A stretch of DNA of 64,000 bases from an uncultured Chitinophagales bacterium (GTDB taxonomy: Bacteria; Bacteroidota; Bacteroidia; Chitinophagales; BACL12): positions 24,427 through 88,426 of the forward strand of contig CAZXBG010000002.1 of the NCBI GenBank assembly GCA_964638865.1. Reading direction: 5' to 3'. Position 1 is the stretch's first letter; the number at the start of each line of letters is the position of its first letter. This document shows positions 1-64,000 of this stretch, one piece after another. Under the pieces are notes generated by a model. That model did not search any database, was not told where the DNA came from, and saw only the letters and a program-made list of their open reading frames with translations. A program made the position numbers and the translations under genes.

Positions 1-684
1 GCTGCTGCAGGAGAAAAATATCAATTCAAAACGATAGGTATTATCCGCGGTGAAGATGATATCCAAAATCCCACCTTGCAATTTGTACGCAAAGCAGGTA
101 TGGAATTGGTTTTTGTTTCCAGAGAACAATATAAAAATAAATATGAAACAACATTTCTTAAAACATTAGAAGAAAAATATGGCCCCTATTATTTAATACC
201 GGAAGGGGGCACCAATAATTTTGCTGTGAAAGGTTGTTCAGAAATTTTATCCGGAATTGAAAATAAATACGATCAAATTTTCTGCGCAACCGGAACCGGA
301 GGAACTTTAGCGGGATTAATTTCAACTCCCGGTCTCGTATCAAAAACCACAGGAATTTCTGTGCTCAAAGGAAAAGATAATGTAACGGATATTATTAATG
401 TGTTACTACAAGAAAATGGGTATTCACATAATATTGCATGGAATATCAACACCAATTACCATTTTGGCGGATATGCTAAATTCGATCCATCCTTATTAAA
501 ATTTATAAAACAATTTGAAAACGATTATCATATTCCACTGGACCCAATTTATACCGGTAAAACTTGTTACGCAGTTTTTGATTTAATTGATAAACAATTA
601 ATATCTTCCGGAGAGAAAATTTGTATTATACATACTGGAGGATTACAAGGTTGGATGGGATGGAATTATCGGTTTGCAAGATAA
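1..684 (+). CDS. PLP-dependent ACC deaminase / D-cysteine desulfhydrase family protein (5' end outside window)
   Basis: Frame 1 is open from base 1 (AAAGEKYQFKTIGIIRGEDD..) into track ORF 76..684. YLIPEGGTN and CATGTGGTLAGL motifs fit the Trp-synthase-beta-like PLP fold of this family. Confidence 0.7.
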   Translation, partial: AAAGEKYQFKTIGIIRGEDDIQNPTLQFVRKAGMELVFVSREQYKNKYETTFLKTLEEKYGPYYLIPEGGTNNFAVKGCSEILSGIENKYDQIFCATGTGGTLAGLISTPGLVSKTTGISVLKGKDNVTDIINVLLQENGYSHNIAWNINTNYHFGGYAKFDPSLLKFIKQFENDYHIPLDPIYTGKTCYAVFDLIDKQLISSGEKICIIHTGGLQGWMGWNYRFAR

Positions 685-810
685 ATTTTGCGTTTGCTAG
701 GGATGTTGTTACTTAGCCGCCTAACTTTTTTAGCCGGTAAGGCGGCAAGTACGGGAAGGAAACGGGAAGAAATTTTAGTTGGAATGATGGTTTACTTTCT
801 TGTTGAATAT

Positions 811-855
811 TTTTTTTGCCACGAGCTCAAAGGGCACAAAGTTTACACGAAGAAA
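811..855. repeat. CACGAAG-word intergenic element
   Basis: TTTTTTTGCCACGA..GGCACAAAGTTTACACGAAGAAAT. The 14-nt head is identical, and the tail similar, to the reverse complement of 51405..51450 and 51583..51628 inside the 174-bp tandem units. Confidence 0.5.
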
Positions 856-945
856 TAAACTAAAACTAAAAGTTCAATATCTTCAATTTTAAAATAGAAT
901 TATATCTAAAGTTAAAGCAGTCATTTATCATTTTCCTGTATCAAG

Positions 946-1002
946 TCCTATATCCTATATCCTATGTCCTATTTCCTATATCCTATTTCCTAAGTCCTGT
1001 TT
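946..1002. repeat. Tandem heptamer array TCCTATN x8
   Basis: tcctata tcctata tcctatg tcctatt tcctata tcctatt tcctaag tcctgtt read directly. The array ends 38 nt before the ATG at 1041. Confidence 0.9.
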
Positions 1003-1040
1003 CATGCTTTTTCTTTAATTTTACGGTAAAATAAAACAAT

Positions 1041-2408
1041 ATGGATTTCATCAATAATTATATCGAAACAAACAAAGATCGTCTCCTCGAAGAGTTACTC
1101 GCCCTTCTGCGCATTCCAAGTGTTAGTGCAGATCCTAAATACAAAGAAGATGTTGCGCGTTGCGCGGAAGCGGTTGCAGAAAGTTTAAGAAAAGCAGGTG
1201 CCGATAATGTAGAGGTTTGCGCAACAGCTGGTCACCCCATCGTTTTCGGACAAAAAATAATTGATCCTGCAAAACCAACTGTGCTTTGTTACGGACATTA
1301 TGATGTGCAACCTGCGGATCCCGTTTCTCTTTGGGATTCACCTCCTTTTGAACCTGTGATTAAAGATGGGAATATTTATGCCCGTGGAGCATGTGATGAT
1401 AAGGGGCAAGTATATATGCACGTAAAAGCTTTTGAAGCTATGATGCAAAATAATGCCTTGCCATGTAATATTAAATTTATTATAGAAGGAGAGGAGGAAG
1501 TTGGTTCTGCACATTTAGGAGAATTTATTTCTGAGAATAAAGAAAAATTAAAATGCGATGTTATTTTAATTTCAGATACTTCCATTATCGCAAATGATGT
1601 TCCGAGTATTACGGTTGGATTAAGAGGATTGAGTTATATGGAAGTGGAAGTTACAGGTCCTAATCGCGATCTGCATTCAGGGGTTTATGGAGGAAGTGTT
1701 GCAAATCCAATTAATACTTTATGTGATATGATATCTTCTTTAATTGATAAGGACGGACATATTACCGTAAAAGGATTTTATGACGACGTGGAAATTGTGA
1801 CGGAGGCAGAAAGAAAAGAAATGAGTAAAACTCCTTTTGATCTGGAAGAGTATAAAAAAGATCTTGGTGTTAATGAAGTGAAGGGCGAAAAAGATTATAC
1901 TTCACTTGAACGTGTTTCCATACGACCAACTTTAGATGTTAATGGAATTTGGGGAGGATATACCGGGGAGGGAAGTAAAACTGTTTTACCTTCCAAAGCC
2001 TTTGCAAAAATTTCAATGCGTTTGGTTCCGCATCAGGAGTCGCATAAAATTGCAGATCTTTTTGAAGCGCACTTTAAAGCCATTGCACCCGATTATGTAA
2101 AGGTAAAAGTAACACATCACCATGGTGGTGAACCGGTAGTTGTTCCGATGGATTTTCCGGCATTACAGGCAAGTGCAAAAGCAATGGAAAAAACTTTTGG
2201 TAAAAAACCAATACCAACGCGTGAAGGAGGAAGTATTCCAATTGTTGCTTTATTCGAAAAAGTATTAGGCGCAAAAAGTATTTTAATGGGATTTGGATTG
2301 AACAGTGATAATATACATTCACCAAATGAAAAGTATGGCCTCTTCAATTATTACAAGGGCATAGAAACATTACCTTGGTTCTTTAAATATTATTCGGAGA
2401 TGGATTAA
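1041..2408 (+). CDS. M20 family metallopeptidase (dipeptidase type)
   Basis: 455-aa ORF with YGHYDVQPAD, ARGACDDKG and EGEEEVGS metal-ligand motifs typical of M20 dipeptidases (ArgE/DapE/CNDP clan). Confidence 0.88.
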   Translation: MDFINNYIETNKDRLLEELLALLRIPSVSADPKYKEDVARCAEAVAESLRKAGADNVEVCATAGHPIVFGQKIIDPAKPTVLCYGHYDVQPADPVSLWDSPPFEPVIKDGNIYARGACDDKGQVYMHVKAFEAMMQNNALPCNIKFIIEGEEEVGSAHLGEFISENKEKLKCDVILISDTSIIANDVPSITVGLRGLSYMEVEVTGPNRDLHSGVYGGSVANPINTLCDMISSLIDKDGHITVKGFYDDVEIVTEAERKEMSKTPFDLEEYKKDLGVNEVKGEKDYTSLERVSIRPTLDVNGIWGGYTGEGSKTVLPSKAFAKISMRLVPHQESHKIADLFEAHFKAIAPDYVKVKVTHHHGGEPVVVPMDFPALQASAKAMEKTFGKKPIPTREGGSIPIVALFEKVLGAKSILMGFGLNSDNIHSPNEKYGLFNYYKGIETLPWFFKYYSEMD

Positions 2409-2501
2409 ATTATAATATATCTTCGATGGAAGTTGAAAATTATCCATAGGTATCATAGAGCTACTTTATTATTATTTCTGTGGAGTAGCACCATACATCA
2501 T

Positions 2502-2533
2502 TACCACAGAGTTACCGAAGTAACTCTGTGGTA
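2502..2533. other. Perfect 14-bp stem / 4-nt loop hairpin between convergent genes
   Basis: TACCACAGAGTTAC-cgaa-GTAACTCTGTGGTA. No flanking T/A run, so it is not a canonical terminator. Confidence 0.6.
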
Positions 2534-2572
2534 GGTATTATTGATGTAATCAGGATGAATTCGATCTTGCAG

Positions 2573-2950
2573 TTAATTAGGAATCACTAATTCCTGTCCA
2601 ACTTTAATCATATTTGGATCATTCAGTTTATCTCTGTTCGCTTCAAAAATTTTCATATAACTATTTGCATCACCATATGCACTTTTTGCAATCTTACTCA
2701 AAGTGTCGCCGGATTCTACTTTATGAATACCATAAATAGAATTATCAGTTACATTTATATCAGCAACTAGGTCGGAAGGATTTTCCCCTCCATCTTTTTT
2801 TATTGCATCCCACAATATGTCTTTTTCAAGTTGGTATTGAGTAGTGCCTCCAATATTTAATTTGCCATTTTCTTCAGTCACATAACCATCTTTGATCTGT
2901 AACTTCTCGCCAAGCGCAAGGGCGTTCTTATATTTATCTTTTAATGTCAT
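2573..2950 (-). CDS. LysM peptidoglycan-binding domain protein (YgaU/Kbp-like layout)
   Basis: C-terminal HKVESGDTLSKIAKSAYGDANSYMKIFEANRDKLNDPNMIKVGQELVIP is a canonical LysM domain. The short N-terminal domain resembles the BON-like part of YgaU. Confidence 0.8.
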   Translation of the reverse strand: MTLKDKYKNALALGEKLQIKDGYVTEENGKLNIGGTTQYQLEKDILWDAIKKDGGENPSDLVADINVTDNSIYGIHKVESGDTLSKIAKSAYGDANSYMKIFEANRDKLNDPNMIKVGQELVIPN

Positions 2951-3005
2951 AATGTTATAAATGTAATAAAATTATCTATAGATTCCAATTTTAACGAAAG
3001 TTTAT

Positions 3006-4544
3006 TTAACTCAACAATATTTCTCCGCTCATTTCCGGTGGAATATCCAATCCCATTATGGTTAACAGGGTAGGAGCAATATCTCCCAACTTTCCGTTTT
3101 TTATTGCAGTAAATTTATTATCATTGGAAATATAAAATACAGGAACGGGGTTTGTGGAGTGTTGTGTATTTGGTGTTCCATCTTCATTTATTTCGTTGTC
3201 TGAATTTCCATGATCAGCTGTGAGTATCACATCGTAGTTATTTTCTAATGCAGCCTCTACAACTTCACCCACACAAGTATCAACCGCTTCGCAGGCCTTT
3301 ATTGCCGCTGAAAATATTCCGGTATGTCCAACCATATCGGCATTTGCAAAATTCAGGCAAATAAAATCTGTTTCCTTTTTATTAAGCTCTGCAACAATTG
3401 CATCCTTTACTAGGTAAGCACTCATTTCAGGCTGAAGATCATAGGTTGCAACCTTAGGAGAAGAAATCATAATTCTTTTTTCTCCTTCAAATTCTTTTTC
3501 TCTGCCACCACTAAAGAAAAAAGTGACATGCGGATATTTTTCTGTTTCCGCAATTCTGATCTGTTTTAATTTATTATTCTCAATAATTTCACCAAGTGTT
3601 TTCGAAAGATCATTTTTTTCAAATAACACGCCAATGTTTGTCCAGCTGTGATCGTACATCGACATCGTAATATAATGGAGATCGATTTTAAACATTTCAA
3701 ATTCGGGAAAATTTTGTTGTGTTAATACAGTTGTAATTTGTCTGCATCGATCTGTTCTGAAATTAAAAACGATAACTACATCGTTTGATTTAATTGTTGT
3801 AATTGGATCATTATTATCATCCACACAAACAATGGGTTTAATAAATTCATCTGTAATATCTTCCTTATAATTATTTTCTAAACTTTTAACAGGATCTTTT
3901 GTTGGAGTTCCTTTACCATGTACCAATAGATCATACGCAAGTTTTATGCGTTCCCAGCGTTTATCTCTGTCCATGGCAAAATATCTTCCACAAACACTTG
4001 CAATTTTACCACCCGTAATTTTTAAATGGGTATCCAACTTTTTAATAAATCCACTTCCACTTTTAGGATCACAATCTCTTCCATCTGTAAATGCGTGAAT
4101 AAATACTTTATCCATATTCGCATTTTCATCTTTTAAAATTTCACACAATCCAACCAAATGATTAATATGCGAATGCACTCCACCATCACTTACCAAACCC
4201 ATTAAATGAATATTTTTATTATTTGCGTTTGCATATTCAATTGCATTCAATAAAACTTTATTTTTAGCAAGTTCTCCGTTTTTAATTGCAAGTGTTATTC
4301 TTTGTAGTTCCTGGTAAACAATTCTGCCCGCTCCTAAATTAAGATGTCCAACTTCACTGTTTCCCATTTGTCCTTCAGGCAATCCTACAAATTCACCATC
4401 TGTTCTCAATTCCGCATTTGGATATTTTTTGTAATAATTATTTACATTCGGAGTAAAAGCCTGCGCGATAGCAGAAGCTGCAGCATTTTTACCATGTCCC
4501 CAACCATCCATGATGATCAGCATCGCCCGTTTATTCATATTCAT
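3006..4544 (-). CDS. gpmI: 2,3-bisphosphoglycerate-independent phosphoglycerate mutase
   Basis: MNMNKRAMLIIMDGWGHG.., SDGGVHSH and ADHGN motifs. Start moved to the ATG at 4544, because the 44-codon extension in track ORF 3006..4676 runs through repeat words. Confidence 0.93.
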   Translation of the reverse strand: MNMNKRAMLIIMDGWGHGKNAAASAIAQAFTPNVNNYYKKYPNAELRTDGEFVGLPEGQMGNSEVGHLNLGAGRIVYQELQRITLAIKNGELAKNKVLLNAIEYANANNKNIHLMGLVSDGGVHSHINHLVGLCEILKDENANMDKVFIHAFTDGRDCDPKSGSGFIKKLDTHLKITGGKIASVCGRYFAMDRDKRWERIKLAYDLLVHGKGTPTKDPVKSLENNYKEDITDEFIKPIVCVDDNNDPITTIKSNDVVIVFNFRTDRCRQITTVLTQQNFPEFEMFKIDLHYITMSMYDHSWTNIGVLFEKNDLSKTLGEIIENNKLKQIRIAETEKYPHVTFFFSGGREKEFEGEKRIMISSPKVATYDLQPEMSAYLVKDAIVAELNKKETDFICLNFANADMVGHTGIFSAAIKACEAVDTCVGEVVEAALENNYDVILTADHGNSDNEINEDGTPNTQHSTNPVPVFYISNDNKFTAIKNGKLGDIAPTLLTIMGLDIPPEMSGEILLS

Positions 4545-4560
4545 TACCACAAAGATAGGA

Positions 4561-4758
4561 ATCGTGAGGCGTGAATCGTGAGGTGTGAGTCCGAAAAGTT
4601 CTAGGTGAAGAAACTCACTTTGTGAATGGTGAGTGGTCAGTGGTGAGTGACATCCTATAAGGATCAAACTCTCCAACTCACCACTGAAAACTCACTGAGA
4701 GTATAAACTTTCGGCCATTGATAGTTAAAACTCATTACTCATTACTCATTACTCATTT
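4561..4758. repeat. Divergent intergenic block built from heptamer word arrays plus a 12-bp inverted repeat
   Basis: atcgtga ggcgtga atcgtga ggtgtga (4561-4588). tgtgaat ggtgagt ggtcagt ggtgagt (4621-4648). TCAGTGGTGAGT (4637-4648) pairs with ACTCACCACTGA (4676-4687). ctcatta x4 (4731-4758). Confidence 0.9.
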
Positions 4759-4831
4759 CGTGATTGTTAAACTTTTCTTAATTTTGGTATGGTTTTAGCA
4801 AATTCAGTGCATTGACCAAACAATAACAAAC

Positions 4832-5233
4832 ATGACAAAATTTAAATTTAAAAAGGCATCTCTTCTTCTGTTGGCATTGCCACTTTTGATATTTGCAACA
4901 GCAACAGGTGATTTAGATAATATTTCTGCCGCTATAAAAGCCGGAAATTCAAAAGCCTTAGCTGAATATTTCGACAATACTGTTGAAGTAAAGATTGCCA
5001 ACAAAGAAGGCGCATACAGTAAAAGCCAAGCAGAAGCGATCGTAAAAGATTTTTTTACAAAAAACCCGCCTAAAACTTTCAAATTTATTCACGATGGTCC
5101 ATCTGGCGGAAATAATGCACATTATGCAATAGGTTCGCTTGGCACTGATAAAGGTAAATTCAGAACTTATGTTTACCTGAAAAAAGTTGGCGATAAATTC
5201 GTGATACAGGAATTAAGTTTCGAAAATGAGTAG
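4832..5233 (+). CDS. Small secreted protein, DUF4783-like
   Basis: Signal peptide, then GDLDNISAAIKAGNSKALAEYFDNTVEV... It overlaps the nadC start by 8 nt, an arrangement I recall for DUF4783 genes. Confidence 0.6.
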   Translation: MTKFKFKKASLLLLALPLLIFATATGDLDNISAAIKAGNSKALAEYFDNTVEVKIANKEGAYSKSQAEAIVKDFFTKNPPKTFKFIHDGPSGGNNAHYAIGSLGTDKGKFRTYVYLKKVGDKFVIQELSFENE

Positions 5234-6083
5234 TGTTGAAATATGGGATCTGCTCGATATTATTGACGAGGCCCTCATAGAAGACATACAGGAAGGTGAT
5301 CACACAACGCTGGCCACTATTGATCATGAAGCCACCGGAACAGCAAAACTTTTAATCAAACAACCTGGTATAATAGCCGGCGTTGAATTAGCTGAACAAA
5401 TTTTAAAACATGTCAACCCCGAACTCGAGGTTGACATTGTTATTCCCGATGGTGCTAAAGTGGAACCCGGGGATATTGCTTTCACCGTTTTCGGGCGTGT
5501 TCAGGCGCTCTTAGTTGCCGAACGAACCATGCTTAATTTTATGCAACGTATGAGTGGTATCGCGACAAAAACTAACACTTTTGTGCAAAAAGTAAGGTAT
5601 ACCAATGCCAGGATTCTCGATACCAGAAAAACAACTCCGGGTCTTCGAAATTTTGAGAAATGGGCTGTGAGAATAGGCGGGGGACACAATCACCGTATGG
5701 GTTTATATGATATGATCATGATCAAAGACAATCATATCGACTTTTGCGGAGGAATCGAAAACGCAATCAATAAGGTTCGCCAATATCTCGAAGAAAACGA
5801 ACTGGAACTTAAAATAGAAGTAGAAACACGAAATATTGATGAGGTTTGGCAGGTGCTCAGGACTGGTGGTGTGGATCGTATTATGCTTGATAATTTTGCT
5901 GTAAATAATATGAAAGAAGCAGTGGATGCCATTGCCGGTCAATTTGAAACCGAGGCTTCCGGTGGTATCAATATTGATACCGTGCTCGCTTATGCCGAAA
6001 CAGGCGTGGATTTTATTTCAATTGGTGCACTTACTCATTCAGTAAATAGTCTAGATCTTAGTTTTAAGGCTGTTATGGACTAA
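5226..6083 (+). CDS. nadC: Nicotinate-nucleotide diphosphorylase (carboxylating)
   Basis: 285 aa. LDTRKTTPGLR, HRMGLYDMIMIKDNHI and MLDNF motifs of quinolinate phosphoribosyltransferase. Confidence 0.92.
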   Translation: MSSVEIWDLLDIIDEALIEDIQEGDHTTLATIDHEATGTAKLLIKQPGIIAGVELAEQILKHVNPELEVDIVIPDGAKVEPGDIAFTVFGRVQALLVAERTMLNFMQRMSGIATKTNTFVQKVRYTNARILDTRKTTPGLRNFEKWAVRIGGGHNHRMGLYDMIMIKDNHIDFCGGIENAINKVRQYLEENELELKIEVETRNIDEVWQVLRTGGVDRIMLDNFAVNNMKEAVDAIAGQFETEASGGINIDTVLAYAETGVDFISIGALTHSVNSLDLSFKAVMD

Positions 6084-6189
6084 AATGTTAATTTATGCCG
6101 TTGTTAATACTTGTTTTCCAGACCTGAATTGCCCTTTTATAGCCCCAGACCCTTAATTATTTATTACCTTTGTATAAATTAATTAAACT

Positions 6190-8118
6190 TTGAGGGAGCA
6201 ACTTTTTCATATACAGGTTTTGTTAAAGCGGCTTGGCATCCTGTTGATTCTCTATTCGGTTTGCCGTATCCTGTTTTTTATATTCAACAAAGATCTTTTC
6301 CCCCATATTCCTCCCGGCGATTTTCTGCAAATCATGTTTCATGGTTTGCGTTTCGATATTTCCTCCATTATTTATGTGAATTTTATTTTTATTCTGATGC
6401 ATATTTTGCCAAGTCCCTGGTTTGATAAAAACTGGTATCAGCGCATTCTCAGAATATTGTTTTATGTTTTTAATGGAGTTGCTCTTATGCTCGAGAGCGG
6501 CGATTTTATTTATTACCGTTATGGTTTAAAACGCACCTCAACACATGAACTTGGCCTTACCAGCGATACTAATATTTTACCTCAGGTAATTCAAGATTAT
6601 TGGATCGTGTTTGTAATAGCATTTTTATTAGTTGCTGCAATTGAATATTTATACCGCAAAACAGATCTTCATCGGGCAAAAAAATTAAAATTTACCTTAC
6701 CACGGTTGATACATTATCCTTATCAACTTGTATTTATGTTGGTGGTTTTGGTGTTTTCAGTAATTGGTGCACGAGGTGGTATTCAGGCTAAACCACTTTC
6801 ACCCAACAGCGCTTCATTATACGTAACAGATAGTCGTTTAACATCACTTATAATTAATACGCCTTTCTCAGTAATTTATGCCTTCGGTCACAGGCAATTA
6901 CAGGAACCAAAATATTTTGAAGAGGCGGAACTTCAACAAAAGTTTTCGCCTGTTCATCAAAATGCAACTTTTTACCAGTGGCCCGATTCCATTAAAAAAT
7001 CAGGACAACCCGATAATATTTGCGTAATTATACTGGAAAGTTTTTCTAAAGAATATATTGGATATTTTAATAAAGGGACAGGTTATACTCCATTTCTCGA
7101 TAACCTCTTAACGCAGGGTTTGTGTTTCACTAATGCGTTTTCTAATGGTAAATCTTCCAATCAGGGAATTGTTGCAATTACAAGTGGAATTCCTGTTTTA
7201 ATGGAAGAACCCTTTGTTTCCTCTATTTATCAGAACAATCAGATTGAGGGGATTGGGACTTTAATAAAAAAAGTTGGATATTCCTCAGCATTTTTTCACG
7301 GAGCAAATAATGGTTCCATGCAGTTTGACCGTTTAATGGCGCAAGCGGGAATTGAACAATATTTCGGAAGAAATGAATATGGAAATGATGCTGATTTTGA
7401 TGGCAATTGGGGAATATTTGATGAACCTTTTCTTAAATGGACTGCCAGTGAAATGAGCACCTTGAAACCACCTTTTTATAGTCAGATATTTACCATTTCC
7501 TCACATCATCCATTTACTGTACCTCAGCAACATAAAGGAAAATTTAAGAAGGGTGTAATTCCAATGTTGGAAGTTGTTGGTTATGCAGATTATGCATTGG
7601 AGCAATTTTTTATTGAAGCAAAAAAACAGCCTTGGTATAATAATACCCTTTTTATTTTAACCGCCGATCATCCCGGACCACCTTTGCCGGAACAAGAATT
7701 TTATCAGGAACAGGTTGGATCACATGCTACCTGGATGTTGATTTATAAACCGAATGGACAATTTAGTGGAACTAATGATATGGTGGTTCAGCAAACGGAT
7801 ATTCCGGCTACAATATTAGATTATGTTGGATATTCCGGCAAATTTATGGCATATGGAAACTCTGTGTTCGACACTACTGCTGTTCGTTATGTTTACAATT
7901 ACCATTCATCAGATTACATGATCATAAATGATGATTTTGCATTACAATTTGACGGCTCCAGATCCATAGGATTATATCAATATAAATCGGATAGCTCATT
8001 AAATGATAATTTATTGTTCGAATATCCTGATATTACTGCAACTATGGAAGATAAATTAAAGGCAATTATTCAAACCCACCACGAAGCGATGGTTAGGAAT
8101 AAATTGATACCGGAGTGA
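6190..8118 (+). CDS. LTA synthase / sulfatase-family phosphoglycerol transferase-like membrane protein
   Basis: Polytopic hydrophobic N-terminus followed by an alkaline-phosphatase-type domain (VIILESF, NGKSSNQG, ILTADHPGP). TTG start as in the track. Confidence 0.78.
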   Translation: MREQLFHIQVLLKRLGILLILYSVCRILFFIFNKDLFPHIPPGDFLQIMFHGLRFDISSIIYVNFIFILMHILPSPWFDKNWYQRILRILFYVFNGVALMLESGDFIYYRYGLKRTSTHELGLTSDTNILPQVIQDYWIVFVIAFLLVAAIEYLYRKTDLHRAKKLKFTLPRLIHYPYQLVFMLVVLVFSVIGARGGIQAKPLSPNSASLYVTDSRLTSLIINTPFSVIYAFGHRQLQEPKYFEEAELQQKFSPVHQNATFYQWPDSIKKSGQPDNICVIILESFSKEYIGYFNKGTGYTPFLDNLLTQGLCFTNAFSNGKSSNQGIVAITSGIPVLMEEPFVSSIYQNNQIEGIGTLIKKVGYSSAFFHGANNGSMQFDRLMAQAGIEQYFGRNEYGNDADFDGNWGIFDEPFLKWTASEMSTLKPPFYSQIFTISSHHPFTVPQQHKGKFKKGVIPMLEVVGYADYALEQFFIEAKKQPWYNNTLFILTADHPGPPLPEQEFYQEQVGSHATWMLIYKPNGQFSGTNDMVVQQTDIPATILDYVGYSGKFMAYGNSVFDTTAVRYVYNYHSSDYMIINDDFALQFDGSRSIGLYQYKSDSSLNDNLLFEYPDITATMEDKLKAIIQTHHEAMVRNKLIPE

Positions 8119-8999
8119 AAAAAAATATTTTGTTTATTGTTAATCCTGTAGCAGGAGTTAAACGAAAGGATAAAATTCCGCCACTTATTAATAAATTTCT
8201 CAACCACGATAAATTTAATTACGAAGTTGTATATACCGAAAGTCGGGGACATGCAACAGAAATTGCACGTCAGGCGGTGGTCGATAAATTTGATGTAGTT
8301 GCAGTTGCAGGAGGTGATGGAAGTGTAAATGAGGTTGCAACCGGTTTATTGGGGAGTGAAACTGCTCTTGCAATTATACCAAGTGGATCAGGTAACGGAC
8401 TTGCGAGGCATCTCGGATATTCTATTAATATCAGATCAACTTTGGAAATTATTAACGATTACCAATTAAAAAAAATTGATGTTTGTAAAGTAAACGATTT
8501 TTATTTTTTTAGTTTGATTGGAATTGGATTTGATGCCTTTGTTGCAAAGGTTTTTAGCAAGGAGGAAACGAGAGGGTTTTTAACCTATTTTTGGAGTGCC
8601 ATTAAAAGTATTTCTTCATTTGAACCATTCGAATATTCTTTTAATTCTGTAGAAAAAACTTTTAAAGGCAAGGCGTTTATGATTAATTTGTGCAATTCAA
8701 ATCAATATGGATACAATGTTAAAGTTGCTCCATTTGCGAGTTTGAACGACGGTTTAATGGATATAGTTCTAGTGGATAATATTCCAAAATGGAAAGTACC
8801 TTTTGCAGTGATCCGGGTTTTTACAGGAACACATTTGCGCAGTAAACATTTTACTACTTTTAAGACTAAGGAAGTATTGATAGAATCGCCGAATTATACC
8901 TATTTACAAATTGATGGTGAAACAGTCCCTAAAGATAAATCGTTTAAGGTGAGTATTATTCCCGGCGGATTAAATGTATTGGTTAATTCAAAAAAATAA
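8115..8999 (+). CDS. Soluble diacylglycerol/lipid kinase, YegS/BmrU/DgkB (DAGK_cat) family
   Basis: NPVAG.., VAVAGGDGSVNEV and IPSGSGNGLAR motifs. The GTG start overlaps the upstream TGA (GTGA). Confidence 0.85.
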   Translation: MKKNILFIVNPVAGVKRKDKIPPLINKFLNHDKFNYEVVYTESRGHATEIARQAVVDKFDVVAVAGGDGSVNEVATGLLGSETALAIIPSGSGNGLARHLGYSINIRSTLEIINDYQLKKIDVCKVNDFYFFSLIGIGFDAFVAKVFSKEETRGFLTYFWSAIKSISSFEPFEYSFNSVEKTFKGKAFMINLCNSNQYGYNVKVAPFASLNDGLMDIVLVDNIPKWKVPFAVIRVFTGTHLRSKHFTTFKTKEVLIESPNYTYLQIDGETVPKDKSFKVSIIPGGLNVLVNSKK

Positions 9000-9007
9000 T
9001 TATTCGA

Positions 9008-9349
9008 ATGGCAAAAAAGAACAAGGATAAGTTCGGATTTGTTTTTTCTACTGATCCGGATTTTAAATTTGAAAAAGATTCAATATCGCAAAATACGCTT
9101 CCTCCTCAACAACAAGACCTTAGAATATGGTTGGAAAAAAATCACCGGGGAGGTAAGACGGCATGTGTAATTAAAAATTTTGTGGGAAGTGAGGAAGACC
9201 TTGAAAAGTTGGGAAAAGAACTAAAAACAAAGTGTGGTACGGGTGGTTCTGTTAAAGATGGTGAAATAATTATTCAGGGTGATCAACGTAAAAAATTAGG
9301 GGAGATATTGGCTAAGCTTGGTTATAAATATAAATTAGCCGGTGGGTAG
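9008..9349 (+). CDS. SUI1/YciH-type translation initiation factor
   Basis: 113 aa. LRIWLEKNHRGGKTACVIKNF..CGTGGSVKDGEIIIQGDQR matches the SUI1 fold signature. Confidence 0.85.
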   Translation: MAKKNKDKFGFVFSTDPDFKFEKDSISQNTLPPQQQDLRIWLEKNHRGGKTACVIKNFVGSEEDLEKLGKELKTKCGTGGSVKDGEIIIQGDQRKKLGEILAKLGYKYKLAGG

Positions 9350-9406
9350 AAGGCAATGAAGGAATGAAATAAAGAAGGTGGAAGGATATTTAATCGCTTC
9401 CACCTT
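9350..9406. terminator. GAAGGNNN word array running into a 10-bp stem hairpin between convergent genes
   Basis: aaggcaat gaaggaat gaaataaa gaaggtg gaagg starts directly after the SUI1 stop codon. AAGGTGGAAG (9375-9384) pairs with CTTCCACCTT (9397-9406). AT-rich tails lie on both sides. Confidence 0.5.
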
Positions 9407-9428
9407 ATTAATTTAATTTGATCAGTAT

Positions 9429-11186
9429 TTATTTTTGAATGACTAGCTGATCGGTATACCGGATTTGATCGTTTTGTACTGTAATAATATAGATACCGGA
9501 AGGCAAATTTTTAAGATCTATACTTATAGATTCTCCTTTGAGACCAATATTAAATTCTTCATTAAATACTGTAGTGCCAGTAACACTTAATATATTGCAA
9601 TTAAATTTACCTGAAGCAGGCAAAATAATTGTTGTTGTATTTTTTGCAGGATTTGGATAAAGTAACATTTCTTCATTTGTAGTCTCGGAAAGTTCCTCTC
9701 TACAAACGGCTGTTGTGAAATTCTGCACAGCCGAAAATGCGGAAACCAAATCAACTCCAACGGTATCACAAATTGTTCTGATTTGCCACATATAATTTTT
9801 ATTACATTGCAGATTTTTAAGATTTAATATGTTGTTAATTCCAGGTACAAATTTTTTCTTCCAGGTTGCTGCTGTAGATTTTTTATACCAAACCTCATAT
9901 TGAAAAGCACCTGGAACAAGGGTCCAGTTTAATCGGGCTTTAGTTGTTGTGATATTATTTGTGAATAATCCTGATGGCACATCGCAAGTAATTATTGTTT
10001 CCTGTGTAAAATGTGCTGTAGCTCCTCCAACAACATAGATACTGTAGTCATTGCCAAAAACAAATCCATTGGCATAACTGCCGGAGCAATGTGCAACCCA
10101 TCCGCTGCTTCCATCGGCATTTACTTTGCAAACAGCCATTTCAAATAGGGTTCCTGCAGCAAAATAAGCATTATTTGCTGCATCTAATTTCATTATTGCA
10201 TGCAGTAGTAAATTAAATCCTGCACCATCTGCATCAAGATTTTCCCAAATAACATTTCCGAGTTGATCATATTTTATAAATGCAATTCCCGGAGTACCTC
10301 CATTTGGAAATCCTGCAACAATTGGTTCATTGTCGTTTCCAACTTCAACTTTTGAAGCAGCAATTCCATTTATTTCATCCCAAATTATGGTACCTGTTGG
10401 GGATAATTTTGTAATTATACTACCGGCATCTATCACAACATATTCACCGTTAATTATATAAGTATTTCCGAAAGCATCACCCGCCGCATCTCCTCCGGTT
10501 AAACTTAATATTCCTGCATAACTCCATATTTCATTTCCATCAAGATCTATTTTTGCATAGCCGTTCACACTTCCTACAATTCCTCTTCCGGAAATTATTA
10601 TTTTATTATCAGGAGTAAATTTAAAATTCTGCGCAGCACCTATCCCGGCAGCATTAAAATAATTCCAGAGGGCCGTTCCGTCAGGTGCAAATTTTTTAAC
10701 TTTTGTAACAAATCCCGGAACTCCGCTTCCCATTCCAAGTACATAAATATTATTATCGGCATCAATTAAACATTTTTTTGTATAAGAACCATCAAAACTG
10801 GTCTCATATACAACGCGCCAAATCAGAGCACCCGATGGATTAAATTTCATGATAACACTTGCTGCATTTACAGGCGATGCATATCCTGACCGAATTGTTC
10901 CTGTTACAATAATATTGTTATCGTTGTCAGTTTCAACCCAGGTTGCAACTTCATGTCTTGTATTGTCTGTATTATCAAAAGAGGTTACCCAAAGAAAATT
11001 GCCGGCAGCATCTCTTTTGGTTAGTGATATATCACCCGCCGGATTATAATCCCAATTAACAGTATAAACATTGTCGCTGGCGTCAGTTGCAATTGCAACA
11101 CCACCGGTAAATTGAAGCCAATCAAGAGTTACTTGTGCCGTACCAATTATTGGTATTAATAATAAACATAAAATAAAGTTTTTCAT
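9429..11186 (-). CDS. T9SS cargo: beta-propeller-repeat protein with FN3-like domain and type A C-terminal sorting domain
   Basis: Signal peptide. Repeated NN(I/A)Y(V/I)(T/L)G blades. ARLNWT..QYEVWYKK FN3-like module. LLYPNPAKNTTTI.. CTD. Confidence 0.8.
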   Translation of the reverse strand: MKNFILCLLLIPIIGTAQVTLDWLQFTGGVAIATDASDNVYTVNWDYNPAGDISLTKRDAAGNFLWVTSFDNTDNTRHEVATWVETDNDNNIIVTGTIRSGYASPVNAASVIMKFNPSGALIWRVVYETSFDGSYTKKCLIDADNNIYVLGMGSGVPGFVTKVKKFAPDGTALWNYFNAAGIGAAQNFKFTPDNKIIISGRGIVGSVNGYAKIDLDGNEIWSYAGILSLTGGDAAGDAFGNTYIINGEYVVIDAGSIITKLSPTGTIIWDEINGIAASKVEVGNDNEPIVAGFPNGGTPGIAFIKYDQLGNVIWENLDADGAGFNLLLHAIMKLDAANNAYFAAGTLFEMAVCKVNADGSSGWVAHCSGSYANGFVFGNDYSIYVVGGATAHFTQETIITCDVPSGLFTNNITTTKARLNWTLVPGAFQYEVWYKKSTAATWKKKFVPGINNILNLKNLQCNKNYMWQIRTICDTVGVDLVSAFSAVQNFTTAVCREELSETTNEEMLLYPNPAKNTTTIILPASGKFNCNILSVTGTTVFNEEFNIGLKGESISIDLKNLPSGIYIITVQNDQIRYTDQLVIQK

Positions 11187-11203
11187 AATTTTAATTTAAA
11201 TTT

Positions 11204-13039
11204 TTATTTTGAAATAATAAATTGATCGTTTATAATATTGTTTTGTGTTTCGAATTGAATGATATACATTCCGGATGTTAAATTGCTGACATCAATTGTT
11301 TGAATATCCGAACTCGGGTTGTCAATAATTAATACTATTTTTCCTGATAGATCGAGAATGATAATATTTTTAATTGTAAAATCACCAATAGTGATATTTA
11401 ATACTTCTGTTGCCGGATTTGGAAATATTGAAATATTTTCCTCCATAACAGATGTTTCTTCCCTGCAAATTAAAGTTGTAAAATTTTGCAACGCAGAAAA
11501 ATCAGAAACCACATCAACTCCAACGGTATCACAAATTGTTCTGATTTGCCATTCATAATTTTTATTGCACTGTAAGTTTTTCAGGTTTAATTTATAGTTA
11601 ATACCGGGAACAAATTTTTTCTTCCAAACAGCTGCAGTTGTTTTTTTATACCATACTTCATATTGAAATGCATCAGGATTAATGGTCCAGTTAAGTCTTG
11701 CGTTTGTTGTGCTGATATTATTTGTATATAATCCTATAGGTGTTTCACAAATTGTAGGAAATACCTGTGTATAGTGTATGGTAGTTGCATACATTTGAGC
11801 CACAGCATAAATCGAATTATCTGATGCAAGACAAATTGCTGAACCAATATTTGTGTAATAATCGTGTAAGGCTGTCCATTCTGCGATTCCATCAGGAGTG
11901 TATTTAATGGTAACCATTTGTGTTAAACTTGTCCAGAAATATCCTGGCCATGGACCTCCCTGCCCTGTTACATAAATATTATCATCATCATCCTTTACCA
12001 TCATCATTGGTATTTCATCATTGCCGGTATGTTCATCATATATCTGCGACCACTGAAGAACTCCTGAACTATTGATTTTAAATGTTATCCAATCGAAATA
12101 AAGATCACCATAACCAATAATATATGCTCCGCCGGAATTATCACTTTCAATTTGACGGCCAAATTCTTCATTGCCGAAACCATAATTTTGCGACCATATT
12201 AATGATCCTGTTGAATTGTATTTCTTAACTGTAATATCAGTAGAAATAAAAGGAATTTCTCCAAATGAGCCATGTGATAACACAAAAATATTTCCAAACG
12301 GATCCAGATCTATGTCTTTTATTCCATATTCTATACCGCTGATGCTCCATAATATATTTCCATCGGGTGAAATTTTTGCCATGGTTGAACCATAAGATGC
12401 TATTACGATATTGCCTGCTGCATCATATTCCATATTATGCAAAGTACCGCCAATAGGATTTCCCAGGTCATCAGCAATAATTGACCAAATTTCATTGCCA
12501 TTCGTATCATATTTTTTCACCATCATATTGCCAACTTCCGCATGATAAATCATCCACGCATTTACCTCTCCTCCAACATAAATATTTCCGGAAGCATCGG
12601 TTAAAACTTTGCGACCTCTGTATGCAGAGCCTGTATTGAAAATTTTTCGCCAGATTAATACACCGTCTTCGCCATTAAATTTCATCGTAACTACCTGAAC
12701 CGGAAACCAATCCGTTCCAAATCCGGTATTTGTATAACCTGTTACAATAGCATCACCATTAATATCTATTGCAACGCAACTTGCAACTTCCCATTGAGAA
12801 GGGGTGGTATTGTCATAGGTTACTGCCCATAAAATAGTCCCATCGGCACTTCTTTTTGTCAGGTAAATATCGCCATTGAAAATGTCGCTGAGTGTAAAAG
12901 CGTTGTCGGCAGCATCAACAACCACCATTATACCATCCTTGCCGTAGTAATCATCCTGTGAAACCCAGTCCTCAGTAACCTGAGCGCGAAGGGATAGTGT
13001 TGTAAGGGATAAGGCCGTAATAAAGAGTATTTTTTTCAT
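11204..13039 (-). CDS. T9SS cargo, tandem paralog of 9429..11186
   Basis: Same architecture as its neighbour. Start set at MKKILFITAL (ATG at 13039). IFPNPATEVLNI CTD. It shares a 38-nt perfect DNA match with the neighbour (11514-11551 = 9751-9788). Confidence 0.8.
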   Translation of the reverse strand: MKKILFITALSLTTLSLRAQVTEDWVSQDDYYGKDGIMVVVDAADNAFTLSDIFNGDIYLTKRSADGTILWAVTYDNTTPSQWEVASCVAIDINGDAIVTGYTNTGFGTDWFPVQVVTMKFNGEDGVLIWRKIFNTGSAYRGRKVLTDASGNIYVGGEVNAWMIYHAEVGNMMVKKYDTNGNEIWSIIADDLGNPIGGTLHNMEYDAAGNIVIASYGSTMAKISPDGNILWSISGIEYGIKDIDLDPFGNIFVLSHGSFGEIPFISTDITVKKYNSTGSLIWSQNYGFGNEEFGRQIESDNSGGAYIIGYGDLYFDWITFKINSSGVLQWSQIYDEHTGNDEIPMMMVKDDDDNIYVTGQGGPWPGYFWTSLTQMVTIKYTPDGIAEWTALHDYYTNIGSAICLASDNSIYAVAQMYATTIHYTQVFPTICETPIGLYTNNISTTNARLNWTINPDAFQYEVWYKKTTAAVWKKKFVPGINYKLNLKNLQCNKNYEWQIRTICDTVGVDVVSDFSALQNFTTLICREETSVMEENISIFPNPATEVLNITIGDFTIKNIIILDLSGKIVLIIDNPSSDIQTIDVSNLTSGMYIIQFETQNNIINDQFIISK

Positions 13040-13290
13040 AAAAATTGAAATTATATGTATATACAAAGAAATTGATTAAAAAGGAAAAAACAGATGACTT
13101 TCGTTCTGTAAACAGGAAACTATAGTCACCAATTGAACAATGTTCATTAGAAAAATTTTCAGCAAATAGGGTTAAGGCTGTACGTAAAAAAGAGACAGGA
13201 TATTATGATTTGCAGATGATCAATTGATACATATATCAATTTAAGAATATCCCAACACGATATGTAAATGGGTCATAAAAAAGTAGACAT

Positions 13291-13626
13291 TTATGCAATT
13301 CGAAGCCCGTTTTCAATTGTTTTATCAGGGTGAAGTAAAATAACAGATCCGTCAAGCTGCATCACTCCCAATACAAGGCATTCACTGAAGAAATTGGCAA
13401 TTTGTTTGACAGGAAAATTTACAACCGCTACAATTTGTTTACCGATCAATACTTCCTTATCATAGTGAACGGTGATTTGTGCACTGGACCTTTTTATTCC
13501 AAGATCGCCGAAATCAATGGTGAGCTGAAAAGCTGGTTTTTTAGCTCCGGGAAATTCCTGAACCTCCAAAATAGTACCCGTTCTGATCTCCAATTTTTCA
13601 AAATCGTTATACGTAATTTTTTCCAT
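13291..13626 (-). CDS. tRNA-binding (CsaA/EMAP-type OB-fold) protein
   Basis: MEKITYNDFEKLEIRTGTILEV..AKKPAFQLTIDFG..SSAQIT is typical of CsaA-like tRNA-binding domains. The ATG at 13626 lies 1 nt after the upstream stop. Confidence 0.8.
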   Translation of the reverse strand: MEKITYNDFEKLEIRTGTILEVQEFPGAKKPAFQLTIDFGDLGIKRSSAQITVHYDKEVLIGKQIVAVVNFPVKQIANFFSECLVLGVMQLDGSVILLHPDKTIENGLRIA

Positions 13627-13627
13627 A

Positions 13628-14854
13628 TTAAATTTTAATAAAGGGTTTAACAATACTTTCATTTTCGTATTGAAATTTTACGAAATAGACGCCCTTCAAC
13701 AAAGCACTTATATTCAAATTGTAATCAACTTCTCCGAAATAGCTATCGTACGGAATTGATCTTATGATCTCTCTGCCAAAGGAATCATATATTGTAATTT
13801 GTGTAGCTTGTTGTAAACCGGTTTTTAATTTTATGGCAATAAAGTTTTGCGCAGGGTTTGGAAATAAAAAAATAGAATTATCATATTCCGGAACATTAAA
13901 TCCATTCACGTTTAAAACGGCCATACCTCCAAAAGTTCCCGCCCATACATTTCCTGCCTCATCTATAAATAAACCATCTGCTGTACTATGAGGTAAATTT
14001 GAATTTGAAGTGTAAAACTGTTCCCAATCTCCGCTCGGATTTGTTTTTGTAATACCATCATGGGTGGCAAACCAGATATTTCCATCAGGGTCAATTGCCA
14101 TACGGTTCACGCTGTTGTGTGTTAACTCGGAAGTAACTGTATTGTAAACAAACAACCATACATCAGAAACTGGGTCATACTTTTCCACTCCAAGAAAATC
14201 GGCAATATATAAAATACCCTCCTCATCGCTTATAATGGTGCGTATTAAATTTGAATTAAGTCCCGAATTATCATAATTGTAATTCGTAAAAATGCCATCC
14301 GTTAATTTTGTAACACCTGAAAATCTGCTCCCTATCCACAGGGTATTATTTTTATCATTTAATAAACAGGTAATATCATTAGCACCGAGTTCTGAATTGG
14401 TGGAATCAAATATTTGCCAGCTATCATTCTGCACTTTTGTTAAACCCTTATTAGTTGCGATCCACAATATTGCATTAATACTGTCATAGGCAATATCATT
14501 TACCTGATTTCCCGGCAATGGAGAATTTGATGTGTCGAGCCAACTCCAAATATTGTTTTCAAAAATGTATAATCCACCATAATAAGCTCCGGCATAAATT
14601 TTATTATTAAAAGTTCTTATAATCCTAAAATCGTTGCTCCCAACTTGAAGATTGTTTTTGTTGTAGGAGGTAATTACTCCTGTTGTCTGATCAAATACTT
14701 TTATACCGGCGTTTTGAGTAGCAACCCAAATTTTATCATCTTTTGAAGTAATACTTATTACTGTATCTGTGATGCCGGTTAGAAACCAACTATTATTTTG
14801 TCCGCTTGCGAACCTAAAGAGGAGAACTAAAATGCAGAAAAAAGATGTTTTCAT
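13628..14854 (-). CDS. T9SS cargo with two-component-regulator-propeller-type repeats
   Basis: Signal peptide. Repeated W(I/V)(A/G)T..G(L/I/V) blades as in Reg_prop sensors. LFPNPAQNFIAI CTD. Confidence 0.7.
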   Translation of the reverse strand: MKTSFFCILVLLFRFASGQNNSWFLTGITDTVISITSKDDKIWVATQNAGIKVFDQTTGVITSYNKNNLQVGSNDFRIIRTFNNKIYAGAYYGGLYIFENNIWSWLDTSNSPLPGNQVNDIAYDSINAILWIATNKGLTKVQNDSWQIFDSTNSELGANDITCLLNDKNNTLWIGSRFSGVTKLTDGIFTNYNYDNSGLNSNLIRTIISDEEGILYIADFLGVEKYDPVSDVWLFVYNTVTSELTHNSVNRMAIDPDGNIWFATHDGITKTNPSGDWEQFYTSNSNLPHSTADGLFIDEAGNVWAGTFGGMAVLNVNGFNVPEYDNSIFLFPNPAQNFIAIKLKTGLQQATQITIYDSFGREIIRSIPYDSYFGEVDYNLNISALLKGVYFVKFQYENESIVKPFIKI

Positions 14855-15055
14855 GAGTAAACTAAAACTAATTTAAAATTACATATTTTTATTGAACAGA
14901 TTTACTTTTTTAGACAATTCAAAGTGCTGAATTACACGCATTTAGCTTAAACGAATCTTTTTAACTTAATCTTGTGCACAATCTGTTTAAAAATACCTGC
15001 CTTTTTTTGCATCTTCATTTGGGCTTCTTTCGAATTTAGCCGACCTTTAAAAAAA

Positions 15056-18000
15056 ATGAAATTCTCCCACCTTCACAACCATACTATGTTTTCGCTGCTC
15101 GATGGAGCAAGCGATATTAGTCGATTATATAAAAAGGCGGTTGCCGACGAAATGCCCGCACTGGCTATTACCGACCACGGTAATATGTTTGGCGCCTTTC
15201 AGTTTGTAGCGGAAGCGTATAAACACAAAAATGCTGACGGAACTCCGAAGATAAAACCTGTAGTGGGCTGCGAATTTTATATCGTCAGCGATATGTACAG
15301 GAAAAATTTTACCCGGGAAGAGAAGGATGTTCGCTACCACCAGGTATTACTCGCCAAAAATGAGGTTGGATATAAAAATTTGGTCAAAATGTGTTCCTTA
15401 GGCTACACGCAGGGAATGTATGGAAAGTATCCACGCATCGACAGATCTGTGGTCGAAAAATATCATGAAGGGTTAATTGCCACTACATGTTGCCTCGCCG
15501 CAGAAGTGCCGCGTGCAATCATGAAAAAAAGTAAGGAAGAAGCAGAAGAAACTTTTAAGTGGTGGCATAAATTATTCGGGGATGATTATTATATAGAATT
15601 GCAACGGCACGATATACCGGATCAGATTTATGTGAATGATGTTTTAATGCAGTATGCAAAAAAATATAATGTGAAAGTGATCGCAACAAACGATGCACAT
15701 TATGTTGACCAGGGTGATGCAAATGCACATGATATTTTATTGTGTATCAACACCGGCGAAAAACAGGCAACTCCAAAAATGAAAGATTTTGGAGATGATG
15801 ATATGCAGAGCAAAGGAAAACGATTTGCTTTTTATAACGACCAATTTTATTTTAAAACATCATCAGAAATGATAAAACTTTTTGATGATGTTCCGGAGGC
15901 AATTGAAAACACCAATGAAATAGTGGATAAAATTCAATTACTCGATCTTAAACGCGATATTTTGTTACCCGCATTTCCTGTACCAACCGAATTTAAAATT
16001 CATGAGGATGATGTATTAAACCAATGGGAATATTTAAAATCCATCACTTTCGACGGAGCAAAAAAACGTTATGGAGAAATTGAAGCTCTAACCGAAGAAC
16101 GTATTAACTTCGAATTATTTACCATTAAAACAATGGGTTTTGCCGGGTATTTTCTCATTGTAATGGATTTTATTAAAGCAGGTCGCGACATGGGTGTGTT
16201 TGTTGGGCCCGGAAGAGGTTCGGCAGCGGGGTCAGTGGTTGCATATTGCATCGGGATAACCAATATTGACCCGATGAAATATAATTTACTTTTCGAAAGG
16301 TTTTTAAATCCCGACAGAAAGTCGATGCCCGATATAGATACAGATTTTGATGATGATGGAAGACAAAAAGTAATTGATTATGTTGTTCAGAAATACGGAA
16401 AAAATCAGGTTGCACAATTAATTACCTACGGCACCATGGCCGCGAAAACAAGTTTAAAAGATGTTGCGCGCGTTTTGGATATGGCTATTTCTGAAAGTAA
16501 TGCATTAAGTAAATTTATTCCGGAGCGACCAGGCATTACTTTGAATAGATTTATTAATGCTCCTTTAAATGGTGATAATTCTTTATTTGAAAAAGAAAAT
16601 TTATCGCCGGATGAAATGGCAAATGCTAAAGCATTAAGAAAAATTTTCGAAGATGGCGATGATTTGAGAAGCAAAGTAATTAAAGAAGCTTTAGTATTGG
16701 AAGGTTCTGTTCGCAACACCGGAGTGCATGCTGCAGGATTAATAATTGCACCTTGCGACCTCACTGATCTGCTTCCTATTGCAGTTGCAAAAGATTCCGA
16801 TCTCTACATCACACAATTTGAAGGTGAAGTAATTGAAAATGCCGGCGTAATTAAAATGGACTTTCTTGGTTTAAGAACTTTGTCTATTCTTAAAACCGCA
16901 TTAAATTTAATTAAACAAAATCATGGTGTAGTAATAGATATTGATACAATTGTTTTAGAAGATAAACCTACTTTTGAACTCTATCAACGCGGTGAAACAA
17001 ACGGCACCTTTCAGTTTGAGAGTCCGGGAATGCAAAAATATTTGAAAGAACTCAAACCCGATAAATTTGAAGACCTAATTGCGATGAATGCATTATATCG
17101 CCCGGGTCCTATCGAATATATTCCAACCTATATTAAACGCAAACACGGCAGGGAAGAAATTCATTACGACCTTGTTGAAATGGAGGAGATATTAAAGGAA
17201 ACTTATGGTGTTACGGTATACCAGGAACAGGTAATGTTACTTTCGCAACGCCTCGCTAATTTCACAAAAGGAGATGCCGATACCTTGCGCAAGGCAATGG
17301 GTAAAAAACAAAAAGATGTACTCGACAAAATGAAATCGAAATTCATCGAAGGTTGTGAAAAAAATAATTTTGATAAAAAGATTTGTGAAAAAATTTGGGG
17401 AGATTGGGAAGCATTTGCACAATATGCATTTAATAAATCGCACTCTACCTGTTATGCGCTCGTTGCTTATCAAACAGCATATTTAAAAGCAAATTACGCA
17501 GCAGAATATATGAGTGCTGTGCTCACACATAATCAGGGCAACATTGAAAAAGTGAGTTTCTTTATGGATGAATGTCGCCGTATGGGAATTTCTGTTTTAC
17601 CTCCTGATGTGAATGAAAGTAATGTAACTTTTGCGGTAAACAAAAATGGAGAAATTCGTTTTGGGTTAACTGCAATAAAAGGGGTAGGAGAGGCAGCAGT
17701 AGTTGAATTAATAAGAGAACGCAATGCAAACGGTCCCTATAAAAGTTTATATGATCTTACCCGAAGAGTGAATTTACGCAGTGTAAATAAAAAAACATTA
17801 GAGTCGTTAGTACTTGCCGGTGCTTTTGATAGTTTTAACGTGTTTCGCGCACAGTATTTTGCAATTGGAAAAAATGAAACGATTAATGTTTTAGAAAATG
17901 CAATTCGCTACGGAAATAATTTTACCGATAATATAAATAATGCACAAAATACCTTGTTTGGAGATACTATTGACAGCGAAGTTGCAGAGCCTAAAATTCC

Positions 18001-18664
18001 GGAATGGCCGGAATGGAATACCGTTGAAAAATTAAAAAAAGAATTTGAGGTGATAGGCATTTATTTAAGTGGTCACCCTCTCGACGATTACCGAATTGAA
18101 GTGGATGCATTTAAAACCTGCGCAATTAATGAAATAGAAAAATTTACGGATAAGGGGGAAGTTTCCATAGTAGGTTATATCGCATCAACAGATACCAAAA
18201 TTGGAAAGTCTGGAGATAAATACACCATTTTTTCACTGGAAGATTTTAGTGGTCATTTAGAGCTCGGATTATTTAAAAGTAATTATATCAAGTTCAAGAA
18301 TTATGTTGACCAGACGGGAAACGTATTATATGTAAAAGGAAATTACCAAACAGACAGGAACGACCCCGAACGAAAACGTTTTTGGGTGACTGATATTCAA
18401 TTGCTGAGCGAAATACGTGAAAAAAAGGCGATGAAGATCACTTTATGTATATCTCTTTCCGATTTGAACGATAACTTTATAAATGCAGTTGGTGAGCTTA
18501 TCAAAACGCATCCCGGAAATGACAGGATCTCCTTAAAAATTGTAGAAGAAACGGAGAACTTTGATGTGTATTTACGAACCCAAAATGGCTGTATCAAAGC
18601 CGAAAGACCAGTTTTGAACAGTTTGGGGAAATTTGGTGAGGTGACTTTAAAAGTGGCTGGTTAG
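15056..18664 (+). CDS. dnaE: DNA polymerase III alpha subunit
   Basis: MKFSHLHNHTMFSLLDGAS PHP domain, polymerase core and OB-fold tail, about 1200 aa. Start moved to the ATG at 15056. Confidence 0.96.
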   Translation: MKFSHLHNHTMFSLLDGASDISRLYKKAVADEMPALAITDHGNMFGAFQFVAEAYKHKNADGTPKIKPVVGCEFYIVSDMYRKNFTREEKDVRYHQVLLAKNEVGYKNLVKMCSLGYTQGMYGKYPRIDRSVVEKYHEGLIATTCCLAAEVPRAIMKKSKEEAEETFKWWHKLFGDDYYIELQRHDIPDQIYVNDVLMQYAKKYNVKVIATNDAHYVDQGDANAHDILLCINTGEKQATPKMKDFGDDDMQSKGKRFAFYNDQFYFKTSSEMIKLFDDVPEAIENTNEIVDKIQLLDLKRDILLPAFPVPTEFKIHEDDVLNQWEYLKSITFDGAKKRYGEIEALTEERINFELFTIKTMGFAGYFLIVMDFIKAGRDMGVFVGPGRGSAAGSVVAYCIGITNIDPMKYNLLFERFLNPDRKSMPDIDTDFDDDGRQKVIDYVVQKYGKNQVAQLITYGTMAAKTSLKDVARVLDMAISESNALSKFIPERPGITLNRFINAPLNGDNSLFEKENLSPDEMANAKALRKIFEDGDDLRSKVIKEALVLEGSVRNTGVHAAGLIIAPCDLTDLLPIAVAKDSDLYITQFEGEVIENAGVIKMDFLGLRTLSILKTALNLIKQNHGVVIDIDTIVLEDKPTFELYQRGETNGTFQFESPGMQKYLKELKPDKFEDLIAMNALYRPGPIEYIPTYIKRKHGREEIHYDLVEMEEILKETYGVTVYQEQVMLLSQRLANFTKGDADTLRKAMGKKQKDVLDKMKSKFIEGCEKNNFDKKICEKIWGDWEAFAQYAFNKSHSTCYALVAYQTAYLKANYAAEYMSAVLTHNQGNIEKVSFFMDECRRMGISVLPPDVNESNVTFAVNKNGEIRFGLTAIKGVGEAAVVELIRERNANGPYKSLYDLTRRVNLRSVNKKTLESLVLAGAFDSFNVFRAQYFAIGKNETINVLENAIRYGNNFTDNINNAQNTLFGDTIDSEVAEPKIPEWPEWNTVEKLKKEFEVIGIYLSGHPLDDYRIEVDAFKTCAINEIEKFTDKGEVSIVGYIASTDTKIGKSGDKYTIFSLEDFSGHLELGLFKSNYIKFKNYVDQTGNVLYVKGNYQTDRNDPERKRFWVTDIQLLSEIREKKAMKITLCISLSDLNDNFINAVGELIKTHPGNDRISLKIVEETENFDVYLRTQNGCIKAERPVLNSLGKFGEVTLKVAG

Positions 18665-18775
18665 ATTTGCAGATCGGATGGTGAGAAGGAAAGTGTGTTT
18701 TGGAGGAACTAATCCGGCACCTAATTGTTTAAAATAGAGTTCTTAATTAATAAACCAATAAAATCAAAAATTACT

Positions 18776-19093
18776 ATGGCATTAGAATTTAACGATGCAA
18801 ACTTCAAGCAAGATGTGCTTGACAGCGAAAAACTAACCGTGATCGACTTTTGGGCTGAATGGTGCGGCCCTTGCCGTGTTGTTGGACCAGTCATTGAAGA
18901 ATTGTCGAAAGACTACCAAGGCAAAGTGAACATCGGCAAGGTGAACGTTGACTTTAACCCGGAGATATCTATGATGTACGGCATCCGCAACATTCCAACT
19001 ATTTTATTCATTAAAAATGGTCAGGTTATTGACAAACAGGTTGGTGCAGTAGCTAAAAGTGTGCTTGATGCCAAGGTAAAACAGCATATGTAA
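18776..19093 (+). CDS. trxA: Thioredoxin
   Basis: 105 aa from MALEFNDANFKQ with WAEWCGPC active site. Confidence 0.95.
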   Translation: MALEFNDANFKQDVLDSEKLTVIDFWAEWCGPCRVVGPVIEELSKDYQGKVNIGKVNVDFNPEISMMYGIRNIPTILFIKNGQVIDKQVGAVAKSVLDAKVKQHM

Positions 19094-19114
19094 TTTGTAA
19101 ACATACTTATTAAG

Positions 19115-19145
19115 AGCCTTCCTGCGTTAGTCGGAAGGCTTTTTC
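19115..19145 (+). terminator. Rho-independent terminator of trxA
   Basis: AGCCTTCC-tgcgttagtc-GGAAGGCT followed by TTTTT. Confidence 0.8.
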
Positions 19146-19243
19146 ATGCACCATGAATAGAAAATCAATTGAACATAAGAACCTTCTTAGGTGTTTTCTT
19201 AGATTTTCTTATTCAGGGTAATTTACTTTAATTTACACAAAAT

Positions 19244-20185
19244 ATGAGTTCTACCAGACAATTAATGTCCATTCAGGACCTCCGGAGTATAGAAAACCTG
19301 GAACTTCTTGCCAAACAGGTTGTGGAGGGGTTTATTTTGGGGCTTCATAAAAGCCCTTTTCATGGTTTTTCTGTAGAATTTGCCGAACATAGAATTTATA
19401 ATCCCGGAGAGGCTACTCGTCATATCGACTGGAAAGTTTATGGGAGAACAGATAAGTTATTTACAAAAAAATATGAGGAAGAAACTAACCTGCGTTGCCA
19501 GATTGTAATCGATGCGTCCTCAAGTATGTACTTCCCCGAAGCCGAAAAAAATGAACAGGGGTTGCATATCAACAAACTTATATTTTCTGCAATTTGTGCC
19601 AGCTCAATAATGCATTTATTAAAATTGCAAAGAGATGCAGCCGGGCTTACCATTTTTGCAGATGATATTTTATTGCATACTAAAGCTGCGAGTAATATCG
19701 TCCATCAAAAATTATTGCAATCACAATTGGAAAATTTTATCGGAAAATCTTCCAGGGATCTGAAAACGGAAGCTGCAAAATGTTTACACGTTATTGCAGA
19801 AAATGTACATCGCAGAAGTTTGGTAATTATTTTTAGTGATATGTTTGAAGGGAATGAAAATACGGAAGAACTTTTTTCTGCTTTGCAACATTTGAAACAC
19901 AATAAACATGAAGTGATCCTGTTTCACGTAGTGGATAAAAAACATGAAATTGATTTTACTTACGACAATCGCCCGTATGTTTTTGTTGATATGGAAAGCG
20001 GTGAAAAGGTAAAAGTGAGAAGTAATGAAGTAAAGGCGCATTACACCGAACAAATGGTAAATTTTATGAAGAATCTAAAATTACGCTGCGATCAGTATAA
20101 GATTGATTTTATTGAGGCAGATATGAATAAGGAGTTTAATCAGGTATTAATGCCATATCTGGTGAAGAGAATGAAGATGAAATAA
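19244..20185 (+). CDS. DUF58 (vWA-like, MoxR-partner family) protein
   Basis: SPFHGFSVEFAEHRIYNPGE..IDWKVYGRTDKLFTKKYEEE signature of DUF58. No MoxR ATPase in the window. Confidence 0.75.
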   Translation: MSSTRQLMSIQDLRSIENLELLAKQVVEGFILGLHKSPFHGFSVEFAEHRIYNPGEATRHIDWKVYGRTDKLFTKKYEEETNLRCQIVIDASSSMYFPEAEKNEQGLHINKLIFSAICASSIMHLLKLQRDAAGLTIFADDILLHTKAASNIVHQKLLQSQLENFIGKSSRDLKTEAAKCLHVIAENVHRRSLVIIFSDMFEGNENTEELFSALQHLKHNKHEVILFHVVDKKHEIDFTYDNRPYVFVDMESGEKVKVRSNEVKAHYTEQMVNFMKNLKLRCDQYKIDFIEADMNKEFNQVLMPYLVKRMKMK

Positions 20186-20949
20186 TGGAACTCAATTATG
20201 TAAAATCAGGAGCCGGATATCCTGTAATTATTCTTCATGGATTATTCGGGATGCTAGACAACTGGAAATCTATAACAAGATCTTTAGAAGAAAAATTTAC
20301 AGTTTACCTGATCGACCAGCGCAATCATGGAAAATCTCCACACCTGCCCGAACATTCCTATCAATTAATGGCAGATGATCTTAATCACTTTTTTATTCAG
20401 CAACAAATAGCCTCTGCGCATATTATCGGACATTCCATGGGTGGAAAAACAGCCATGCAATTTGCGCTTCAACATCCTCAAAAAGTAGATAAACTTGTAG
20501 TGGTTGATATGGGAATTAAACGCTACAATGGAGGACATGATTCGATTTTTGACGCTTTGCGGGCACTTGACCTTACATCAATTCATTCCAGAAAAGATGC
20601 AGAGAAGGAAATGGCTGAAAAGGTTGTGGATATTACAGTGCAGCAATTTTTATTAAAAAATCTTACCAGAGAAACAAACGGAAATTACAGTTGGAAATTT
20701 AATTTGGAAGCTTTATCCGCCAATTACGATAACGAAATTCTTGCGCCAATAAAAATTAGTGAAAAATATTCCGGAGAAGTATTGTTTGTAAGAGGAGGGA
20801 AGTCTAATTATATTTTAAATAAGGATTGGGATACCATTCAACATGTTTTTCCAAATGCTGTTTTAAATACTGTTAAAGATTCTGGCCATTGGGTGCATGC
20901 AGAAAAACCTGAAGAATTGTTAAAAATTTTATTTGCATTTTTTTCATAG
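20185..20949 (+). CDS. Alpha/beta hydrolase (YbfF-type esterase)
   Basis: HGLFG.., GHSMGG nucleophile elbow and C-terminal GHWVH. TAATG overlap with the upstream gene. Confidence 0.8.
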   Translation: MELNYVKSGAGYPVIILHGLFGMLDNWKSITRSLEEKFTVYLIDQRNHGKSPHLPEHSYQLMADDLNHFFIQQQIASAHIIGHSMGGKTAMQFALQHPQKVDKLVVVDMGIKRYNGGHDSIFDALRALDLTSIHSRKDAEKEMAEKVVDITVQQFLLKNLTRETNGNYSWKFNLEALSANYDNEILAPIKISEKYSGEVLFVRGGKSNYILNKDWDTIQHVFPNAVLNTVKDSGHWVHAEKPEELLKILFAFFS

Positions 20950-20978
20950 TACTTGATTATTTTTGTAAAAAAAACAAT

Positions 20979-21968
20979 ATGAAAACGATCTTTACATTAT
21001 TATTGATAGCAGCAGGAGTTTTCTGCTATTCACAACCAACGATTTCTTCCTCCGTTGCCGGTGGAATCGGTGATGAATTTTCTTACACAAATGTTAACAC
21101 ATCTGATTTTGATCCGGGGCCTACGGGTGAAAATGTTACCTGGGATTTTACCGGTATTTCAACTACAGGCACAGTAGTGAGTTACACATTAGTGGACCCT
21201 TCTGTAACAGGCCAGGCCGCTGAATTTCCCGGAGCTAATGTAGCTAGTGATGATGGCACAGGGGCGTTCGGGTTTTTTAAGATAACACCTTCAGAGTACA
21301 CTTTGTATGGTGTTTATACTCCTTCAACCACTATCAGTTATAGTGACCCCGAAGAATATTGGGTTTTTCCTATGACTTATGGAACCAGTAACTCAGACAA
21401 TTTGCATGCTGAATTTTTTTCAGGGTCTGATTTTATTCGCGATGGGTCTAATGAATTTTTAGCGGATGGGTACGGAACTCTTATTTTGCCATCTGGCACC
21501 TTTACAAATGTATTAAGAGTTAAAATAGAGGAAGATTACACTGATGAAGTAGTAGGTTTGCCTTATACATACGAATATAATTTTGACCTTTATTATTGGT
21601 TTAAAGAAGGTATAATAGGGCCCGTATTTCAATATTTCGATTTAGAATATGATATTGCAGGTATACCAACCGCTACAGAATCGTACGGAATAAACAGCAA
21701 CCTGGAAATTACATCAATTGAAAATTCAATTGGCGAAGATAATTTAGATATTTACCCTAATCCGGCAACGGATTTTATTAATATAGATTCCCCGGAATCA
21801 AACCTCAATAATGCCAGCATCTTTGATATTGGAGGTAAACTAATTGGCTATCAAAATTTATCAGGAACATCAGATGCTCTTGATGTAAATGCACTTCCGG
21901 AAGGATTGTATGTTATCAGAATACTGACATCAAACGGCATATTTTCTAAAACAGTTACCATTCAATAA
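20979..21968 (+). CDS. T9SS cargo, N-terminal domain of unknown function
   Basis: Signal peptide and IYPNPATDFINI..GLYVIRI CTD. Confidence 0.7.
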   Translation: MKTIFTLLLIAAGVFCYSQPTISSSVAGGIGDEFSYTNVNTSDFDPGPTGENVTWDFTGISTTGTVVSYTLVDPSVTGQAAEFPGANVASDDGTGAFGFFKITPSEYTLYGVYTPSTTISYSDPEEYWVFPMTYGTSNSDNLHAEFFSGSDFIRDGSNEFLADGYGTLILPSGTFTNVLRVKIEEDYTDEVVGLPYTYEYNFDLYYWFKEGIIGPVFQYFDLEYDIAGIPTATESYGINSNLEITSIENSIGEDNLDIYPNPATDFINIDSPESNLNNASIFDIGGKLIGYQNLSGTSDALDVNALPEGLYVIRILTSNGIFSKTVTIQ

Positions 21969-21989
21969 TTACAAATATATTGAGGATAT

Positions 21990-22021
21990 CCGCCCGGCCT
22001 TGTGTCTGGCGGGTTTTTTTT
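21990..22021 (+). terminator. Rho-independent terminator
   Basis: CCGCC(c)G..C(t)GGCGG GC-rich stem followed by T8. Confidence 0.7.
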
Positions 22022-22237
22022 AGCCCTCCGGTAATACTTTCCGGTCTTTATTATCAAATCAGCGGCACTTTTTGGTCATCATCATTGAAATTGATGATTA
22101 TAATCACCAATTGGATTATGGTATTTTTTCAATTTTGTATTCGATAGATATTGTAAGTCTAGGGATTTCCCCATAACTGAAAATAACAGTTCACACATGA
22201 GTAGCTTTACAAATGAAAGTAGGTCAATAAAATAAAA

Positions 22238-22588
22238 ATGGAGATTCAAGGTAATAAATTAGTGGGAGAATTGCAGCAGGAATTTAACGGATATTTTCCC
22301 TTTTTGAAGATAGAATTTTATCGACAACGAAAAGTTGATGAAAAAAATAATATTGAAAAATTAAACGCGTCACAAAAATTGCAACTTGTTAACGTCTCCT
22401 CCGATAAGTTTGTGGTCAATATTGATAAAAATGACCGAATTACCTCCCTTAAGGATCAATTTAATAAATTCGGTATCGGCGTTTTGATTTTCAGAAAAGC
22501 AGGCAGAGTTTGGGTGGAAACTACCTTTACTGAAGATTGGACCCTCGACAGGCAAAATTCAGAAGGTGAATTATTCAGTAGAAAATAA
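22238..22588 (+). CDS. Small conserved hypothetical protein
   Basis: 116-aa ORF converging on the two-component pair. I recall the ..FRKAGRVWVETTFTEDWTLDRQN.. pattern from uncharacterised Bacteroidota proteins. No function known. Confidence 0.5.
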   Translation: MEIQGNKLVGELQQEFNGYFPFLKIEFYRQRKVDEKNNIEKLNASQKLQLVNVSSDKFVVNIDKNDRITSLKDQFNKFGIGVLIFRKAGRVWVETTFTEDWTLDRQNSEGELFSRK

Positions 22589-22598
22589 ACTCCTGTTT

Positions 22599-23666
22599 TT
22601 AAAAGGGCAGGTTCCTTAATTTTTTTTCGTCGAGTATATAAATTTTACCTTCCTTTATTTCAATTAATTTTTCATCTTTAAAATCGCTTAAGGTTCTTAT
22701 CAGCGATTCTTTTGCCGTGCCAACAACCCGTGCAAGATTTTCTCTTGAAATTTCTACTTTAGAATTATTGGGGTCAGATTTTTTAAAGATATTGTACACT
22801 TCCATCAAACTGGCTGCTACTCTTTTTCTCAGTGAGTTGTATGCTAAGGCTATCAGCTTTTCCTCTTTTTCCGAAATATCCTTGGTGAGCAATTTAATGA
22901 ATTGTTGAGCCACTATCATGTCGCGGTTGATGAGAGCTGTGAAATCTTCCGCAGGAATTAGCATTAGTTCAGAGTCCTCTATAAATTCAGCGTTTTCTGC
23001 ATAGGGTTTATTTTCTAAGATAGCGGTATAACCAATGAAATCTCCATTCGTAAAAATTGCATTGATCAATTCTTTACCATCTTCATTTATTAAAAAGGTT
23101 TTTACTTTACCTTTTATTACATAATAAATATTATGTGGTCTGTTGTTTTCTGAATATAGAAATTGCTTCTTTTTGTATTCTCGTATTTCACGTAGGTCAG
23201 ATGTTAATTCCAGTCCAGCCGTTTCATTTGCTAAATTGATAAACTCATTTACACCTTGGAGGTCATTTGTAAATGCAGAGCGAAGCAAATCATGTTTTTT
23301 AAATCGCACTTCTATCGCCTTTAATAATTCAATATCATCGAAGGGTTTAGTTACGTAATCATCCGCACCCATTTCCATACCCTTTCTGAAGTCGGATTTT
23401 TCAGTTTTTGCTGTGAGAAAAATAAAGGGAATATTTTTAGTTTCGTCGTTCTGTCCCAATAAATGTATTACTCCATAACCATCGAGTACGGGCATCATAA
23501 TATCACAAATTATAAGATCTGGTTTTTCCGCAAGCGCAATATCAACTCCTATTTTGCCATTTTCTGCAGAAAAAACTTTATAATTTGCGAGTTCCAGAAT
23601 CTCTGCCGTGTTTTCCCGCAGTTCAGTATTATCTTCAATTAAGAGTATCTTCTTTTTCATTTTCAA
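22599..23666 (-). CDS. Hybrid response regulator: REC + cNMP-binding-like + Crp/Fnr-type HTH
   Basis: REC motifs (LLIEDN, DLIICDIMMP, LTAK, KPF), then a CAP-effector-like beta-roll, then a C-terminal ..SRENLARVVGTAKESLIRTLSDF.. HTH. Confidence 0.85.
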   Translation of the reverse strand: MKMKKKILLIEDNTELRENTAEILELANYKVFSAENGKIGVDIALAEKPDLIICDIMMPVLDGYGVIHLLGQNDETKNIPFIFLTAKTEKSDFRKGMEMGADDYVTKPFDDIELLKAIEVRFKKHDLLRSAFTNDLQGVNEFINLANETAGLELTSDLREIREYKKKQFLYSENNRPHNIYYVIKGKVKTFLINEDGKELINAIFTNGDFIGYTAILENKPYAENAEFIEDSELMLIPAEDFTALINRDMIVAQQFIKLLTKDISEKEEKLIALAYNSLRKRVAASLMEVYNIFKKSDPNNSKVEISRENLARVVGTAKESLIRTLSDFKDEKLIEIKEGKIYILDEKKLRNLPF

Positions 23667-23675
23667 ATTTATAAT

Positions 23676-24947
23676 TTATAAATTAATATTTGGTATTTGT
23701 ATTGTAATGGTGGTTCCTTCATTCAATTTACTTACGATAGATATGTTTCCGTTCAACAATTCGAGGTATTTTGAAACAATGTGTAACCCTAAACCGGTTC
23801 CCTGGATGTTGGATGCATTTTTAGCTCTGAAAAAACGTTCAAATAAATGTTCTTGATCTTCTTCTGAAATACCAATGCCTTTATCCTTTACCACAACTGA
23901 TATTATTGAACCCTCTAATATGCATTCGACTTGAATTTCAGCATTTTCCGGAGAAAATTTAATTGCATTCGAGATCAAATTCACGAGAATATTTTTGATC
24001 AAGTTCAGATCAGTTACGATAATACCTTCACCATTATGTGTGAATATAAGTTTTTGTCCGGGTTTGCAAATTTGTTGTATATCTTCAACCAATGTTTTTA
24101 TCGCATGAATACAGTCCGGAACCTCTAAATTCTCGAACCTTGCTGTTACTAAACCGTCCTCCAGTTTTCCAAGGGAGAGAAAATCTTCCAATATGTTTTT
24201 CATGCTTCCAACTGCATCCTTGATGCGCAAAATATGCCTGTCGCGTTTTTCCTGCTCTTCGGTTTTAGTATATTTGTTGAGCAAGGAAGCAGACGATAAA
24301 ATTGTACTAAGAGGAGTTCTGAATTCATGGGAGGCCATTGTTACAAACCGAGATTTCAGATCACTCAATTCTTTTTCCTTGTCAAACGCTTCACTCAATT
24401 CCTGCCTGGAATTTTCTAGTTCCTGCAAGGTTTCCCTCAACATTTTTGTTCTGTCTTCAATCCTATTTTCTAATCCAATATTCAGGGACGTAATTTCAAT
24501 TGTTTTTTTCTCCAGTTCACTTTTTTGTGAAAGCAATAGCTCCTCATTTGCCTTCCTAACTGAAATGTCTATTATAAAAGCAATTGCAAACAACTCGTCT
24601 TGTATTTTATAATAACTCAAACTAATTTCAACGGGAAAGGTGGTACCATCCTTTTTTCTTCCATTAAGGTCCCTGTTAATACCCATTGCTCGATTATGTG
24701 GATTGGTATAAAAGGACTCGCGATGGTGTAGGTGCGAATGTTGATATTTTTCCGGAAGTAATATTTCAATCTTTTCACCTACTAATTCTTCCATTTGATA
24801 TCCGAAAAAACTGCAGGCCATAAAGTTGGCGTTTATTATTTCACCCTTACCATTGGAAATAATAATTCCAATGGTTGCAAAGTGAAATAAAGATTCAAAT
24901 TGTTGAAACGCATTTATGTTTGAATTTTTTTCGAAATTGGTATCCAT
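23676..24947 (-). CDS. PAS-domain sensor histidine kinase
   Basis: PAS (..GEIINANFMACSFFGY..), H-box MASHEFRTPL, and the N/G boxes of HATPase_c. 9-nt gap to the regulator gene. Confidence 0.9.
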   Translation of the reverse strand: MDTNFEKNSNINAFQQFESLFHFATIGIIISNGKGEIINANFMACSFFGYQMEELVGEKIEILLPEKYQHSHLHHRESFYTNPHNRAMGINRDLNGRKKDGTTFPVEISLSYYKIQDELFAIAFIIDISVRKANEELLLSQKSELEKKTIEITSLNIGLENRIEDRTKMLRETLQELENSRQELSEAFDKEKELSDLKSRFVTMASHEFRTPLSTILSSASLLNKYTKTEEQEKRDRHILRIKDAVGSMKNILEDFLSLGKLEDGLVTARFENLEVPDCIHAIKTLVEDIQQICKPGQKLIFTHNGEGIIVTDLNLIKNILVNLISNAIKFSPENAEIQVECILEGSIISVVVKDKGIGISEEDQEHLFERFFRAKNASNIQGTGLGLHIVSKYLELLNGNISIVSKLNEGTTITIQIPNINL

Positions 24948-25048
24948 TTGTTGACTATAATTTTTTGTTTTAAGTGTTTAATAATTTAATATTTATCAAC
25001 TCATGGTAAATTCTCAAATGGATAAGTGTTAATTGATCCAATAAGTAA

Positions 25049-26179
25049 TTATAAAGTACCTCTCAATTCCTGTTCTCGTTCTATTGCCTCAAATAACGCT
25101 TTGAAATTCCCCTTCCCAAAACTTTTTGCACCATGGCGCTCAATAATCTCATAAAATACAGTTGGCCTGTCTTCTACCGGTTTAGTAAATATTTGCAATA
25201 AATATCCTTCTTCATCTCGGTCGATTAAAATATTCAGCCGTTTCAGGTCTTCGAGATTTTCATCTATATGTCCAACACGGTCCAATACATCTTCATAGTA
25301 AGCTCCCGGAACCTGTAAAAATTCTACACCTCGCTTTCTCAGTTCGGATACTGTTTCCAAAATATTATCAGATGCAACTGCTATATGCTGAACACCTGCT
25401 CCTTTATAAAATTCAAGGTATTCATCTATCTGACTTTTCTTTTTTCCTTCGGCAGGTTCGTTGATAGGAAATTTAACAAATCCATTTCCGTTGGAAACTA
25501 CTTTACTCATCAATGCGGTATATTCTGTTGAAATATCTTTATCATCAAAAGTTATCAATAATTTGAAACCCATTACATCTTCATAAAATTTCACCCATTC
25601 GTTCATGCGTCCTAACTCCACATTCCCAACACAGTGATCAATATATTTTAATCCAATCGGTTGAATATTGATATTAGATTCTTTCGCTTCAAAGCCCGGC
25701 ATAAATGCTCCTGTATAATTTTTTCTTTCCACAAATTTGTGAATTGTTTCACCATAAGTATGAATTGCAGAAACCACCACTTCTCCAAATGCATCCTTCA
25801 TCACGGTTGGTTGCATCGCAGATTTTGCCCCACGTTTCACAGTCTCTTCATAACTTTTTGTGGCATCATCCACCATAAGTGCAAGCACTTTAACTCCATC
25901 TCCGTGTTTTTTTACATGCATGGATATTTCACTTTCCGGATCGAAAGAGGAGGTAAGCACGATTCGTATCTTATCCTGCTGAAGAACATAACTCGCCTTG
26001 TCGCGAACCCCGGTTTCCAATCCGGCATATGCCACTAATTTATATCCCCACGCCGACTGATAATAATACGCAGACTGCTTAGCATTTCCCACATAAAATT
26101 CAATATGGTCAGTTCCATTTAACGGAAGGAAGTCGATGGTTTCGGGGGAGGTGGTTGGTTGATAGTTTATTGTTTCCAT
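25049..26179 (-). CDS. hppD: 4-hydroxyphenylpyruvate dioxygenase
   Basis: 376 aa with two VOC modules. ..IDHCVGNVELG.., ..GVQHIA.. and ..FYEIIER.. motifs. Confidence 0.9.
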   Translation of the reverse strand: METINYQPTTSPETIDFLPLNGTDHIEFYVGNAKQSAYYYQSAWGYKLVAYAGLETGVRDKASYVLQQDKIRIVLTSSFDPESEISMHVKKHGDGVKVLALMVDDATKSYEETVKRGAKSAMQPTVMKDAFGEVVVSAIHTYGETIHKFVERKNYTGAFMPGFEAKESNINIQPIGLKYIDHCVGNVELGRMNEWVKFYEDVMGFKLLITFDDKDISTEYTALMSKVVSNGNGFVKFPINEPAEGKKKSQIDEYLEFYKGAGVQHIAVASDNILETVSELRKRGVEFLQVPGAYYEDVLDRVGHIDENLEDLKRLNILIDRDEEGYLLQIFTKPVEDRPTVFYEIIERHGAKSFGKGNFKALFEAIEREQELRGTL

Positions 26180-26191
26180 AATAATTTATTG

Positions 26192-26826
26192 ATGTACCAA
26201 TGTACCAATGAATAAATGTACCAATGAACAGCCAAAACCTTCACAACCTTGGTTTGTTTGTTTTGCTGATCAAAGGGATTTGTTTGATGATTATTTAACG
26301 ATTATTTTTTTGATGAAAATATTATTTTTCCTATTATTCTGTTTATAATTATTAATTTTTCTATTAAAAAATCGCAATCTGGATAATTTGGTGATTGTTT
26401 ACATAAACTTAACCAATAAAAAGTTTCCTCTCCTTTCTTTGCTGCGATCTTCATTTTATGAATAAAATCAGCTTTGCTCTCTGCATTTTGTGCTTCATTT
26501 GCATTTGCTCCAATTGAAGTACCCGACCCAAAAAGTTGACGCGCTAAAATATATTTTGTTTGCGATTCTAACTTTTCAGTATATTCAATAATAAGCAAAC
26601 TAAATTCAAAAGTCAGCTTTAAGATGATATTATCATCACTATAGTAATCATGCATCGTTTTTAAGGGTTTACGATAAATAAAGAAATCTACTGTATAATA
26701 TATCTAAGTTTTTTTATAAATAATTTTAAAATTTCAAATAATTTATTTCTTATTTCGTTTTTATTTCGCCAATAAATTAATTCGGCTGTTTATTGGTACA
26801 TTGGTACATTTTTATATTGGTACATT
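26192..26826 (-). mobile_element. IVS-like cassette: inverted GTACCAAT-word arms enclosing a four-helix-bundle gene
   Basis: The left arm 26192-26233 (atgtaccaatgtaccaatgaataaatgtaccaatgaacagcc) and the right arm 26784-26826 (ggctgtttattggtacattggtacatttttatattggtacatt) are imperfect reverse complements. By hand alignment about 33 of 40 positions match, with terminal AACAGCC/GGCTGTT. The cassette fills the hmgA-hppD gap exactly. Confidence 0.45.
26302..26655 (-). CDS. Four-helix-bundle protein (23S rRNA intervening-sequence protein / Avd-like family)
   Basis: 117 aa. ARQLFGSGTSIGANANEAQNAESKADFIHKMKIAAKKGEETFYWLSL is the family signature. Confidence 0.85.
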   Translation of the reverse strand: MHDYYSDDNIILKLTFEFSLLIIEYTEKLESQTKYILARQLFGSGTSIGANANEAQNAESKADFIHKMKIAAKKGEETFYWLSLCKQSPNYPDCDFLIEKLIIINRIIGKIIFSSKK

Positions 26827-27982
26827 AACTTAGCCACGACAAATAATAATCCTTATCCTCTATCCCCAGCGCTTCCTCTGTCAATTGAAGTGGACGAAAC
26901 GGATCTACCATCAATGCAAGCTCGTGGGTTTCTTTTTTGCCAATACTGCCTTCGTAAGTTCCGGGGTGCGGGCCATGTGGGATTCCACCGGGATGAAGAG
27001 TTATCATCCCTCGTTCTACATGTTTTCTACTCATAAATTCGCCGTCGACATAATAAAGAATTTCATCACTATCGATATTGCTGTGATTATATGGAGCAGG
27101 AATTGCGAGCGGATGATAATCAAACATGCGTGGAACAAAACTGCAAACAACAAAATTGCGTGCCTCAAAGGTTTGATGAACCGGAGGCGGTTGATGAACA
27201 CGTCCTGTTATCGGTTCGAAATTGTGAATAGAAAATATCCAGGGATAAACATAACCATCCCAACCAATCAGGTCAAAGGGATGGTTTGCATATTGATAGG
27301 GATAAATAATTCCCTGTTTTTTTATTTTGAAAAAGAAATCACCTTGTATATCATTGGTTACTAAATTAGTGGGCGTTTTAATATCACGTTCACAAAATGG
27401 AGAATGTTCCATCAATTGTCCTACCTTATTTAAATATCGTTTTGGAAATTCTATTGGTGAAAAAGATTCCAGTATAAATAATCTATTCTCCTCTGTATTA
27501 AAATGAATCTGATATAATGTTCCTCTTGGTATAATAATATAATCACCATATACAAATTTTAATTCCCCATACATTGTATATAACGTTCCGCTTCCTTCAT
27601 GGCAAAATATCATTTCATCAGCATCCACATTTTTATAAAAATAATCTGTCATGCTTTTTCTCGGAGCAGCAAGTGAAATGTGAAGGTCACTATTTACCAG
27701 CACGGCTTTTCTGCTTTCCAAATAATCATCTGCAGGTTTTATTTTAAATCCGTGCAGCGACCTGTGTTTTAATTGTTTGGATAAAACCACTTTTGGTTCA
27801 ACTGAATAAGCTTCCCCAACCTGTTTTATTTTTGTTGGAGGATATAAGTGATACAACAATGAATAGGTATTACTGAAACCTTCTGTTGAAAACAATTCCT
27901 CATGATATAAGGTGCCATCAGGCTTCCTGAATTGTGTATGGCGCTTTTCCGGTATTTCCCCCAATTTGTTGTAAAATGGCAT
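26825..27982 (-). CDS. hmgA: Homogentisate 1,2-dioxygenase
   Basis: MPFYNKLGEIPEKRHTQFRKPDGTLYHEELF.. and the ..HPGGIPHGPHPG.. cupin region. 385 aa, as in Bacteroidota HmgA. Confidence 0.9.
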   Translation of the reverse strand: MPFYNKLGEIPEKRHTQFRKPDGTLYHEELFSTEGFSNTYSLLYHLYPPTKIKQVGEAYSVEPKVVLSKQLKHRSLHGFKIKPADDYLESRKAVLVNSDLHISLAAPRKSMTDYFYKNVDADEMIFCHEGSGTLYTMYGELKFVYGDYIIIPRGTLYQIHFNTEENRLFILESFSPIEFPKRYLNKVGQLMEHSPFCERDIKTPTNLVTNDIQGDFFFKIKKQGIIYPYQYANHPFDLIGWDGYVYPWIFSIHNFEPITGRVHQPPPVHQTFEARNFVVCSFVPRMFDYHPLAIPAPYNHSNIDSDEILYYVDGEFMSRKHVERGMITLHPGGIPHGPHPGTYEGSIGKKETHELALMVDPFRPLQLTEEALGIEDKDYYLSWLS

Positions 27983-28026
27983 ATCTTTTATTTAAAATGA
28001 CTTACACAAAGGTACGGGAGAAATTT

Positions 28027-28055
28027 ACAAATGACAATTGATAATTGTCATTTGT
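28027..28055. promoter_or_regulatory. Perfect 13-bp-arm palindrome upstream of hmgA
   Basis: ACAAATGACAATT-gat-AATTGTCATTTGT lies 45 nt upstream of the hmgA start and about 100 nt downstream of the proline dehydrogenase stop. Confidence 0.4.
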
Positions 28056-28157
28056 TTAATCCAAATTGTCTTAATCATCACTTAATTTACATCGTAAATT
28101 GCCAAGTTTACCTTCTTCAGGCATTCCTTCTACTTCGAATATTGCTCTTCGAATCGT

Positions 28158-29381
28158 TTATATGCCTCTTCTTTTAATTTCTTTGTGTATCAAACCCAGC
28201 TCCCTGCTCATTTGCCCGCTTACGCTTTTATTTTCCTGCGCTCTTCTGATGAGGTATGGAATTACATCAGTAACAGGTCCGTATGGTAAATATTTTGTCG
28301 CATTATAACCTGCTTTTGCAAGATTATAAGTGATCTGATCGCTCATACCGTATAATTGTGAAAAGGAGATATGCGGGTGATTGTGTGGAATATTTCTTTT
28401 ATGTAATTCTTCCGCAAGGTATAAACTGCTTTTTTCGTTGTGTGTTGCAGCGCAAAGTGCAATTTTTTCAATATTGTTAAGGGAGAATTCCAAAACTGCA
28501 TCATAATCTCTGTCGGTAGACTCCTTATCGGGTTGTATTGGTGATGGATAATTCATTTCTGCCGCGCGTTTTCTTTCCTTTTCCATATAGGCTCCGCGCA
28601 CAGGTTTTAAACCCAAAATATAATTGTGATCTATAGCATCCTGCAAAGATTTTTTACAAAATTCCAGGCGATCGTGACGATACATTTGCGGCGTACTGTA
28701 AACAACAGCATTTGTTTTATTGTATTTGCGCATCAATTCAAAGGTGAGTGTATCTACTGCATCCTGTATCCAACTTTCTTCTGCATCAACAAATAAACCT
28801 ATATTAGCTTCGGCTGCAGAGTTAGCAATAGCATACATTCTGGAGTAAAGCGCTGTTTTTTCCTTTTGTTCCGATTCTGTTAATTCAGATCCATCGTTTA
28901 TTTTTTCTAAAAGACTGAAGGGTGTTAATCCGGTAACTTTACAACTCAAAAAAGGAACATTTATTTTTCCACCGGTATTTCTACTTTTAGCAAATTGAAT
29001 TATTTTAATTAATTCATTTTTTGTTTTTTCAAATTCCTCTTCAGTTTCTTTTCCTTCTACTCCATAGTCAATAATTGCACCTATATTGAATAATTCTAAA
29101 TTTTGAATCACTGGAATTGTTTTTTCCAGTGTTTCCCCTCCGCAAAACTGATCATACACAGTTCTTTTAATTGCCCATTTAAAGGGTAGGTGCAATTTTA
29201 TGGTAAGTTGAGCAAGCGAAGTTAATACAGCAGTGAGGCTAGTGTTATTCATCACTTTAAACAACCAATATTCCCATTTTAATGATGCATTGCTTTTTCC
29301 TGAAAACGCAGTTTCAGTATTATTGAAGTCCAATTTCGGAGAAGGTTCCAAATGTAGAAAATTTGTGCAAATATAATTCAA
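28158..29381 (-). CDS. Proline dehydrogenase (monofunctional)
   Basis: ..FNNTETAFSGKSNASLKWEYWLFKVM.. N-terminus and ..VYDQFCGGE.., ..DAEESWIQD.., ..FSQLYGMSD.. motifs of the PutA-type TIM barrel. Confidence 0.85.
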   Translation of the reverse strand: MNYICTNFLHLEPSPKLDFNNTETAFSGKSNASLKWEYWLFKVMNNTSLTAVLTSLAQLTIKLHLPFKWAIKRTVYDQFCGGETLEKTIPVIQNLELFNIGAIIDYGVEGKETEEEFEKTKNELIKIIQFAKSRNTGGKINVPFLSCKVTGLTPFSLLEKINDGSELTESEQKEKTALYSRMYAIANSAAEANIGLFVDAEESWIQDAVDTLTFELMRKYNKTNAVVYSTPQMYRHDRLEFCKKSLQDAIDHNYILGLKPVRGAYMEKERKRAAEMNYPSPIQPDKESTDRDYDAVLEFSLNNIEKIALCAATHNEKSSLYLAEELHKRNIPHNHPHISFSQLYGMSDQITYNLAKAGYNATKYLPYGPVTDVIPYLIRRAQENKSVSGQMSRELGLIHKEIKRRGI

Positions 29382-29425
29382 TTGCTATTGTGCTTACACC
29401 TATCTTTGACCTTAAAGAAAATTAT

Positions 29426-30733
29426 ATGCGTTTTTGTCTTATTGTATTGTGCTGTATGAATTATTTTATCAGTTTCGGACAAACTTTTACGAGTTATTTT
29501 GTAGGTGATACCACTGATGTATTAACAAGCCCTACAGCCGGAACTGTTCTAATGGGAGGTGCGAGTGAAAACGACAATGCAATGCGTTGGTTTTTAGAAA
29601 GGGCTGATGGAGGTGATATTCTGGTATTGAGAACAACTGGCGACGGAGGATATAACGACTATTTTTATGATGAACTGGGAATTTCGGTAAATTCCGTTCA
29701 AACTATAGTCTGTAATACAGCCGATGCCTCCCTGGATCCATATTTAGTTGAACAAATTGAAAATGCAGAAGCACTTTGGTTTGCAGGTGGCGACCAATGG
29801 GATTATATTTCCTTTTGGCGGGATACTCCCATTGAAGATGCCATTAACTTTGTTGTAAATGAAAAAAAGATTCCAATAGGGGGAACTAGCGCCGGTTCCG
29901 CTATTATGGGAGAAGCATATTTCTCCGCAGAAAATGGCAGTGCAACATCATCTCAATCGTTAAATGACCCCTTTAATAATTTTATGACGCTTGGGTATGC
30001 CGATTTTATCGAAAATCCGGCAACAGTAAAGATCATTACTGATACACATTACGACAATCCCGACAGACGTGGAAGACAAGTTGCATTTTTAGCGAGACTA
30101 ATGAATGATTACGGACAAACATTTTATGGAATCGCAAGCGAAGAATATACTGCTGTATGTATAGATGAAAATAATATTGCACACGCTTACGGATCGTATC
30201 CTGCAGAAGAAGATTATGTGTACTTTATTCAGGTAAATTGTTTCGAACCTGGTGGACCGGAAGTTTGTGCTGACGGTGAAAAATTAATCTGGGATAGAAA
30301 TGATGCAGCGCTTAAAGTGATCAAAATGGGTGCTGATAATATTGGTTCCGGATCTTTGGACCTTAATGACTGGAAAACTGCTACCGGAGATGATTATCAC
30401 TGGGAAAACTGGTGGGTGGAGGATGGTGAATTGAATGTGTTATCTGATGCAACAGCAATTGATTGCACTGTTGCAAATGAGGAATTTTTTTCGGAAAATG
30501 AATTGATAGCAATTTATCCAAATCCTGCGACTAATAAAATAACAATTGAATATTCAGATAATGCTGAAACGAGTCATTATCAATTAATCGATTTGAATGG
30601 CAAAATTGTACGTAATGGTGTTTTGTTGGGCAACAAAACAACAATTGATCTCGAACAATTATCACACTCAATATATTCCTTAAGAATTATTAATTCGGAA
30701 ATAATTTCCATAAAAATTGTAATTATAAATTAA
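29426..30733 (+). CDS. Secreted S51 peptidase (cyanophycinase-like) with T9SS type A C-terminal domain
   Basis: Signal peptide from MRFCLIVLCC. WFAGGDQWDY and IGGTSAGSAIMG (Ser nucleophile context of cyanophycinase/PepE family). IYPNPATNKITI CTD. Confidence 0.72.
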   Translation: MRFCLIVLCCMNYFISFGQTFTSYFVGDTTDVLTSPTAGTVLMGGASENDNAMRWFLERADGGDILVLRTTGDGGYNDYFYDELGISVNSVQTIVCNTADASLDPYLVEQIENAEALWFAGGDQWDYISFWRDTPIEDAINFVVNEKKIPIGGTSAGSAIMGEAYFSAENGSATSSQSLNDPFNNFMTLGYADFIENPATVKIITDTHYDNPDRRGRQVAFLARLMNDYGQTFYGIASEEYTAVCIDENNIAHAYGSYPAEEDYVYFIQVNCFEPGGPEVCADGEKLIWDRNDAALKVIKMGADNIGSGSLDLNDWKTATGDDYHWENWWVEDGELNVLSDATAIDCTVANEEFFSENELIAIYPNPATNKITIEYSDNAETSHYQLIDLNGKIVRNGVLLGNKTTIDLEQLSHSIYSLRIINSEIISIKIVIIN

Positions 30734-30764
30734 ATTGAAATAATTAACAGGGAGCTTTTTTAAT

Positions 30765-32003
30765 TCAATAAATAAGCGTCACATATCCTTTTTTACTTTC
30801 CTGTTTTTCTGTAATATTTGTAGAGTATTCGAGAATGTATAAATATACACCTATCTCTGCCGCAAGACCATTAATTTTCCCATCCCAACCTGCAGAAGCA
30901 TCATTACTTTCAAAAACTTTTATTCCCCATCTGTGGTAAATATCGAATCGCTTCACGGTAATATTTTCTTCTGTGATTCTAAACCTATCGTTTATACCGT
31001 CTTCATTTGGTGAAAATGCATTTGGAATCATAAATATTTCCGGACAATCTTCCTTGAAATGAATATTTATTTTAAGAGTATCTGTTACACATCCGTTTTG
31101 CACTAAAACTGTGTAAGAACCCTCTATCGATAAGGTTTTTAGTGGATTTGAGGTCCCGTCGTTCCAGGTATATTGAGGTGTAATATTCTGAGGTTCCAGT
31201 ATTAATTCCGCTGCATTAATAAGAACTTTACTTCCTTTACAAATAGTAGTATCAAATACCACTGTTTGCACCTCAAGTTGTTGCAGCAATATATTATCAA
31301 TATATAAATAGGCTGTTTTATTGCCGCCGCTCTCACTAAAGCAAGGTGAAAAATCATCACTATAACTATTTCCAATGGTAATAAATTTTTCTTCACCTGT
31401 CGCGATAAAACACGTATAAATTTTTTCCCACTGTGTTATCGAATCAAAATAATTTTCGGGATCGCTACAGATGGTGTGAATAATACCGGCAGGTTCCATA
31501 AGAATACTATTTGTAGTATAATCAGAAATAAATTCGGAGGATATGTATGCACATACGGTTTTGGGTTTACAGGAACTTAAATCAGAAACATTGGCGTAAA
31601 ATGTTAGTGTGTAGGGCATTCCTGCAATAAGTGTTGATTTAAATTCTGTTTCAAGGTATTCTCTGTAAATAGAACCGCCTGTTTGGGCCACAAAAATTCC
31701 GGCATAAGCATTTCCGGATTGCGCTTCCTGAAATCCCATAAAATTGTATGGCACAGAAACCGTATTGGTTGTATCGCAAATATTAAAATAATCGGATGTA
31801 GCTGCAGTTGGGTCAAACCAATTTTCTGCATACGTAAGTTGCGAAGTTGCAAAGGGACAATTGGAATAAATTTCAAAATCGCCGTTTTCAATTAAATTTT
31901 GTCCGAATAAGGGTGTTATATAAGTTAATACGGAAAAACAAATATATTGCCTGGTCCATTTTTGAATAGAAAGAATAAATAATTTGGTAGATATGAAATG
32001 CAT
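30765..32003 (-). CDS. Gliding-motility-associated C-terminal domain (T9SS type B) protein
   Basis: The C-terminal ..IPNAFSPNEDGINDRF..GWDGK..G.YLY.. motif defines the type B sorting domain. Confidence 0.8.
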   Translation of the reverse strand: MHFISTKLFILSIQKWTRQYICFSVLTYITPLFGQNLIENGDFEIYSNCPFATSQLTYAENWFDPTAATSDYFNICDTTNTVSVPYNFMGFQEAQSGNAYAGIFVAQTGGSIYREYLETEFKSTLIAGMPYTLTFYANVSDLSSCKPKTVCAYISSEFISDYTTNSILMEPAGIIHTICSDPENYFDSITQWEKIYTCFIATGEEKFITIGNSYSDDFSPCFSESGGNKTAYLYIDNILLQQLEVQTVVFDTTICKGSKVLINAAELILEPQNITPQYTWNDGTSNPLKTLSIEGSYTVLVQNGCVTDTLKINIHFKEDCPEIFMIPNAFSPNEDGINDRFRITEENITVKRFDIYHRWGIKVFESNDASAGWDGKINGLAAEIGVYLYILEYSTNITEKQESKKGYVTLIY

Positions 32004-32127
32004 ATCGAGGGCTTATTTGTAAACTTAGGGCAATTATTGCCGGAAATGACAAATTAAATTTTTATTCCGGTAAAAATTATGTCACAAACAGGTTTTTCAA
32101 ACAAAGCAAAATCGCTATCTTTAGCCC

Positions 32128-33942
32128 GTGCAAAGTTTTGTAGTATCGGCAAGGAAATATCGGCCAGCTTCCTGGGATGATGTGATTGGGCAGGATCAGG
32201 TGGTGACAACCCTTAAAAACGCCATCAAAAACAACCATTTGGCGCAATCCTTTTTGTTTTGTGGTCCCCGCGGAGTGGGCAAAACTACCTGTGCCCGTAT
32301 CATGGCAAAAACCATCAATTGCGAAAATATCACCTCGGATGGGGAGGCTTGTAATGTTTGCGGCAGTTGCACTTCCTTTAACGAAAACGCCTCTTTTAAT
32401 ATTCATGAAATTGATGCCGCTTCCAATAGTTCGGTGGAGGATATTCGCAGTTTGGTAGAACAAGTGAGATATGCACCGGCGTCAGGAAAGTATAAGATCT
32501 ATATTGTAGATGAGGTTCACATGCTGAGTTCAAGTGCATTTAATGCATTTCTCAAAACATTGGAGGAGCCACCATCCTATGTAAAATTTATACTTGCAAC
32601 TACGGAAAAACACAGGATCATTCCAACTATTTTAAGTCGCTGCCAAATCTTTGATTTTAACAGGATCAAGATTAAACACATGACTAAACAACTGGAGATC
32701 ATTTGCAAAAATGAAGAAGTTGATTGTGAGGAAGAAGCTATGCACCTCATTGCTCAAAAGGCCGATGGAGCCATGCGCGATGCACTTAGTATTTTTGATC
32801 GAATTACCAGTTTCTCCGGAAAAAAGATCACTGCAAAAGATGTGATCGAAAATCTGAATATTCTCGATTATGAATATTACTTCAAAATTTCTAATGCTTT
32901 TGTTTCAGAAGATGTTGCCACCTGTTTATTATTATATAATGAAGTAGTGAATAATGGATTTGAAGGAGATACTTTCATCAATGGACTTGCCGAACATTTT
33001 AGAAACCTTTTGATGTGTAAGGATGAACAAACGATCCAATTATTAGAGATAAGTGAAAATCTTATTGAAAGATATAAGGATCAGGCTGCAATAATATCAT
33101 CCTCGTTTTTGTTGACGGGATTAGATGTATTAAATAATGCAGACGTAAATTACCGGACCAGCAAAAACAAAAGATTACATGTGGAGCTGGCCATTTTGAA
33201 ATTGTGTTATATGCATAGTGCAGTTTCCTCCTTATCGGTAGGAAACATGGAAAAAAAAACTCCGCGTCTGACTGAAATAAAACCGGAAAAGCAAAAATTT
33301 GCAAAAGAAATTGAAATAGAGAAATCAGAAATAATTGTTGAGAAAGTTGAATTAATTATAGAAACTGCTGTTGAAAAACTGACAGTTTTACAAGATAGTG
33401 TTCCTCAAATTAAAAAAGTAGTAGTAGAAAACAGCACTGTATTTACGCCAAAGATGGAGGATGGAGAAACAGTGATCATTCCCAAAAAGACCGATCTTCG
33501 TCAAGTAATTAAAAAAGAAGATGATCAACGTTTGGCGGAATCGCAAAAGGTAATAGTTCAAGAGGCAGTGCAAACCATTTCACCTGAAATGTTTTTTGTG
33601 GTTTGGAAACAATATGCCGATAAAATCAGAAAGGAACACCATCGCGTAGCCATTATAATGGATCATGCAGAGGTTACTATCAACGAGAGTAACACGATTT
33701 TAATTCGGCTCGACTCTTCCGTTGAAGTAAGTATCATGAAGGAAATGATAAGCGAAATGAGGATCTTTATTAAAGAGGCACTTGAAAACAACCAGTTTGA
33801 AATTGCTTTTGAAGTAGGGGCCGCTAAAAATGAGAGAATAAAAAGACCATATACAACACAGGAAAAATATAAAAAAATGGAGGAATTAAATCCGCTCATT
33901 AAAGATTTAAAAGATACTTTGGGTTTTGAACTTGATTATTAA
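32128..33942 (+). CDS. dnaX: DNA polymerase III subunits gamma/tau
   Basis: SARKYRP.., GPRGVGKTT Walker A, Zn module CENITSDGEACNVCGSC, VDEVHML, SRC motif. GTG start. Confidence 0.92.
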   Translation: MQSFVVSARKYRPASWDDVIGQDQVVTTLKNAIKNNHLAQSFLFCGPRGVGKTTCARIMAKTINCENITSDGEACNVCGSCTSFNENASFNIHEIDAASNSSVEDIRSLVEQVRYAPASGKYKIYIVDEVHMLSSSAFNAFLKTLEEPPSYVKFILATTEKHRIIPTILSRCQIFDFNRIKIKHMTKQLEIICKNEEVDCEEEAMHLIAQKADGAMRDALSIFDRITSFSGKKITAKDVIENLNILDYEYYFKISNAFVSEDVATCLLLYNEVVNNGFEGDTFINGLAEHFRNLLMCKDEQTIQLLEISENLIERYKDQAAIISSSFLLTGLDVLNNADVNYRTSKNKRLHVELAILKLCYMHSAVSSLSVGNMEKKTPRLTEIKPEKQKFAKEIEIEKSEIIVEKVELIIETAVEKLTVLQDSVPQIKKVVVENSTVFTPKMEDGETVIIPKKTDLRQVIKKEDDQRLAESQKVIVQEAVQTISPEMFFVVWKQYADKIRKEHHRVAIIMDHAEVTINESNTILIRLDSSVEVSIMKEMISEMRIFIKEALENNQFEIAFEVGAAKNERIKRPYTTQEKYKKMEELNPLIKDLKDTLGFELDY

Positions 33943-33975
33943 TAACTTCAATTTAAATTTAAAATACGAAATAAA

Positions 33976-36900
33976 ATGAAAAAACGATTGGCACAATTTC
34001 AATTATTAATTGCTTTTCTTTTTGCCGGACAGTTTGTAATCGCACAATCAGGGTCAAGCACCGGCTCTTCGAGTTCCTCCGGTTCATCAGGAACTTCTTC
34101 AAATCCTAACAGTCAACAATCGGCATCAGCAAGTGGTGTGAGCGGCCCGGTAAGAGTGGAATTGGGCGTGAAAGATCCTGTTACCATTTTCAAAGAATCG
34201 AATGGTTCGCCAAACGTAAATGCAACCTTTAAAGCAGAAAAATATCCATTTATTTCAGTTCCGGATGATCCCTCCAAAACGAGAATATATACATTGAAAA
34301 ATGGTCTCACTGTTTATTTATCTCAGAATAAAGCAGAACCACGAATTCAAACATATATCGCAGTTCGGGCAGGGTCAAAAAACGATCCTAAAGAAACTAC
34401 CGGTTTAGCACATTATCTTGAGCATATGATGTTCAAAGGAACAGGCAATATTGGAACTACAAATTGGAGCCGTGAAAGACTTGTGATAGATAATATTTCT
34501 CAATTATATGAAAAACACCGTTTAGAAAAAGATCCGGAAAAGAAAAAGGAGATCTACAAACAAATTGACAACGCAAGTCAGGAAGCGGCAAAATTTGCAG
34601 TGCCAAACGAATATGATAAAATGATAAGTTCTCTTGGTGCAAAAGGCACTAATGCATATACCAGTAAAGAACAAACTGTATATGTAAATGATATTCCAAG
34701 CAACGAAATCGAAAAATGGCTTGTTGTGGAAAGTGAAAGATTTCGCACTTGTGTATTGCGTTTATTTCATACGGAACTAGAAACCGTGTATGAAGAATAT
34801 AATATGGGTCAGGACAGAGATGGAAGTAAAATGTTTGAAGCGTATTATAAGGCATTATTTCCAACGCATCCTTATGGAACACAAACAACTATTGGTGAAG
34901 GTGAACATTTGAAAAATCCTTCTATGGTAAATATCATGGGATATTTTTACACTTTTTATGTTCCGAATAATATGGCAATTTGTTTGAGTGGAGATATTGA
35001 TTATGATAAAACAATTGCCATGATCGACAAATATTTCGGAGTATATGTAAAAAGACCAATTGGTGATCAGAAATTTCCTGTAGAACAACCAATATCTGAA
35101 GTGCAACGACGCGATGTTTATGGATTGGAAGCGGAAACCATGATGATGGGTTACCGTATGCCTGGGGCCAACACTAAGGATAATACCATAGCTAAACTTG
35201 TGGCAGGAATTCTTTATAATCAACAAGCAGGTTTGATAGATCTGGATCTTAATCAACAACAAAAAGTTTTAGATGCAGGTGCCTATTACAGCGAATGGAA
35301 AGAGTATGGAGTATTGACATTATCAGCTGATCCGCGGGAAGGGCAATCACTTGAAGAATGTGAACAGTTATTACTGGCCGAATTAAATAAACTTAAAAAA
35401 GGAGAATTTGATGAATGGCTAATTAAAGCCGTAGTAAATGATTTTAAACTTTCGCGTACAAAATCATTTGAATCGAATGCAGGCAGAGCAAATGCTTTTG
35501 TAAATGTATTTATTAAAAATATCGAATGGGGAACTTATCTCAAGGAATACAATGTGATGGAAAAAGTAACCAAACAGGAAATTATCGATTTTGCAAATAA
35601 ATATTTTACTGCAAATGGATATGTTGTTATAAATAAACGTCAGGGTGAAGATAAAAATGTTAAAAAAGTAGATAAACCAGTTATTACGCCTGTTGAAGCA
35701 AACAGAGATGCACAAAGCGAATTTGTAAAGGGATTTTCCGAATTGCCTTCCACACGCATACAACCTGATTTTATTGATTATGAAAAACGTATAGCAACGC
35801 AGGATCTGGGAAATGGTATTCCTTTTTCCTATATCAGAAACGAAGAAAATGAATTATTCGAATTGTATTATATCCTCGATATGGGTACCGATAATGATGA
35901 CATGATAGGATATGCTATTAATTATTTGCCCTATTTAGGAACAGATAAATACACTGCAGCACAATTGCAGCAGGAATTTTTTAAGTTGGGATTAACCTTT
36001 AATGTTTTCAGCAGCCGCGATCGAGTGTATGTTTCTTTAACAGGTTTGGAAACAAGTTTGGAAAAAGGACTTGAATTGTTCGAACATTTATTAAATTCCG
36101 TTAAACCGGATGCTAAAGCATATAAAGAATTGGTTGAAGGAATTTCAAAAGAACGCGTTGATGCTAAAACAAATAAAAATGCAATATTTAATTCTGCTTT
36201 GTTTGGATATGCGAAATGGGGTTCCGTTTCACCGGTTACAGATATTGTTGCTGAAAACAAATTGAAAAATACCTTACCTCAAGCTCTTGTAGATAAAATT
36301 AAATCGCTGGAAACATATAAACACCGCATATTCTTTTATGGTCGCCAAAATCCGGATGATGTTAAAAATTTAATTGTTAAATATCATAAAACACCGGCTG
36401 CATTGCAGGATTATCCTCAGACGAAACGTTATCCCGAACTCGAAACAAAAACAAATAAAGTATTATTTGTTGATTATGATATGGTGCAGGCGCAGATCAT
36501 GTTCATTGCAAAGGATCAGAATTTTTCTACTCCGCTATTACCTGAAGCCAGGTTATTCAATGAATATTTTGGAAGCGGTTTATCCAGTATTGTTTTCCAG
36601 GAAATTCGCGAAACTAAAGCCTTGGCGTATTCTGCTTACGCAAATTTTACAACACCCAGCAATAAAGATGAAGCACATTATGTTCGCGCATTTGTAGGAA
36701 CTCAGGCTGATAAAATGCAACAAGCTATAGTGGCCATGATGGAAATAATGAATAATATGCCTCAGGCGGAAGAACAATTTAATGCCAGCCTTGATGCAGT
36801 TTCAAAACAAATTGAAAGTGAACGCATTATCCGCTCCGCAATATTCTGGAATTATGAAAATGTTAAGAGAAAAGGTTTAAATCATGATTATCGCCGCGAC

Positions 36901-37080
36901 ATTTATTTGCAGGCAAGAAGTTTGACTCTGGCTGATATGCAGGAATTTTTTGACGATCATATCGCAGACAGAACATTCACAATAATTGTAATGGGTGATA
37001 AGGAAAAACTTGATATGACATACTTGCAAGGTTTGGGTGAATTTACCGAACTAAGCCTGGAGGAGATATTTGGATACTAA
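33976..37080 (+). CDS. M16 (pitrilysin/insulinase) family zinc peptidase, secreted
   Basis: Signal peptide, S/G-rich low-complexity linker, inverted zinc motif HYLEHMMFKGT, about 1030 aa with duplicated M16 halves. Confidence 0.85.
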   Translation: MKKRLAQFQLLIAFLFAGQFVIAQSGSSTGSSSSSGSSGTSSNPNSQQSASASGVSGPVRVELGVKDPVTIFKESNGSPNVNATFKAEKYPFISVPDDPSKTRIYTLKNGLTVYLSQNKAEPRIQTYIAVRAGSKNDPKETTGLAHYLEHMMFKGTGNIGTTNWSRERLVIDNISQLYEKHRLEKDPEKKKEIYKQIDNASQEAAKFAVPNEYDKMISSLGAKGTNAYTSKEQTVYVNDIPSNEIEKWLVVESERFRTCVLRLFHTELETVYEEYNMGQDRDGSKMFEAYYKALFPTHPYGTQTTIGEGEHLKNPSMVNIMGYFYTFYVPNNMAICLSGDIDYDKTIAMIDKYFGVYVKRPIGDQKFPVEQPISEVQRRDVYGLEAETMMMGYRMPGANTKDNTIAKLVAGILYNQQAGLIDLDLNQQQKVLDAGAYYSEWKEYGVLTLSADPREGQSLEECEQLLLAELNKLKKGEFDEWLIKAVVNDFKLSRTKSFESNAGRANAFVNVFIKNIEWGTYLKEYNVMEKVTKQEIIDFANKYFTANGYVVINKRQGEDKNVKKVDKPVITPVEANRDAQSEFVKGFSELPSTRIQPDFIDYEKRIATQDLGNGIPFSYIRNEENELFELYYILDMGTDNDDMIGYAINYLPYLGTDKYTAAQLQQEFFKLGLTFNVFSSRDRVYVSLTGLETSLEKGLELFEHLLNSVKPDAKAYKELVEGISKERVDAKTNKNAIFNSALFGYAKWGSVSPVTDIVAENKLKNTLPQALVDKIKSLETYKHRIFFYGRQNPDDVKNLIVKYHKTPAALQDYPQTKRYPELETKTNKVLFVDYDMVQAQIMFIAKDQNFSTPLLPEARLFNEYFGSGLSSIVFQEIRETKALAYSAYANFTTPSNKDEAHYVRAFVGTQADKMQQAIVAMMEIMNNMPQAEEQFNASLDAVSKQIESERIIRSAIFWNYENVKRKGLNHDYRRDIYLQARSLTLADMQEFFDDHIADRTFTIIVMGDKEKLDMTYLQGLGEFTELSLEEIFGY

Positions 37081-37110
37081 AAATAGAAAAACCAAGTACA
37101 GCATTTAATA

Positions 37111-37145
37111 AGGGGTTATACGTAAATGTATAATCCCTTTTTTTG
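37111..37145 (+). terminator. Rho-independent terminator
   Basis: AGGGGTTATAC-gtaaat-GTATAATCCCT (one G.U pair) followed by TTTTTTT. Confidence 0.75.
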
Positions 37146-37285
37146 TTCAGGTTTTTTTATAGGTTCCTCCAGAATTGAAATGTGTGAATTATGTAACTTT
37201 TACTTATAATTATGTAACAAAAATACTGCATTGCATTGCACCTTTGTTTCACTTAATAATTTACATTAAATAAATAATCATAAGT

Positions 37286-38071
37286 ATGAATAATAGAAAT
37301 TTATTTACAACCATAACAATGATGTTGGTTGTATTGATTGCAGGTTGTGCTAAAACAGAACTCTCAGATATGGCAAACCTAAACTCGCCTGAACCTCAAT
37401 TTGATATAGCAGTTGCAGGTCCGGCACCCGTAAATTTAGGAAGTGCAGGAAAATTTGTTATTCTCACAAAATCGGGAATTACGAATGTTTTTCCTTCCGC
37501 TGTTACCGGTAATATTGGTTCAAGTCCAATAACCGGTGCTGCAATACTTTTGAGTTGTGTTGAAGTTACAGGTTCAATTTTATCGGTAGATGCTGCCGGT
37601 CCACTGCCTTGTAGAATAACAAATCCGAGCAAATTAACGCTTGCGGTAGGCGCAATGCAAACTGCTTATACAGATGCAGCAGGTCGCCCTTCTCCCGATT
37701 TTTTGAATTTAGGTGCAGGAACTATTGGGGGACTCACATTTGCCCCGGGTTTATATAAATGGACAAGTGCAGTTAATATGCCTACCGATATTGCTATTTC
37801 AGGAGGCCCATCCGATGTTTGGATATTTCAAATATCCGGCACCTTAACTGTTTCGTCTGGTGTGAATGTAACTTTAGTTGGTGGTGCCCAAGCCAAAAAT
37901 ATTTTTTGGCAAACAACCGGTGCGGTTACATTAGGAACAACCAGTCACTTTGAAGGTAATATTTTATGCAAAAAAGCGATCAATTTACAAACCGGAGCAA
38001 GTATAAATGGAAGATTATTAGCGCAAACTGCTGTAACGCTGCAAATGAATTCGGTTACCTATCCTTATTAA
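37286..38071 (+). CDS. Ice-binding protein, DUF3494 (IBP-1 fold) family, lipoprotein
   Basis: The LIAGC lipobox, LGSAGKFVILTKSGITNV, SAVTGNIGSSPITGAAI, DAAGRPSPDF, PGLYKW, DVWIFQISGTL, AKNIFWQ and GRLLAQTAVTL all match bacterial DUF3494 ice-binding proteins. Confidence 0.85.
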   Translation: MNNRNLFTTITMMLVVLIAGCAKTELSDMANLNSPEPQFDIAVAGPAPVNLGSAGKFVILTKSGITNVFPSAVTGNIGSSPITGAAILLSCVEVTGSILSVDAAGPLPCRITNPSKLTLAVGAMQTAYTDAAGRPSPDFLNLGAGTIGGLTFAPGLYKWTSAVNMPTDIAISGGPSDVWIFQISGTLTVSSGVNVTLVGGAQAKNIFWQTTGAVTLGTTSHFEGNILCKKAINLQTGASINGRLLAQTAVTLQMNSVTYPY

Positions 38072-38092
38072 ATTAACTCTATTAATAATGAG

Positions 38093-38128
38093 AAAGAGGT
38101 TGTCTGTAAAAGGCAACCTCTTTTTTTT
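38093..38128 (+). terminator. Rho-independent terminator
   Basis: AGAGGTTG-tctgtaaaagg-CAACCTCT followed by T8. Confidence 0.8.
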
Positions 38129-38244
38129 AATAAATAAGTTTTCTTCTTCGGATGGTCAAATAAATAACTTACTATTTTATACAAACAACCAAGGTTCGCC
38201 AAATTCCAGTTAATTTAACCCAGAACTTTGAACCAGTGGAAGTT

Positions 38245-38354
38245 GGCAGTGGCAGTTAGCAGTGGCAGTAGGCAGTGGCAGTAGGCAGTGGGCAGTGGCA
38301 GTTAGCAGTGGGCAGTGGCAGTTAGCAGTGGCAGTAGGCAGTGGCAGTAGGCAG
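38245..38354. repeat. GCAGT-based tandem array (6/7/13-nt units, about 110 bp)
   Basis: Units ggcagtggcagtta / gcagtggcagtag / gcagtgg are repeated with higher-order structure. The same word recurs at 52539-52581. Confidence 0.9.
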
Positions 38355-38378
38355 ATTTGTCAACCCGGAACCCAGAAC

Positions 38379-39293
38379 TCAAACCTCAGAACTCTTTTTT
38401 GCCATTTTTGACCAGGTAATTGCAACTGCGAAACCTGTAACTAGATCCCAAATTCCCCACCAACCGGCTACTACCGCAACACCGCCGAGCATAGGGAAAA
38501 AATTTGCCCAGATTATTAATCCTAAAGTAGCATTGTGAATTCCGGTTTCTATGGTAATGCATTTTTTATCTTTAAAGTCGAGACCAAATGCTGCGGCAAT
38601 TCCATAACCTCCTGCCATTGCCAAGCCATTGTGCAATAACACCAAAATAAAAATAGTGCCGATAATCTGAACAAAAACATCGTAATTACTAATAAAAAGA
38701 AAGATTACAAATCCTAAAAATAAAAAGATGGAAATTTTTTGGATGGGTTTAATAATTTTTGCAGTGAAACCCGGAAATTTATAATTCGTGAACATTCCAA
38801 TCGCTAGAGGTATACCTAAGATAGTGAGAATTTCAATTATTAATTTAACAGTATTAATATTAATGGATTCCATCAGGTTGTGAGTAGGCTCATAAATGTT
38901 TGCACAAATTGCAAAGGTTAATGGCGTCATTAAAGGAGCGAGAATTGTTTGAGTTGCCGTAAGAGTCACCGATAATGCAACATTTCCCTTTGCGAGATGC
39001 GAAAGAAAATTACTCATATTTCCTCCCGGGCAGGAACCTAATAAAAACATACCAAGTGCAATACTTGGACAGGGCTTAAAAATAATAACCAAAGCAAATG
39101 TTAATAGAGGGAGAAATAAATATTGACTTATCAAACCTGCAAATGCTTTGCGTGGTGATTCTGCAATTCGTTTAAAGTCGGCGACCTTTAAACTCAGGGC
39201 AATTCCGAACATTAAAAAAGCCAATAAAAGATTGAGCAAAAACAATTTATCGCTCGCGAAATTCAGTTGTATGCCATCTATTTCTTCACACAT
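38379..39293 (-). CDS. Bile acid:sodium symporter (BASS) family transporter
   Basis: Polytopic. ..LLGSCPGGNMSN.. signature of the BASS/ACR3 fold. Confidence 0.8.
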   Translation of the reverse strand: MCEEIDGIQLNFASDKLFLLNLLLAFLMFGIALSLKVADFKRIAESPRKAFAGLISQYLFLPLLTFALVIIFKPCPSIALGMFLLGSCPGGNMSNFLSHLAKGNVALSVTLTATQTILAPLMTPLTFAICANIYEPTHNLMESININTVKLIIEILTILGIPLAIGMFTNYKFPGFTAKIIKPIQKISIFLFLGFVIFLFISNYDVFVQIIGTIFILVLLHNGLAMAGGYGIAAAFGLDFKDKKCITIETGIHNATLGLIIWANFFPMLGGVAVVAGWWGIWDLVTGFAVAITWSKMAKKSSEV

Positions 39294-39346
39294 ATTGGGT
39301 AGTTTTGAATTGGTAAAAATAGGACAAAAACTTTTTGTCGTCCATT

Positions 39347-40702
39347 TTATTCTGAATTGCGAAAAGTATTAAATTCACTTCTTGCCTTGTCGAATTCCTT
39401 AATTATATTTTCCCTTTCAGATATAAGGTTGGATATAAATACGGATTTTTTACTAAAAATATAGATTAGCGACCAGCGTGCTTTTATTTTTTCAATTGCG
39501 TAATAATAACTATATGCAAATAAACCGGAAACCGGCAGGCTTAATGTATATAAAACTGTTAGCCAAGTATCTCCGAAAAAAAACCATAATAGAATAATTT
39601 GTGTTGTATAAAAAATTAAAAAAGTAAAGAGTCCGGCTGACATTGCAATTGCACCAATAAATTCGCGTCGTGATGCCATTTTATTTGCAATAATGTCGGG
39701 TATTTTAAAGGGAAGAAAATTATTTATCCATCCATAGAGGAATATGGGAAATCCGGCTAATATCAGAATAAGGGATTTAATGTGATATAAACCTGATCTT
39801 CGGTTTTGTCCCTGACTTATATCAGCATCCTGCAAGCCAATGGCATTTAAATTCCGGTGATATTGTTTGATGCGCAGTGCCATTTTTTCTGCACGTTCCG
39901 GTTCTTTTTCCATAAAATATGCAACTGCTGAAATTATTTTTTTGGTGAGCAGGAATGAAGAATTTTGATCGTGAGCAGCAATTCCCAATTCTTTGGAAAG
40001 TTTATTTTTATATAAATATTCAATATCGCCGGAAAGCGCATCAATTTTTTCATCACTGATAGCAATGATATGTTTTTCTAATTGAATACGGATCAATTCG
40101 GTGATTTGCTGTACTGTTTTTACCGGATCAGTTTTATAGGCATCCTTAAAATCGACCAGTGAAATTGGCTCAGCGATATTAATAAAAAGATCGCGATTGA
40201 ATTTATGTGGATTTGAATAATTTAAGCCAACAGTTACAATTTGTATATTGAGTGTGAAATTATTTTTTGCTTCTGCGCCCAAGGCAATTCGTGCTGCCCC
40301 GGTTTTAATTTCCCTCAATTTTCTTTCTGTTTTGGTAATGCCTTCCGGAAAAATCAAGATAGCACAACCCTCTTCCAGATATTGATAACAGGCTCTGAAA
40401 GTATCTTCATTTTTACGCATTTCCGAAGGATCATCAGCTTGCCGATATATAGGAATTGTATTAAACTTTGGCAATATCCATTTGGCGAATTTAGATTTGA
40501 ACAGGATACCTTTTCCGAGAAAATATAATTTACGGTCAAACATAGTTGCAATAACTATAGGATCCATAAACGCGCTCGGATGATTTGCAACAATAATGAG
40601 CGGCCCCGACACAGGGATTAATTCTTTATTTCGAATAGTAATATTGCTGAAGAAGACTCTTCCAGTGATCTTAAATAAGAATTTTAGTATTGAATAGAAC
40701 AT
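39347..40702 (-). CDS. Lysophospholipid (1-acyl-sn-glycerol-3-phosphate) acyltransferase with C-terminal membrane extension
   Basis: NHPSAFMDP (HX4D), FPEGIT.. and PIYR motifs of the PlsC family. Additional TM helices at the C-terminus. Confidence 0.8.
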   Translation of the reverse strand: MFYSILKFLFKITGRVFFSNITIRNKELIPVSGPLIIVANHPSAFMDPIVIATMFDRKLYFLGKGILFKSKFAKWILPKFNTIPIYRQADDPSEMRKNEDTFRACYQYLEEGCAILIFPEGITKTERKLREIKTGAARIALGAEAKNNFTLNIQIVTVGLNYSNPHKFNRDLFINIAEPISLVDFKDAYKTDPVKTVQQITELIRIQLEKHIIAISDEKIDALSGDIEYLYKNKLSKELGIAAHDQNSSFLLTKKIISAVAYFMEKEPERAEKMALRIKQYHRNLNAIGLQDADISQGQNRRSGLYHIKSLILILAGFPIFLYGWINNFLPFKIPDIIANKMASRREFIGAIAMSAGLFTFLIFYTTQIILLWFFFGDTWLTVLYTLSLPVSGLFAYSYYYAIEKIKARWSLIYIFSKKSVFISNLISERENIIKEFDKARSEFNTFRNSE

Positions 40703-40885
40703 AATGTGAGGCTAATTTACTGGATTTCAGTAAATATCCTTAAATTTTACTACAATTTTAATCGTATTTATAGTTTAACGATTTGAATTTGGGATTGAAA
40801 TATTAAAGTGATTGCTTAAATTTGTTTTTTAGAAGTCAATATTTTATTTTAAATAGGATAATCATTTAAAATTAAAAATAATTCA

Positions 40886-41911
40886 ATGGCAGATAATCTT
40901 TTCTTTCGATATATAAACAGCTACCCTTCCGATTCGGAAACCATTTGGAGTGTAGAATTGCAAGGGGTGACACATAATGAAGATCATTGGTTTATTAGTC
41001 AAAAATCTCGATTATGGAAAATTCCGGTTGGTGTAGATTTGAACGATGTTACAGATGATATTAGCAGAGGAATTTTCAACATTCCTATACCACCTGAACT
41101 TGCGGTGGATTACGACCACATGGGCGATCTTGATTTTTATAACGGTTATCTTTTTGTGGGATTAGAAAATTCAGGCGATAGTCGTACTGCAAGTATTGCA
41201 TGTTTTGATGCGGAAACTTTAAATTTTATTGGCAGCGACAAAGTTCCGGAACAGGATGGACATGCTTCTTGGTGCGCTGTGAATGCAAAGGATGGATTTT
41301 TATATAGTTCTGCATATAACAACGTTACTAAATTATTTGCCTATGAATTTACGATTGGAATCAATTGTTTTGTTTTGTCGCTTTGCAAAACCGTAACATT
41401 GCACAAAGAAAATGAAGAACAATTTATTTTATCGGGGATACAAGGGGGAGTATTTGTTACCGAAAATGAGGAAACACATTTGTTTTTAACTTCGAATGAT
41501 TATGTTACAAGAGGAGTGCAGGTTTTTAGATGGGCAGATGCACGAAGAATCCAAAAAATTTTTATTGACCAAGAATATTTCACTTTTGGTGAAGAAATTG
41601 AAGGATTAACTTACTGGGATCTTAGTAGTGGTATTGCTCCGGGAATAAAAGGTCAATTGCATATTTTTGAACTTGATAACGATTCGGACAATGTGGATGA
41701 TTTAAAAGATTTTTATCATTATGCTTTTTACCGCTCTGAATATATTGCAAATATAAATCCGGCATCAAGAGAAGTGCATCACTGGGAATGTAAATGGATA
41801 GACCTAATGACTCCTGAGCATAAGGTTGCTTGCAACTCTTTAGAACAAGCGATAGCGGATGGGTATGACGGCTGTCACTATTGTATTGGTGGGGTATTGG
41901 ATAAGCGGTAG
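40886..41911 (+). CDS. Hypothetical cytoplasmic protein with C-terminal Ada-like Cys/His metal-binding motif
   Basis: No signal peptide. Five blade-like segments (HWFISQ, YLFVGLE, GFLYSS, THLFLTSND, GQLHIFELDND). The tail HHWECKWIDLMTPEHKVACNSLEQAIADGYDGCHYC resembles the ..F.S.eeA...GY.pC..C end of Ada-type Zn domains. Confidence 0.45.
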   Translation: MADNLFFRYINSYPSDSETIWSVELQGVTHNEDHWFISQKSRLWKIPVGVDLNDVTDDISRGIFNIPIPPELAVDYDHMGDLDFYNGYLFVGLENSGDSRTASIACFDAETLNFIGSDKVPEQDGHASWCAVNAKDGFLYSSAYNNVTKLFAYEFTIGINCFVLSLCKTVTLHKENEEQFILSGIQGGVFVTENEETHLFLTSNDYVTRGVQVFRWADARRIQKIFIDQEYFTFGEEIEGLTYWDLSSGIAPGIKGQLHIFELDNDSDNVDDLKDFYHYAFYRSEYIANINPASREVHHWECKWIDLMTPEHKVACNSLEQAIADGYDGCHYCIGGVLDKR

Positions 41912-41941
41912 GTATAAGTTTATATTAATTACCCAATCGAT

Positions 41942-42301
41942 TTATTTCGCCTTACAACAACCATCCAACTTTACATAACTGGCAGGATCTGCTTTAACAT
42001 GGTCGGCATCATATCCTGAAGCTGCTATTGCCGCACGAATTTTATCGGGGTCGGTTTTTGAAGTTTTATAAGAAACAGTGATCGTATTTGCTTCCGGACT
42101 CACATCGATGGATTTAACTCCGGGAATAGTAAGTGTTGAATTGTAAATATTAGCCCCGCAACTTTCACATTGCATACAATGGTCGCAGGCGATGGATGTT
42201 TTAACTACAATAGTTTCTTTTTTGGCTTTCTGGGCAAAGGATATAGTAACCGTAAATGTTAAAATAATGGATACAAATAGATTTTTCATTGGTTTTGTCA
42301 T
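41942..42301 (-). CDS. Secreted heavy-metal-associated (HMA) domain protein
   Basis: Signal peptide, ferredoxin-like HMA layout with an unusual CDHCMQCESC four-Cys motif and a C-terminal GCCKAK. Confidence 0.75.
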   Translation of the reverse strand: MTKPMKNLFVSIILTFTVTISFAQKAKKETIVVKTSIACDHCMQCESCGANIYNSTLTIPGVKSIDVSPEANTITVSYKTSKTDPDKIRAAIAASGYDADHVKADPASYVKLDGCCKAK

Positions 42302-42386
42302 TTTTTTTCAAAGTTAATGATTTTGCATGAAATTGGCAATTTTCAGGCTACTCAAATAATTTGAATTATGTTTCATCTAATTCATG

Positions 42387-42700
42387 TTAGTTTTCTATCT
42401 CAAAGTATAAAGTGATTAAATCATAAAATACAATGCTCATTTCATTGTGTAATACTTTTACAGTTACCACTTTTGTGTTAAGTTTAAGTGATACACTACT
42501 TTCACCATCAGTTTTCTTTAATGATTTTTCGATGGTTGCTCTACAAGTTCCACAAACTGCCGAGGTTTTAATTTCAACCGCTTACGCAGTTGCGCTTGGT
42601 TATGCTTTCCTCGGAATAATTCCGATAAAAAAAATGCGGCTACTAGCATAATTGTATGAATTGTTCTAATATTATTTGGTTGTTTTTTTCTTATTTTCAT
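42387..42700 (-). pseudogene. Second HMA-domain gene, disrupted
   Basis: The ATG at 42700 gives MKIRKKQPNNIRTIHTIMLVAAFF. The frame is lost in the T8 run (42627-42634 as A8 on +). The continuing frame reads IGIIPRKA*PSATA*AVEIKTSAVCGTCRATIEKSLKKTDGESSVSLKLNTKVVTVK.., with in-frame TAA at 42600-42602 and 42582-42584. Confidence 0.6.
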
Positions 42701-43693
42701 TATCAATAAAAAACCTGTATGATAATCCCAAAGTGATATTAATGTCAGAAGCGACCTGCCCCCGTTTACTTTTTGAAATACCGGTAATTCATACATGGTA
42801 TAAGCGGTAAGTTTATGAAAAAACGTGTAGCTTATCTGGGGCACTATAAAAATTTTACTGCTTCCGAACGAATTTACATCATAATTTGCAACAGGAAGGC
42901 CTTCAGCCCGTTCCAGATTCCCAATGTATTCATATTTTCCTGAAATTATTAAGCCTAAATTTTCTCCGATAGTTTAACTGTTAAATAAACTCACCGTTGC
43001 ATAGTTTCCGAATTTTTCACCGTTAGGATTCCATCCCTTTAAAATATATTGAAATAAAGTGAAGATTTTAAACTTTTGAACAGGAAATCCCCTTAAAATA
43101 AATCCATAAAAAATAAAATCGTTAGAACCGGTTGTAGGTTGAATACCGGGTGGTTTTTTTTGATATAATGTTGTTGTTTCATTCTGAAATAAAATGAGTG
43201 AATCGTTATAGCTCCCAACGGGTATTTTTAAACCTAAACCTACGGTAATTTCCCAAACACTTTTTTCTGTCGTTTTATTCCATACATCATATTTGGGAAA
43301 AACTATGAGGTCGCCAATTCCGCTACCAGTAATTGTATCGATATAATCTGCGCCATATTGGGTTTTATTGTAATAATATCCGCATGCCAGTGAGAGGGTA
43401 AGGTGTTTAGTGATTCCGTAACTAAACCGGGAGAAAAGGTAGTTGGAGTTATAACTTTGCAACAGCTGAGGTATAGCGGGATCAACGCCTAAAAATTTAT
43501 CTGAAAACGTATATTGGTGATTAACATTAAATTCTGTCTGGCCCTTCAGCAAAACACCCTGTGACACACCGTCGGCAATAGGACTTCCACCACCACCCGT
43601 GCAACATCCCTGCCCGAATGAATAATTAAAGAAAAATAAACAAACGCATGCAAATAATAAAACTTTCAAGCGATTCCTGATCTCTGATTTCAT
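42672..43693 (-). pseudogene. Outer-membrane beta-barrel gene, disrupted
   Basis: Signal peptide plus a QGCCTGGGG N-terminus. In-frame TAA at 42974-42976 (..VSLFNS*TIGENLGLIISGKYEY..). Frameshift in the G5 run (42759-42763). After the shift the gene ends QVASDINITLGLSYRFF.., a typical barrel terminus. Confidence 0.65.
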
Positions 43694-43729
43694 TTGTTTA
43701 TAGTTTGAGCTTCCAATAATTTTTATGAA

Positions 43730-44511
43730 TTAATGGTTCACTGTAAGGTTCATGGTTTTTTGGAATGCCCCGCAGCTCATCTCCACTATATAAATTCCAT
43801 TAACCAATGCTTGTGTATTTAATTCATATTTATTTTTCCCTAATGATTGATTTTCAATTTTAACGGTTTTAATTTTTTGACCCGTCAGGTTTATAATACT
43901 AATTGTAACAGTGGAAATTGTATTTAGCGTATAGTTTATTGTTGAAGATGATGATGCAGGATTGGGGTAAATATTTGTTAATCCGATCGGTGCAATGTTT
44001 TGTACAGATGTTTCTGTGCCCAATGTAGCATTGATTGCATCTCGCACGTCCTGGTTATCCAAAGTATTGTTATAGCCGAGCTTATTGTAATAAACATGAT
44101 GATCATTACCACCAAGTACTACAATTGTTGGCATTCCCATTCCGCCGTAATAGTTAAATTCGTCATAACCATCAAGAAAGGTCAGGCACGACAATCCACT
44201 TGCCCAGCTTATTATTGAAGCGCAAGTAAAAGAGGCGTTCCAGTCAATGAGGAAAAATTTTAATTTGCCGGGGTCCGAAGCAGCATAGTCGAGGTTGATC
44301 TCGTCCATATAATATGCGGCTGAGATGCAGGTGCCGCAATTCATAGCGTATTCGCAAATGATCACACTACCATTATCCAGCTCAGAAAACAGGTTATATG
44401 AATAACCACTAACGCATTCATCCTTTGTTCAGTCCAAAGCCTCAGTTACCTGTGCAGAGCCGCTGCAATAAACCGCAAAACTGAGGAGGGTGAGAAATGT
44501 AAATTTTTTCA
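43730..44511 (-). pseudogene. Thioredoxin-fold (CGTC) T9SS cargo gene, disrupted
   Basis: The ATG at 44511 gives the signal peptide MKKFTFLTLLSFAVYCS, which is out of frame with the body (shift near 44455-44462). In-frame TGA at 44429-44431. The body has NCGTC, GMPTIVVLG and an IYPNPASSSSTI CTD. Confidence 0.65.
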
Positions 44512-44905
44512 TATAGCGTTATTTTAAATGATTTCTTTACAGATGTAAATATAAGGTGAGTTCAACTGATAAGGACAATTTTTAGAAACAAAGAAAATAG
44601 CTTTTGAGGGCTTTTTTCTTTAACCAAGTAGCGTAATCATTGGATTGTCTGCGTCTAAAAACTATAAACAACTCAGTTCAGTACAAAGGTATCAAATTGC
44701 TTAAAAGAATGTAATTACAATGCACTATTCGCTCACTTCCCCTCAGGGGTGATTTTGTTGATTGACACATGCAGATTGTTTAAAGAAAGATCAATGGAAT
44801 TATTAGCCCCGCGGAGTATCTCCTTATGTTAGGGCTCTGTAGAGATATAAAAAGAAGGCCGCTCCACTTAAGAACAGCCTCTTTTTATATAATTTAACTT
44901 AAATA

Positions 44906-46813
44906 TTATTGTACTACTATTGACTTTGAATAATTAACCGAACTTCCCGCAACGGTCAGAAAATAAGTTCCGGCAAATATATTGTTATTAAAAACTAATT
45001 CAATTTCTCCACTTGCATCATTCCTTATTTTTTCCTGTTGAATGATTCGGCCGGTAATATCAGTAATTGTTACAACAAAACTTTCATCATCTGCAGCGGC
45101 AGGAAGTATTATTGTTAAATTATCATGCGCAGGATTTGGAAATACTTCAATTTCATTTTCACTGATCGAATTTCCGTCTAATAGTCGCATTACTATTTTA
45201 TTCGTTGATTGGATGGTGCAGGCTCCTCTGGTGATCAAACAATAATAAGTGCCCGGAACAATAAAGGTGTATGAATGTGAAGTTGCTCCTAGAATTATGC
45301 CGGTGGAAACTTCATACCATTGAAATGTATCACCAGGTGTATTGGGCACACTCACTTTATTTCCCAAGGCATTCAATTTTGTTTTTATCGTTATATCACA
45401 ATCCTGAATTGCAGCGAGATAAAAAGCATAGGGATCAGAGATTAATGTATCAGTTTCAAAAGTAAGCAGTCCATTAAATTGACCGCAAATCGCAATCTGC
45501 TCATTAATAACACCAATACCTCTTACCATTGTCAAGCCAGTACCTTCAATTGTATTCATCCATCTTACATCTCCATTTTTATTCAACTTGATTAAAAAAC
45601 CCTTGCTGGAATATACAGGCAACGCGCCTGTTGTAATTATTGAACCATTCAATTTGAGTGTGTCAGCAAATCCACCCCCAATATAGCAGTTTCCCTTATT
45701 ATCCGTTGCAATGGCAGCTTCATCATCGGTGGCCGAAATAAGATATGCACCCCCTGTTGTGCTAATTTGGTTAATCCATTTGTACACTCCGGCAGTTGAA
45801 ATTTTGGCAACAAACATATTTATATTATCTGTATGTTCGAGCAGGGTATTATCAAACCAGGTTGAATCAGAAGAAAAATCTCCATAAGCATATACATTAT
45901 TTGCTGCATCGGTTGTAATCCCTTTAACATCCTCAAACCCTGACCCTGAAATTGCTTTTCCCCAAATGCTCACAAAATTTTGATTCATTTTCCAGACAAA
46001 TCCATCGGGGATCGCAAAAGTAGGATTAAGAAGATAGGGAAACACAGTATCAATTTCCGACATTGAAAAAAGTCCCGAGTTACCGGCTACAATAACATTG
46101 CCTGCATTATCGCAAACAATGCGGATAATTCCGGTAAGGTACGATGGGATGTAATTTCTTGCAGTGATAATATGTCCGTCAAGCGCACTCATTCTTGTGA
46201 ATAAATAGCAAATTCCATCATAATATTCGCCAGTTTTGAAAGTAATTCCTGTAATATGATAAAATATATTATAAATGCTGTTTCCATCGGGTGAGATCGC
46301 TATAGAAGTACTCCATGCGCCGCCATATTCATTGTAAGTTGTATTTGTCCATTGCACATTTCCATTGGTGTCAAACTTTGTTATATAACCACGTGCAAGA
46401 TAATAGAGTTGCAGATCAGAATTTTGCATTACACCATCAATGATAAGACTGTCATAAAATTTTCCGGTTACAAAACAATCGCCTGTTGCCTTGTTTACTT
46501 TCAGGCTGTAAAGCTCATTGTAATATCCCTGCATTATTTTTACCCACTGCACATTTCCATCCGCATCGTGTTTAGTCAGAAAAGAGCTGGGATAACCAAT
46601 ATAAGAATTGTCATTATAAGTTACTCCATCAATTACAATAGATTGATAGAAATAACCCCCGGTGTATTTATTCCCCAAATTATCTACATCAACTGATAGC
46701 GCATCATCGGGAAGATCATTAGCTGATGAAGAAATTGCCCAGTCCGTAGCTTGCGCAAATACATTTATTTGCAGGCAAAGGAATGTAATAATTAAAATTG
46801 TACATTTTTTCAT
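44906..46813 (-). CDS. T9SS cargo: beta-propeller-repeat protein
   Basis: Start at MKKCTILIITFLC (ATG at 46813). Repeated ..GN(V/C)Y(I/V)(G/A)G.. blades. VFPNPAHDNLTI CTD. Confidence 0.8.
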   Translation of the reverse strand: MKKCTILIITFLCLQINVFAQATDWAISSSANDLPDDALSVDVDNLGNKYTGGYFYQSIVIDGVTYNDNSYIGYPSSFLTKHDADGNVQWVKIMQGYYNELYSLKVNKATGDCFVTGKFYDSLIIDGVMQNSDLQLYYLARGYITKFDTNGNVQWTNTTYNEYGGAWSTSIAISPDGNSIYNIFYHITGITFKTGEYYDGICYLFTRMSALDGHIITARNYIPSYLTGIIRIVCDNAGNVIVAGNSGLFSMSEIDTVFPYLLNPTFAIPDGFVWKMNQNFVSIWGKAISGSGFEDVKGITTDAANNVYAYGDFSSDSTWFDNTLLEHTDNINMFVAKISTAGVYKWINQISTTGGAYLISATDDEAAIATDNKGNCYIGGGFADTLKLNGSIITTGALPVYSSKGFLIKLNKNGDVRWMNTIEGTGLTMVRGIGVINEQIAICGQFNGLLTFETDTLISDPYAFYLAAIQDCDITIKTKLNALGNKVSVPNTPGDTFQWYEVSTGIILGATSHSYTFIVPGTYYCLITRGACTIQSTNKIVMRLLDGNSISENEIEVFPNPAHDNLTIILPAAADDESFVVTITDITGRIIQQEKIRNDASGEIELVFNNNIFAGTYFLTVAGSSVNYSKSIVVQ

Positions 46814-46945
46814 GATAAGTAGTTTTAGATTAAATAAATTGATTGATAGAACAAAACTACTGCTGCATATTTGGCCGTCTGTTACCCTTTGGGGTGATTT
46901 GGATGGGTGTAATCCGGAATAATAAAAACCATGTAGTACCAATAC

Positions 46946-47572
46946 CTACATCAACAATTGCCTGATTCGGGCAATTGTAGTGCTTCTTGAATTGCTTTCC
47001 AGTTTGAGATACATGTGATTGATATGTTTTTTAACCGTATTTAAGGAAATATAAAGTTCATCTGCTATTCTTTGATTAGTTTTTCCATTATAAATCAATT
47101 GAAGTAAGTCAATTTCTCTTTCAGAAAGGGGAATAGTTAATTTTTTATTAATCAGTGCTGTGTTTAATTCAGGAAATTGCATTTTCATTTTTTGGGCATG
47201 ATTGTATAATGCAACTTCAATTGTTGTAAAAAGGCTGGGTTCTGAAAATGGTTTTACAAGATAGCCTGAAGGTTCAGTGTGCTTAGCTTTATCTAATGTG
47301 TTTTTATCGGAATAAGAAGTCAAAAAGATAAATGGTAATTTATAATTATTTTTAATTATTTCTGCAATTTCAATTCCATGAATTTCACCATTTAAATTAA
47401 TATCTAATATGGCGAAATCTGGCGTATTATTTTTTAAACTTAGTAATGCATCTTCTTTTGAATATGCAATATCAGAAACGCTATATTCATTTTTTTCAAG
47501 TGCAGATTCAATGTCTGCTGCAATGATTGGTTCATCTTCTACAATTAAAATGTTTATTTCTGTTGTATTCAT
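46946..47572 (-). CDS. Response regulator, REC + LuxR/FixJ-type HTH
   Basis: ILIVEDEP, AILDINL, LTSY, KPF. C-terminal LSEREIDLLQLIYNGKTNQRIADELYISLNTVKKH. Confidence 0.9.
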   Translation of the reverse strand: MNTTEINILIVEDEPIIAADIESALEKNEYSVSDIAYSKEDALLSLKNNTPDFAILDINLNGEIHGIEIAEIIKNNYKLPFIFLTSYSDKNTLDKAKHTEPSGYLVKPFSEPSLFTTIEVALYNHAQKMKMQFPELNTALINKKLTIPLSEREIDLLQLIYNGKTNQRIADELYISLNTVKKHINHMYLKLESNSRSTTIARIRQLLM

Positions 47573-49515
47573 TATTTCAGTTGATTTTTTATTTCAATTG
47601 ATATTTTAGTTCCATCATTATTTTTAATTTTCATTTCCCCTTTTAATTTTTTTATAAATGCATTGATCATTTTATGTCCGAACGAATTCTGATTAAAGTG
47701 TGATGCATCTCCTTCAAACCCAACTCCATTATCGTTCACAGATAATTTAAGTAGAGATCCTTCTTGTTTCAAAATTACTTCTATTATACCTGCGTTATTT
47801 CCCGGAAATGCATATTTTAAGCAGTTGTTAATCAATTCATTTAACACCAATCCTAATGGAACTAAGGTATCAACATCTAATTGAATGTTATCGATATCCA
47901 TTTTCACTTGAATTTTGTCCTCTTTAATGTTATACGAATTAAACAGGTAGGATGTAAGATTCTCAATATATGTTTTAACGCTTATGTTTACCAGGTTTTC
48001 ATCCATATATAAATTTTGATGAATGATGGCCATACTTTGCACCCTGTTTTTACTTTCCTTTACTGCATCCAATGCTTTTTCATCGCTGATATAATTGGAT
48101 TGTAAACTTAATAAACTGGAAACTATTTGAAGATTGTTTTTTACCCGATGGTGAATTTCCCTTAATAACAATTCTTTTTCGCTCAATGAAGTTTCTATTA
48201 TTTTATTTTGTGCATTCAACAATTCTTTTTTTCTGCGGTTATTAGTAAATGCCTTATACGCAACTAAAGTTAATCCTAAAAAAAGGATTGTTGAAAGTAT
48301 AAAGTAATTGCGTATTTTTTTGCTTGCTTTAAGTTGTGTAAAACTAATAAGATTAGTAAGGCTTAACTGTTGAATTTCTTTTTCTTTTTCGCTTGTTTCA
48401 TACACTGCAGAGAGCTCATTTATCTGGCGACTGTTTTCTTCGTTATACAATGTATCATACGCATTTTTCGAAAGGATAAGAAACTCGAATGCAGACTTGT
48501 AATCGCCTTTCCGCTCATAGGTTTTTGAAAGTATTTTAGAAAATATCGCCTCCTTCTCTAGTGAATGTATTGCTTTAGCCTCATTCAAGGCAGTTGAAAA
48601 ATATTCAATTGCAAGTTCAATGTTATTTTCATTTAAAGCGATATTGCCTAAAGCTTCGTTGATTGTAGGATTAACTACAGAATAATTTATTGCTTTCGCT
48701 TCCCTCTGTACTTCCAGTAATATTTTTTTTGCGGCGTCGGCTTGTTTCAAGGCCACTAACGCAGAACCAATGTTTGCCTTGCTGTTAAGAATATCCTTTT
48801 TTTTATCCAATTTTTCGGCAATTATTAAGGCTTTGCTCGCATAAACATAAGCACTATCGTAGTTTTCGGCATGTACGTACGAGCTTCCGATATTCATGAG
48901 TGTATTAAGAATTCCTTGTTGATCATTTAATTCTTTTTTAATTTCCAATGATACAGTATAATATTTAATTGCATTCGCATAATCCTTTCTTGAGCGGTAA
49001 ACCAGTCCGATATTATTGTATGATCTCGAAACAGGCATTTTATCTCCCACTAGTTGCCGCAATTCTAATCCTTTGAAATAATTGCGCAAGGCCAATTCAT
49101 AATTTCCGGTATGATAATAAGCCATCCCAATATCAGAAATGGCATTAGATTGTTTATCAATTGCATTTATAGACTCAAAAATATTCTTCGCCTGATTAAG
49201 AAAAAATAAACAGGAGTCGAGCATATTTTTGTAATCGTAGGAAACCCCTTTTTGGTGCAGGGCTTTTCCCTCCCGCATTTTATCCTTTGCTTGGAAAGCT
49301 GCTGCGTAAGATATATCTGCATATTTTATTGCCATTTCAGGGTCATCCTCCTGAAAAGCAATACATAATTTCCATGCAAGATCTGCTTTGAGGGTGTCCG
49401 ATTTCGTACTGTTGAGCAATTGAATCAAAGAATCATTTGTAACATTTTGACTATGCAGAAACAGGTTTAATAAAATACAAACAGCCGTTAAAGATAATTT
49501 CATATGGTTTACCAT
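47572..49515 (-). CDS. TPR-repeat sensor histidine kinase (HisKA_2 type)
   Basis: Signal peptide, about 8 TPR-like repeats, one TM, H-box EIHHRVKNNLQIVSSLLSLQ, HATPase_c. 1-nt overlap with the regulator gene. Confidence 0.85.
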   Translation of the reverse strand: MVNHMKLSLTAVCILLNLFLHSQNVTNDSLIQLLNSTKSDTLKADLAWKLCIAFQEDDPEMAIKYADISYAAAFQAKDKMREGKALHQKGVSYDYKNMLDSCLFFLNQAKNIFESINAIDKQSNAISDIGMAYYHTGNYELALRNYFKGLELRQLVGDKMPVSRSYNNIGLVYRSRKDYANAIKYYTVSLEIKKELNDQQGILNTLMNIGSSYVHAENYDSAYVYASKALIIAEKLDKKKDILNSKANIGSALVALKQADAAKKILLEVQREAKAINYSVVNPTINEALGNIALNENNIELAIEYFSTALNEAKAIHSLEKEAIFSKILSKTYERKGDYKSAFEFLILSKNAYDTLYNEENSRQINELSAVYETSEKEKEIQQLSLTNLISFTQLKASKKIRNYFILSTILFLGLTLVAYKAFTNNRRKKELLNAQNKIIETSLSEKELLLREIHHRVKNNLQIVSSLLSLQSNYISDEKALDAVKESKNRVQSMAIIHQNLYMDENLVNISVKTYIENLTSYLFNSYNIKEDKIQVKMDIDNIQLDVDTLVPLGLVLNELINNCLKYAFPGNNAGIIEVILKQEGSLLKLSVNDNGVGFEGDASHFNQNSFGHKMINAFIKKLKGEMKIKNNDGTKISIEIKNQLK

Positions 49516-49842
49516 TTGAGTTAGAAATCATGCCAAAGCGTTGTATTAATGGTATTTTAGTTTGTTTTAACCCCTATTACCGTTATTACCCCGGCTGTGT
49601 GCATATTTTCAATAGGTAAGATTAGGACAATTTTGGGAGAATATGCAGTGTTTACATCAAAAAGGGAGAGAAGACGCGGAAACTAATTTCCTAAAGCTTT
49701 TGACATCCCTTAAATCAAAAGAAAGTTTGATGTGCAGTAAAACCAAAAATTTGGTTCGACCCACAGGGACACGCCCAAATAGACATGCTTTAATGTTTCA
49801 AAAACTGCTTAAACATTGCTAATTTCGCAACAAATATTAATT

Positions 49843-51156
49843 ATGGCTGAAGTAATAAGAATGCCCCGAATGAGTGATACAATGACTGAGGGAACCTTTG
49901 TGGAATGGCATAAAAAAGTGGGCGACACAGTGAAAAACGGGGATATTCTTGCAGAAGTGGAGACCGATAAGGCGACCATGGAGTTGGAGAATTATGTGAA
50001 GGGAACGCTTTTATACATTGGTGTGGAGAAAGGAAAAAGTGCGCAGGTGGATCAGGTTATTGCAATTGTTGGCGCTCCGGGAGAAGATTTTCAGGCTTTA
50101 TTAACCGAGGAAAAATCAAAAGCGGAAGAAAAAACAGAGTCGCCGGAAAAGAAAGAAGAAACACCGAAAAAAGAAGAGGATAATACCGAGAAGAAAGAAG
50201 AAGCTACGGTAGAAAAAAAGGAAGAAGAAAAAGCAGAAGTTAAACAGGAAAAAAGTGCCGAAATAAAAGAGAGCGACGACGAAAGAATTAAAGTTTCGCC
50301 TCTCGCAAAAAAAATTGCAGGGGATAAAGGAATTAATTTAAGTGATGTTTCAGGATCGGGTCCGGAAGGTAGGATCATTAAAAAAGATGTAGAAAATTTT
50401 GTTCCTCAAGTAACAGAAAAAGAAAAAGTGGAACAAAAAATTCCGCGCATGGAATTGCGGGAATCTTTTGGAGAAGAAAGTGCAGAAGATGTTCCGGTAT
50501 CGCAAATGCGTAAAGTAATTGCAAAACGCCTTTCGGAAAGTATGTTTAGTGCTCCGCATTTTTATTTAACGGTATCTATTAATATGGATGCTGCAATAAC
50601 TTCGCGAAAAGCATTAAATGATGTGAGTCCGGTTAAAATTTCATTTAATGATCTTGTTGTAAAAGCATGTGCCATGGCATTGCGTCAACATCCAAATGTA
50701 AATTCGAGTTGGATGGGTGATACGATCAGAATAAATAAACATATAAATATTGGGGTGGCAGTTGCAATTAACGACGGACTTGTTGTTCCGGTAATTCGTT
50801 TTGCAGACAATAAATCGCTTGCACAAATTGCCACAGAAACAAATGATCTTGCAGCACGCGCAAAAAGCAGAAAATTACAACCAAGTGAATGGGAGGGAAA
50901 TACTTTTACTATTTCCAATTTAGGCATGATGGGGATAGATGAATTTACTGCAATAATAAATCCTCCCGATGCATGTATTCTTGCCGTGGGTGGAATTAAT
51001 CAGGTGCCTATAGTGAAAAACGGAGTTATTGTAATTGGCAACATTATGAAGGTCACCATGAGTTGCGATCATCGCGCTGTTGACGGCAGTGTTGGTGCTA
51101 AATTTTTGCAAACACTGAAGCAGTATCTCGAAGAACCGGTGCGGATGTTGCTTTGA
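49843..51156 (+). CDS. 2-oxoacid dehydrogenase complex E2 (dihydrolipoyl acyltransferase)
   Basis: Lipoyl domain with ..EVETDKATME.., K/E-rich linker, E3/E1-binding domain (VSPLAKKIA), catalytic ..SCDHRAVDG... Start at MAEVIRMPRMS. Confidence 0.9.
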   Translation: MAEVIRMPRMSDTMTEGTFVEWHKKVGDTVKNGDILAEVETDKATMELENYVKGTLLYIGVEKGKSAQVDQVIAIVGAPGEDFQALLTEEKSKAEEKTESPEKKEETPKKEEDNTEKKEEATVEKKEEEKAEVKQEKSAEIKESDDERIKVSPLAKKIAGDKGINLSDVSGSGPEGRIIKKDVENFVPQVTEKEKVEQKIPRMELRESFGEESAEDVPVSQMRKVIAKRLSESMFSAPHFYLTVSINMDAAITSRKALNDVSPVKISFNDLVVKACAMALRQHPNVNSSWMGDTIRINKHINIGVAVAINDGLVVPVIRFADNKSLAQIATETNDLAARAKSRKLQPSEWEGNTFTISNLGMMGIDEFTAIINPPDACILAVGGINQVPIVKNGVIVIGNIMKVTMSCDHRAVDGSVGAKFLQTLKQYLEEPVRMLL

Positions 51157-51158
51157 GG

Positions 51159-51179
51159 GGTGAATGGTGAATGGTGAGT
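51159..51179. repeat. Tandem heptamer GGTGAAT x3
   Basis: ggtgaat ggtgaat ggtgagt begins about 3 nt after the E2 stop codon. Confidence 0.8.
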
Positions 51180-51296
51180 CTGGAACTGCTAACATGAGAG
51201 CGTATAACACCTGCAGTAGAATTAGTTAATTCTTCCATTGAAAATTTATCAATAAGAAATTATATTAATGTTACGATAATTTTTTTGGAAGAGAAT

Positions 51297-51333
51297 GTCA
51301 TTGCGAGACATTGCGAAGCAATGTCGAAGCAAG
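51297..51333. repeat. ATTGCGA-AGCAAT hairpin word element
   Basis: GACATTGC-gaa-GCAATGTC (51307-51325) within gtcattgcgagacattgcgaagcaatgtcgaagcaagc. This resembles a repeat word I recall being common in Bacteroidota intergenic DNA. Confidence 0.5.
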
Positions 51334-51362
51334 CTTTTCAGTGTTACTTGGTTTATCAAAAA

Positions 51363-51714
51363 AAGGATAATTCAATTGGAAATTAAATTATCATTCCAAC
51401 TCCAATTTCTTCGCAAAACTTCGTGTCATTACGCCTTCGTGGCAAAAAAATTATCCAATAGAAAATTAAGTTATTGGTAGCATGATAATTTCGCTCCGGA
51501 ACCTATGTCAGGTGAAAAACACCTGGCTACGGCGTTGAGAAAGGATAATTCAATTGGAAATTAAATTATCATTCCAACTCCAATTTCTTCGCAAAACTTC
51601 GTGTCATTACGCCTTCGTGGCAAAAAAATTATCCAATAGAAAATTAAGTTATTGGTAGCATGATAATTTCGCTCCGGAACCTATGTCAGGTGAAAAACAC
51701 CTGGCTACGGCGTT
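51363..51714. repeat. Perfect tandem duplication, 174-bp unit, 178-bp period
   Basis: 51363-51536 and 51541-51714 are identical by eye, separated by gaga. Each unit holds three hairpins: GATAATT..AATTATC, CCAATA..TATTGG and CAGGTG-aaaaa-CACCTG. Confidence 0.9.
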
Positions 51715-51766
51715 AAATTTTAATGAAAAGGAAAAACTAAAATTTTCCTCCCAACTCAAAGCACCC

Positions 51767-51794
51767 ATTGTCAATTGTCGATTATCAATTGTCA
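51767..51794. repeat. Tandem heptamer ATTGTCA x4
   Basis: attgtca attgtcg attatca attgtca ends 5 nt from the stop codon of the minus-strand gene at 51800. Confidence 0.85.
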
Positions 51795-51799
51795 ATTAA

Positions 51800-52090
51800 T
51801 CATGCGATTATTACATCATGTATACACATCACCGGAAGGTACACTCCGCCTTTTAATAAAACAAAATCTTCAGTGGCTGTCCAGACGGTGGTTTCTACCT
51901 GAAAAATTCCTTGTTTACATTCGAAAATGATCTTTACTTTTGTATGGTAATTGTTACCCAAGATCATGGCATCATATAAAATGTGTTTTCTGCGATTAAT
52001 ATAATCAGGATGATTAAGTACATCATGATAAATTAATTCCAGAAAAGGAATTTGTTCTTTTTCAATGGTTGTAATAGTTTCTAATTGCAT
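51800..52090 (-). CDS. Hypothetical small protein
   Basis: 96 aa from MQLETITTIEKEQ. The longer track ORF would overlap the divergent CoA-binding gene, so the internal ATG at 52090 is preferred. Confidence 0.5.
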   Translation of the reverse strand: MQLETITTIEKEQIPFLELIYHDVLNHPDYINRRKHILYDAMILGNNYHTKVKIIFECKQGIFQVETTVWTATEDFVLLKGGVYLPVMCIHDVIIA

Positions 52091-52173
52091 AGCTGTGGTT
52101 TTTTTGAACGATTTACTACAGCCGGTTGTTTCATTAGGCAAGTTATAACCTTTTTTTAAATAAATAAAATATT

Positions 52174-52533
52174 GTGAAAAAAACTTTGGTATTAGGAGCT
52201 TCACCCAATCCTGAACGATATGGCAATATGGCCGCCCGTAAACTCAAAGCATACGGGCATGAAGTGGTTGCTGTTGGGAAAAGAGAATCAAAAATAGATG
52301 ATATCAATATTCTGAAAGAATTTCCAGTTTTGGACGATGTTGATACGGTAACCCTGTACCTCAATCCGGATAATCAAAAAGAATACTACCAAAGAATCAT
52401 AGCCCTGCATCCTAAACGCATCATTTTCAACCCCGGAACGGAAAATGAGGAATTGGAAGAAATGGCGAGGGAAAAGGGTATTGAAACGGTAGAGGGATGT
52501 ACTTTGGTGATGCTTTCTACAGGACAGTTTTAA
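52174..52533 (+). CDS. CoA-binding domain protein (YccU-like)
   Basis: KKTLVLGASPNPERYGNMAARKLKAYGHEV..V.LYLNP.. Rossmann-type CoA-binding signature. GTG start. Confidence 0.8.
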   Translation: MKKTLVLGASPNPERYGNMAARKLKAYGHEVVAVGKRESKIDDINILKEFPVLDDVDTVTLYLNPDNQKEYYQRIIALHPKRIIFNPGTENEELEEMAREKGIETVEGCTLVMLSTGQF

Positions 52534-52538
52534 GCCGA

Positions 52539-52581
52539 GGGCAGTGAGTGACAGTGTGCAGTTGGCAGTGGCAGTGGGCAG
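52539..52581. repeat. GCAGT-based word array, second locus
   Basis: gggcagtgagtgacagtgtgcagttggcagtggcagtgggcag starts 5 nt after the CoA-binding gene stop. It is followed (52641-52700) by a tail similar to the one after the 38245 array. Confidence 0.8.
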
Positions 52582-52762
52582 ATTGTTTACCTCTACATTT
52601 TTTGTTTCGAATAAAATTTTATTAGGCAGTTGCCTTTACCGGCAGGCAGATTGTCGGAACTCACACTATATCTTCGTAGAAAACTCAAAACTCAGAACAC
52701 ATAGCTAAATAATACTTTATTTACCTTTGAGCATTCCTTAACAACTAAAGTCAATAACACAA

Positions 52763-53434
52763 TTGAAATCATCCATCTCCTATACTGAAGAAAATTACCT
52801 GAAGGCAATTTTTAAATTGTCGGAGATGCAGAAGGAGAATGTTTCTACCAATGCTATTTCGGAAAAATTATTGACCACTGCCGCTTCGGTTACTGATATG
52901 CTGAAAAAATTATCGGGGAAAAAATTAATTCACTACGAAAAATATTACGGAGTTTCCTTAACGGATAAAGGAAAAAAAATGGCAAAGGACCTCATTCGCA
53001 AACACCGATTATGGGAAACATTTTTGGTAGATACATTAAAATTTAGTTGGGATGAAGTGGATGAACTCGCAGAACAATTAGAACATATTAATTCAGAAAT
53101 TCTGACTGATCGGATTGATAATTTTCTCGGCAATCCGAAATTCGATCCGCATGGAGATCCTATTCCTGATAAGGACGGAAATATTGCCTATCACGAGGAT
53201 GTCACCTTAGATAAAATGCAAAAAGGGGACATAGGAATTATTTCCGCAGTTATAGATCACTCCACTCAATTTCTTCAATATCTCAACAAAGTAGATTTGG
53301 TAATACACACCAAAATAAAAATTAAAGACGATGAAGACTATGATCAAAGCAAGATCATAATCATTAACAATAAAAAAGAATTAGTTGTCTCGCAAAAAGT
53401 TGCTTCGAATTTATTAGTCAGGAAGATAAAATAA
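52763..53434 (+). CDS. DtxR/MntR-family metal-dependent repressor with C-terminal FeoA/SH3-like domain
   Basis: ..YTEENYLKAIFKL.. HTH, ..RKHRLWETFLVD.. dimerisation/metal helix, ..DPHGDPIP... TTG start. Confidence 0.85.
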   Translation: MKSSISYTEENYLKAIFKLSEMQKENVSTNAISEKLLTTAASVTDMLKKLSGKKLIHYEKYYGVSLTDKGKKMAKDLIRKHRLWETFLVDTLKFSWDEVDELAEQLEHINSEILTDRIDNFLGNPKFDPHGDPIPDKDGNIAYHEDVTLDKMQKGDIGIISAVIDHSTQFLQYLNKVDLVIHTKIKIKDDEDYDQSKIIIINNKKELVVSQKVASNLLVRKIK

Positions 53435-53471
53435 GTTTGACGCAAAGCATTCGCCATAGTCAATTATTCCA

Positions 53472-53498
53472 CCATTCTCCATTCTCCATTCTCCATTG
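53472..53498. repeat. Tandem heptamer CCATTCT x4
   Basis: The array abuts the RDD gene stop codon (53499-53501). Its reverse complement GGAGAAT is one mismatch from the GGTGAAT array at 51159. Confidence 0.85.
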
Positions 53499-53951
53499 TT
53501 AAACCGTGTTTCCCTTCACCAAACTTTTCACATCCACAACCATTGTATTTGTCCATTTGTCGTGCCAGCCGGTTTGTGAACCTAACATGGAAAAGGGTTC
53601 GAATGGAACGAAGCGGGAGAAGCTTCTCCCGAGTGCCTGATTTGCCGATATTTTTTCGAGGTCTGCTGATCGAACTACAACTGTGCCGGTAATGAATTTA
53701 CCCACAGTCCTTCCAAAAGTAGCTTCCATAATAGCATAATAAAGAAAAAATATACAATAAAAGAGGAAATAAAATCGTCCGGCCGATGCATCAGGACCGA
53801 AGGTAGGCAACATTAAAATTATGAGAATGATGATTAGCATGATAGCTACATAATCTAAAATAAAATTTACGAGGCGCTTCCAGGTTGCGGCCAGTTCATA
53901 GCTGGATTCGTTTTCGATATTAAGGCTGTCGAGTGGATTTTGGTTTTCCAT
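53499..53951 (-). CDS. RDD family membrane protein
   Basis: 150 aa, ..WKRLVNFILDYV.. followed by two TM helices and GRTVGKFITG. Confidence 0.7.
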   Translation of the reverse strand: MENQNPLDSLNIENESSYELAATWKRLVNFILDYVAIMLIIILIILMLPTFGPDASAGRFYFLFYCIFFLYYAIMEATFGRTVGKFITGTVVVRSADLEKISANQALGRSFSRFVPFEPFSMLGSQTGWHDKWTNTMVVDVKSLVKGNTV

Positions 53952-54016
53952 GTGTGGTTATTTTGGAGCTAATATACCGTAAAATTTAAATACGCAGGAA
54001 AACATTCTAATGTAAA

Positions 54017-54880
54017 TCAAATTTTCTGAATTTTTACCTCTCTATTCACTCCACTGCTTCGTTTCAAATAAACTGAATAAATAAATGCGCCTAAAAAGAA
54101 TATCCCCAGCATGGTAACCATTGCACCGGATATTGAAGCATTTAAAATTACTGCAAAATAGTAACCGCTAATGCTTGATGCTACCCCGAAGGCAGCTGCT
54201 AACCATAACATGGTTTTTAATTTATGGGTAATTAAATATGCTGTTGCACCCGGAACAATTAAAAAGGCAACAACTAAAATTGCACCAACACTTTCAAAGG
54301 ATAATACAGTTGTAAGGGATACGGCTCCCATTAATAAATAATGCCAAAGTACAACCGAAATACCTATTGTAGCTGCATAGTCGGGATCGAAAGTAGTGAG
54401 GTATAATCCTTTATAACCTATCACAATAAATAATATAACCAGTATAAATAATCCGCCTAACATCCACACCGCAGTCGGAATATTTAACCATGTTTCAAAA
54501 TTTATAAAAGTAATATCACCATATAAAACACATTCCTGATCTAAGTCCACTTTATCTGCAAAATAAGTGATTAAAATAACACCAATGGCAAACAACCAGG
54601 TAAAACTGATTCCTATACTTGCATCCTCCTGCAATTTTGCTTTTTTATGAAATAATTCTATTAAAACCGTACACAACATTCCGAATGCTGCTGCTCCAAT
54701 TAACATGGGAACAGAATTGCGAGAACCCGAAATTAAAAATGCAATTGCAATTCCCGGCAATACCGCATGCGAAATTGCATCGCCCACCATTGCCATTCGC
54801 CGTAAAATTAAAAAGCATCCCAACAAGCCGGAGGTTATTGCTACTAAGCTACCTGTTACTATTATCCAAAATGCATCCAT
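54017..54880 (-). CDS. Metal ABC transporter permease (TroD/ZnuB-like)
   Basis: 287 aa, 8-9 TM, ..GDAISHAVLPGIA.. signature of cluster A-I metal permeases. Confidence 0.9.
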   Translation of the reverse strand: MDAFWIIVTGSLVAITSGLLGCFLILRRMAMVGDAISHAVLPGIAIAFLISGSRNSVPMLIGAAAFGMLCTVLIELFHKKAKLQEDASIGISFTWLFAIGVILITYFADKVDLDQECVLYGDITFINFETWLNIPTAVWMLGGLFILVILFIVIGYKGLYLTTFDPDYAATIGISVVLWHYLLMGAVSLTTVLSFESVGAILVVAFLIVPGATAYLITHKLKTMLWLAAAFGVASSISGYYFAVILNASISGAMVTMLGIFFLGAFIYSVYLKRSSGVNREVKIQKI

Positions 54881-54957
54881 GTTTTATTTTGTTGTTCTGT
54901 TTTTCATTATAGGTGTATTGAAAGTAATGGATATGAATGAAAAAATGAGTCGAATAA

Positions 54958-54992
54958 GGGATATGGGACACGGGACAAGATACACGGGATTT
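54958..54992. repeat. Degenerate heptamer array GGGANNN x5 inside the operon gap
   Basis: gggatat gggacac gggacaa gatacac gggattt lies in the 214-bp spacer between the two permease genes. Confidence 0.7.
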
Positions 54993-55094
54993 GTGACCGA
55001 ATGGATTGGTAATTGTAACCCGATATATACTTTATATTTATATTTTGATTTATTTTTTTCATAGCTGCATCCTTTTACGATTTCATTTTTAACT

Positions 55095-56378
55095 TTAATA
55101 AGGAATTATTTTTTCGTGTGGATCTTTTTCGGGTTTATCTAAAAGTTCAATTAATCTTTTTTCTATTTCGGGTGTTATAATATGTTCGATGGCTTCGGCG
55201 TCATCATGCACGTGGTCGCTGGCGATATTGAGTTTTTCGGTGAGGTACATTTCCCAAAGTCGATGAATACGTGTAATTCTTTTTCCTTCATCCAAACCTT
55301 TTTCAGTTAAATAATAGAGGTCGTTTATTTTTACTACAAGGTCTTTCCGCAATAACATTCTTAAACCGAAAATATAGTTCGATGTTTTCATTTCACGTTC
55401 AGTTGCAATATCGGAAAGCGTAAACGATTTTTTACCGGGATTTTTTTCTTCCAAATGAAATAATTCCTTCAAAATATTTTCCCGTAACATTTTATTCTGA
55501 TATTTTTTGCGGATGATTATTTTGGGTATCAAACCTTTTTTGGGTGCAAATAAAATACTCATTACCGCAATGATGGATGTCATTGTAACTATCCATGGAC
55601 CCGTTGGCATTTTGTTATTTGCATAGGATACATATGCTCCGGTAATACTTCCGATCACTGCAAATAAAATACTGAGCAATATCATTTTACCCAATTTGTC
55701 GGTCCAGTATTTTGCTGCAGCGGGAGGAGTAATTAATAAAGCAGCCATTAAAACCACCCCAACTGCCTGAATGCCGGCAGCCACCGCTAAAACAGTTAAT
55801 GTGGTTAAGGTAAGCTGTAAAAAATTAACCGGCAATCCGGTGGATTTTGCATAATCCGGATCAAAACTGAGCAATCTGAATTCTTTAAAGAAAATTACAA
55901 CCACTATAATTATGAATAAACTAACCACTGCCATAGTTCTGATATCATCAGTGCTCATTGCAGCAGCTTTTCCAAATAAAAAATTATTTAATCCACTTTG
56001 TGATGCATTGCCACTTTGTTGTATGAAGGTCAATAATAAAATTCCAACTCCAAAAAATACAGAGAGAGTTAAACCAATTGCTGTATCCGGTTTTAATTTT
56101 GTTTTTTTTGTGATGAGGTCAACGAAAATAATGGATAACCATCCCGTTACAAATGCTCCGCCAAGTAATACCCATAAATTTCTTGTATCAAATAACATGA
56201 ATGCAAGACAAACACCCGGTAAAACAGAATGTGCAATGGCATCACCTGTTAATGCTCTTTTTCTTAAAAAAGCAAAGGTGCCAATTGTTGCAGTTCCAAT
56301 TCCCAGTAATATCATGCCTACTACCACAAACTGCACGTTCGGATCGGAAAAGGAAAAAAAATCGAAAAAAGTTTTCAT
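55095..56378 (-). CDS. Metal ABC transporter permease fused to a C-terminal DtxR-like domain
   Basis: The N-terminal 290 aa are a permease (..GDAIAHSVLPGV..). The C-terminal 135 aa carry a winged-HTH-like segment and RIHRLWEMYLTEKLNIASDHVHDDAEAIEHIITPE, the DtxR metal/dimerisation helix pattern. Confidence 0.8.
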   Translation of the reverse strand: MKTFFDFFSFSDPNVQFVVVGMILLGIGTATIGTFAFLRKRALTGDAIAHSVLPGVCLAFMLFDTRNLWVLLGGAFVTGWLSIIFVDLITKKTKLKPDTAIGLTLSVFFGVGILLLTFIQQSGNASQSGLNNFLFGKAAAMSTDDIRTMAVVSLFIIIVVVIFFKEFRLLSFDPDYAKSTGLPVNFLQLTLTTLTVLAVAAGIQAVGVVLMAALLITPPAAAKYWTDKLGKMILLSILFAVIGSITGAYVSYANNKMPTGPWIVTMTSIIAVMSILFAPKKGLIPKIIIRKKYQNKMLRENILKELFHLEEKNPGKKSFTLSDIATEREMKTSNYIFGLRMLLRKDLVVKINDLYYLTEKGLDEGKRITRIHRLWEMYLTEKLNIASDHVHDDAEAIEHIITPEIEKRLIELLDKPEKDPHEKIIPY

Positions 56379-57163
56379 TTATTTTTTATTGTATTAAATC
56401 GATAGGCAAATCCTGTTGAAACAAAAACATCCATAGCACCTGTTTGTAAAATACTTCCGCAGGAAATATCAAATTGCAAATCATGATTCGGACTATAGGT
56501 AAATCCAAAATCAACAAAATGTTCATCTAAGGGGTCAGATATAATATCAGTTGCGGGATTGGAACAATATAAATTTCCATAAACTTCCGCAAAAATACCG
56601 CAGTGTTCACCAATGGCAAATCCTGAGGTTAGTGTATAAACATAATAGGGCGAAGGCGCAAAACCATCCCATTCTATCCCTGCATTATAACCAATGTTCC
56701 ACCATTCATTTATACTGTGGGCAGCGGTTAATATAGTTGCAATTGCAGTGTAATTTGAACGGAAATCCTTTGATGCAATTTTAGATAATTGAACATGGGT
56801 AATTAATGCTAAGGCAAATTTATCTTTCTCTATTAATTTGGATTTTAAGCCAACACTTATCGGATTAATTCCAAATACTTTTTTATTCGCATCAATAAAT
56901 ACCGGATCTATCTCCAAACGCAATTCAAAATATTCATTAATTCCGTATCGCATCAGTGTAGAGGCAATGGAATATTCATTATTAAAAGCTAAAAAATTAG
57001 CGGCAAAACCATGTTCGCCCTGCAAATAGCCCACAGGAACCAGCGCGGCACTTTCCGTTTGATCAGGCCTGTCGGTAATTATTGCCGCATTTTGAGCATG
57101 CAAAGTGGAGATATAAATACAGATAATCACGAAAACGATTATTTTTTTAAATTGCCGTGTCAT
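56375..57163 (-). CDS. Outer-membrane beta-barrel 'transporter' (MetA-pathway/PF13557-like) protein
   Basis: Signal peptide, ITDRPDQTESAALVPVGYLQGEHG hallmark, ends ..GFAYRF... 4-nt overlaps with both neighbouring ABC genes. Confidence 0.6.
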   Translation of the reverse strand: MTRQFKKIIVFVIICIYISTLHAQNAAIITDRPDQTESAALVPVGYLQGEHGFAANFLAFNNEYSIASTLMRYGINEYFELRLEIDPVFIDANKKVFGINPISVGLKSKLIEKDKFALALITHVQLSKIASKDFRSNYTAIATILTAAHSINEWWNIGYNAGIEWDGFAPSPYYVYTLTSGFAIGEHCGIFAEVYGNLYCSNPATDIISDPLDEHFVDFGFTYSPNHDLQFDISCGSILQTGAMDVFVSTGFAYRFNTIKNK

Positions 57164-57960
57164 AATTTATTTTTTTTCTCGCGAATCGGAGCCTCCATTT
57201 CACTTAACAGATGCCCCACATTCATTAATAAAGATAATTTTCCGCCATAAGTTTTTTGTAAATACTCCGGAACAAATATTTCTTCCTTAGGTCCGGATGC
57301 AATTAATTGTGTATTAATTAAAATGATCCAATCAAAATATTCATAGGCACTTTGCAAATCGTGATGCACAACAAGAATGGTTTTTCCTTCACTGCGCATA
57401 TTCAATAACAACTCGAAAATTGTTTGTTCCGTTGTTGCATCAATTCCTGCAAATGGCTCATCCATAAAATACAGATCAGCTTCCTGTGCAAGGCTTCGCG
57501 CAATAAATACACGTTGTTGTTGTCCTCCCGATAATTGAGATATCTGTCTGTTGATATACTGATGCATACCAACTTTTTCCAAACATAACATTGCGAGTTC
57601 TTTATCTTTTTTTCCAAGTTTTCCGAAAATTCCACGTTTGCCGTATCTACCCATCATAACAACATCTAAAACACTTGCGGGAAAATCCCAATCAACACTG
57701 CCGCGCTGCGGAACATAGGCAACCCGATCGCGAACTTCATTCAGCTCCTTTCCGAATAATTTCACATAACCACTGTCGTGTGGAATCAATTGCATCATCG
57801 ATTTTATTAAAGTGGATTTACCGGCGCCGTTGGGCCCAATAATACCCACTAATTTTCCTTCGGGTATCATAAAATCGATATCCCAAATAGCGGGTTTTTT
57901 ATTGTAAGAAATGGTGAGATCGTGCACCTCTATCACCGGATCTTTAATGTTATGTTGCAT
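57160..57960 (-). CDS. Metal ABC transporter ATP-binding protein (TroB/ZnuC-like)
   Basis: GPNGAGKST Walker A, LSGGQQQR signature, LYFMDEP Walker B. Confidence 0.92.
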   Translation of the reverse strand: MQHNIKDPVIEVHDLTISYNKKPAIWDIDFMIPEGKLVGIIGPNGAGKSTLIKSMMQLIPHDSGYVKLFGKELNEVRDRVAYVPQRGSVDWDFPASVLDVVMMGRYGKRGIFGKLGKKDKELAMLCLEKVGMHQYINRQISQLSGGQQQRVFIARSLAQEADLYFMDEPFAGIDATTEQTIFELLLNMRSEGKTILVVHHDLQSAYEYFDWIILINTQLIASGPKEEIFVPEYLQKTYGGKLSLLMNVGHLLSEMEAPIREKKNKL

Positions 57961-57977
57961 GAATGTATTTTTTGTAT

Positions 57978-58898
57978 TTATTTTAAGGCCTCGTAAATAA
58001 TATTTGTATTGTGTTGAACCATGCCAATATAATTTCCTTCAGGAGTGTTTTTTGCACCCATTGCATCACTAAATAAAGTGCCACCGGATTTTAATTCATG
58101 ACCTTTTTGTTTGCATCCCTCCCGAACTGCATTAATTGATTTTTCACTCACACTACTTTCTACAAAAACTGCTTTTACTTTTAGTGCTATTATCATATTC
58201 ACCATATCGGTAATATCCTTTAAACCGAATTCTGCCGCAGTAGAAATTCCTTGCAATCCCTTTACCTCAATTCCATAAGCTCTTCCATAATAACCAAATG
58301 CATCGTGTGAAGTAATTAATATTCTGTTCTCCGGCGGTATGGAAGATATTTTATTTCTTACATCCTCATCCAGTTTTTTTAATTTTTCCAAATAAATCCT
58401 CGTATTTTCTTTATAAAATGCTGCGTTTGTAGGATCTGTTTCTGAAAGTTTTTTGCCAATCTCCTCCACACATGCGCTCCACATCATTACATCAAACCAT
58501 ATATGTGGATCATGTGCACTTATACCCGATACCTGTGCAACATTGCGCAATTTATTTTCATCAATGGAAGCACTGATTGCAAAAACCGGTTTTTCTTTCG
58601 AAAGCTGATCAAAAATTTCCTGCATCTTTCCCTCCAAATGTAAACCGTTGTAAAAAATAATATCCGCTCCACGCAATTTTGTTAAGTCGCCCTGAGAGGC
58701 CTTATACAAATGCGGGTCTACGCCAGGTCCCATCAAAGCAGTTACTGTTGCCTTGTCACCTGCAATATTTTCTATTGCATCGGCTATCATTCCGGTTGTG
58801 GTAACGATATTAGTCTTTTTATCGCCGGTTTCCTGCGTTTTACCGCCGCATCCGGCTAAACTTGCTGCTATAATTAAGGTAATAAATATCCTTGTCAT
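57978..58898 (-). CDS. Metal ABC transporter substrate-binding lipoprotein (TroA-like, cluster A-I)
   Basis: LAGC lipobox. Candidate ligands sit in DPHLY, HDPHIWFD, SHDAFGYY and LFSDAMG (a His3Asp pattern like TroA). No His-rich ZnuA loop. Confidence 0.88.
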   Translation of the reverse strand: MTRIFITLIIAASLAGCGGKTQETGDKKTNIVTTTGMIADAIENIAGDKATVTALMGPGVDPHLYKASQGDLTKLRGADIIFYNGLHLEGKMQEIFDQLSKEKPVFAISASIDENKLRNVAQVSGISAHDPHIWFDVMMWSACVEEIGKKLSETDPTNAAFYKENTRIYLEKLKKLDEDVRNKISSIPPENRILITSHDAFGYYGRAYGIEVKGLQGISTAAEFGLKDITDMVNMIIALKVKAVFVESSVSEKSINAVREGCKQKGHELKSGGTLFSDAMGAKNTPEGNYIGMVQHNTNIIYEALK

Positions 58899-58913
58899 AC
58901 TCTAATTTTAAGG

Positions 58914-58921
58914 CAAAGATA
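58914..58921 (-). promoter_or_regulatory. Candidate Bacteroidota -7 box (TAnnTTTG) of the metal-uptake operon
   Basis: The minus strand reads TATCTTTG about 16 nt upstream of the SBP ATG. Confidence 0.4.
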
Positions 58922-58925
58922 TAAA

Positions 58926-58943
58926 TTTTAGACTAATCTAAAA
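58926..58943. promoter_or_regulatory. Candidate DtxR/MntR-type operator
   Basis: TTTTAGA-ctaa-TCTAAAA, a perfect 7-bp-arm palindrome 5 nt upstream of the -7 box. The TTAG..CTAA arms recall the DtxR box half-sites. Confidence 0.45.
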
Positions 58944-58975
58944 AATAATTTTGTTTATTTTAAAATATTTCCAAA

Positions 58976-59404
58976 TTGAAAGTCCTTAATTTAGCGCCAC
59001 AAGTGAAAAATCCATTTATTCCGGGTGACATAAAAATTTACAGTAAGGTGGTTCATAGCTCCGAAATTGCTGCCTTTGAGAGCGGAATGGTGCATCCATT
59101 ATATGCAACATTTTATCTTACTAAGGATGCAGAATGGAGCACTAGGCTTTTTGTTTTGGAAATGAAGGAAGAGGATGAAGAGGGAATAGGAACTTTTATT
59201 GAAGTTTACCATCGTTCGCCGGTTTTGGTGGGAAGTAAGGTGGATTTTTATGCAACTTTGGACGAAGTGGAAGGTAATGCCATAATTTGTTCTTTTAGTG
59301 CTAAAGTTGGTGACAGAGTAATTGCAGATGGACGCACCGGGCAAAAGATTTTAAAGAAAGAGAAACTGAATGCGGTTATTGCGCGTTTGGAAGAGATGGG
59401 CTAG
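58976..59404 (+). CDS. Hotdog-fold thioesterase family protein
   Basis: About 140 aa. ..SSEIAAFESGMVHPLYATFYL.. and ..VGSKVDFYATLDEVEGNAIICSFSAKVGDRVIADG.. fit FlK-like thioesterases. TTG start uncertain. Confidence 0.55.
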   Translation: MKVLNLAPQVKNPFIPGDIKIYSKVVHSSEIAAFESGMVHPLYATFYLTKDAEWSTRLFVLEMKEEDEEGIGTFIEVYHRSPVLVGSKVDFYATLDEVEGNAIICSFSAKVGDRVIADGRTGQKILKKEKLNAVIARLEEMG

Positions 59405-59464
59405 GGGCGGTAGGGTGTCGGGATAGGACTGATAAGAACTCAAATTTTATTAATTCAATTTAAA

Positions 59465-59938
59465 TTGGCAAAAGATAAAAAGGAATATAACAACGTTAAC
59501 ATCAGCAACAAAAGGGCAACCTTTGAGTATGAGATTCTGGATAAATATTCGGCTGGGATTATTTTGCATGGAAGTGAAATAAAAAGTATTCGGGATGGAA
59601 AAGTAAATTTAAGTGATGCGTTTTGTTTTTTTAAGGGAGATGAACTGTGGATCAAGAACCTGAATATTTCCGAATTTAAACAAGCTACCATTTGGCAACA
59701 TGAACCATTGCGCATTCGTAAATTATTACTCAACAGAAAAGAACTCAATAAATTATTGGCGAAGGTGAAGGAACGTGGCTACACAATTGTTCCCTTGCGG
59801 ATGTTCCTTACTGAGCGTGGCTTTGCCAAAGTAGAAATAGCCTTATCGAAAGGAAAAAAAGTGTACGACAAACGCGAATCCATTAAGAAAAAAGACGAGC
59901 AAAGAGATCTGGACAGAACAATGTTGAAATATAAATAG
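59465..59938 (+). CDS. smpB: SsrA-binding protein
   Basis: ..NKRATFEYEILDKYSAGIILHGSEIKSIR.. and a basic C-terminal tail. TTG start. Confidence 0.93.
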   Translation: MAKDKKEYNNVNISNKRATFEYEILDKYSAGIILHGSEIKSIRDGKVNLSDAFCFFKGDELWIKNLNISEFKQATIWQHEPLRIRKLLLNRKELNKLLAKVKERGYTIVPLRMFLTERGFAKVEIALSKGKKVYDKRESIKKKDEQRDLDRTMLKYK

Positions 59939-60002
59939 CAATTTTCAATTGAAAATTACCTGAATCCTTACATAGCATTCTCACAAAGCACCACAAAACT
60001 CA

Positions 60003-60578
60003 TTACGGTAAAATAACCTCAAACTTCAATTCGTAGTTAACATTAAGTGAATTAGCAATTGAATCCATTGTATAATTATCGGAATAACTCACTTCAAAGG
60101 TCATATCATTATAAGCTAATCGCGGAATGTCGTAAACTAACACATCTGCAAATAATCCTGTAAGGTCCATATACACTGCAGTTTTGTTCTTATCATCATC
60201 ACCCCAATACCAGAAACTCGTTTTAGAGCTCTGAGATAAAGGATCACCGTTATCAATATTATTATAACTTTCTGAAGAAAACACCTCTCCATCAGCCTTT
60301 ACCTCCATAGTGAATGCATAAGCAGCCGAGGATGTTACGCCATTAATAGTGGTATATAGATTTGTTCCATCGAAAGTATACTCTACGTTTATATCTTCTC
60401 CGTTTAAGGTTTCTACGGAAGTTCCGTTAAAACTTACCAGTTTCCAGTTCTGTGTAAGGCGGGCATCACGCGAATGAAAGGTCAAAAAAGGGTCGTTTTC
60501 TCCTTTTTTACAGCTTGAAATGGCAAATGCAGCAACTGCTAAAACAATAATGGTTGTTATACTCCGTAATTTTTTCAT
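60003..60578 (-). CDS. Lipoprotein of unknown function (lipocalin-like)
   Basis: ISSCKK lipobox. The ..TQNWKLVSFNG.. motif is common in Bacteroidota lipocalin-like lipoproteins. Confidence 0.5.
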   Translation of the reverse strand: MKKLRSITTIIVLAVAAFAISSCKKGENDPFLTFHSRDARLTQNWKLVSFNGTSVETLNGEDINVEYTFDGTNLYTTINGVTSSAAYAFTMEVKADGEVFSSESYNNIDNGDPLSQSSKTSFWYWGDDDKNKTAVYMDLTGLFADVLVYDIPRLAYNDMTFEVSYSDNYTMDSIANSLNVNYELKFEVILP

Positions 60579-60701
60579 ATTCGATTTTTGTTTGTCCCGA
60601 TTTCTAAAAGGGGATTATAATTTTTTTTGACTAAACAGGCGCAAAGGTAATTAATAACAGCTACAAAGATTGGATACCATTCAAAATAGTTGCAATCAGT
60701 C

Positions 60702-60730
60702 AAAAAAAAATCCCGGCACAAGGGCCGGGA
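60702..60730 (-). terminator. Rho-independent terminator
   Basis: On the minus strand: TCCCGGC-ccttgt-GCCGGGA followed by T9. Confidence 0.8.
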
Positions 60731-60754
60731 TAGTTGTAAAATATTTTTGTTTGA

Positions 60755-61567
60755 TTACCAATATACAATAAGATTTACACCGCCATAACTGTTTACGTTT
60801 ACGCCGCTCAAACTGTTTTTGTATTCTCCGCGGTCTGCCGCTGTTGTTGTAGTGGTAACGCCTCCGGTTGTAAATGTACTTTCCATATCGTTAGTCCATT
60901 CTCCGCCCGAATTCAACATTGCAAAACCTAAACCAACCTCTCCGCCTATAGAAATATTGTCACTGAAGAAATAATTGAATCCTCCTAGCACATTTAACGC
61001 AAATCCTAATCCTCCCGGATACGCAACATCTTGAGTAAAGGAAGTAGAATATCCATCACCTGTTATATCAGAACTTAAGGAATAGTCAACACCGGTAAGC
61101 ATTGCAAACATGATCTCTGCCCCTAAATACGGATCAACCTTCGTAGCGGAAGTTTCCATATGTTTTTCGAGCCCTGCCCCTAATCCAAAGGTAAAACCAC
61201 TTACTTTTTCATCTGTTTCTGCATATTCCAATGGAAAACCGGTGGAATCACCCATAAAAGTGGAAATAGATATACTGTTAATTCCTAAGGTTAATCGACT
61301 TGCCAGCCCATTTTCGTAATATCTTTTATACATCAGAGTATTTTGCGGAATAAGCGCATCAATTGTTACCGGATATCCTTCCAGTACAAATGCCGGGTCA
61401 GAAATTGGAGCACCTGATATTGCTGTTGAGCCGAAATTGCCAAACATTACATTGGAAATACCAGTTACATTAAATCCTAAACCAGAAGTACCTGCTTCAG
61501 GGAAATTCTGTGCCGATGCACCCGAAACAGTTGCAACTACAGCAATTATGATCATGATCTTTTTCAT
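60755..61567 (-). CDS. Outer-membrane beta-barrel protein (porin-like)
   Basis: Signal peptide, alternating G/aromatic strands, terminal ..GGVNLIVYW. Confidence 0.6.
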   Translation of the reverse strand: MKKIMIIIAVVATVSGASAQNFPEAGTSGLGFNVTGISNVMFGNFGSTAISGAPISDPAFVLEGYPVTIDALIPQNTLMYKRYYENGLASRLTLGINSISISTFMGDSTGFPLEYAETDEKVSGFTFGLGAGLEKHMETSATKVDPYLGAEIMFAMLTGVDYSLSSDITGDGYSTSFTQDVAYPGGLGFALNVLGGFNYFFSDNISIGGEVGLGFAMLNSGGEWTNDMESTFTTGGVTTTTTAADRGEYKNSLSGVNVNSYGGVNLIVYW

Positions 61568-61718
61568 ATTGATAGGTTTTATTTTGAGGCAAAATTATAC
61601 TTTCACCGTAAATTCAGTCGTATAGGCCACCAAAGTTGCTCACGTAATTTTTTTGGAATAGTAGGTTTTGTTATACAACCATTAAAAAAAAAGGCCATTT
61701 ACTTTTATTTGGGAACTA

Positions 61719-62378
61719 TTAAAATATCTTTCCCGGTAACATTGGCACAAATCTGAAGTTGTCACCCATTTCCTTGCGGTAATCGTTTTCTGAAGTTTTT
61801 GTCATTTTTATCATGAGCTGATCATCAACATTACCCAATGGCAACACAAATATGCCTCCGGTTTTTAATTGTTTGAGCAGTTTTTGTGGAATTTCTTTAG
61901 CCGCCGCAGTTATAATTATCCTGTCGTAGGGTGCACTTTCAGGAATTCCTTCATATCCATCTCCAAAAAATAATTTTATCGATTTGCTGTATCCCAATAA
62001 ACTTATCTGCTGTTTTGCTGTGTCGTGCAGTTTTTTAAAACGTTCAATGGAAAACACTTTCACCCCCATTTCAGCAAGAACACAAGCCTGATAACCGCTT
62101 CCTGTGCCTACTTCCAAAACTTTCATGCCCGGTTCCAGCTCAAGCCATTCAGTCATATAGGCAACTGTATAGGGCTGACTTATTGTTTGTCCCTCCCCAA
62201 TGCGAAAGGCTTTATCTTCATAGGCGTGTTCCAAAAAAGCTTCGTCCATAAAACTGTGTCTAGGTATGGCGTTTATTGCAGCCAATACACGTTCATCTGC
62301 AATTCCTTTGTTGCGAAGCACCTCCGTTAGTTCCTGGCGCATGCCTTTATGGCGATAAGTATCAAATTTCTGACTCAA
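61719..62378 (-). CDS. pcm: Protein-L-isoaspartate O-methyltransferase
   Basis: ..GQTISQPYTVAYMTE.., VLEVGTGSGYQ SAM motif, ..YDRIIITAAA... Confidence 0.9.
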   Translation of the reverse strand: MSQKFDTYRHKGMRQELTEVLRNKGIADERVLAAINAIPRHSFMDEAFLEHAYEDKAFRIGEGQTISQPYTVAYMTEWLELEPGMKVLEVGTGSGYQACVLAEMGVKVFSIERFKKLHDTAKQQISLLGYSKSIKLFFGDGYEGIPESAPYDRIIITAAAKEIPQKLLKQLKTGGIFVLPLGNVDDQLMIKMTKTSENDYRKEMGDNFRFVPMLPGKIF

Positions 62379-62625
62379 TCTGCTTAATTAAAAAAAAGTT
62401 ACAATAAAATTAACCGGAATTTGGAAATTCTACAACACTTATTCGTTCATTTCCGGTGCAAATGAAAACCCTTTTTTCAAGTTGCTTTCCACTTTTGATC
62501 AATAATTATCAACAATCGGTATTTTACTGCTTGAAATAAAAAACGGGTAATTAATTTTACAGGCACGAATTTTGAAAATCAGGGTTGCACAAAATTTAAT
62601 AAATCAAAAACCAGTTCTACAAATT

Positions 62626-63486
62626 ATGAATTTGCTTAAAAAACTCTTTTTACCGGTTGCTATTCTCCTTACTACAGTATTAAACGGACAGCAAACTATA
62701 GGTCTCAATGCACAAAGAACCTATGACATTACTCCGGCAGATTACGGCCTTATTTTCGATACCATACGTATCGCAACCGACGACGGTGCAAGTTTATTTG
62801 CATGGCATTTATATCCGGGTGAAAAAAATGATAAATCCTCCAAAAAATCTGTCATAATTAGTCACGATGGAAATGTGAATATGGCAAATGGCCTCGAACA
62901 GGCCGGTAAATTTCTTGGTTTAGGTTTTCATGTGTTTATGTACGATTATCGCGGTTTCGGTAAAAGCAGCGATTTTAATGTAAGCAGCAAATTTTTTATC
63001 TACCAACAATTTGCAACAGATCTTACTGCGGCAGTTGAATATGTTAAAAAATACCACGCCCTGTTATCAGTCGATCTTTATGGATGGGGAATTGGCGGCG
63101 GACTTTCACTCGGTGTTGGTGCTAATAATTTAAAAGTGCATCGCGTTATTGCCGATAATCCATACTCCACCTTCGAAACTGTTCAAAATCGCTACGAACA
63201 AAAATCAGGCACGCGTATCATGATGCCCATCGGTTATAATGTTTCTTTATTGGAACCAAAAATGGCACTCATCGATAAAGGCGATCACCTTCGCGCAATA
63301 TTATTGATCATTGGCGAACAGGGAAATATTATGACCTATGCCGACATGCTCGAATTACAAGCCATGAAGAAAAAAGTAACAACTATTTACACCGTAAAAG
63401 GAGTGGATAACGATAAAAATTTCAGCAGCAATCGCGACGAATATTTTAAACAAATTAAAGCCTTCTACGAAAAGTCGGCAGATTGA
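62626..63486 (+). CDS. Secreted alpha/beta hydrolase
   Basis: Start at MNLLKKLFLPVAIL. ..YDYRGFGKS.. and a nucleophile-elbow-like YGWGIGGG. Confidence 0.65.
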   Translation: MNLLKKLFLPVAILLTTVLNGQQTIGLNAQRTYDITPADYGLIFDTIRIATDDGASLFAWHLYPGEKNDKSSKKSVIISHDGNVNMANGLEQAGKFLGLGFHVFMYDYRGFGKSSDFNVSSKFFIYQQFATDLTAAVEYVKKYHALLSVDLYGWGIGGGLSLGVGANNLKVHRVIADNPYSTFETVQNRYEQKSGTRIMMPIGYNVSLLEPKMALIDKGDHLRAILLIIGEQGNIMTYADMLELQAMKKKVTTIYTVKGVDNDKNFSSNRDEYFKQIKAFYEKSAD

Positions 63487-63500
63487 GCCATAAATAATTT

Positions 63501-63597
63501 GGGCGTTCCCTGCGGGCCGGGCTTTCCGCTCCAAGTCCTCTCCCGATAAATATCGGGATGCGGGCTTTCCGCTACAATCCCTAACGCAGCGTTTTCG
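63501..63597. repeat. GGGCTTTCCGCT-word composite repeat with central 8-bp palindrome
   Basis: gcgggccgggctttccgctccaagtcc (63512-63537) and gcgggctttccgctacaatcc (63560-63581) flank TCCCGATA-aa-TATCGGGA (63541-63558). Confidence 0.7.
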
Positions 63598-63635
63598 ACC
63601 AAATTATAATTTCATTTCCACAAAATATTTTTTAA

Positions 63636-63666
63636 AACCATCTGCTTTTAACAGGTGGTTTTTTTA
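63636..63666 (+). terminator. Rho-independent terminator
   Basis: AACCATCTG-cttttaa-CAGGTGGTT (one G.U pair) followed by T-rich run. Confidence 0.7.
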
Positions 63667-63704
63667 TTTATATCTTTAGCACTCAATTAAACTTGACATT
63701 AATT

Positions 63705-64000
63705 ATGATCCAGATAAAATTCGGCACCGACGGATGGAGAGCCATCATAGCAAAAGAATTTACCACCGATAATGTTGCTCGTGTTGCAAAAGCAACCGCC
63801 TATTGGGTGAAACAAATTAGTAAAGAACCGTCAGTGGTAGTTGGTCATGATTGCCGTTTTGCAGGTGAATTATTTGCTGAAGTAACAGCAAAAGTCTTAT
63901 GTGCAGAAGGCGTTAAAGTATTTATCGCAAAAGATTTTATTTCTACTCCAATGATAAGTTTGGGTGCACACCAATTAAATGCAACCGCAGGAGTAGTAAT
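63705..64000 (+). CDS. Phosphoglucomutase/phosphomannomutase family protein (3' end outside window)
   Basis: The MIQIKFGTDGWRAIIAKEFTTDNV.. N-terminus is typical of alpha-D-phosphohexomutases. The ORF is open to the window edge. Confidence 0.8.
   Translation, partial: MIQIKFGTDGWRAIIAKEFTTDNVARVAKATAYWVKQISKEPSVVVGHDCRFAGELFAEVTAKVLCAEGVKVFIAKDFISTPMISLGAHQLNATAGVV

Follow-up and report, generated by a model that had tools for sequence, protein, structure and literature searches.

Intervening sequences (IVS) of 23S rRNA are excised by RNase III, and those of the Leptospira and Coxiella type carry a PF05635 open reading frame (ORF) for a four-helix bundle within a long inverted-repeat stem, a layout that we also find here. 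Tandem heptamers in noncoding DNA, like those of this study, are known as the STRR repeats of heterocystous cyanobacteria, and a heptamer excess in prokaryotes, for which polymerase slippage was proposed, was reported by Mrazek (2007), as that work is cited in PMC4679880. Rehm et al. (2015; PMC4692102) described tandem heptamers, typically of about four units, in Xanthomonas (GGGAATC) and Nostoc PCC 7120 (GGGGA(C/T)T). They share with our arrays the intergenic location (about 90%), mostly 0 to 50 bp from an ORF and sometimes overlapping a stop codon, the G-rich sequence on the noncoding strand upstream and on the coding strand downstream, the presence of some inverted pairs, and a conserved position with length and sequence varying among close relatives; that is, proximity to ORFs and the strand rule had already been published. 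Our arrays differ in the host phylum, in the many different units found in one genome (most of which cannot form G-quadruplexes), in the octamers common in relatives, in not being under-represented between divergent genes, and in a link to PF05635 cassettes that was not reported there.

MacGregor (2015; PMC4679880) followed a single unit, TAACTGA, for which translational regulation was proposed, and found direct repeats of it and of other heptamers in Beggiatoaceae, Cyanobacteria, and five Bacteroidetes; other heptamer assemblages are mentioned in spacers of Gramella, Aequorivita, and Elizabethkingia. A preliminary description of our DNA, which knew of no equivalent for Bacteroidota, has to be corrected in this respect. 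As here, those arrays are intergenic, lie near start or stop codons, have, when read in one orientation, a stop in each of the three frames, and are missing from orthologous sites in close relatives. Unlike here, hairpin pairing, chirality, and association with intervening-sequence proteins (IVPs) are not described, and the window has no TAACTGA arrays. REP/BIME elements with their RAYT genes are likewise small palindromic spacer elements, often right behind stop codons and in genome-specific families, but REP arms are unique palindromes rather than tandem 7- to 9-mers, and the non-array hairpins in our data lack the G-first bias described below. No RAYT gene was found among the called genes of the window; genuine REP hairpins flank a RAYT-like ORF in two relatives (L051 and L053).

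The resemblance to STRR that had been suggested holds for tandem heptamers and octamers confined to spacers and for Nostocales plasmids, where heptamer arrays form inverted arms around PF05635 genes as in the window. However, the canonical STRR1-3 units are absent from the window and the host belongs to the Chitinophagales; therefore, the arrays are not members of STRR. We consider it fairly probable that they are the Chitinophagales instance of a class of heptameric intergenic repeats known from Nostocales (STRR, GGGGAYT), Xanthomonas (GGGAATC), and Beggiatoaceae (TAACTGA), generated by installation of IVS-type hairpins, slippage, and arm loss.

Tandem arrays in the window

The window, i.e., the whole stretch of 64,000 nucleotides analyzed, comes from an uncultured Chitinophagales population. 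Its features are listed below (TRF, Tandem Repeats Finder; a dot marks features without strand).

946..1003, +: TCCTATA, about 7 copies (TRF, 6.7), no G on the sense strand, predicted to be unstructured (fold z of +1.6/+1.1), with the M20 peptidase start (1041) 38 nt downstream
4559..4588, +: GAATCGTGAGGCGT, 2 copies, two heptamer variants (TRF, 14-mer, 2.1 copies); TRF, fold
4622..4649, +: GGTGAGT, 4 copies (TRF, GTGAGTG, 4 copies); TRF, inverted partner, fold
4730..4757, +: ACTCATT, 4 perfect copies, predicted outer 3' arm of a nested hairpin; TRF, fold
9349..9410, dot: weak GAAGGNNN periodicity (TRF, 2.3 copies) leading into a bidirectional terminator-like hairpin (AAGGTGGAAG...CTTCCACCTT)
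26189..26236, -: ATGTACCA-type array, cassette arm, preceding the hppD start (26179) by 12 nt
26302..26655, -: PF05635/TIGR02436 gene, 117 aa, four-helix bundle (Pfam, NCBIfam, relative of PDB 2RLD)
26781..26828, -: TGGTACAT-type array, other cassette arm, overlapping the hmgA stop codon (26825-26827)
28022..28047, dot: AATTGAC/AATTGTC array, largely a palindrome (hairpin); TRF, 3.7 copies, fold
38234..38354, +: GGCAGTN units in 13/20-nt super-units, about 9 copies (TRF, 13-nt double unit, 9.2 copies)
38362..38392, +: AACCCAG/AACTCAG heptamers overlapping the BASS stop; TRF, sequence
51159..51179, +: GGTGAAT, about 3 copies (TRF, 51159-51177, 2.7), beginning 2 nt after the E2 stop, whose TGA is in phase with the TGA of the units
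51767..51797, dot: ATTGTCA, 4.4 copies, in part a palindrome, directly adjoining the stop codon of the gene at 51800-52141 (-)
52539..52581, +: GCAGTGG-type units (TRF, 52547-52581), 5 nt behind the stop of the CoA-binding gene
53472..53498, -: CCATTCT, about 4 copies (TRF, 53472-53497, 3.7, perfect), abutting the RDD stop (53499)
54958..54992, +: degenerate GGGANNN units, weak, preceding the ABC-3 gene (- strand, start at 54880) by 77 nt

The intergenic repeats are genuine and nonrandom, and TRF recovered 11 of the 13 arrays listed previously. The repeat at 9349-9368, with 2.3 copies, is a weak one that shares positions with the 5' side of the terminator-like hairpin, 54958-54992 gave no TRF call and shows by eye three to four degenerate GGGANNN units, and one TRF array, at 28022-28047 (AATTGAC, 3.7 copies), had been missed. 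Period-7 arrays (at least 2.5 copies and a score of at least 30) numbered 11 in the 7.6 kb of spacer, against a mean of 0.18 and a maximum of 2 in 100 dinucleotide-preserving shuffles, while the 56 kb of coding DNA showed no excess (1 versus 0.71 expected). The units had been called locus specific, which does not hold strictly: GCAGTGG and ATTGTCA occur at two loci each, the former in the 38234 and 52539 arrays, a single unit family with the same GCAGATTGT tail, and the latter in those at 28022 and 51767. GGTGAAT, GGAGAAT, and GGTGAGT are one-mismatch relatives, GGAGAAT being the rotated reverse complement of CCATTCT, which reads AGAATGG on the RDD sense strand.

Position and polarity at gene boundaries

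Checked against JGI gene calls and Pfam, arrays follow the stop codons of SUI1 (0 nt), hmgA (overlapping), E2 (2 nt), the 51800 gene (2 nt), the CoA-binding gene (5 nt), RDD (0 nt), and BASS (38379-39293, SBF family; 24 nt), and precede the starts of hppD (12 nt), iPGM (35 nt), M20 peptidase (38 nt), and DUF4783 (the 4730..4757 array, about 73 to 74 nt), essentially as the preliminary description had it; the 28022 array lies 39 nt upstream of the hmgA start. We surveyed periods 7 to 9 in the window plus 80 related genomes (81 in total, 1.44 Mb), which gave 254 arrays at a density about 26 times higher in spacers than in genes. Intergenic arrays amounted to 196, and 28 were truly inside ORFs, 17 of them of period 9. 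The hugging of coding boundaries holds statistically throughout the 81 genomes (KS p = 8e-23); where a spacer between co-directional or convergent genes contains a single array, the median distance was 3.5 to 6 nt by gene calls that in the relatives are crude longest-ORF calls, with 48 of 67 co-directional and 15 of 22 convergent cases within 10 nt. The G-rich strand points 5' to 3' away from the adjacent gene in 105 cases versus 10, over four boundary types and many distinct units, and array-free spacers lack such a skew. As the 80 loci share synteny around hmgA, these counts are not phylogenetically independent, which is mitigated by counting distinct units (82:10). Three of the 13 scorable window arrays break the rule.

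This arrangement might be taken to indicate selected cis-acting RNA signals placed after stops, before starts, and in paired stems, a reading that we regard as conceivable but doubtful. C-poor, stop-rich arrays behind genes would act as three-frame translation stops and their opposite strand as C-rich Rho-loading sites blocking antisense transcription, G-free arrays would be unstructured, start-codon-free leaders for the Shine-Dalgarno-independent initiation of Bacteroidota, and paired arrays would be processing or stability stems. Composition agrees with this, since arrays within 10 nt after stops contain 26% G and 9% C and, where one strand alone has stop triplets, this is the sense strand in 29 cases and the antisense strand in 10 (p = 0.003), and those within 25 nt before starts contain 6% G and 21% C versus 12% and 17% in array-free spacers. 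A bipartite (GGNGAAA)n ... (CACTAATT)n layout between hmgA and hppD is also conserved across Mucilaginibacter species. However, the polarity is strand symmetric and the same at starts and stops, so that one geometric rule suffices, orthologous sites in relatives lack arrays, and Shine-Dalgarno-like motifs are not enriched (17 observed versus 18.5 expected).

Terminators speak on both sides of this reading. Hairpin-plus-U structures had been reported as mostly absent, and five of the seven named gene ends do lack an obvious intrinsic terminator, but a terminator-like structure of the hairpin-plus-T kind follows SUI1 (about 9374-9410) and another lies at 38090-38125, and arrays adjoin both. The former belongs to the element between SUI1 and its convergent neighbor (fold z of -3.3/-5.2); the 38234 array lies between the latter and the BASS stop (38379). 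At these two loci, the ordinary hairpins contradict the putative role of the arrays as terminator substitutes, which does not hold everywhere, and protein-binding or insulator roles are speculative.

Hairpin arms and PF05635 cassettes

About a quarter to a third of the arrays are arms of long hairpins, an inverted partner being present for 72 of 254 (about 28%), of which only the GTACCAAT pair had been recognized before. The divergent iPGM/DUF4783 spacer is predicted to form a nested hairpin (4548-4831, + strand, -81.9 kcal/mol, z of -3.8), in which 4559..4588 is the outer 5' arm, pairing with 4730-4766 via G-U pairs, and 4622..4649 is the 5' arm of the inner hairpin, with an ACTCACC-type partner at 4674-4700. 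Most window arrays are unpaired (TCCTATA, CCATTCT, GGTGAAT, and GCAGTGG). The G-rich arm is the 5' one in 46 inverted array pairs versus 6, and an independent hairpin finder gave 42:3, whereas non-array intergenic hairpins were unbiased (88:83). Folding energies showed no sense-strand preference, array spacers were not more structured than array-free ones, and arm duplexes were equally stable on either strand; therefore, a role at the RNA level is no more than possible, and an origin at the DNA level or by mutation alone would account for the arrays equally well. The orthologous hairpin upstream of hmgA in Mucilaginibacter is conserved with almost no compensatory change.

The longest of these hairpins enclose PF05635 genes, and in three phyla the small genes for "23S rRNA intervening-sequence proteins" lie within hairpins of this design. 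All nine ORFs of about 120 aa enclosed by inverted arrays 360 to 630 nt apart belong to PF05635. In the window, the gene at 26302-26655 is flanked by the 26189..26236 and 26781..26828 arrays (called by TRF as the inverted pair 26192-26226/26792-26826, ATGTACCA/ATTGGTAC, 4.4 copies), whose 48-nt arms are 81% complementary and pair in both MFE and centroid folds; the cassette is predicted to fold end to end. Flank complementarity set 14 IVP genes apart from 1185 control genes (p = 7e-10), and also the five not ascertained through arrays (p = 0.001). Orthologous cassettes in three relatives (L011, L012, and L013) have different arm units that remain complementary. Inverted heptamer arms were also found for 7 of 11 inspected plasmid-borne IVP genes, G-first in all seven (Nostoc, Aulosira, Anabaena, and Stanieria, plus an Azospirillum 23S IVS confirmed by Rfam), and the Nostocales plasmids show the same order as the window, i.e., heptamer array, PF05635 gene, and inverted heptamer array. 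The arms of the Azospirillum IVS are heptamer-like and G-first, as in intergenic cassettes. Unlike a 23S rRNA IVS, the window cassette sits between the protein genes hmgA and hppD, outside rRNA, and it is C-first, opposite to the usual chirality. No transposase or other mobilizing enzyme was found in the window.

In the origin that we favor, IVS-type hairpin elements, with or without the small ORF, would be installed in spacers natively a few nucleotides long, and the repeat arms would therefore abut both flanking genes. The hmgA-hppD spacer is 1 to 10 nt long in several genomes and elsewhere 70 to 330 nt, occupied by arrays, hairpins, or IVP cassettes. Replication slippage would then expand, contract, and homogenize the arms, and loss of one arm would leave a solo array with its original polarity, although we only infer that solo arrays are decayed arms. 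In transcripts, paired arms may form long double-stranded stems like those cut by RNase III in rRNA IVS, and cutting in the window cassette might split hmgA, IVP, and hppD into separate messages. Solo arrays are probably just tolerated and have little further function or none, the G-free types ahead of starts and the C-poor, stop-rich ones behind stops.

Length variation and turnover of the arrays

Slippage, as suggested previously, is supported by length polymorphisms of exactly one unit at two arrays, 53472 and 38234, between contigs at least 99.9% identical. Copy number at the former is three or four within the population, L091 and L093 having a 7-nt deletion; at the latter, 13 nt are absent at 38271 in L119, and six Logan contigs stop at 38329. 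L110 and L111 have 9.2 and 10.2 copies, respectively, of an array. The 28022 array has 3.7 copies versus 4.6 in the L011 ortholog (9930-9961). Relatives at 79 to 89% amino acid identity lack arrays at orthologous sites. Unit sequences recur within a genome (18% of pairs versus 7% between genomes, p = 2e-5) and change together where loci are orthologous. The whole-unit changes point to slippage.

Slippage alone, i.e., neutral in-place chance duplication with neither elements, insertion, nor function, and persisting because non-triplet repeats are lethal in genes and harmless outside, seems distinctly unlikely to us. It accounts for the whole-unit polymorphisms, the fast turnover between relatives, the near absence of periods 7 and 8 from ORFs with period 9 tolerated, and the lack of structural excess in array spacers, and it agrees with the slippage proposal of Mrazek (2007) as given in PMC4679880. 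However, it does not predict the boundary hugging, the 105:10 polarity missing from array-free spacers, the 72 inverted partners with their 42:3 chirality, the recurrence of units at separate loci, or the tight PF05635 association in three phyla; the statistics on polarity and pairing already put it under strain.

Contingency loci, in which copy number would switch expression of neighboring genes by phase variation, are highly improbable and already largely refuted: two arrays do vary by a single unit in a population that is close to clonal, but the neighbors are housekeeping (hmgA, hppD, E2, SUI1, and iPGM) rather than surface or restriction genes, most arrays lie behind stop codons, where length cannot shift frame or promoter spacing, and most are invariant over more than 10 samples and in strains at 96.6 to 98.6% identity, in line with the negative conclusion drawn for Xanthomonas and Nostoc (Rehm et al. 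2015; PMC4692102). An assembly artefact of short-read metagenomes is hardly credible, for although array interiors are frequently the ends of short-read contigs (L102, L103, and L106 begin at 4736 or 4758, at the 4730..4757 array) and a perfect 178-bp duplication at 51362-51714 is single copy in six other contigs, the arrays are identical between independent JGI and Logan assemblies from more than 10 samples and are also present in relatives sequenced as isolates and in finished plasmids of cyanobacteria.

Tandem arrays in the window and their gene ends

The preliminary description had listed, from the sequence alone, at least 13 intergenic arrays of 7-8 nt units. Tandem Repeats Finder (TRF) located the arrays below, including one at 28022-28047 that was absent from that list, and made no call in the window for 54958-54992.

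Tandem arrays located by TRF (window positions)
946-1003, TCCTATA, 6.7 copies
4559-4588, array
4622-4649, GTGAGTG, 4 copies
4730-4757, ACTCATT, 4 copies, perfect
9349-9368, weak array
26192-26226 and 26792-26826, ATGTACCA and its complement, 4.4 copies
28022-28047, additional array, ATTGTCA type
38234-38354, 13-nt double unit, GCAGTGG type, 9.2 copies
51159-51177, GGTGAAT
51767-51797, ATTGTCA, 4.4 copies
52547-52581, GCAGTGG type
53472-53497, CCATTCT, 3.7 copies, perfect

Chance occurrence was evaluated with a hand-curated gene map (88% coding) and 100 dinucleotide-preserving shuffles per segment. Spacers (7.6 kb) held 11 period-7 arrays of at least 2.5 copies against a mean of 0.18 and a maximum of 2 in the shuffles, while coding DNA (56 kb) held 1 against 0.71 expected; no comparable excess was seen in the window at periods other than 7. 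With JGI gene calls and Pfam, the distances to gene ends essentially agree with those first given, the gene then called BASS being an SBF-family gene (38379-39293). The idea that each locus has a unit strictly its own did not survive, as GCAGTGG is found at both 38234 and 52539, where the arrays share a GCAGATTGT tail, and ATTGTCA at both 28022 and 51767. GGTGAAT, GGAGAAT (equivalent to CCATTCT) and GGTGAGT differ by one mismatch, and this GGNGANT group occupies three or four loci within the 64-kb window.

The reported lack of hairpin-plus-T terminators holds for most arrays, which differ from intrinsic terminators in being unstructured or in having no T run, but not for every gene end: terminator-like hairpins with T runs, distinct from the arrays, follow SUI1 (about 9374-9410) and lie at 38090-38125. 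A generic terminator scan of positions 1-20000 returned 19 sites against 13.3 expected, a difference that says nothing about the arrays. In RNA folds, the + strand of the spacer at 4548-4790 forms a nested hairpin over its entire length (-81.9 kcal/mol, z = -3.8), in which GAATCGTGAGGCGT pairs with ACTCATT via G-U pairs and GGTGAGT with ACTCACC. At 28022 and 51767 the arrays are mostly palindromic, and the TCCTATA, CCATTCT, GGTGAAT and GCAGTGG arrays are unstructured. Rfam at gathering threshold found no family and no rRNA in the whole window, and E-value searches of 660-1060, 4500-4860 and 51100-52800 gave a chance snoRNA match only.

Among the neighboring genes, two adjacent Por_Secre_tail genes share a 280-nt direct repeat (9693-9972 and 11456-11735, 79% identical), which represents paralogous C-terminal secretion domains. 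An ice-binding protein (PF11999) is encoded at 37286-38071, which fits a cold habitat of the source population.

Position, polarity and length change among relatives

An HmgA scan provided 80 loci of up to 21 kb each from Sphingobacteriia, Chitinophagia and a few Flavobacteriia, which were pooled with the window (1.44 Mb, crude ORF calls, 87% coding). Arrays of period 7-9 were common in Mucilaginibacter, many Pedobacter and Chitinophagales MAGs; among the 80 loci they were absent from Empedobacter and from several Chitinophaga and Pedobacter loci. The pool contained 254 non-overlapping arrays, 196 of them intergenic, with a spacer density excess of about 26-fold, and only 28 of the 254 were truly interior to ORFs (17 of these with period 9). 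The mean normalised distance from an array to the closer gene boundary was 0.27 rather than 0.5 (KS p = 8e-23), and therefore the parking of arrays against CDS boundaries, originally described for the window, is a general property. Of the spacers that held just one array, 48 of 67 co-directional and 15 of 22 convergent ones had it no more than 10 nt from a boundary. The co-directional distribution was bimodal: with spacers divided into fifths, the stop-side fifth contained 30 arrays, the start-side fifth 18 and the stretch between them 12.

The arrays also follow a strand rule. C is scarce on the sense strand of arrays located up to 10 nt past a stop (A 35, T 30, G 26, C 9%), with G>C versus C>G at 54:9, or 39:7 without the hmgA flanks. 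Arrays up to 25 nt ahead of a start are low in G (G 6%, C 21%; 46 versus 8), a skew that is not significant once the hmgA flanks are excluded (14 versus 6). In array-free spacers the skew was missing downstream of stops and only mild upstream of starts. Read 5' to 3' outward from the adjacent gene, arrays with G>C outnumbered the opposite by 105:10 in the 81 genomes, and counting distinct units over the four boundary types gave 82 G>C versus 10 C>G. Within the window, 10 arrays obey the rule, 3 break it and 2 are ties.

Array polarity by boundary type (G>C : C>G, read outward)
Co-directional stop, 39:5
Co-directional start, 26:3
Convergent stop, 22:2
Divergent start, 18:0

Several explanations of this polarity were considered. 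A hairpin protected from Rho, whose C-rich arm is hidden as soon as it is made, is compatible with paired arrays but cannot account for solo C-rich arrays of 5' leaders, and we retain it solely as a component of a rival explanation. An artefact of ORF calling was rejected: the hairpin chirality statistic (see below) is independent of gene calls, and including the arrays that had been absorbed into ORF starts, whose signs are mixed, leaves about 50:8 by our own tally. Transcription-coupled deamination was ruled out by an excess of A over T and by a skew of opposite sign on the start and stop sides. Shine-Dalgarno-like content of the G-rich units was at its expected level (17 observed, 18.5 expected) and was likewise rejected. 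Effects of Rho or of stop or start codons are candidate explanations. Dozens of unrelated units in Sphingobacteriia and Chitinophagia obey the spacer-only, gene-end-flush and G-outward rules, which therefore belong to the repeat class rather than to a motif or a G-quadruplex.

Exact-protein look-ups recovered the same DNA at 99.9-100% identity in JGI and Logan assemblies from more than 10 samples, and therefore the arrays are not artefacts of a single assembly, a concern raised in the preliminary description. The closest genomes were Chitinophagales or Bacteroidota MAGs with 96-97% HmgA amino-acid identity. Within the near-clonal population, two contigs (L091 and L093) have exactly one CCATTCT unit fewer and another (L119) exactly one 13-nt unit fewer in the 38234 array, with no further indels across tens of kilobases of near-clonal contigs. 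Copy-number variation, which the preliminary description had proposed to look for, was found at two arrays, in whole units, among more than 10 samples. The arrays are whole-unit indel hotspots and hence usable as strain markers. Copy numbers of the spanned arrays were unchanged in strains at 98.6% and 96.6% identity. A difference of one TCGGCTAA unit separates the loci L110 and L111. At about 83% nucleotide identity (locus L011), the 28022 array is kept with 4.6 copies versus 3.7 in the window, and relatives at 79-89% amino-acid identity have no arrays at the 52539 and 53472 positions. Logan short-read contigs repeatedly terminate inside the ACTCATT and GCAGTGG arrays (window 4736, 4758 and 38329), so that metagenome assemblies are fragmented at these repeats.

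The hmgA-hppD spacer measures 1-10 nt in several genomes and 70-330 nt in others. In Mucilaginibacter it holds a conserved bipartite pair, (GGNGAAA)n ... (CACTAATT)n; other fillings are TGTTGNAA / TTNCAACA hairpins, REP-like hairpins or cassettes with an IVP gene (PF05635, "23S rRNA intervening sequence protein"). Boundary hugging follows because elements that fill a natively tiny spacer must touch both genes. Similar units at separate loci made up 18% of pairs within one genome versus 7% between genomes (p = 2e-5).

The window also contains a perfect 178-bp tandem duplication (51362-51714, 2.0 copies, 100% identical). Its unit is single-copy in all six other spanning population contigs (L091, L092, L093, L095, L096 and L098), and the duplicated form represents a rare variant or an artefact in the assembly of the contig from which the window was taken. 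Part of the unit is inverted at 766-824 (52-58 nt, 74-82% complementary), and a dispersed element with a TTTTTTGCCACGA...CACGAAG motif lies at 766-850 and 51361-51469 (also 51539-51647), with no match to any Rfam family.

Array hairpins and PF05635 cassettes

An inverted-complement partner was present within 1.5 kb for 72 of the 254 arrays and a direct partner for 31. The spacing of pairs fell into two classes, roughly 10-150 nt (hairpins) and about 360-630 nt. The G-rich arm was 5' in 46 of 52 pairs and in all 31 short hairpins, by a strand-symmetric measure that needs no gene calls. An independent hairpin finder gave a G-first ratio of 42:3 in array-overlapping hairpins versus 88:83 in the 208 other intergenic hairpins (REP-like, terminators), a near-absolute chirality missing from the latter. 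A sense-strand RNA signal (G-U versus A-C asymmetry) was not found in co-directional array spacers, where the sense strand was stabler in 34 and the antisense in 43. Arm duplex energies had no consistent strand preference; in the IVP cassettes, our reading of the duplex-energy table gave the antisense as stabler in 6 and the sense in 3. The hairpin upstream of hmgA was compared in ten Mucilaginibacter orthologs: its arms were conserved, with a double change at one pair only. The absent sense-strand folding bias and near-absent covariation stand against an RNA-level role. The core of integron attC sites is GTTRRRY, and the GTTGNAA / TTNCAAC arms did not fit it.

The more widely spaced arrays enclose genes. 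Between hmgA and hppD in the window, a 117-aa ORF (26302-26655, - strand) matches PF05635 (E = 8.6e-17) and TIGR02436 (E = 3e-21), and its product is related to PDB 2RLD. It is flanked by GTACCAAT arrays forming 48-nt arms (81% complementary), both paired in MFE and centroid RNA folds; the resulting stem encloses the entire ORF, starting at the hmgA stop and ending 12 nt short of the hppD start. This cassette sits in the hmgA-hppD spacer and not in a 23S rRNA helix, rRNA being absent from the window by Rfam. Three related loci have an IVP gene at the same site, with arm units that differ yet stay mutually complementary: ATGTACCG, grown into 58-nt super-repeats (L011), AATTAGCC / GCTAATT (L012) and GAAAATGTG / CACATTTTC (L013). 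Between inverted arrays spaced 360-630 nt, all nine ORFs of roughly 120 aa were PF05635, and the remaining short ORF scanned was a DUF4288 protein. Locus L036 (3676-4199) has such a DUF4288 ORF (111 aa) inside inverted AGTATCA / GATACTT arrays in an IVP-like layout, and therefore the cassette design is not exclusive to PF05635.

A profile search found 15 IVP genes in the data set. For the 14 that could be scored, flank complementarity exceeded that of 1185 control genes (p = 7e-10), and it was also significant for the 5 not ascertained through arrays (p = 0.001). An ungapped complementarity score was used for this test; duplexfold of 140-nt flanks was dropped as too noisy (control median -36 kcal/mol). 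In plasmids, tblastn with IVP matched mainly Nostocales, and 7 of the 11 matches inspected had inverted heptamer arms, G-first in all seven. One case, from Azospirillum, is a cassette inside a 23S rRNA gene (Rfam), i.e., a true intervening sequence. Other inspected matches had direct arrays on both sides (1, Pseudanabaena), a single array beside an IS (2) or were weak (1). We found no published account of an association between heptamer arrays and PF05635.

Arm units of PF05635 cassettes in plasmids
(TCAGGAG)n / (CCTGACT)n, N. punctiforme, Nostoc C052 and Aulosira
(ACAGGTG)n / (CTGTCAC)n, Anabaena sp. 90, between cas6 and cas4
(TAGGGAG)n / (CCCTACT)n, N. edaphicum
GGCAGAA type, Stanieria

In two plasmid loci, Anabaena sp. 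90 pANA02 (L131) and Pseudanabaena galeata pPg_01 (L138), the array-flanked PF05635 gene lies between cas6 and cas4, within a CRISPR-Cas operon and with heptamer arrays on both sides.

The region upstream of hmgA in Mucilaginibacter (L067 9720-9836, L037 9259-9486 and others) has a leader hairpin whose loop motif, AAAACTATTC, is conserved over 10 aligned loci. Upstream of this hairpin, a small ORF (MSIQMHF...SFRDA.LAKIVLAQY) was seen in L037 and L067, and the two together may be a dedicated hmgA leader or regulatory element.

Relation to known repeats and a possible common origin

The phenomenon first described in the window is real and more regular than had been realised: the arrays are a repeat class with rules of position, polarity and chirality, they change length in whole units, some of them form hairpin arms and they are associated with PF05635 genes and intervening sequences. 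They belong to the known but poorly understood heptamer-class intergenic repeats (Mrazek 2007, as summarised in PMC4679880; MacGregor 2015; Rehm 2015). This class (Mrazek 2007; Rehm 2015) has units of 5-11 nt, dominated by heptamers, and a strong intergenic bias, and the heptamer units and about 26-fold intergenic density excess found here fit it. Length and sequence variation at conserved positions between close relatives is likewise shared. Rehm et al. (2015; PMC4692102) described repeats within about 50 bp of an ORF, with the G-rich strand non-coding upstream and coding downstream, and offered no explanation; both the ORF proximity and the strand rule recur in our 81 genomes. New here are the polarity rule across many unrelated units unable to form G-quadruplexes, in another phylum, the extension to Sphingobacteriia and Chitinophagia, the array-specific G-first chirality and the cross-phylum link to PF05635 and intervening sequences (IVS).

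The STRR repeats to which the arrays had been likened also consist of tandem heptanucleotide units in non-coding DNA. However, the arrays are not members of the canonical STRR families: CCCCAGT, TTGGTCA and CAACAGT have no tandem copies in the window, the relatives gave one chance match to the canonical units, and the host belongs to the Chitinophagales rather than to the heterocystous cyanobacteria. Phase-variable contingency repeats were rejected, since the neighbors are housekeeping genes, the arrays lie mostly after stops and few of them vary in the population. REP/BIME elements differ in that the array arms are tandem repeats of varied units and not a near-identical palindrome family, and true REPs of the relatives look unlike them; no Y1/RAYT gene was present among the Pfam-annotated window genes.

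We infer that IVS-like hairpin elements may have been installed in minimal spacers and their arms remodelled by slippage, in which case solo arrays would be remnants, or independent expansions under the same constraint, and paired arms could serve as double-stranded RNA processing sites. A broader proposal, which we consider rather improbable, is that the arrays of Bacteroidota, Cyanobacteria (STRR-type) and some Proteobacteria are arms and decayed single arms of one family of IVS-like cassettes, whose full-length members carry a PF05635 (Avd-like) gene. Such cassettes would insert themselves into operon spacers as well as rRNA helices, and even between cas genes; their G-first polarity would be a mark of the way they are made or mobilised, and the four-helix-bundle protein might act on the repeat arms by binding them, protecting them or aiding their propagation. 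If true, this would provide a function for a large orphan protein family and an origin for STRR-type repeats, unexplained since 1990. Previous reports of heptamer arrays next to genes (Nostoc, Xanthomonas, Beggiatoa) have been piecemeal and without explanation. In three phyla, arrays make up the stems around PF05635 genes, one of the cases being a genuine intervening sequence of 23S rRNA. This links STRR-type repeats, rRNA intervening sequences and a large orphan protein family, all three poorly understood, and the link is testable in cultivable Mucilaginibacter, Pedobacter or Nostoc.

A separate family of REP-like hairpins was also seen. The window sequence at 51290-51335, GTCATTGCGAG...CGAAGCAATG, is a member of this abundant family (CGTCATTGCGAGGAACGAAGCAATC...), which is not built from tandem repeats and occurs in many Mucilaginibacter and Pedobacter spacers (L022, L026, L031, L053, L062, L066 and others). 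In two loci (L053 2457-3217 and L051 1928-2470), a 180-aa ORF with weak similarity, below cut-off, to the REP-associated tyrosine transposase NF047646 lies between GTAGAGACGCGATACTTCGCGTCTC palindromes, and this looks like a REPtron-like unit in Mucilaginibacter.

Follow-up and report, generated by a model that had tools for sequence, protein, structure and literature searches.

The PF05635 family of four-helix-bundle (4HB) proteins is among the commonest 'hypothetical' families of Bacteroidota and cyanobacteria, and a gene of this family is also found in intervening sequences (IVSs) of 23S rRNA. ORF-bearing 23S rRNA IVSs were reportedly described in Leptospira by Ralph and McClelland in 1993, and to our knowledge the ORF that some of these IVSs carry has since remained without a function or a known origin. 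Repeats which fold in transcripts are also found in the Correia/nemis elements of Neisseria and similar MITEs, which are co-transcribed into mRNAs, where their inverted repeats form a hairpin that RNase III cleaves. In the REP/BIME-RAYT systems, the RAYTs are Y1 (IS200/IS605-type) transposases and the REPs are single imperfect palindromes. The STRR heptamers of heterocystous cyanobacteria are intergenic tandem 7-nt words, with several types per genome; we know of no described link between them and either PF05635 genes or inverted pairing. The 23S rRNA of Coxiella burnetii contains an IVS with an S23p ORF (Warrier et al. 2016, PMC4990558), beside which GACAGAT heptamers are found in a copy number that varies between strains, RNase III cutting at the first repeat. 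Within the Bacteroidota, the BrickBuilt MITE of Porphyromonas gingivalis contains a 23-nt minisatellite, and promoter activity has been reported for this element (PMC4596501).

Organisation of the hmgA-hppD junction

The window, i.e. the whole 64-kb stretch of DNA analysed here, contains a 4HB gene between two genes of tyrosine catabolism, all three being encoded on the minus strand, as are the features described below. The upstream cistron is hmgA (homogentisate 1,2-dioxygenase, 26825..27982), assigned from the ORF listing, the Pfam domain HgmA_N and named homologues, and the downstream one is hppD (4-hydroxyphenylpyruvate dioxygenase, 25049..26179), assigned from the ORF listing and Pfam. 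The 117-aa ORF between them (26302..26655) matches the profiles PF05635 (61.7 bits, cut-off 33.8) and TIGR02436 (75.6 bits, cut-off 24), and Pfam finds no other domain in it. Its closest solved structure is PDB 2rld (chain A, E 5e-17), which was deposited with five chains. The protein carries the motif S-x3-N-x2-E (as SIGANANE), has a pI of 6.7 (homologue median 8.4) and is under strong purifying selection (dN/dS ~0.06).

The gene is bracketed by two inverted arms of 48 nt each, identified by a repeat search and word counts: the 5' arm in transcript sense (26781..26828) and the 3' arm (26189..26236), which are 81% complementary and 544 nt apart. Both are built of 8-nt slots (six in the 5' arm), filled with GTACCAAT words and an inner GAACAGCC/GGCTGTTC word. 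The 5' arm reads GTACCAAT (26823-26816), ATAAAAAT, GTACCAAT (26807-26800), GTACCAAT (26799-26792) and AAACAGCC (26791-26784), and the 3' arm GGCTGTTC (26233-26226), ATTGGTAC, ATTTATTC, ATTGGTAC and ATTGGTAC, the last one ending at 26194. The 8-nt register is kept in both arms; read inward, the order is W-x-W-W-AAACAGCC on the right and W-W-x-W-GAACAGCC on the left, with slots 2 and 3 swapped, and the two arms do not make a perfect inverted repeat. The window holds nine copies of GTACCAAT, where 2.1 ± 1.3 would be expected and 100 shuffles all stayed below nine; six of the copies fall in the two arms.

Arms and 4HB gene together fill the whole junction. The TAA stop codon of hmgA (26827-26825) lies inside the 5' arm, with the first GTACCAAT word starting at 26823, and an A/T-rich leader of 14 nt separates the last word of the 3' arm from the ATG of hppD (9-14 nt depending on how the arm end is defined). 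Sequence and orthologue comparison delimit an AT-rich spacer or leader (26656..26780) that separates the 5' arm from the start codon of the 4HB gene, and a aacccttaaaaac motif which is common to the orthologues stands directly before the ATG. A small hairpin (aaacc-N11-ggttt, 26235..26255) can be read from the sequence between the 4HB stop codon and the 3' arm, and orthologues, also by reading, have a hairpin of another sequence at the same spot. The hairpin received no score in the terminator scan. As for a promoter and terminator of the 4HB gene itself, the sigma-70-type and terminator scans gave background only, Bacteroidota promoters being outside that scan. By eye, the -7 motif of Bacteroidota is matched at only 7 of 8 positions, the -33 element being absent. 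No known RNA family was matched in 25800-27200 with Rfam at E values up to 1.

The inverted-arm cassette around the 4HB gene at the hmgA-hppD junction is thus confirmed as real. A previous sequence-only reading had proposed the 117-aa 4HB gene, the occupation of the whole same-strand junction and the overlap of the arm with the hmgA stop codon, all of which agree with our results. The imperfect inversion of the arms stands as well, although their length is 48 nt and not ~43 nt; the 3' arm does end close to the hppD ATG, at 14 nt (9-14 nt by the choice of arm end) where 12 nt had been given.

Comparison with described elements

Like the ORF-bearing 23S rRNA IVSs, the cassette would hold its PF05635 gene in the loop of a long stem made by terminal inverted repeats, lie in sense orientation within the host transcript, and reside there stably without disrupting host function; with the Coxiella IVS it also shares the short tandem words of strain-variable copy number next to the ORF. 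It differs in its host, which is the spacer of a protein-coding operon rather than helix 9, 25 or 45 of the 23S rRNA, and in its arms, which are made up of 8-nt words sharing one consensus throughout the phylum. The cassette ORF is under strong purifying selection, whereas that of Coxiella is decaying, and excision by RNase III, which has been shown for the 23S rRNA IVSs, would be expected for the cassette by analogy. A classical rRNA IVS is ruled out, since the flanking genes are the coding genes hmgA and hppD and no rRNA is found here or in 80 related loci, all of which lack 23S motifs.

The Correia/nemis elements are similar in having inverted repeats within the spacers of operons, where these fold once transcribed into mRNA, with processing sites that uncouple the neighbouring cistrons. 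Unlike the cassette, they are short and non-coding, occur in many near-identical copies, and have defined termini and target duplications, while the cassette has a conserved gene, no defined termini and, as judged from the comparisons below, vertical inheritance. The REP/BIME-RAYT systems likewise have a gene between inverted copies of a short repeat that is also found gene-less at many intergenic sites within one genome, and their repeats are lineage-specific too; in contrast to a RAYT, the cassette protein is a four-helix bundle for which no catalytic motif is known, and the cassette repeats consist of 7-8-nt words in tandem. Intergenic arrays of 7-nt words, as in STRR repeats, occur throughout the window. 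BrickBuilt is, like the cassette, an intergenic element of Bacteroidota with spacer-less tandem repeats and small inverted ends, but it has no gene, no inverted arrays and no PF05635 association, and was dropped as the identity of the cassette, being a different element (PMC4596501). The Avd protein of diversity-generating retroelements (DGRs) is a remote four-helix-bundle homologue, and pentamers have been reported for both (PMC10053308; PMC4990558, citing Lin et al. 2006). Unlike in a DGR, no reverse transcriptase is encoded in the window, and there is no sequence match to phage Avd families. Template and variable repeats were not noted by eye, the repeats in 26100-26900 being the word arrays only.

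History of the junction

Many Chitinophagales, Flavobacteriales and Sphingobacteriaceae have the order hmgA-4HB-hppD. The cassette is present in relatives whose hmgA identity is as low as 61%, and at this junction the divergence of the 4HB protein tracks that of hmgA. Judging from these comparisons, the arrangement is old, and inheritance of the copy at the hmgA junction has been vertical across orders. Two cultured and tractable strains also carry the hmgA-4HB-hppD cassette: Flavobacterium sp. UW10123 (L183) and Tenacibaculum geojense CCUG 60527 (L146). In one relative (L212) the 4HB gene is absent and the 5' array is kept together with 16 nt of the interior. Since the array is retained, this is a deletion derivative and not a clean empty site, and gene-less relatives of the junction look like losses. 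The cassette had been taken for an insertion into a normally contiguous gene pair, with an empty junction to be sought in relatives. This does not agree with the conserved gene order, and a recent insertion is ruled out by the relatives carrying the cassette and by the L212 deletion.

Orthologous cassettes differ in their words (GTACCAAT, GTGCAAAT, GTGTAAAT/GTAACAAT, GTGCTGAT, AAGTGTGA, ATTAGCGA, TAATTAGC or CAATTTGT), and without exception the words of one arm match those of the other. Two strains (L216 and L218) differ by exactly one 8-nt word. The comparison of orthologues shows the words of the two arms turning over in concert.

Survey of 4HB loci

We surveyed 78 4HB loci of Bacteroidota; the 80 related loci represent the closest relatives of the window protein and not a random sample of the family. 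Genes were called roughly, as the longest ORFs from 100 aa upwards with the first ATG as start, which makes the distances to neighbouring start codons approximate. A flanking inverted-repeat score of at least 30 was required for arms. Such arms flank 44 of the 78 Bacteroidota 4HB loci, compared with 1 of 289 shifted control positions, and in the other 34 they are below threshold. The window arms score 51 in this scheme, the maximum among the 289 controls being 47. Arm lengths range from 9 to 108 nt, well-supported arms having mostly ~20-50 nt, and are underestimated by the local alignment; there is no mode near 40 nt, where 'five words per arm' for a pentamer would be expected to show.

The arrays have a periodicity of 8 nt (autocorrelation of 0.36-0.38 at lags 8, 16 and 24, against 0.27) and share, phylum-wide, the inward-reading word consensus R-A-T-K-T-G-N-N. 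Their polarity is inward, with TTTG counted 83 times against 4 for CAAA, and ATGT 62 times against 0 for ACAT. The orientation of the genes is biased as well: 69 of the 78 are co-directional with both neighbours ('++') and 3 are '--', while random insertion predicts 36% (p ~8e-22). The arms usually run from the upstream stop codon to just short of the next start codon, the 5' arm starting at most 10 nt from the end of the upstream ORF in 29 of the 36 co-directional loci with clear arms. In roughly half of the loci it also extends to at most 20 nt from where the 4HB gene starts, which leaves no room for a promoter there and makes a 4HB promoter unlikely. Outside the Bacteroidota, a locus from an organism with 62% GC (L090) has an equal design with 7-nt words. 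The window cassette is therefore one instance of a widespread class, in which a sense PF05635 gene lies between co-directional genes and is flanked by inverted arrays of 7-8-nt words. No published description of the arms or of the operon architecture was found in the open-access literature, so one may exist elsewhere.

Word arrays without the gene

Intergenic arrays of 7-8-nt words are abundant in the window and in related contigs. The other arrays of the window consist of unrelated 7-mers, and in L090 an array of 8-mers lies 1.2 kb from the 7-mer arms. Cargo-less arrays of cassette words occur at other loci as well; they are one-sided and therefore not stems. One contig (L031) carries two decayed cassettes (~80% alike by eye) and a solo array with common words, and two loci (L125 and L113) are miniature versions without the 4HB gene. 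Tandem GTACCAAT arrays are found in many unrelated metagenome contigs with GC contents from 23% to 68%, mostly without a 4HB gene among the matches listed, which rules out GTACCAAT as a genome- or cassette-specific signature. The conserved word consensus and the cargo-less arrays are beyond what pure pairing explains.

Predicted pairing of the arms

The duplex energy of the window arms is -45.6 kcal/mol, compared with -10.2 ± 3.3 in shuffles. For an 851-nt transcript, the ensemble is predicted to hold about 35 arm-to-arm pairs, and the MFE and centroid structures both have the arms paired. All nine Chitinophagales orthologues are predicted to form 25-65 long-range pairs, and for seven of them the duplex energy lies beyond all 100 dinucleotide shuffles; L222 and L214 do no better than shuffles. 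When partners were compared among 43 cassettes, the 5' arm paired best with its own 3' arm in 16, and the latter was among the top three in 33. The energy models show that the predicted long-range stem would be thermodynamically favoured. The stems are imperfect because the slot order is not mirrored between the arms, which are often very unequal (L216 has at least 12 words in one arm and 4-5 in the other, L077 has 9 spaced words in one and 3 tandem ones in the other). Arm mismatches compatible with G·U pairing are not in excess in the sense RNA (59 vs 73; by locus 10 vs 21), and wobble asymmetry was dropped as a sign of RNA-level selection.

Interpretation and alternative explanations

We favour, with a probability of about one half, the explanation that the cassette is a long-resident, co-transcribed IVS-like stem-loop in the hmgA-hppD operon, the arms of which pair in the operon RNA. 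The 4HB gene, in most copies probably without its own promoter, would be transcribed with the host operon, and the two arrays would then pair; being word arrays, they could do so in several registers and tolerate slippage. Pairing would loop out the 4HB cistron, and a single stem would then have the stop codon of hmgA and the start codon of hppD at its base. By analogy with the 23S rRNA IVSs of Coxiella and Leptospira, this stem may be a substrate of RNase III, in which case cleavage would free the 4HB mRNA and leave the hmgA and hppD mRNAs intact. Alternatively, the closed stem could keep the two host cistrons coupled. Either way, the cassette would be nearly harmless to the operon.

Pairing of the arms in the transcript had been suggested in the sequence-only reading, and the predicted fold agrees with it. 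The analogy with 23S rRNA IVSs drawn there is strengthened by the recurrence of the architecture in dozens of operon junctions, by arms that stay complementary despite word change and by the tandem words of Coxiella (PMC4990558). The picture given there of the arms as simple terminal repeats has to give way to slippage-prone word arrays with a phylum-wide consensus, which also occur cargo-less.

The arrays, e.g. (GUACCAAU)n or (GTACCAAT)n, could instead be putative recognition sites of the 4HB protein on RNA or single-stranded DNA, with a pentameric ring sitting on tandem 8-nt words, as TRAP does on triplet repeats, and arm complementarity being secondary to the words that the arms have in common. 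Such binding might serve autoregulation, protection of the protein's own mRNA, or an upkeep and spread similar to that of RAYT-REP systems. The Avd protein, a remote relative, contacts structured RNA, which is in line with this. So are the phylum-wide inward consensus, the cargo-less arrays and hairpins of cassette words at other loci, the words shared by the two cassettes and the solo array on the L031 contig, and the five chains of 2rld together with the pentameric toroid of the Xanthomonas homologue (Lin et al. 2006, as cited in PMC4990558). However, words vary between arrays of one genome (the 7-mers of the window; the 7-mer arms and 8-mer array of L090), their identity evolves faster than the conserved surface motif of the protein, and the protein, with its pI below the homologue median, is not basic. 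We consider this explanation unlikely.

Still less likely is a mobile element at the DNA level, of transposon or MITE type, in which an enzyme provided in trans would act on the arrays as terminal repeats, with the 4HB gene as cargo or a mobility cofactor and the RNA stem as incidental. Thousands of family members in many different junctions would fit this, as would the two similar decayed copies on the L031 contig, the gene-less miniatures L125 and L113, and a word polarity that is fixed relative to the interior as in terminal inverted repeats. Against it, the hmgA-junction copy has been inherited vertically across orders, with 4HB divergence tracking hmgA, and L212 is a deletion derivative rather than a clean empty site. 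Length and word order differ from arm to arm, and defined termini are absent; no target-site duplication is seen at their ends (flanks aagTTAA/TGTACC... and ...GGTACA/TCAAtaa), and the annotation of neighbours with Pfam gives no transposase in or near the cassette. The 69 sense against 3 antisense copies would in any case require selection at the level of expression.

It is very improbable that the arms are functionless, i.e. microsatellite-like arrays that form easily in the AT-rich spacers of these genomes and are kept alike in inverted orientation by template switching (quasi-palindrome correction) or gene conversion. The many 7-8-nt intergenic arrays of the window and related contigs, the one-word copy-number differences between strains and the missing G·U bias would be accounted for in this way. 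The inverted pairing is nevertheless specific to 4HB genes (44/78 loci vs 1/289 controls), it persists at the same junction in at least three orders despite word turnover, and the arms are placed exactly at stop and start codons; we also know of no established mechanism for template switching over 400-600 nt.

An Avd-type accessory gene of a DGR is close to refuted. PF05635 is a remote relative of Avd and the family most often encountered around reverse transcriptases of DGRs (PMC10053308), and this remote homology is what stands of the link once proposed. However, the gene is surrounded by Pro_dh, hmgA, hppD and a PAS histidine kinase, in a junction context conserved in many genomes, the reverse transcriptase sought for that link is absent from the neighbourhood and the 64-kb window (where the sole ORF with a YxDD-like motif is DUF58), and there is no PHROG or PADLOC match.

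A broader and quite doubtful possibility is an element system spanning bacterial phyla, in which the 4HB cassettes would be the autonomous members and the cargo-less hairpins and one-sided arrays their derivatives. The pentamer would recognise one word per subunit to control the processing of hairpin-loop elements or to propagate them, and the 23S rRNA IVSs would represent a special case, having settled in helices of the rRNA. If this were true, the IVS ORF would gain a function and an origin, and the system might also explain the intergenic repeats of the STRR type and the reported 'CRISPR association' of PF05635. Associations of PF05635 with cas loci have been published (PMC3936711, PMC10910872), and may just reflect the habit of these genes of sitting between co-directional genes.

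Outside rRNA, 4HB genes are thus found systematically as sense genes of operon spacers, between self-complementary word arrays which adjoin the stop and start codons on either side, and orders have preserved this arrangement over a very long time. What had seemed peculiar to some pathogens becomes a general and testable design. For operon annotation and expression models in Bacteroidota, this means that 4HB genes should not be counted as ordinary operon members.

Anatomy of the hmgA-hppD junction

The hmgA (positions 26825-27982 of the window) and hppD (25049-26179) genes, both on the minus strand, are separated by a junction of 645 nt which holds a four-helix-bundle (4HB) ORF of 117 aa (26302-26655, minus strand). 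This gene belongs to the PF05635 family, matching both PF05635 (61.7 bits, cut-off 33.8) and TIGR02436 (75.6 bits, cut-off 24), and its nearest solved structure is the Bacteroides protein 2rld (E 5e-17). A repeat search returned inverted arms of 48 nt, 81% complementary, at the two ends of the junction: the 5' arm (in transcript sense) at 26781-26828 and the 3' arm at 26189-26236, minus strand. Both are built in an 8-nt register, with the words, in transcript sense, GTACCAAT-ATAAAAAT-GTACCAAT-GTACCAAT-AAACAGCC in the 5' arm and GGCTGTTC-ATTGGTAC-ATTTATTC-ATTGGTAC-ATTGGTAC in the 3' arm. The hmgA stop codon contains the start of the first 5'-arm word, and the hppD ATG lies 14 nt beyond the end of the last 3'-arm word. 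This far exceeds what chance would give: the window has 9 copies of GTACCAAT (2.1 expected), 6 of them inside the arms, and the local-alignment score of the arms is 51, while a score of at least 30 is reached at 1 of 289 control positions. The predicted RNA duplex of the arms has an energy of -45.6 kcal/mol (-10.2 +/- 3.3 for shuffles), and RNA folding pairs them in both the MFE and centroid structures, while the ensemble is expected to contain about 35 pairs between them. The cassette of inverted arms and 4HB gene described in the sequence-only reading is thus borne out, and pairing of its arms in RNA is predicted.

Survey of 4HB loci

A 4HB alignment was used to scan a single genome of each species, which yielded 80 loci, all on Bacteroidota-like contigs, of which 78 were usable. 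Flanking inverted repeats with a score of at least 30 were present at 44 of them, compared with 1 of 289 control positions shifted by 1-1.5 kb, and the flanks show a lag-8/-16/-24 periodicity of 0.36-0.38 against a background of 0.27. The arm-bracketed 4HB design is therefore general. The surveyed arms consist of arrayed 8-nt words (e.g. TTGAAAAT, GTGCTGAT, GTGAAGAT). Read inward from either end, these words share the consensus R-A-T-K-T-G-N-N, of which the window word AATGTACC is a variant; within 5' arms, TTTG is found 83 times and CAAA 4 times, and ATGT 62 times and ACAT never. The 4HB gene is co-directional with both neighbours in 69/78 loci (about 36% expected under random insertion, p about 8e-22), and lies antisense inside a co-directional pair in only 3. 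Among the 36 co-directional loci with clear arms, 29 have a 5' arm starting within 10 nt of the upstream ORF end, and 3' arms mostly stop about 10 nt short of the first ATG of the next ORF, as placed by crude gene calls. At roughly half the loci, the 5' arm extends to less than 20 nt from the 4HB start, which leaves no room for a promoter of its own. No 23S rRNA motifs were found in the surveyed 4HB loci.

The same junction in relatives

The exact 4HB protein of the window was found only on metagenome contigs, with the same neighbours as here: Pro_dh, hmgA, 4HB, hppD and a PAS histidine kinase; the nearest hmgA proteins are from Chitinophagales. Among the relatives for which the junction was fetched (percentages give the identity of hmgA to that of the window), the 4HB gene occupies the same place in L206 (96%), L208/L209 (90%), L210/L211 and L216-L218 (89%), L221/L222 (86%) and L219 (78%). 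All of these have arms with differing words (GTACCAAT; GTACCAAT and GTGCAAAT; GTGCTGAT/GTGCTAAT; AAGTGTGA; GTGCAAAT), and in each the 3' arm is dominated by the complement of the main 5' word. L216 and L218 have identical hmgA genes and 3' arms differing by exactly one 8-nt word. L210 also contains, at 4229-4509, a tandem duplication of a 3' arm module (an AT-rich stretch of about 40 nt followed by GGCTGTTC and four ATCAGCAC-type words), so that arms can grow by whole-module duplication besides single-word slippage. The otherwise identical L211 (GCA_016706255.1) has about 500 nt of C/T-rich low-complexity sequence between 4HB and hppD (about 4330-4850), absent from L210 and probably a long-read assembly artefact. 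Two relatives are without the 4HB gene: Pedobacter psychrophilus (76%), with a junction of 130 nt, and L212 (90%), which derives from a deletion and does not represent an empty site, since it retains the 5' array and 16 nt of cassette interior also found in L208.

The hmgA-4HB-hppD arrangement recurs in 9 of the 80 surveyed loci, from Sphingobacteriaceae, Flavobacteriales, Flavobacterium and Tenacibaculum, at 61-67% (hmgA), 63-68% (hppD) and 49-65% (4HB) identity to the window, each with its own matched words (e.g. ATTAGCGA/TCGCTAAT, TAATTAGC/GCTAATTA, CAATTTGT/ACAAATTG). 4HB identity broadly declines along with hmgA identity; compared with that of L206, the 4HB gene of the window has a dN/dS of about 0.06, and its synonymous sites are close to saturated. 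The junction cassette is therefore old, vertically inherited and constrained at the protein level, and its arms turn over in concert. Of the proposal that an IVS-like (23S rRNA intervening sequence), RNA-looping cassette had been inserted between hmgA and hppD, the looping stands as the best reading, but the cassette is ancient rather than inserted.

Word arrays outside the cassettes

Searching metagenomes for two words in tandem gave at least 120 stretches on contigs of 23-68% GC. Among the matches listed, only L077 and L031 (two decayed copies) have 4HB genes, in the same arrangement, with a GTACCAAT array before the gene and a ATTGGTAC array after it that differ in their number of words. 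One-sided GGCTGTTC-ATTGGTAC-ATTTATTC-ATTGGTAC... arrays occur on many contigs of about 35% GC belonging to the same series of samples, often directly past a stop codon. These belong to a longer repeat, dispersed and at least about 100 nt in size (L026 600-850, L058 2120-2350, L061 2230-2460, L011 4100-4260), of the form ...gtcgagg.cg.cga..tttgttaattt..taatcgggtaatttg.taatt...tgcc and ending in GGCTGTTC-ATTGGTAC-ATTTATTC-(ATTGGTAC)n, much like the 3' arm of the window, with no 4HB gene nearby; the L061 copy lies about 75 nt past a stop codon, beside a (TCATTAC)x10 array. L125 is a miniature version with an AT-rich interior of about 150 nt. At L113 379-421, a minimal hairpin (GTACCAAT, a 19-nt loop, ATTGGTAC ATTGGTAC) is placed precisely between the stop of a clpP-like gene and the start of a clpX-like gene, giving the appearance of cassette arms that stand 'empty' in an operon spacer.

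High-GC contigs have tight hairpins of opposite polarity, (ATTGGTAG)n-loop-(CTACCAAT)n. Those on contigs of 62-65% GC (L020 1250-1650, L034 1100-1320, L086 4740-4950, L112 100-350) consist of 8-nt AT-rich words, (ATTGGTAG)n-loop-(CTCCCAAT/GTACCAAT)n, whose conservation in GC-rich genomes suggests a sequence-specific use. In L090 (62% GC; 1480-2150), a divergent PF05635-like gene with the motif SVSANIGEG stands between, and is co-directional with, a trpS-like and a pabA/trpG-like gene. On either side of it are inverted arrays of 7-nt words (GTAACGA/GTAATGC), the 5' one overlapping the upstream ORF end and stop codon; the design is thus not confined to Bacteroidota.

Within the window, a cargo-less intergenic hairpin at 4559-4760 ((GAATCGTGAGGCGT)x2 and GGTGAGT/GGTCAGT facing ACTCACC/ACTCACT and (ACTCATT)x4) is similar to the cassette arms, except that its words are 7 nt long and it encloses no gene. 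Other intergenic tandem arrays (946-1003, 38234-38354, 52547-52581, 51159-51177, 51767-51797 and 53472-53497) have words of 6-13 nt, with TCCTATA, GGCAGTG/GCAGTAG, GGTGAAT, ATTGTCA and CCATTCT. These arrays, in which the genome is unusually rich, recall the STRR heptamers of cyanobacteria. A 178-nt intergenic unit at 51362-51714 is tandemly duplicated with 100% identity; the second copy is either very recent or a product of misassembly.

Proposed mechanism and alternatives

The 4HB gene is probably transcribed as part of its host operon, given its sense orientation, the lack of promoter room and the way the cassettes fill operon spacers exactly. Arm complementarity is kept while the words change in at least 8 lineages at one junction, the own 3' arm is the best partner of the 5' arm in 16 of 43 cassettes, and 25-65 long-range pairs are predicted in 9/9 Chitinophagales orthologues; together these argue for pairing of the two arrays in cis, with operon RNA as its obvious place. 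Such pairing would loop out the 4HB cistron and put the upstream stop and downstream start at the base of one stem. In ORF-bearing 23S IVSs, RNase III excises a stem-loop carrying the same gene family, and in the Coxiella IVS it cuts at the first of several heptamers that vary in copy number (PMC4990558). By analogy, RNase III processing could yield a separate 4HB mRNA without disrupting either host cistron; in a variant, the closed stem might instead keep the two host cistrons coupled. We give this IVS-like stem-loop reading, processing or coupling included, a probability of roughly 0.5.

Three other explanations are kept alive by several misfits. G·U-compatible arm mismatches are not in excess in the sense RNA (59 vs 73), the arms are often unequal with an unmirrored slot order, duplex energy is no better than that of shuffles in 2 orthologues, and pure pairing leaves the conserved word consensus and the one-sided arrays unexplained. 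The first, recognition of the words by a 4HB pentamer in the manner of TRAP or of RAYT/REP, is unlikely. Somewhat less probable still is a DNA-level mobile element, the junction cassette being vertically inherited. Neutral arrays homogenised by replication or conversion are the least probable of the three. The reading as a diversity-generating retroelement (DGR) with its accessory protein Avd is close to excluded.

Relation to known systems

RNase III also processes MITEs within mRNAs, and the cassette may work likewise. The best reading remains that it works as an ORF-bearing rRNA IVS does, although by location it is not one; it also does not qualify as a REP-RAYT system, a DGR, or a MITE whose ends are defined. 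Full-text searches of the open-access literature turned up no account of the inverted word arrays, of the consensus they share or of the operon-spacer habit. CRISPR surveys list PF05635 with cas loci, e.g. between cmr3 and cmr2 in Pleurocapsa, and genes wedged between cas genes have been taken as functionally associated (PMC3936711, PMC10910872). Since 4HB genes habitually sit between co-directional genes, this habit may be the simpler reason, with no CRISPR function needed. The finding extends to a whole protein family and touches on what IVS ORFs are, a question of long standing, and, as the hmgA-4HB-hppD cassette is also found in cultured Flavobacterium (sp. UW10123) and Tenacibaculum (T. 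geojense CCUG 60527) strains, it is directly testable.
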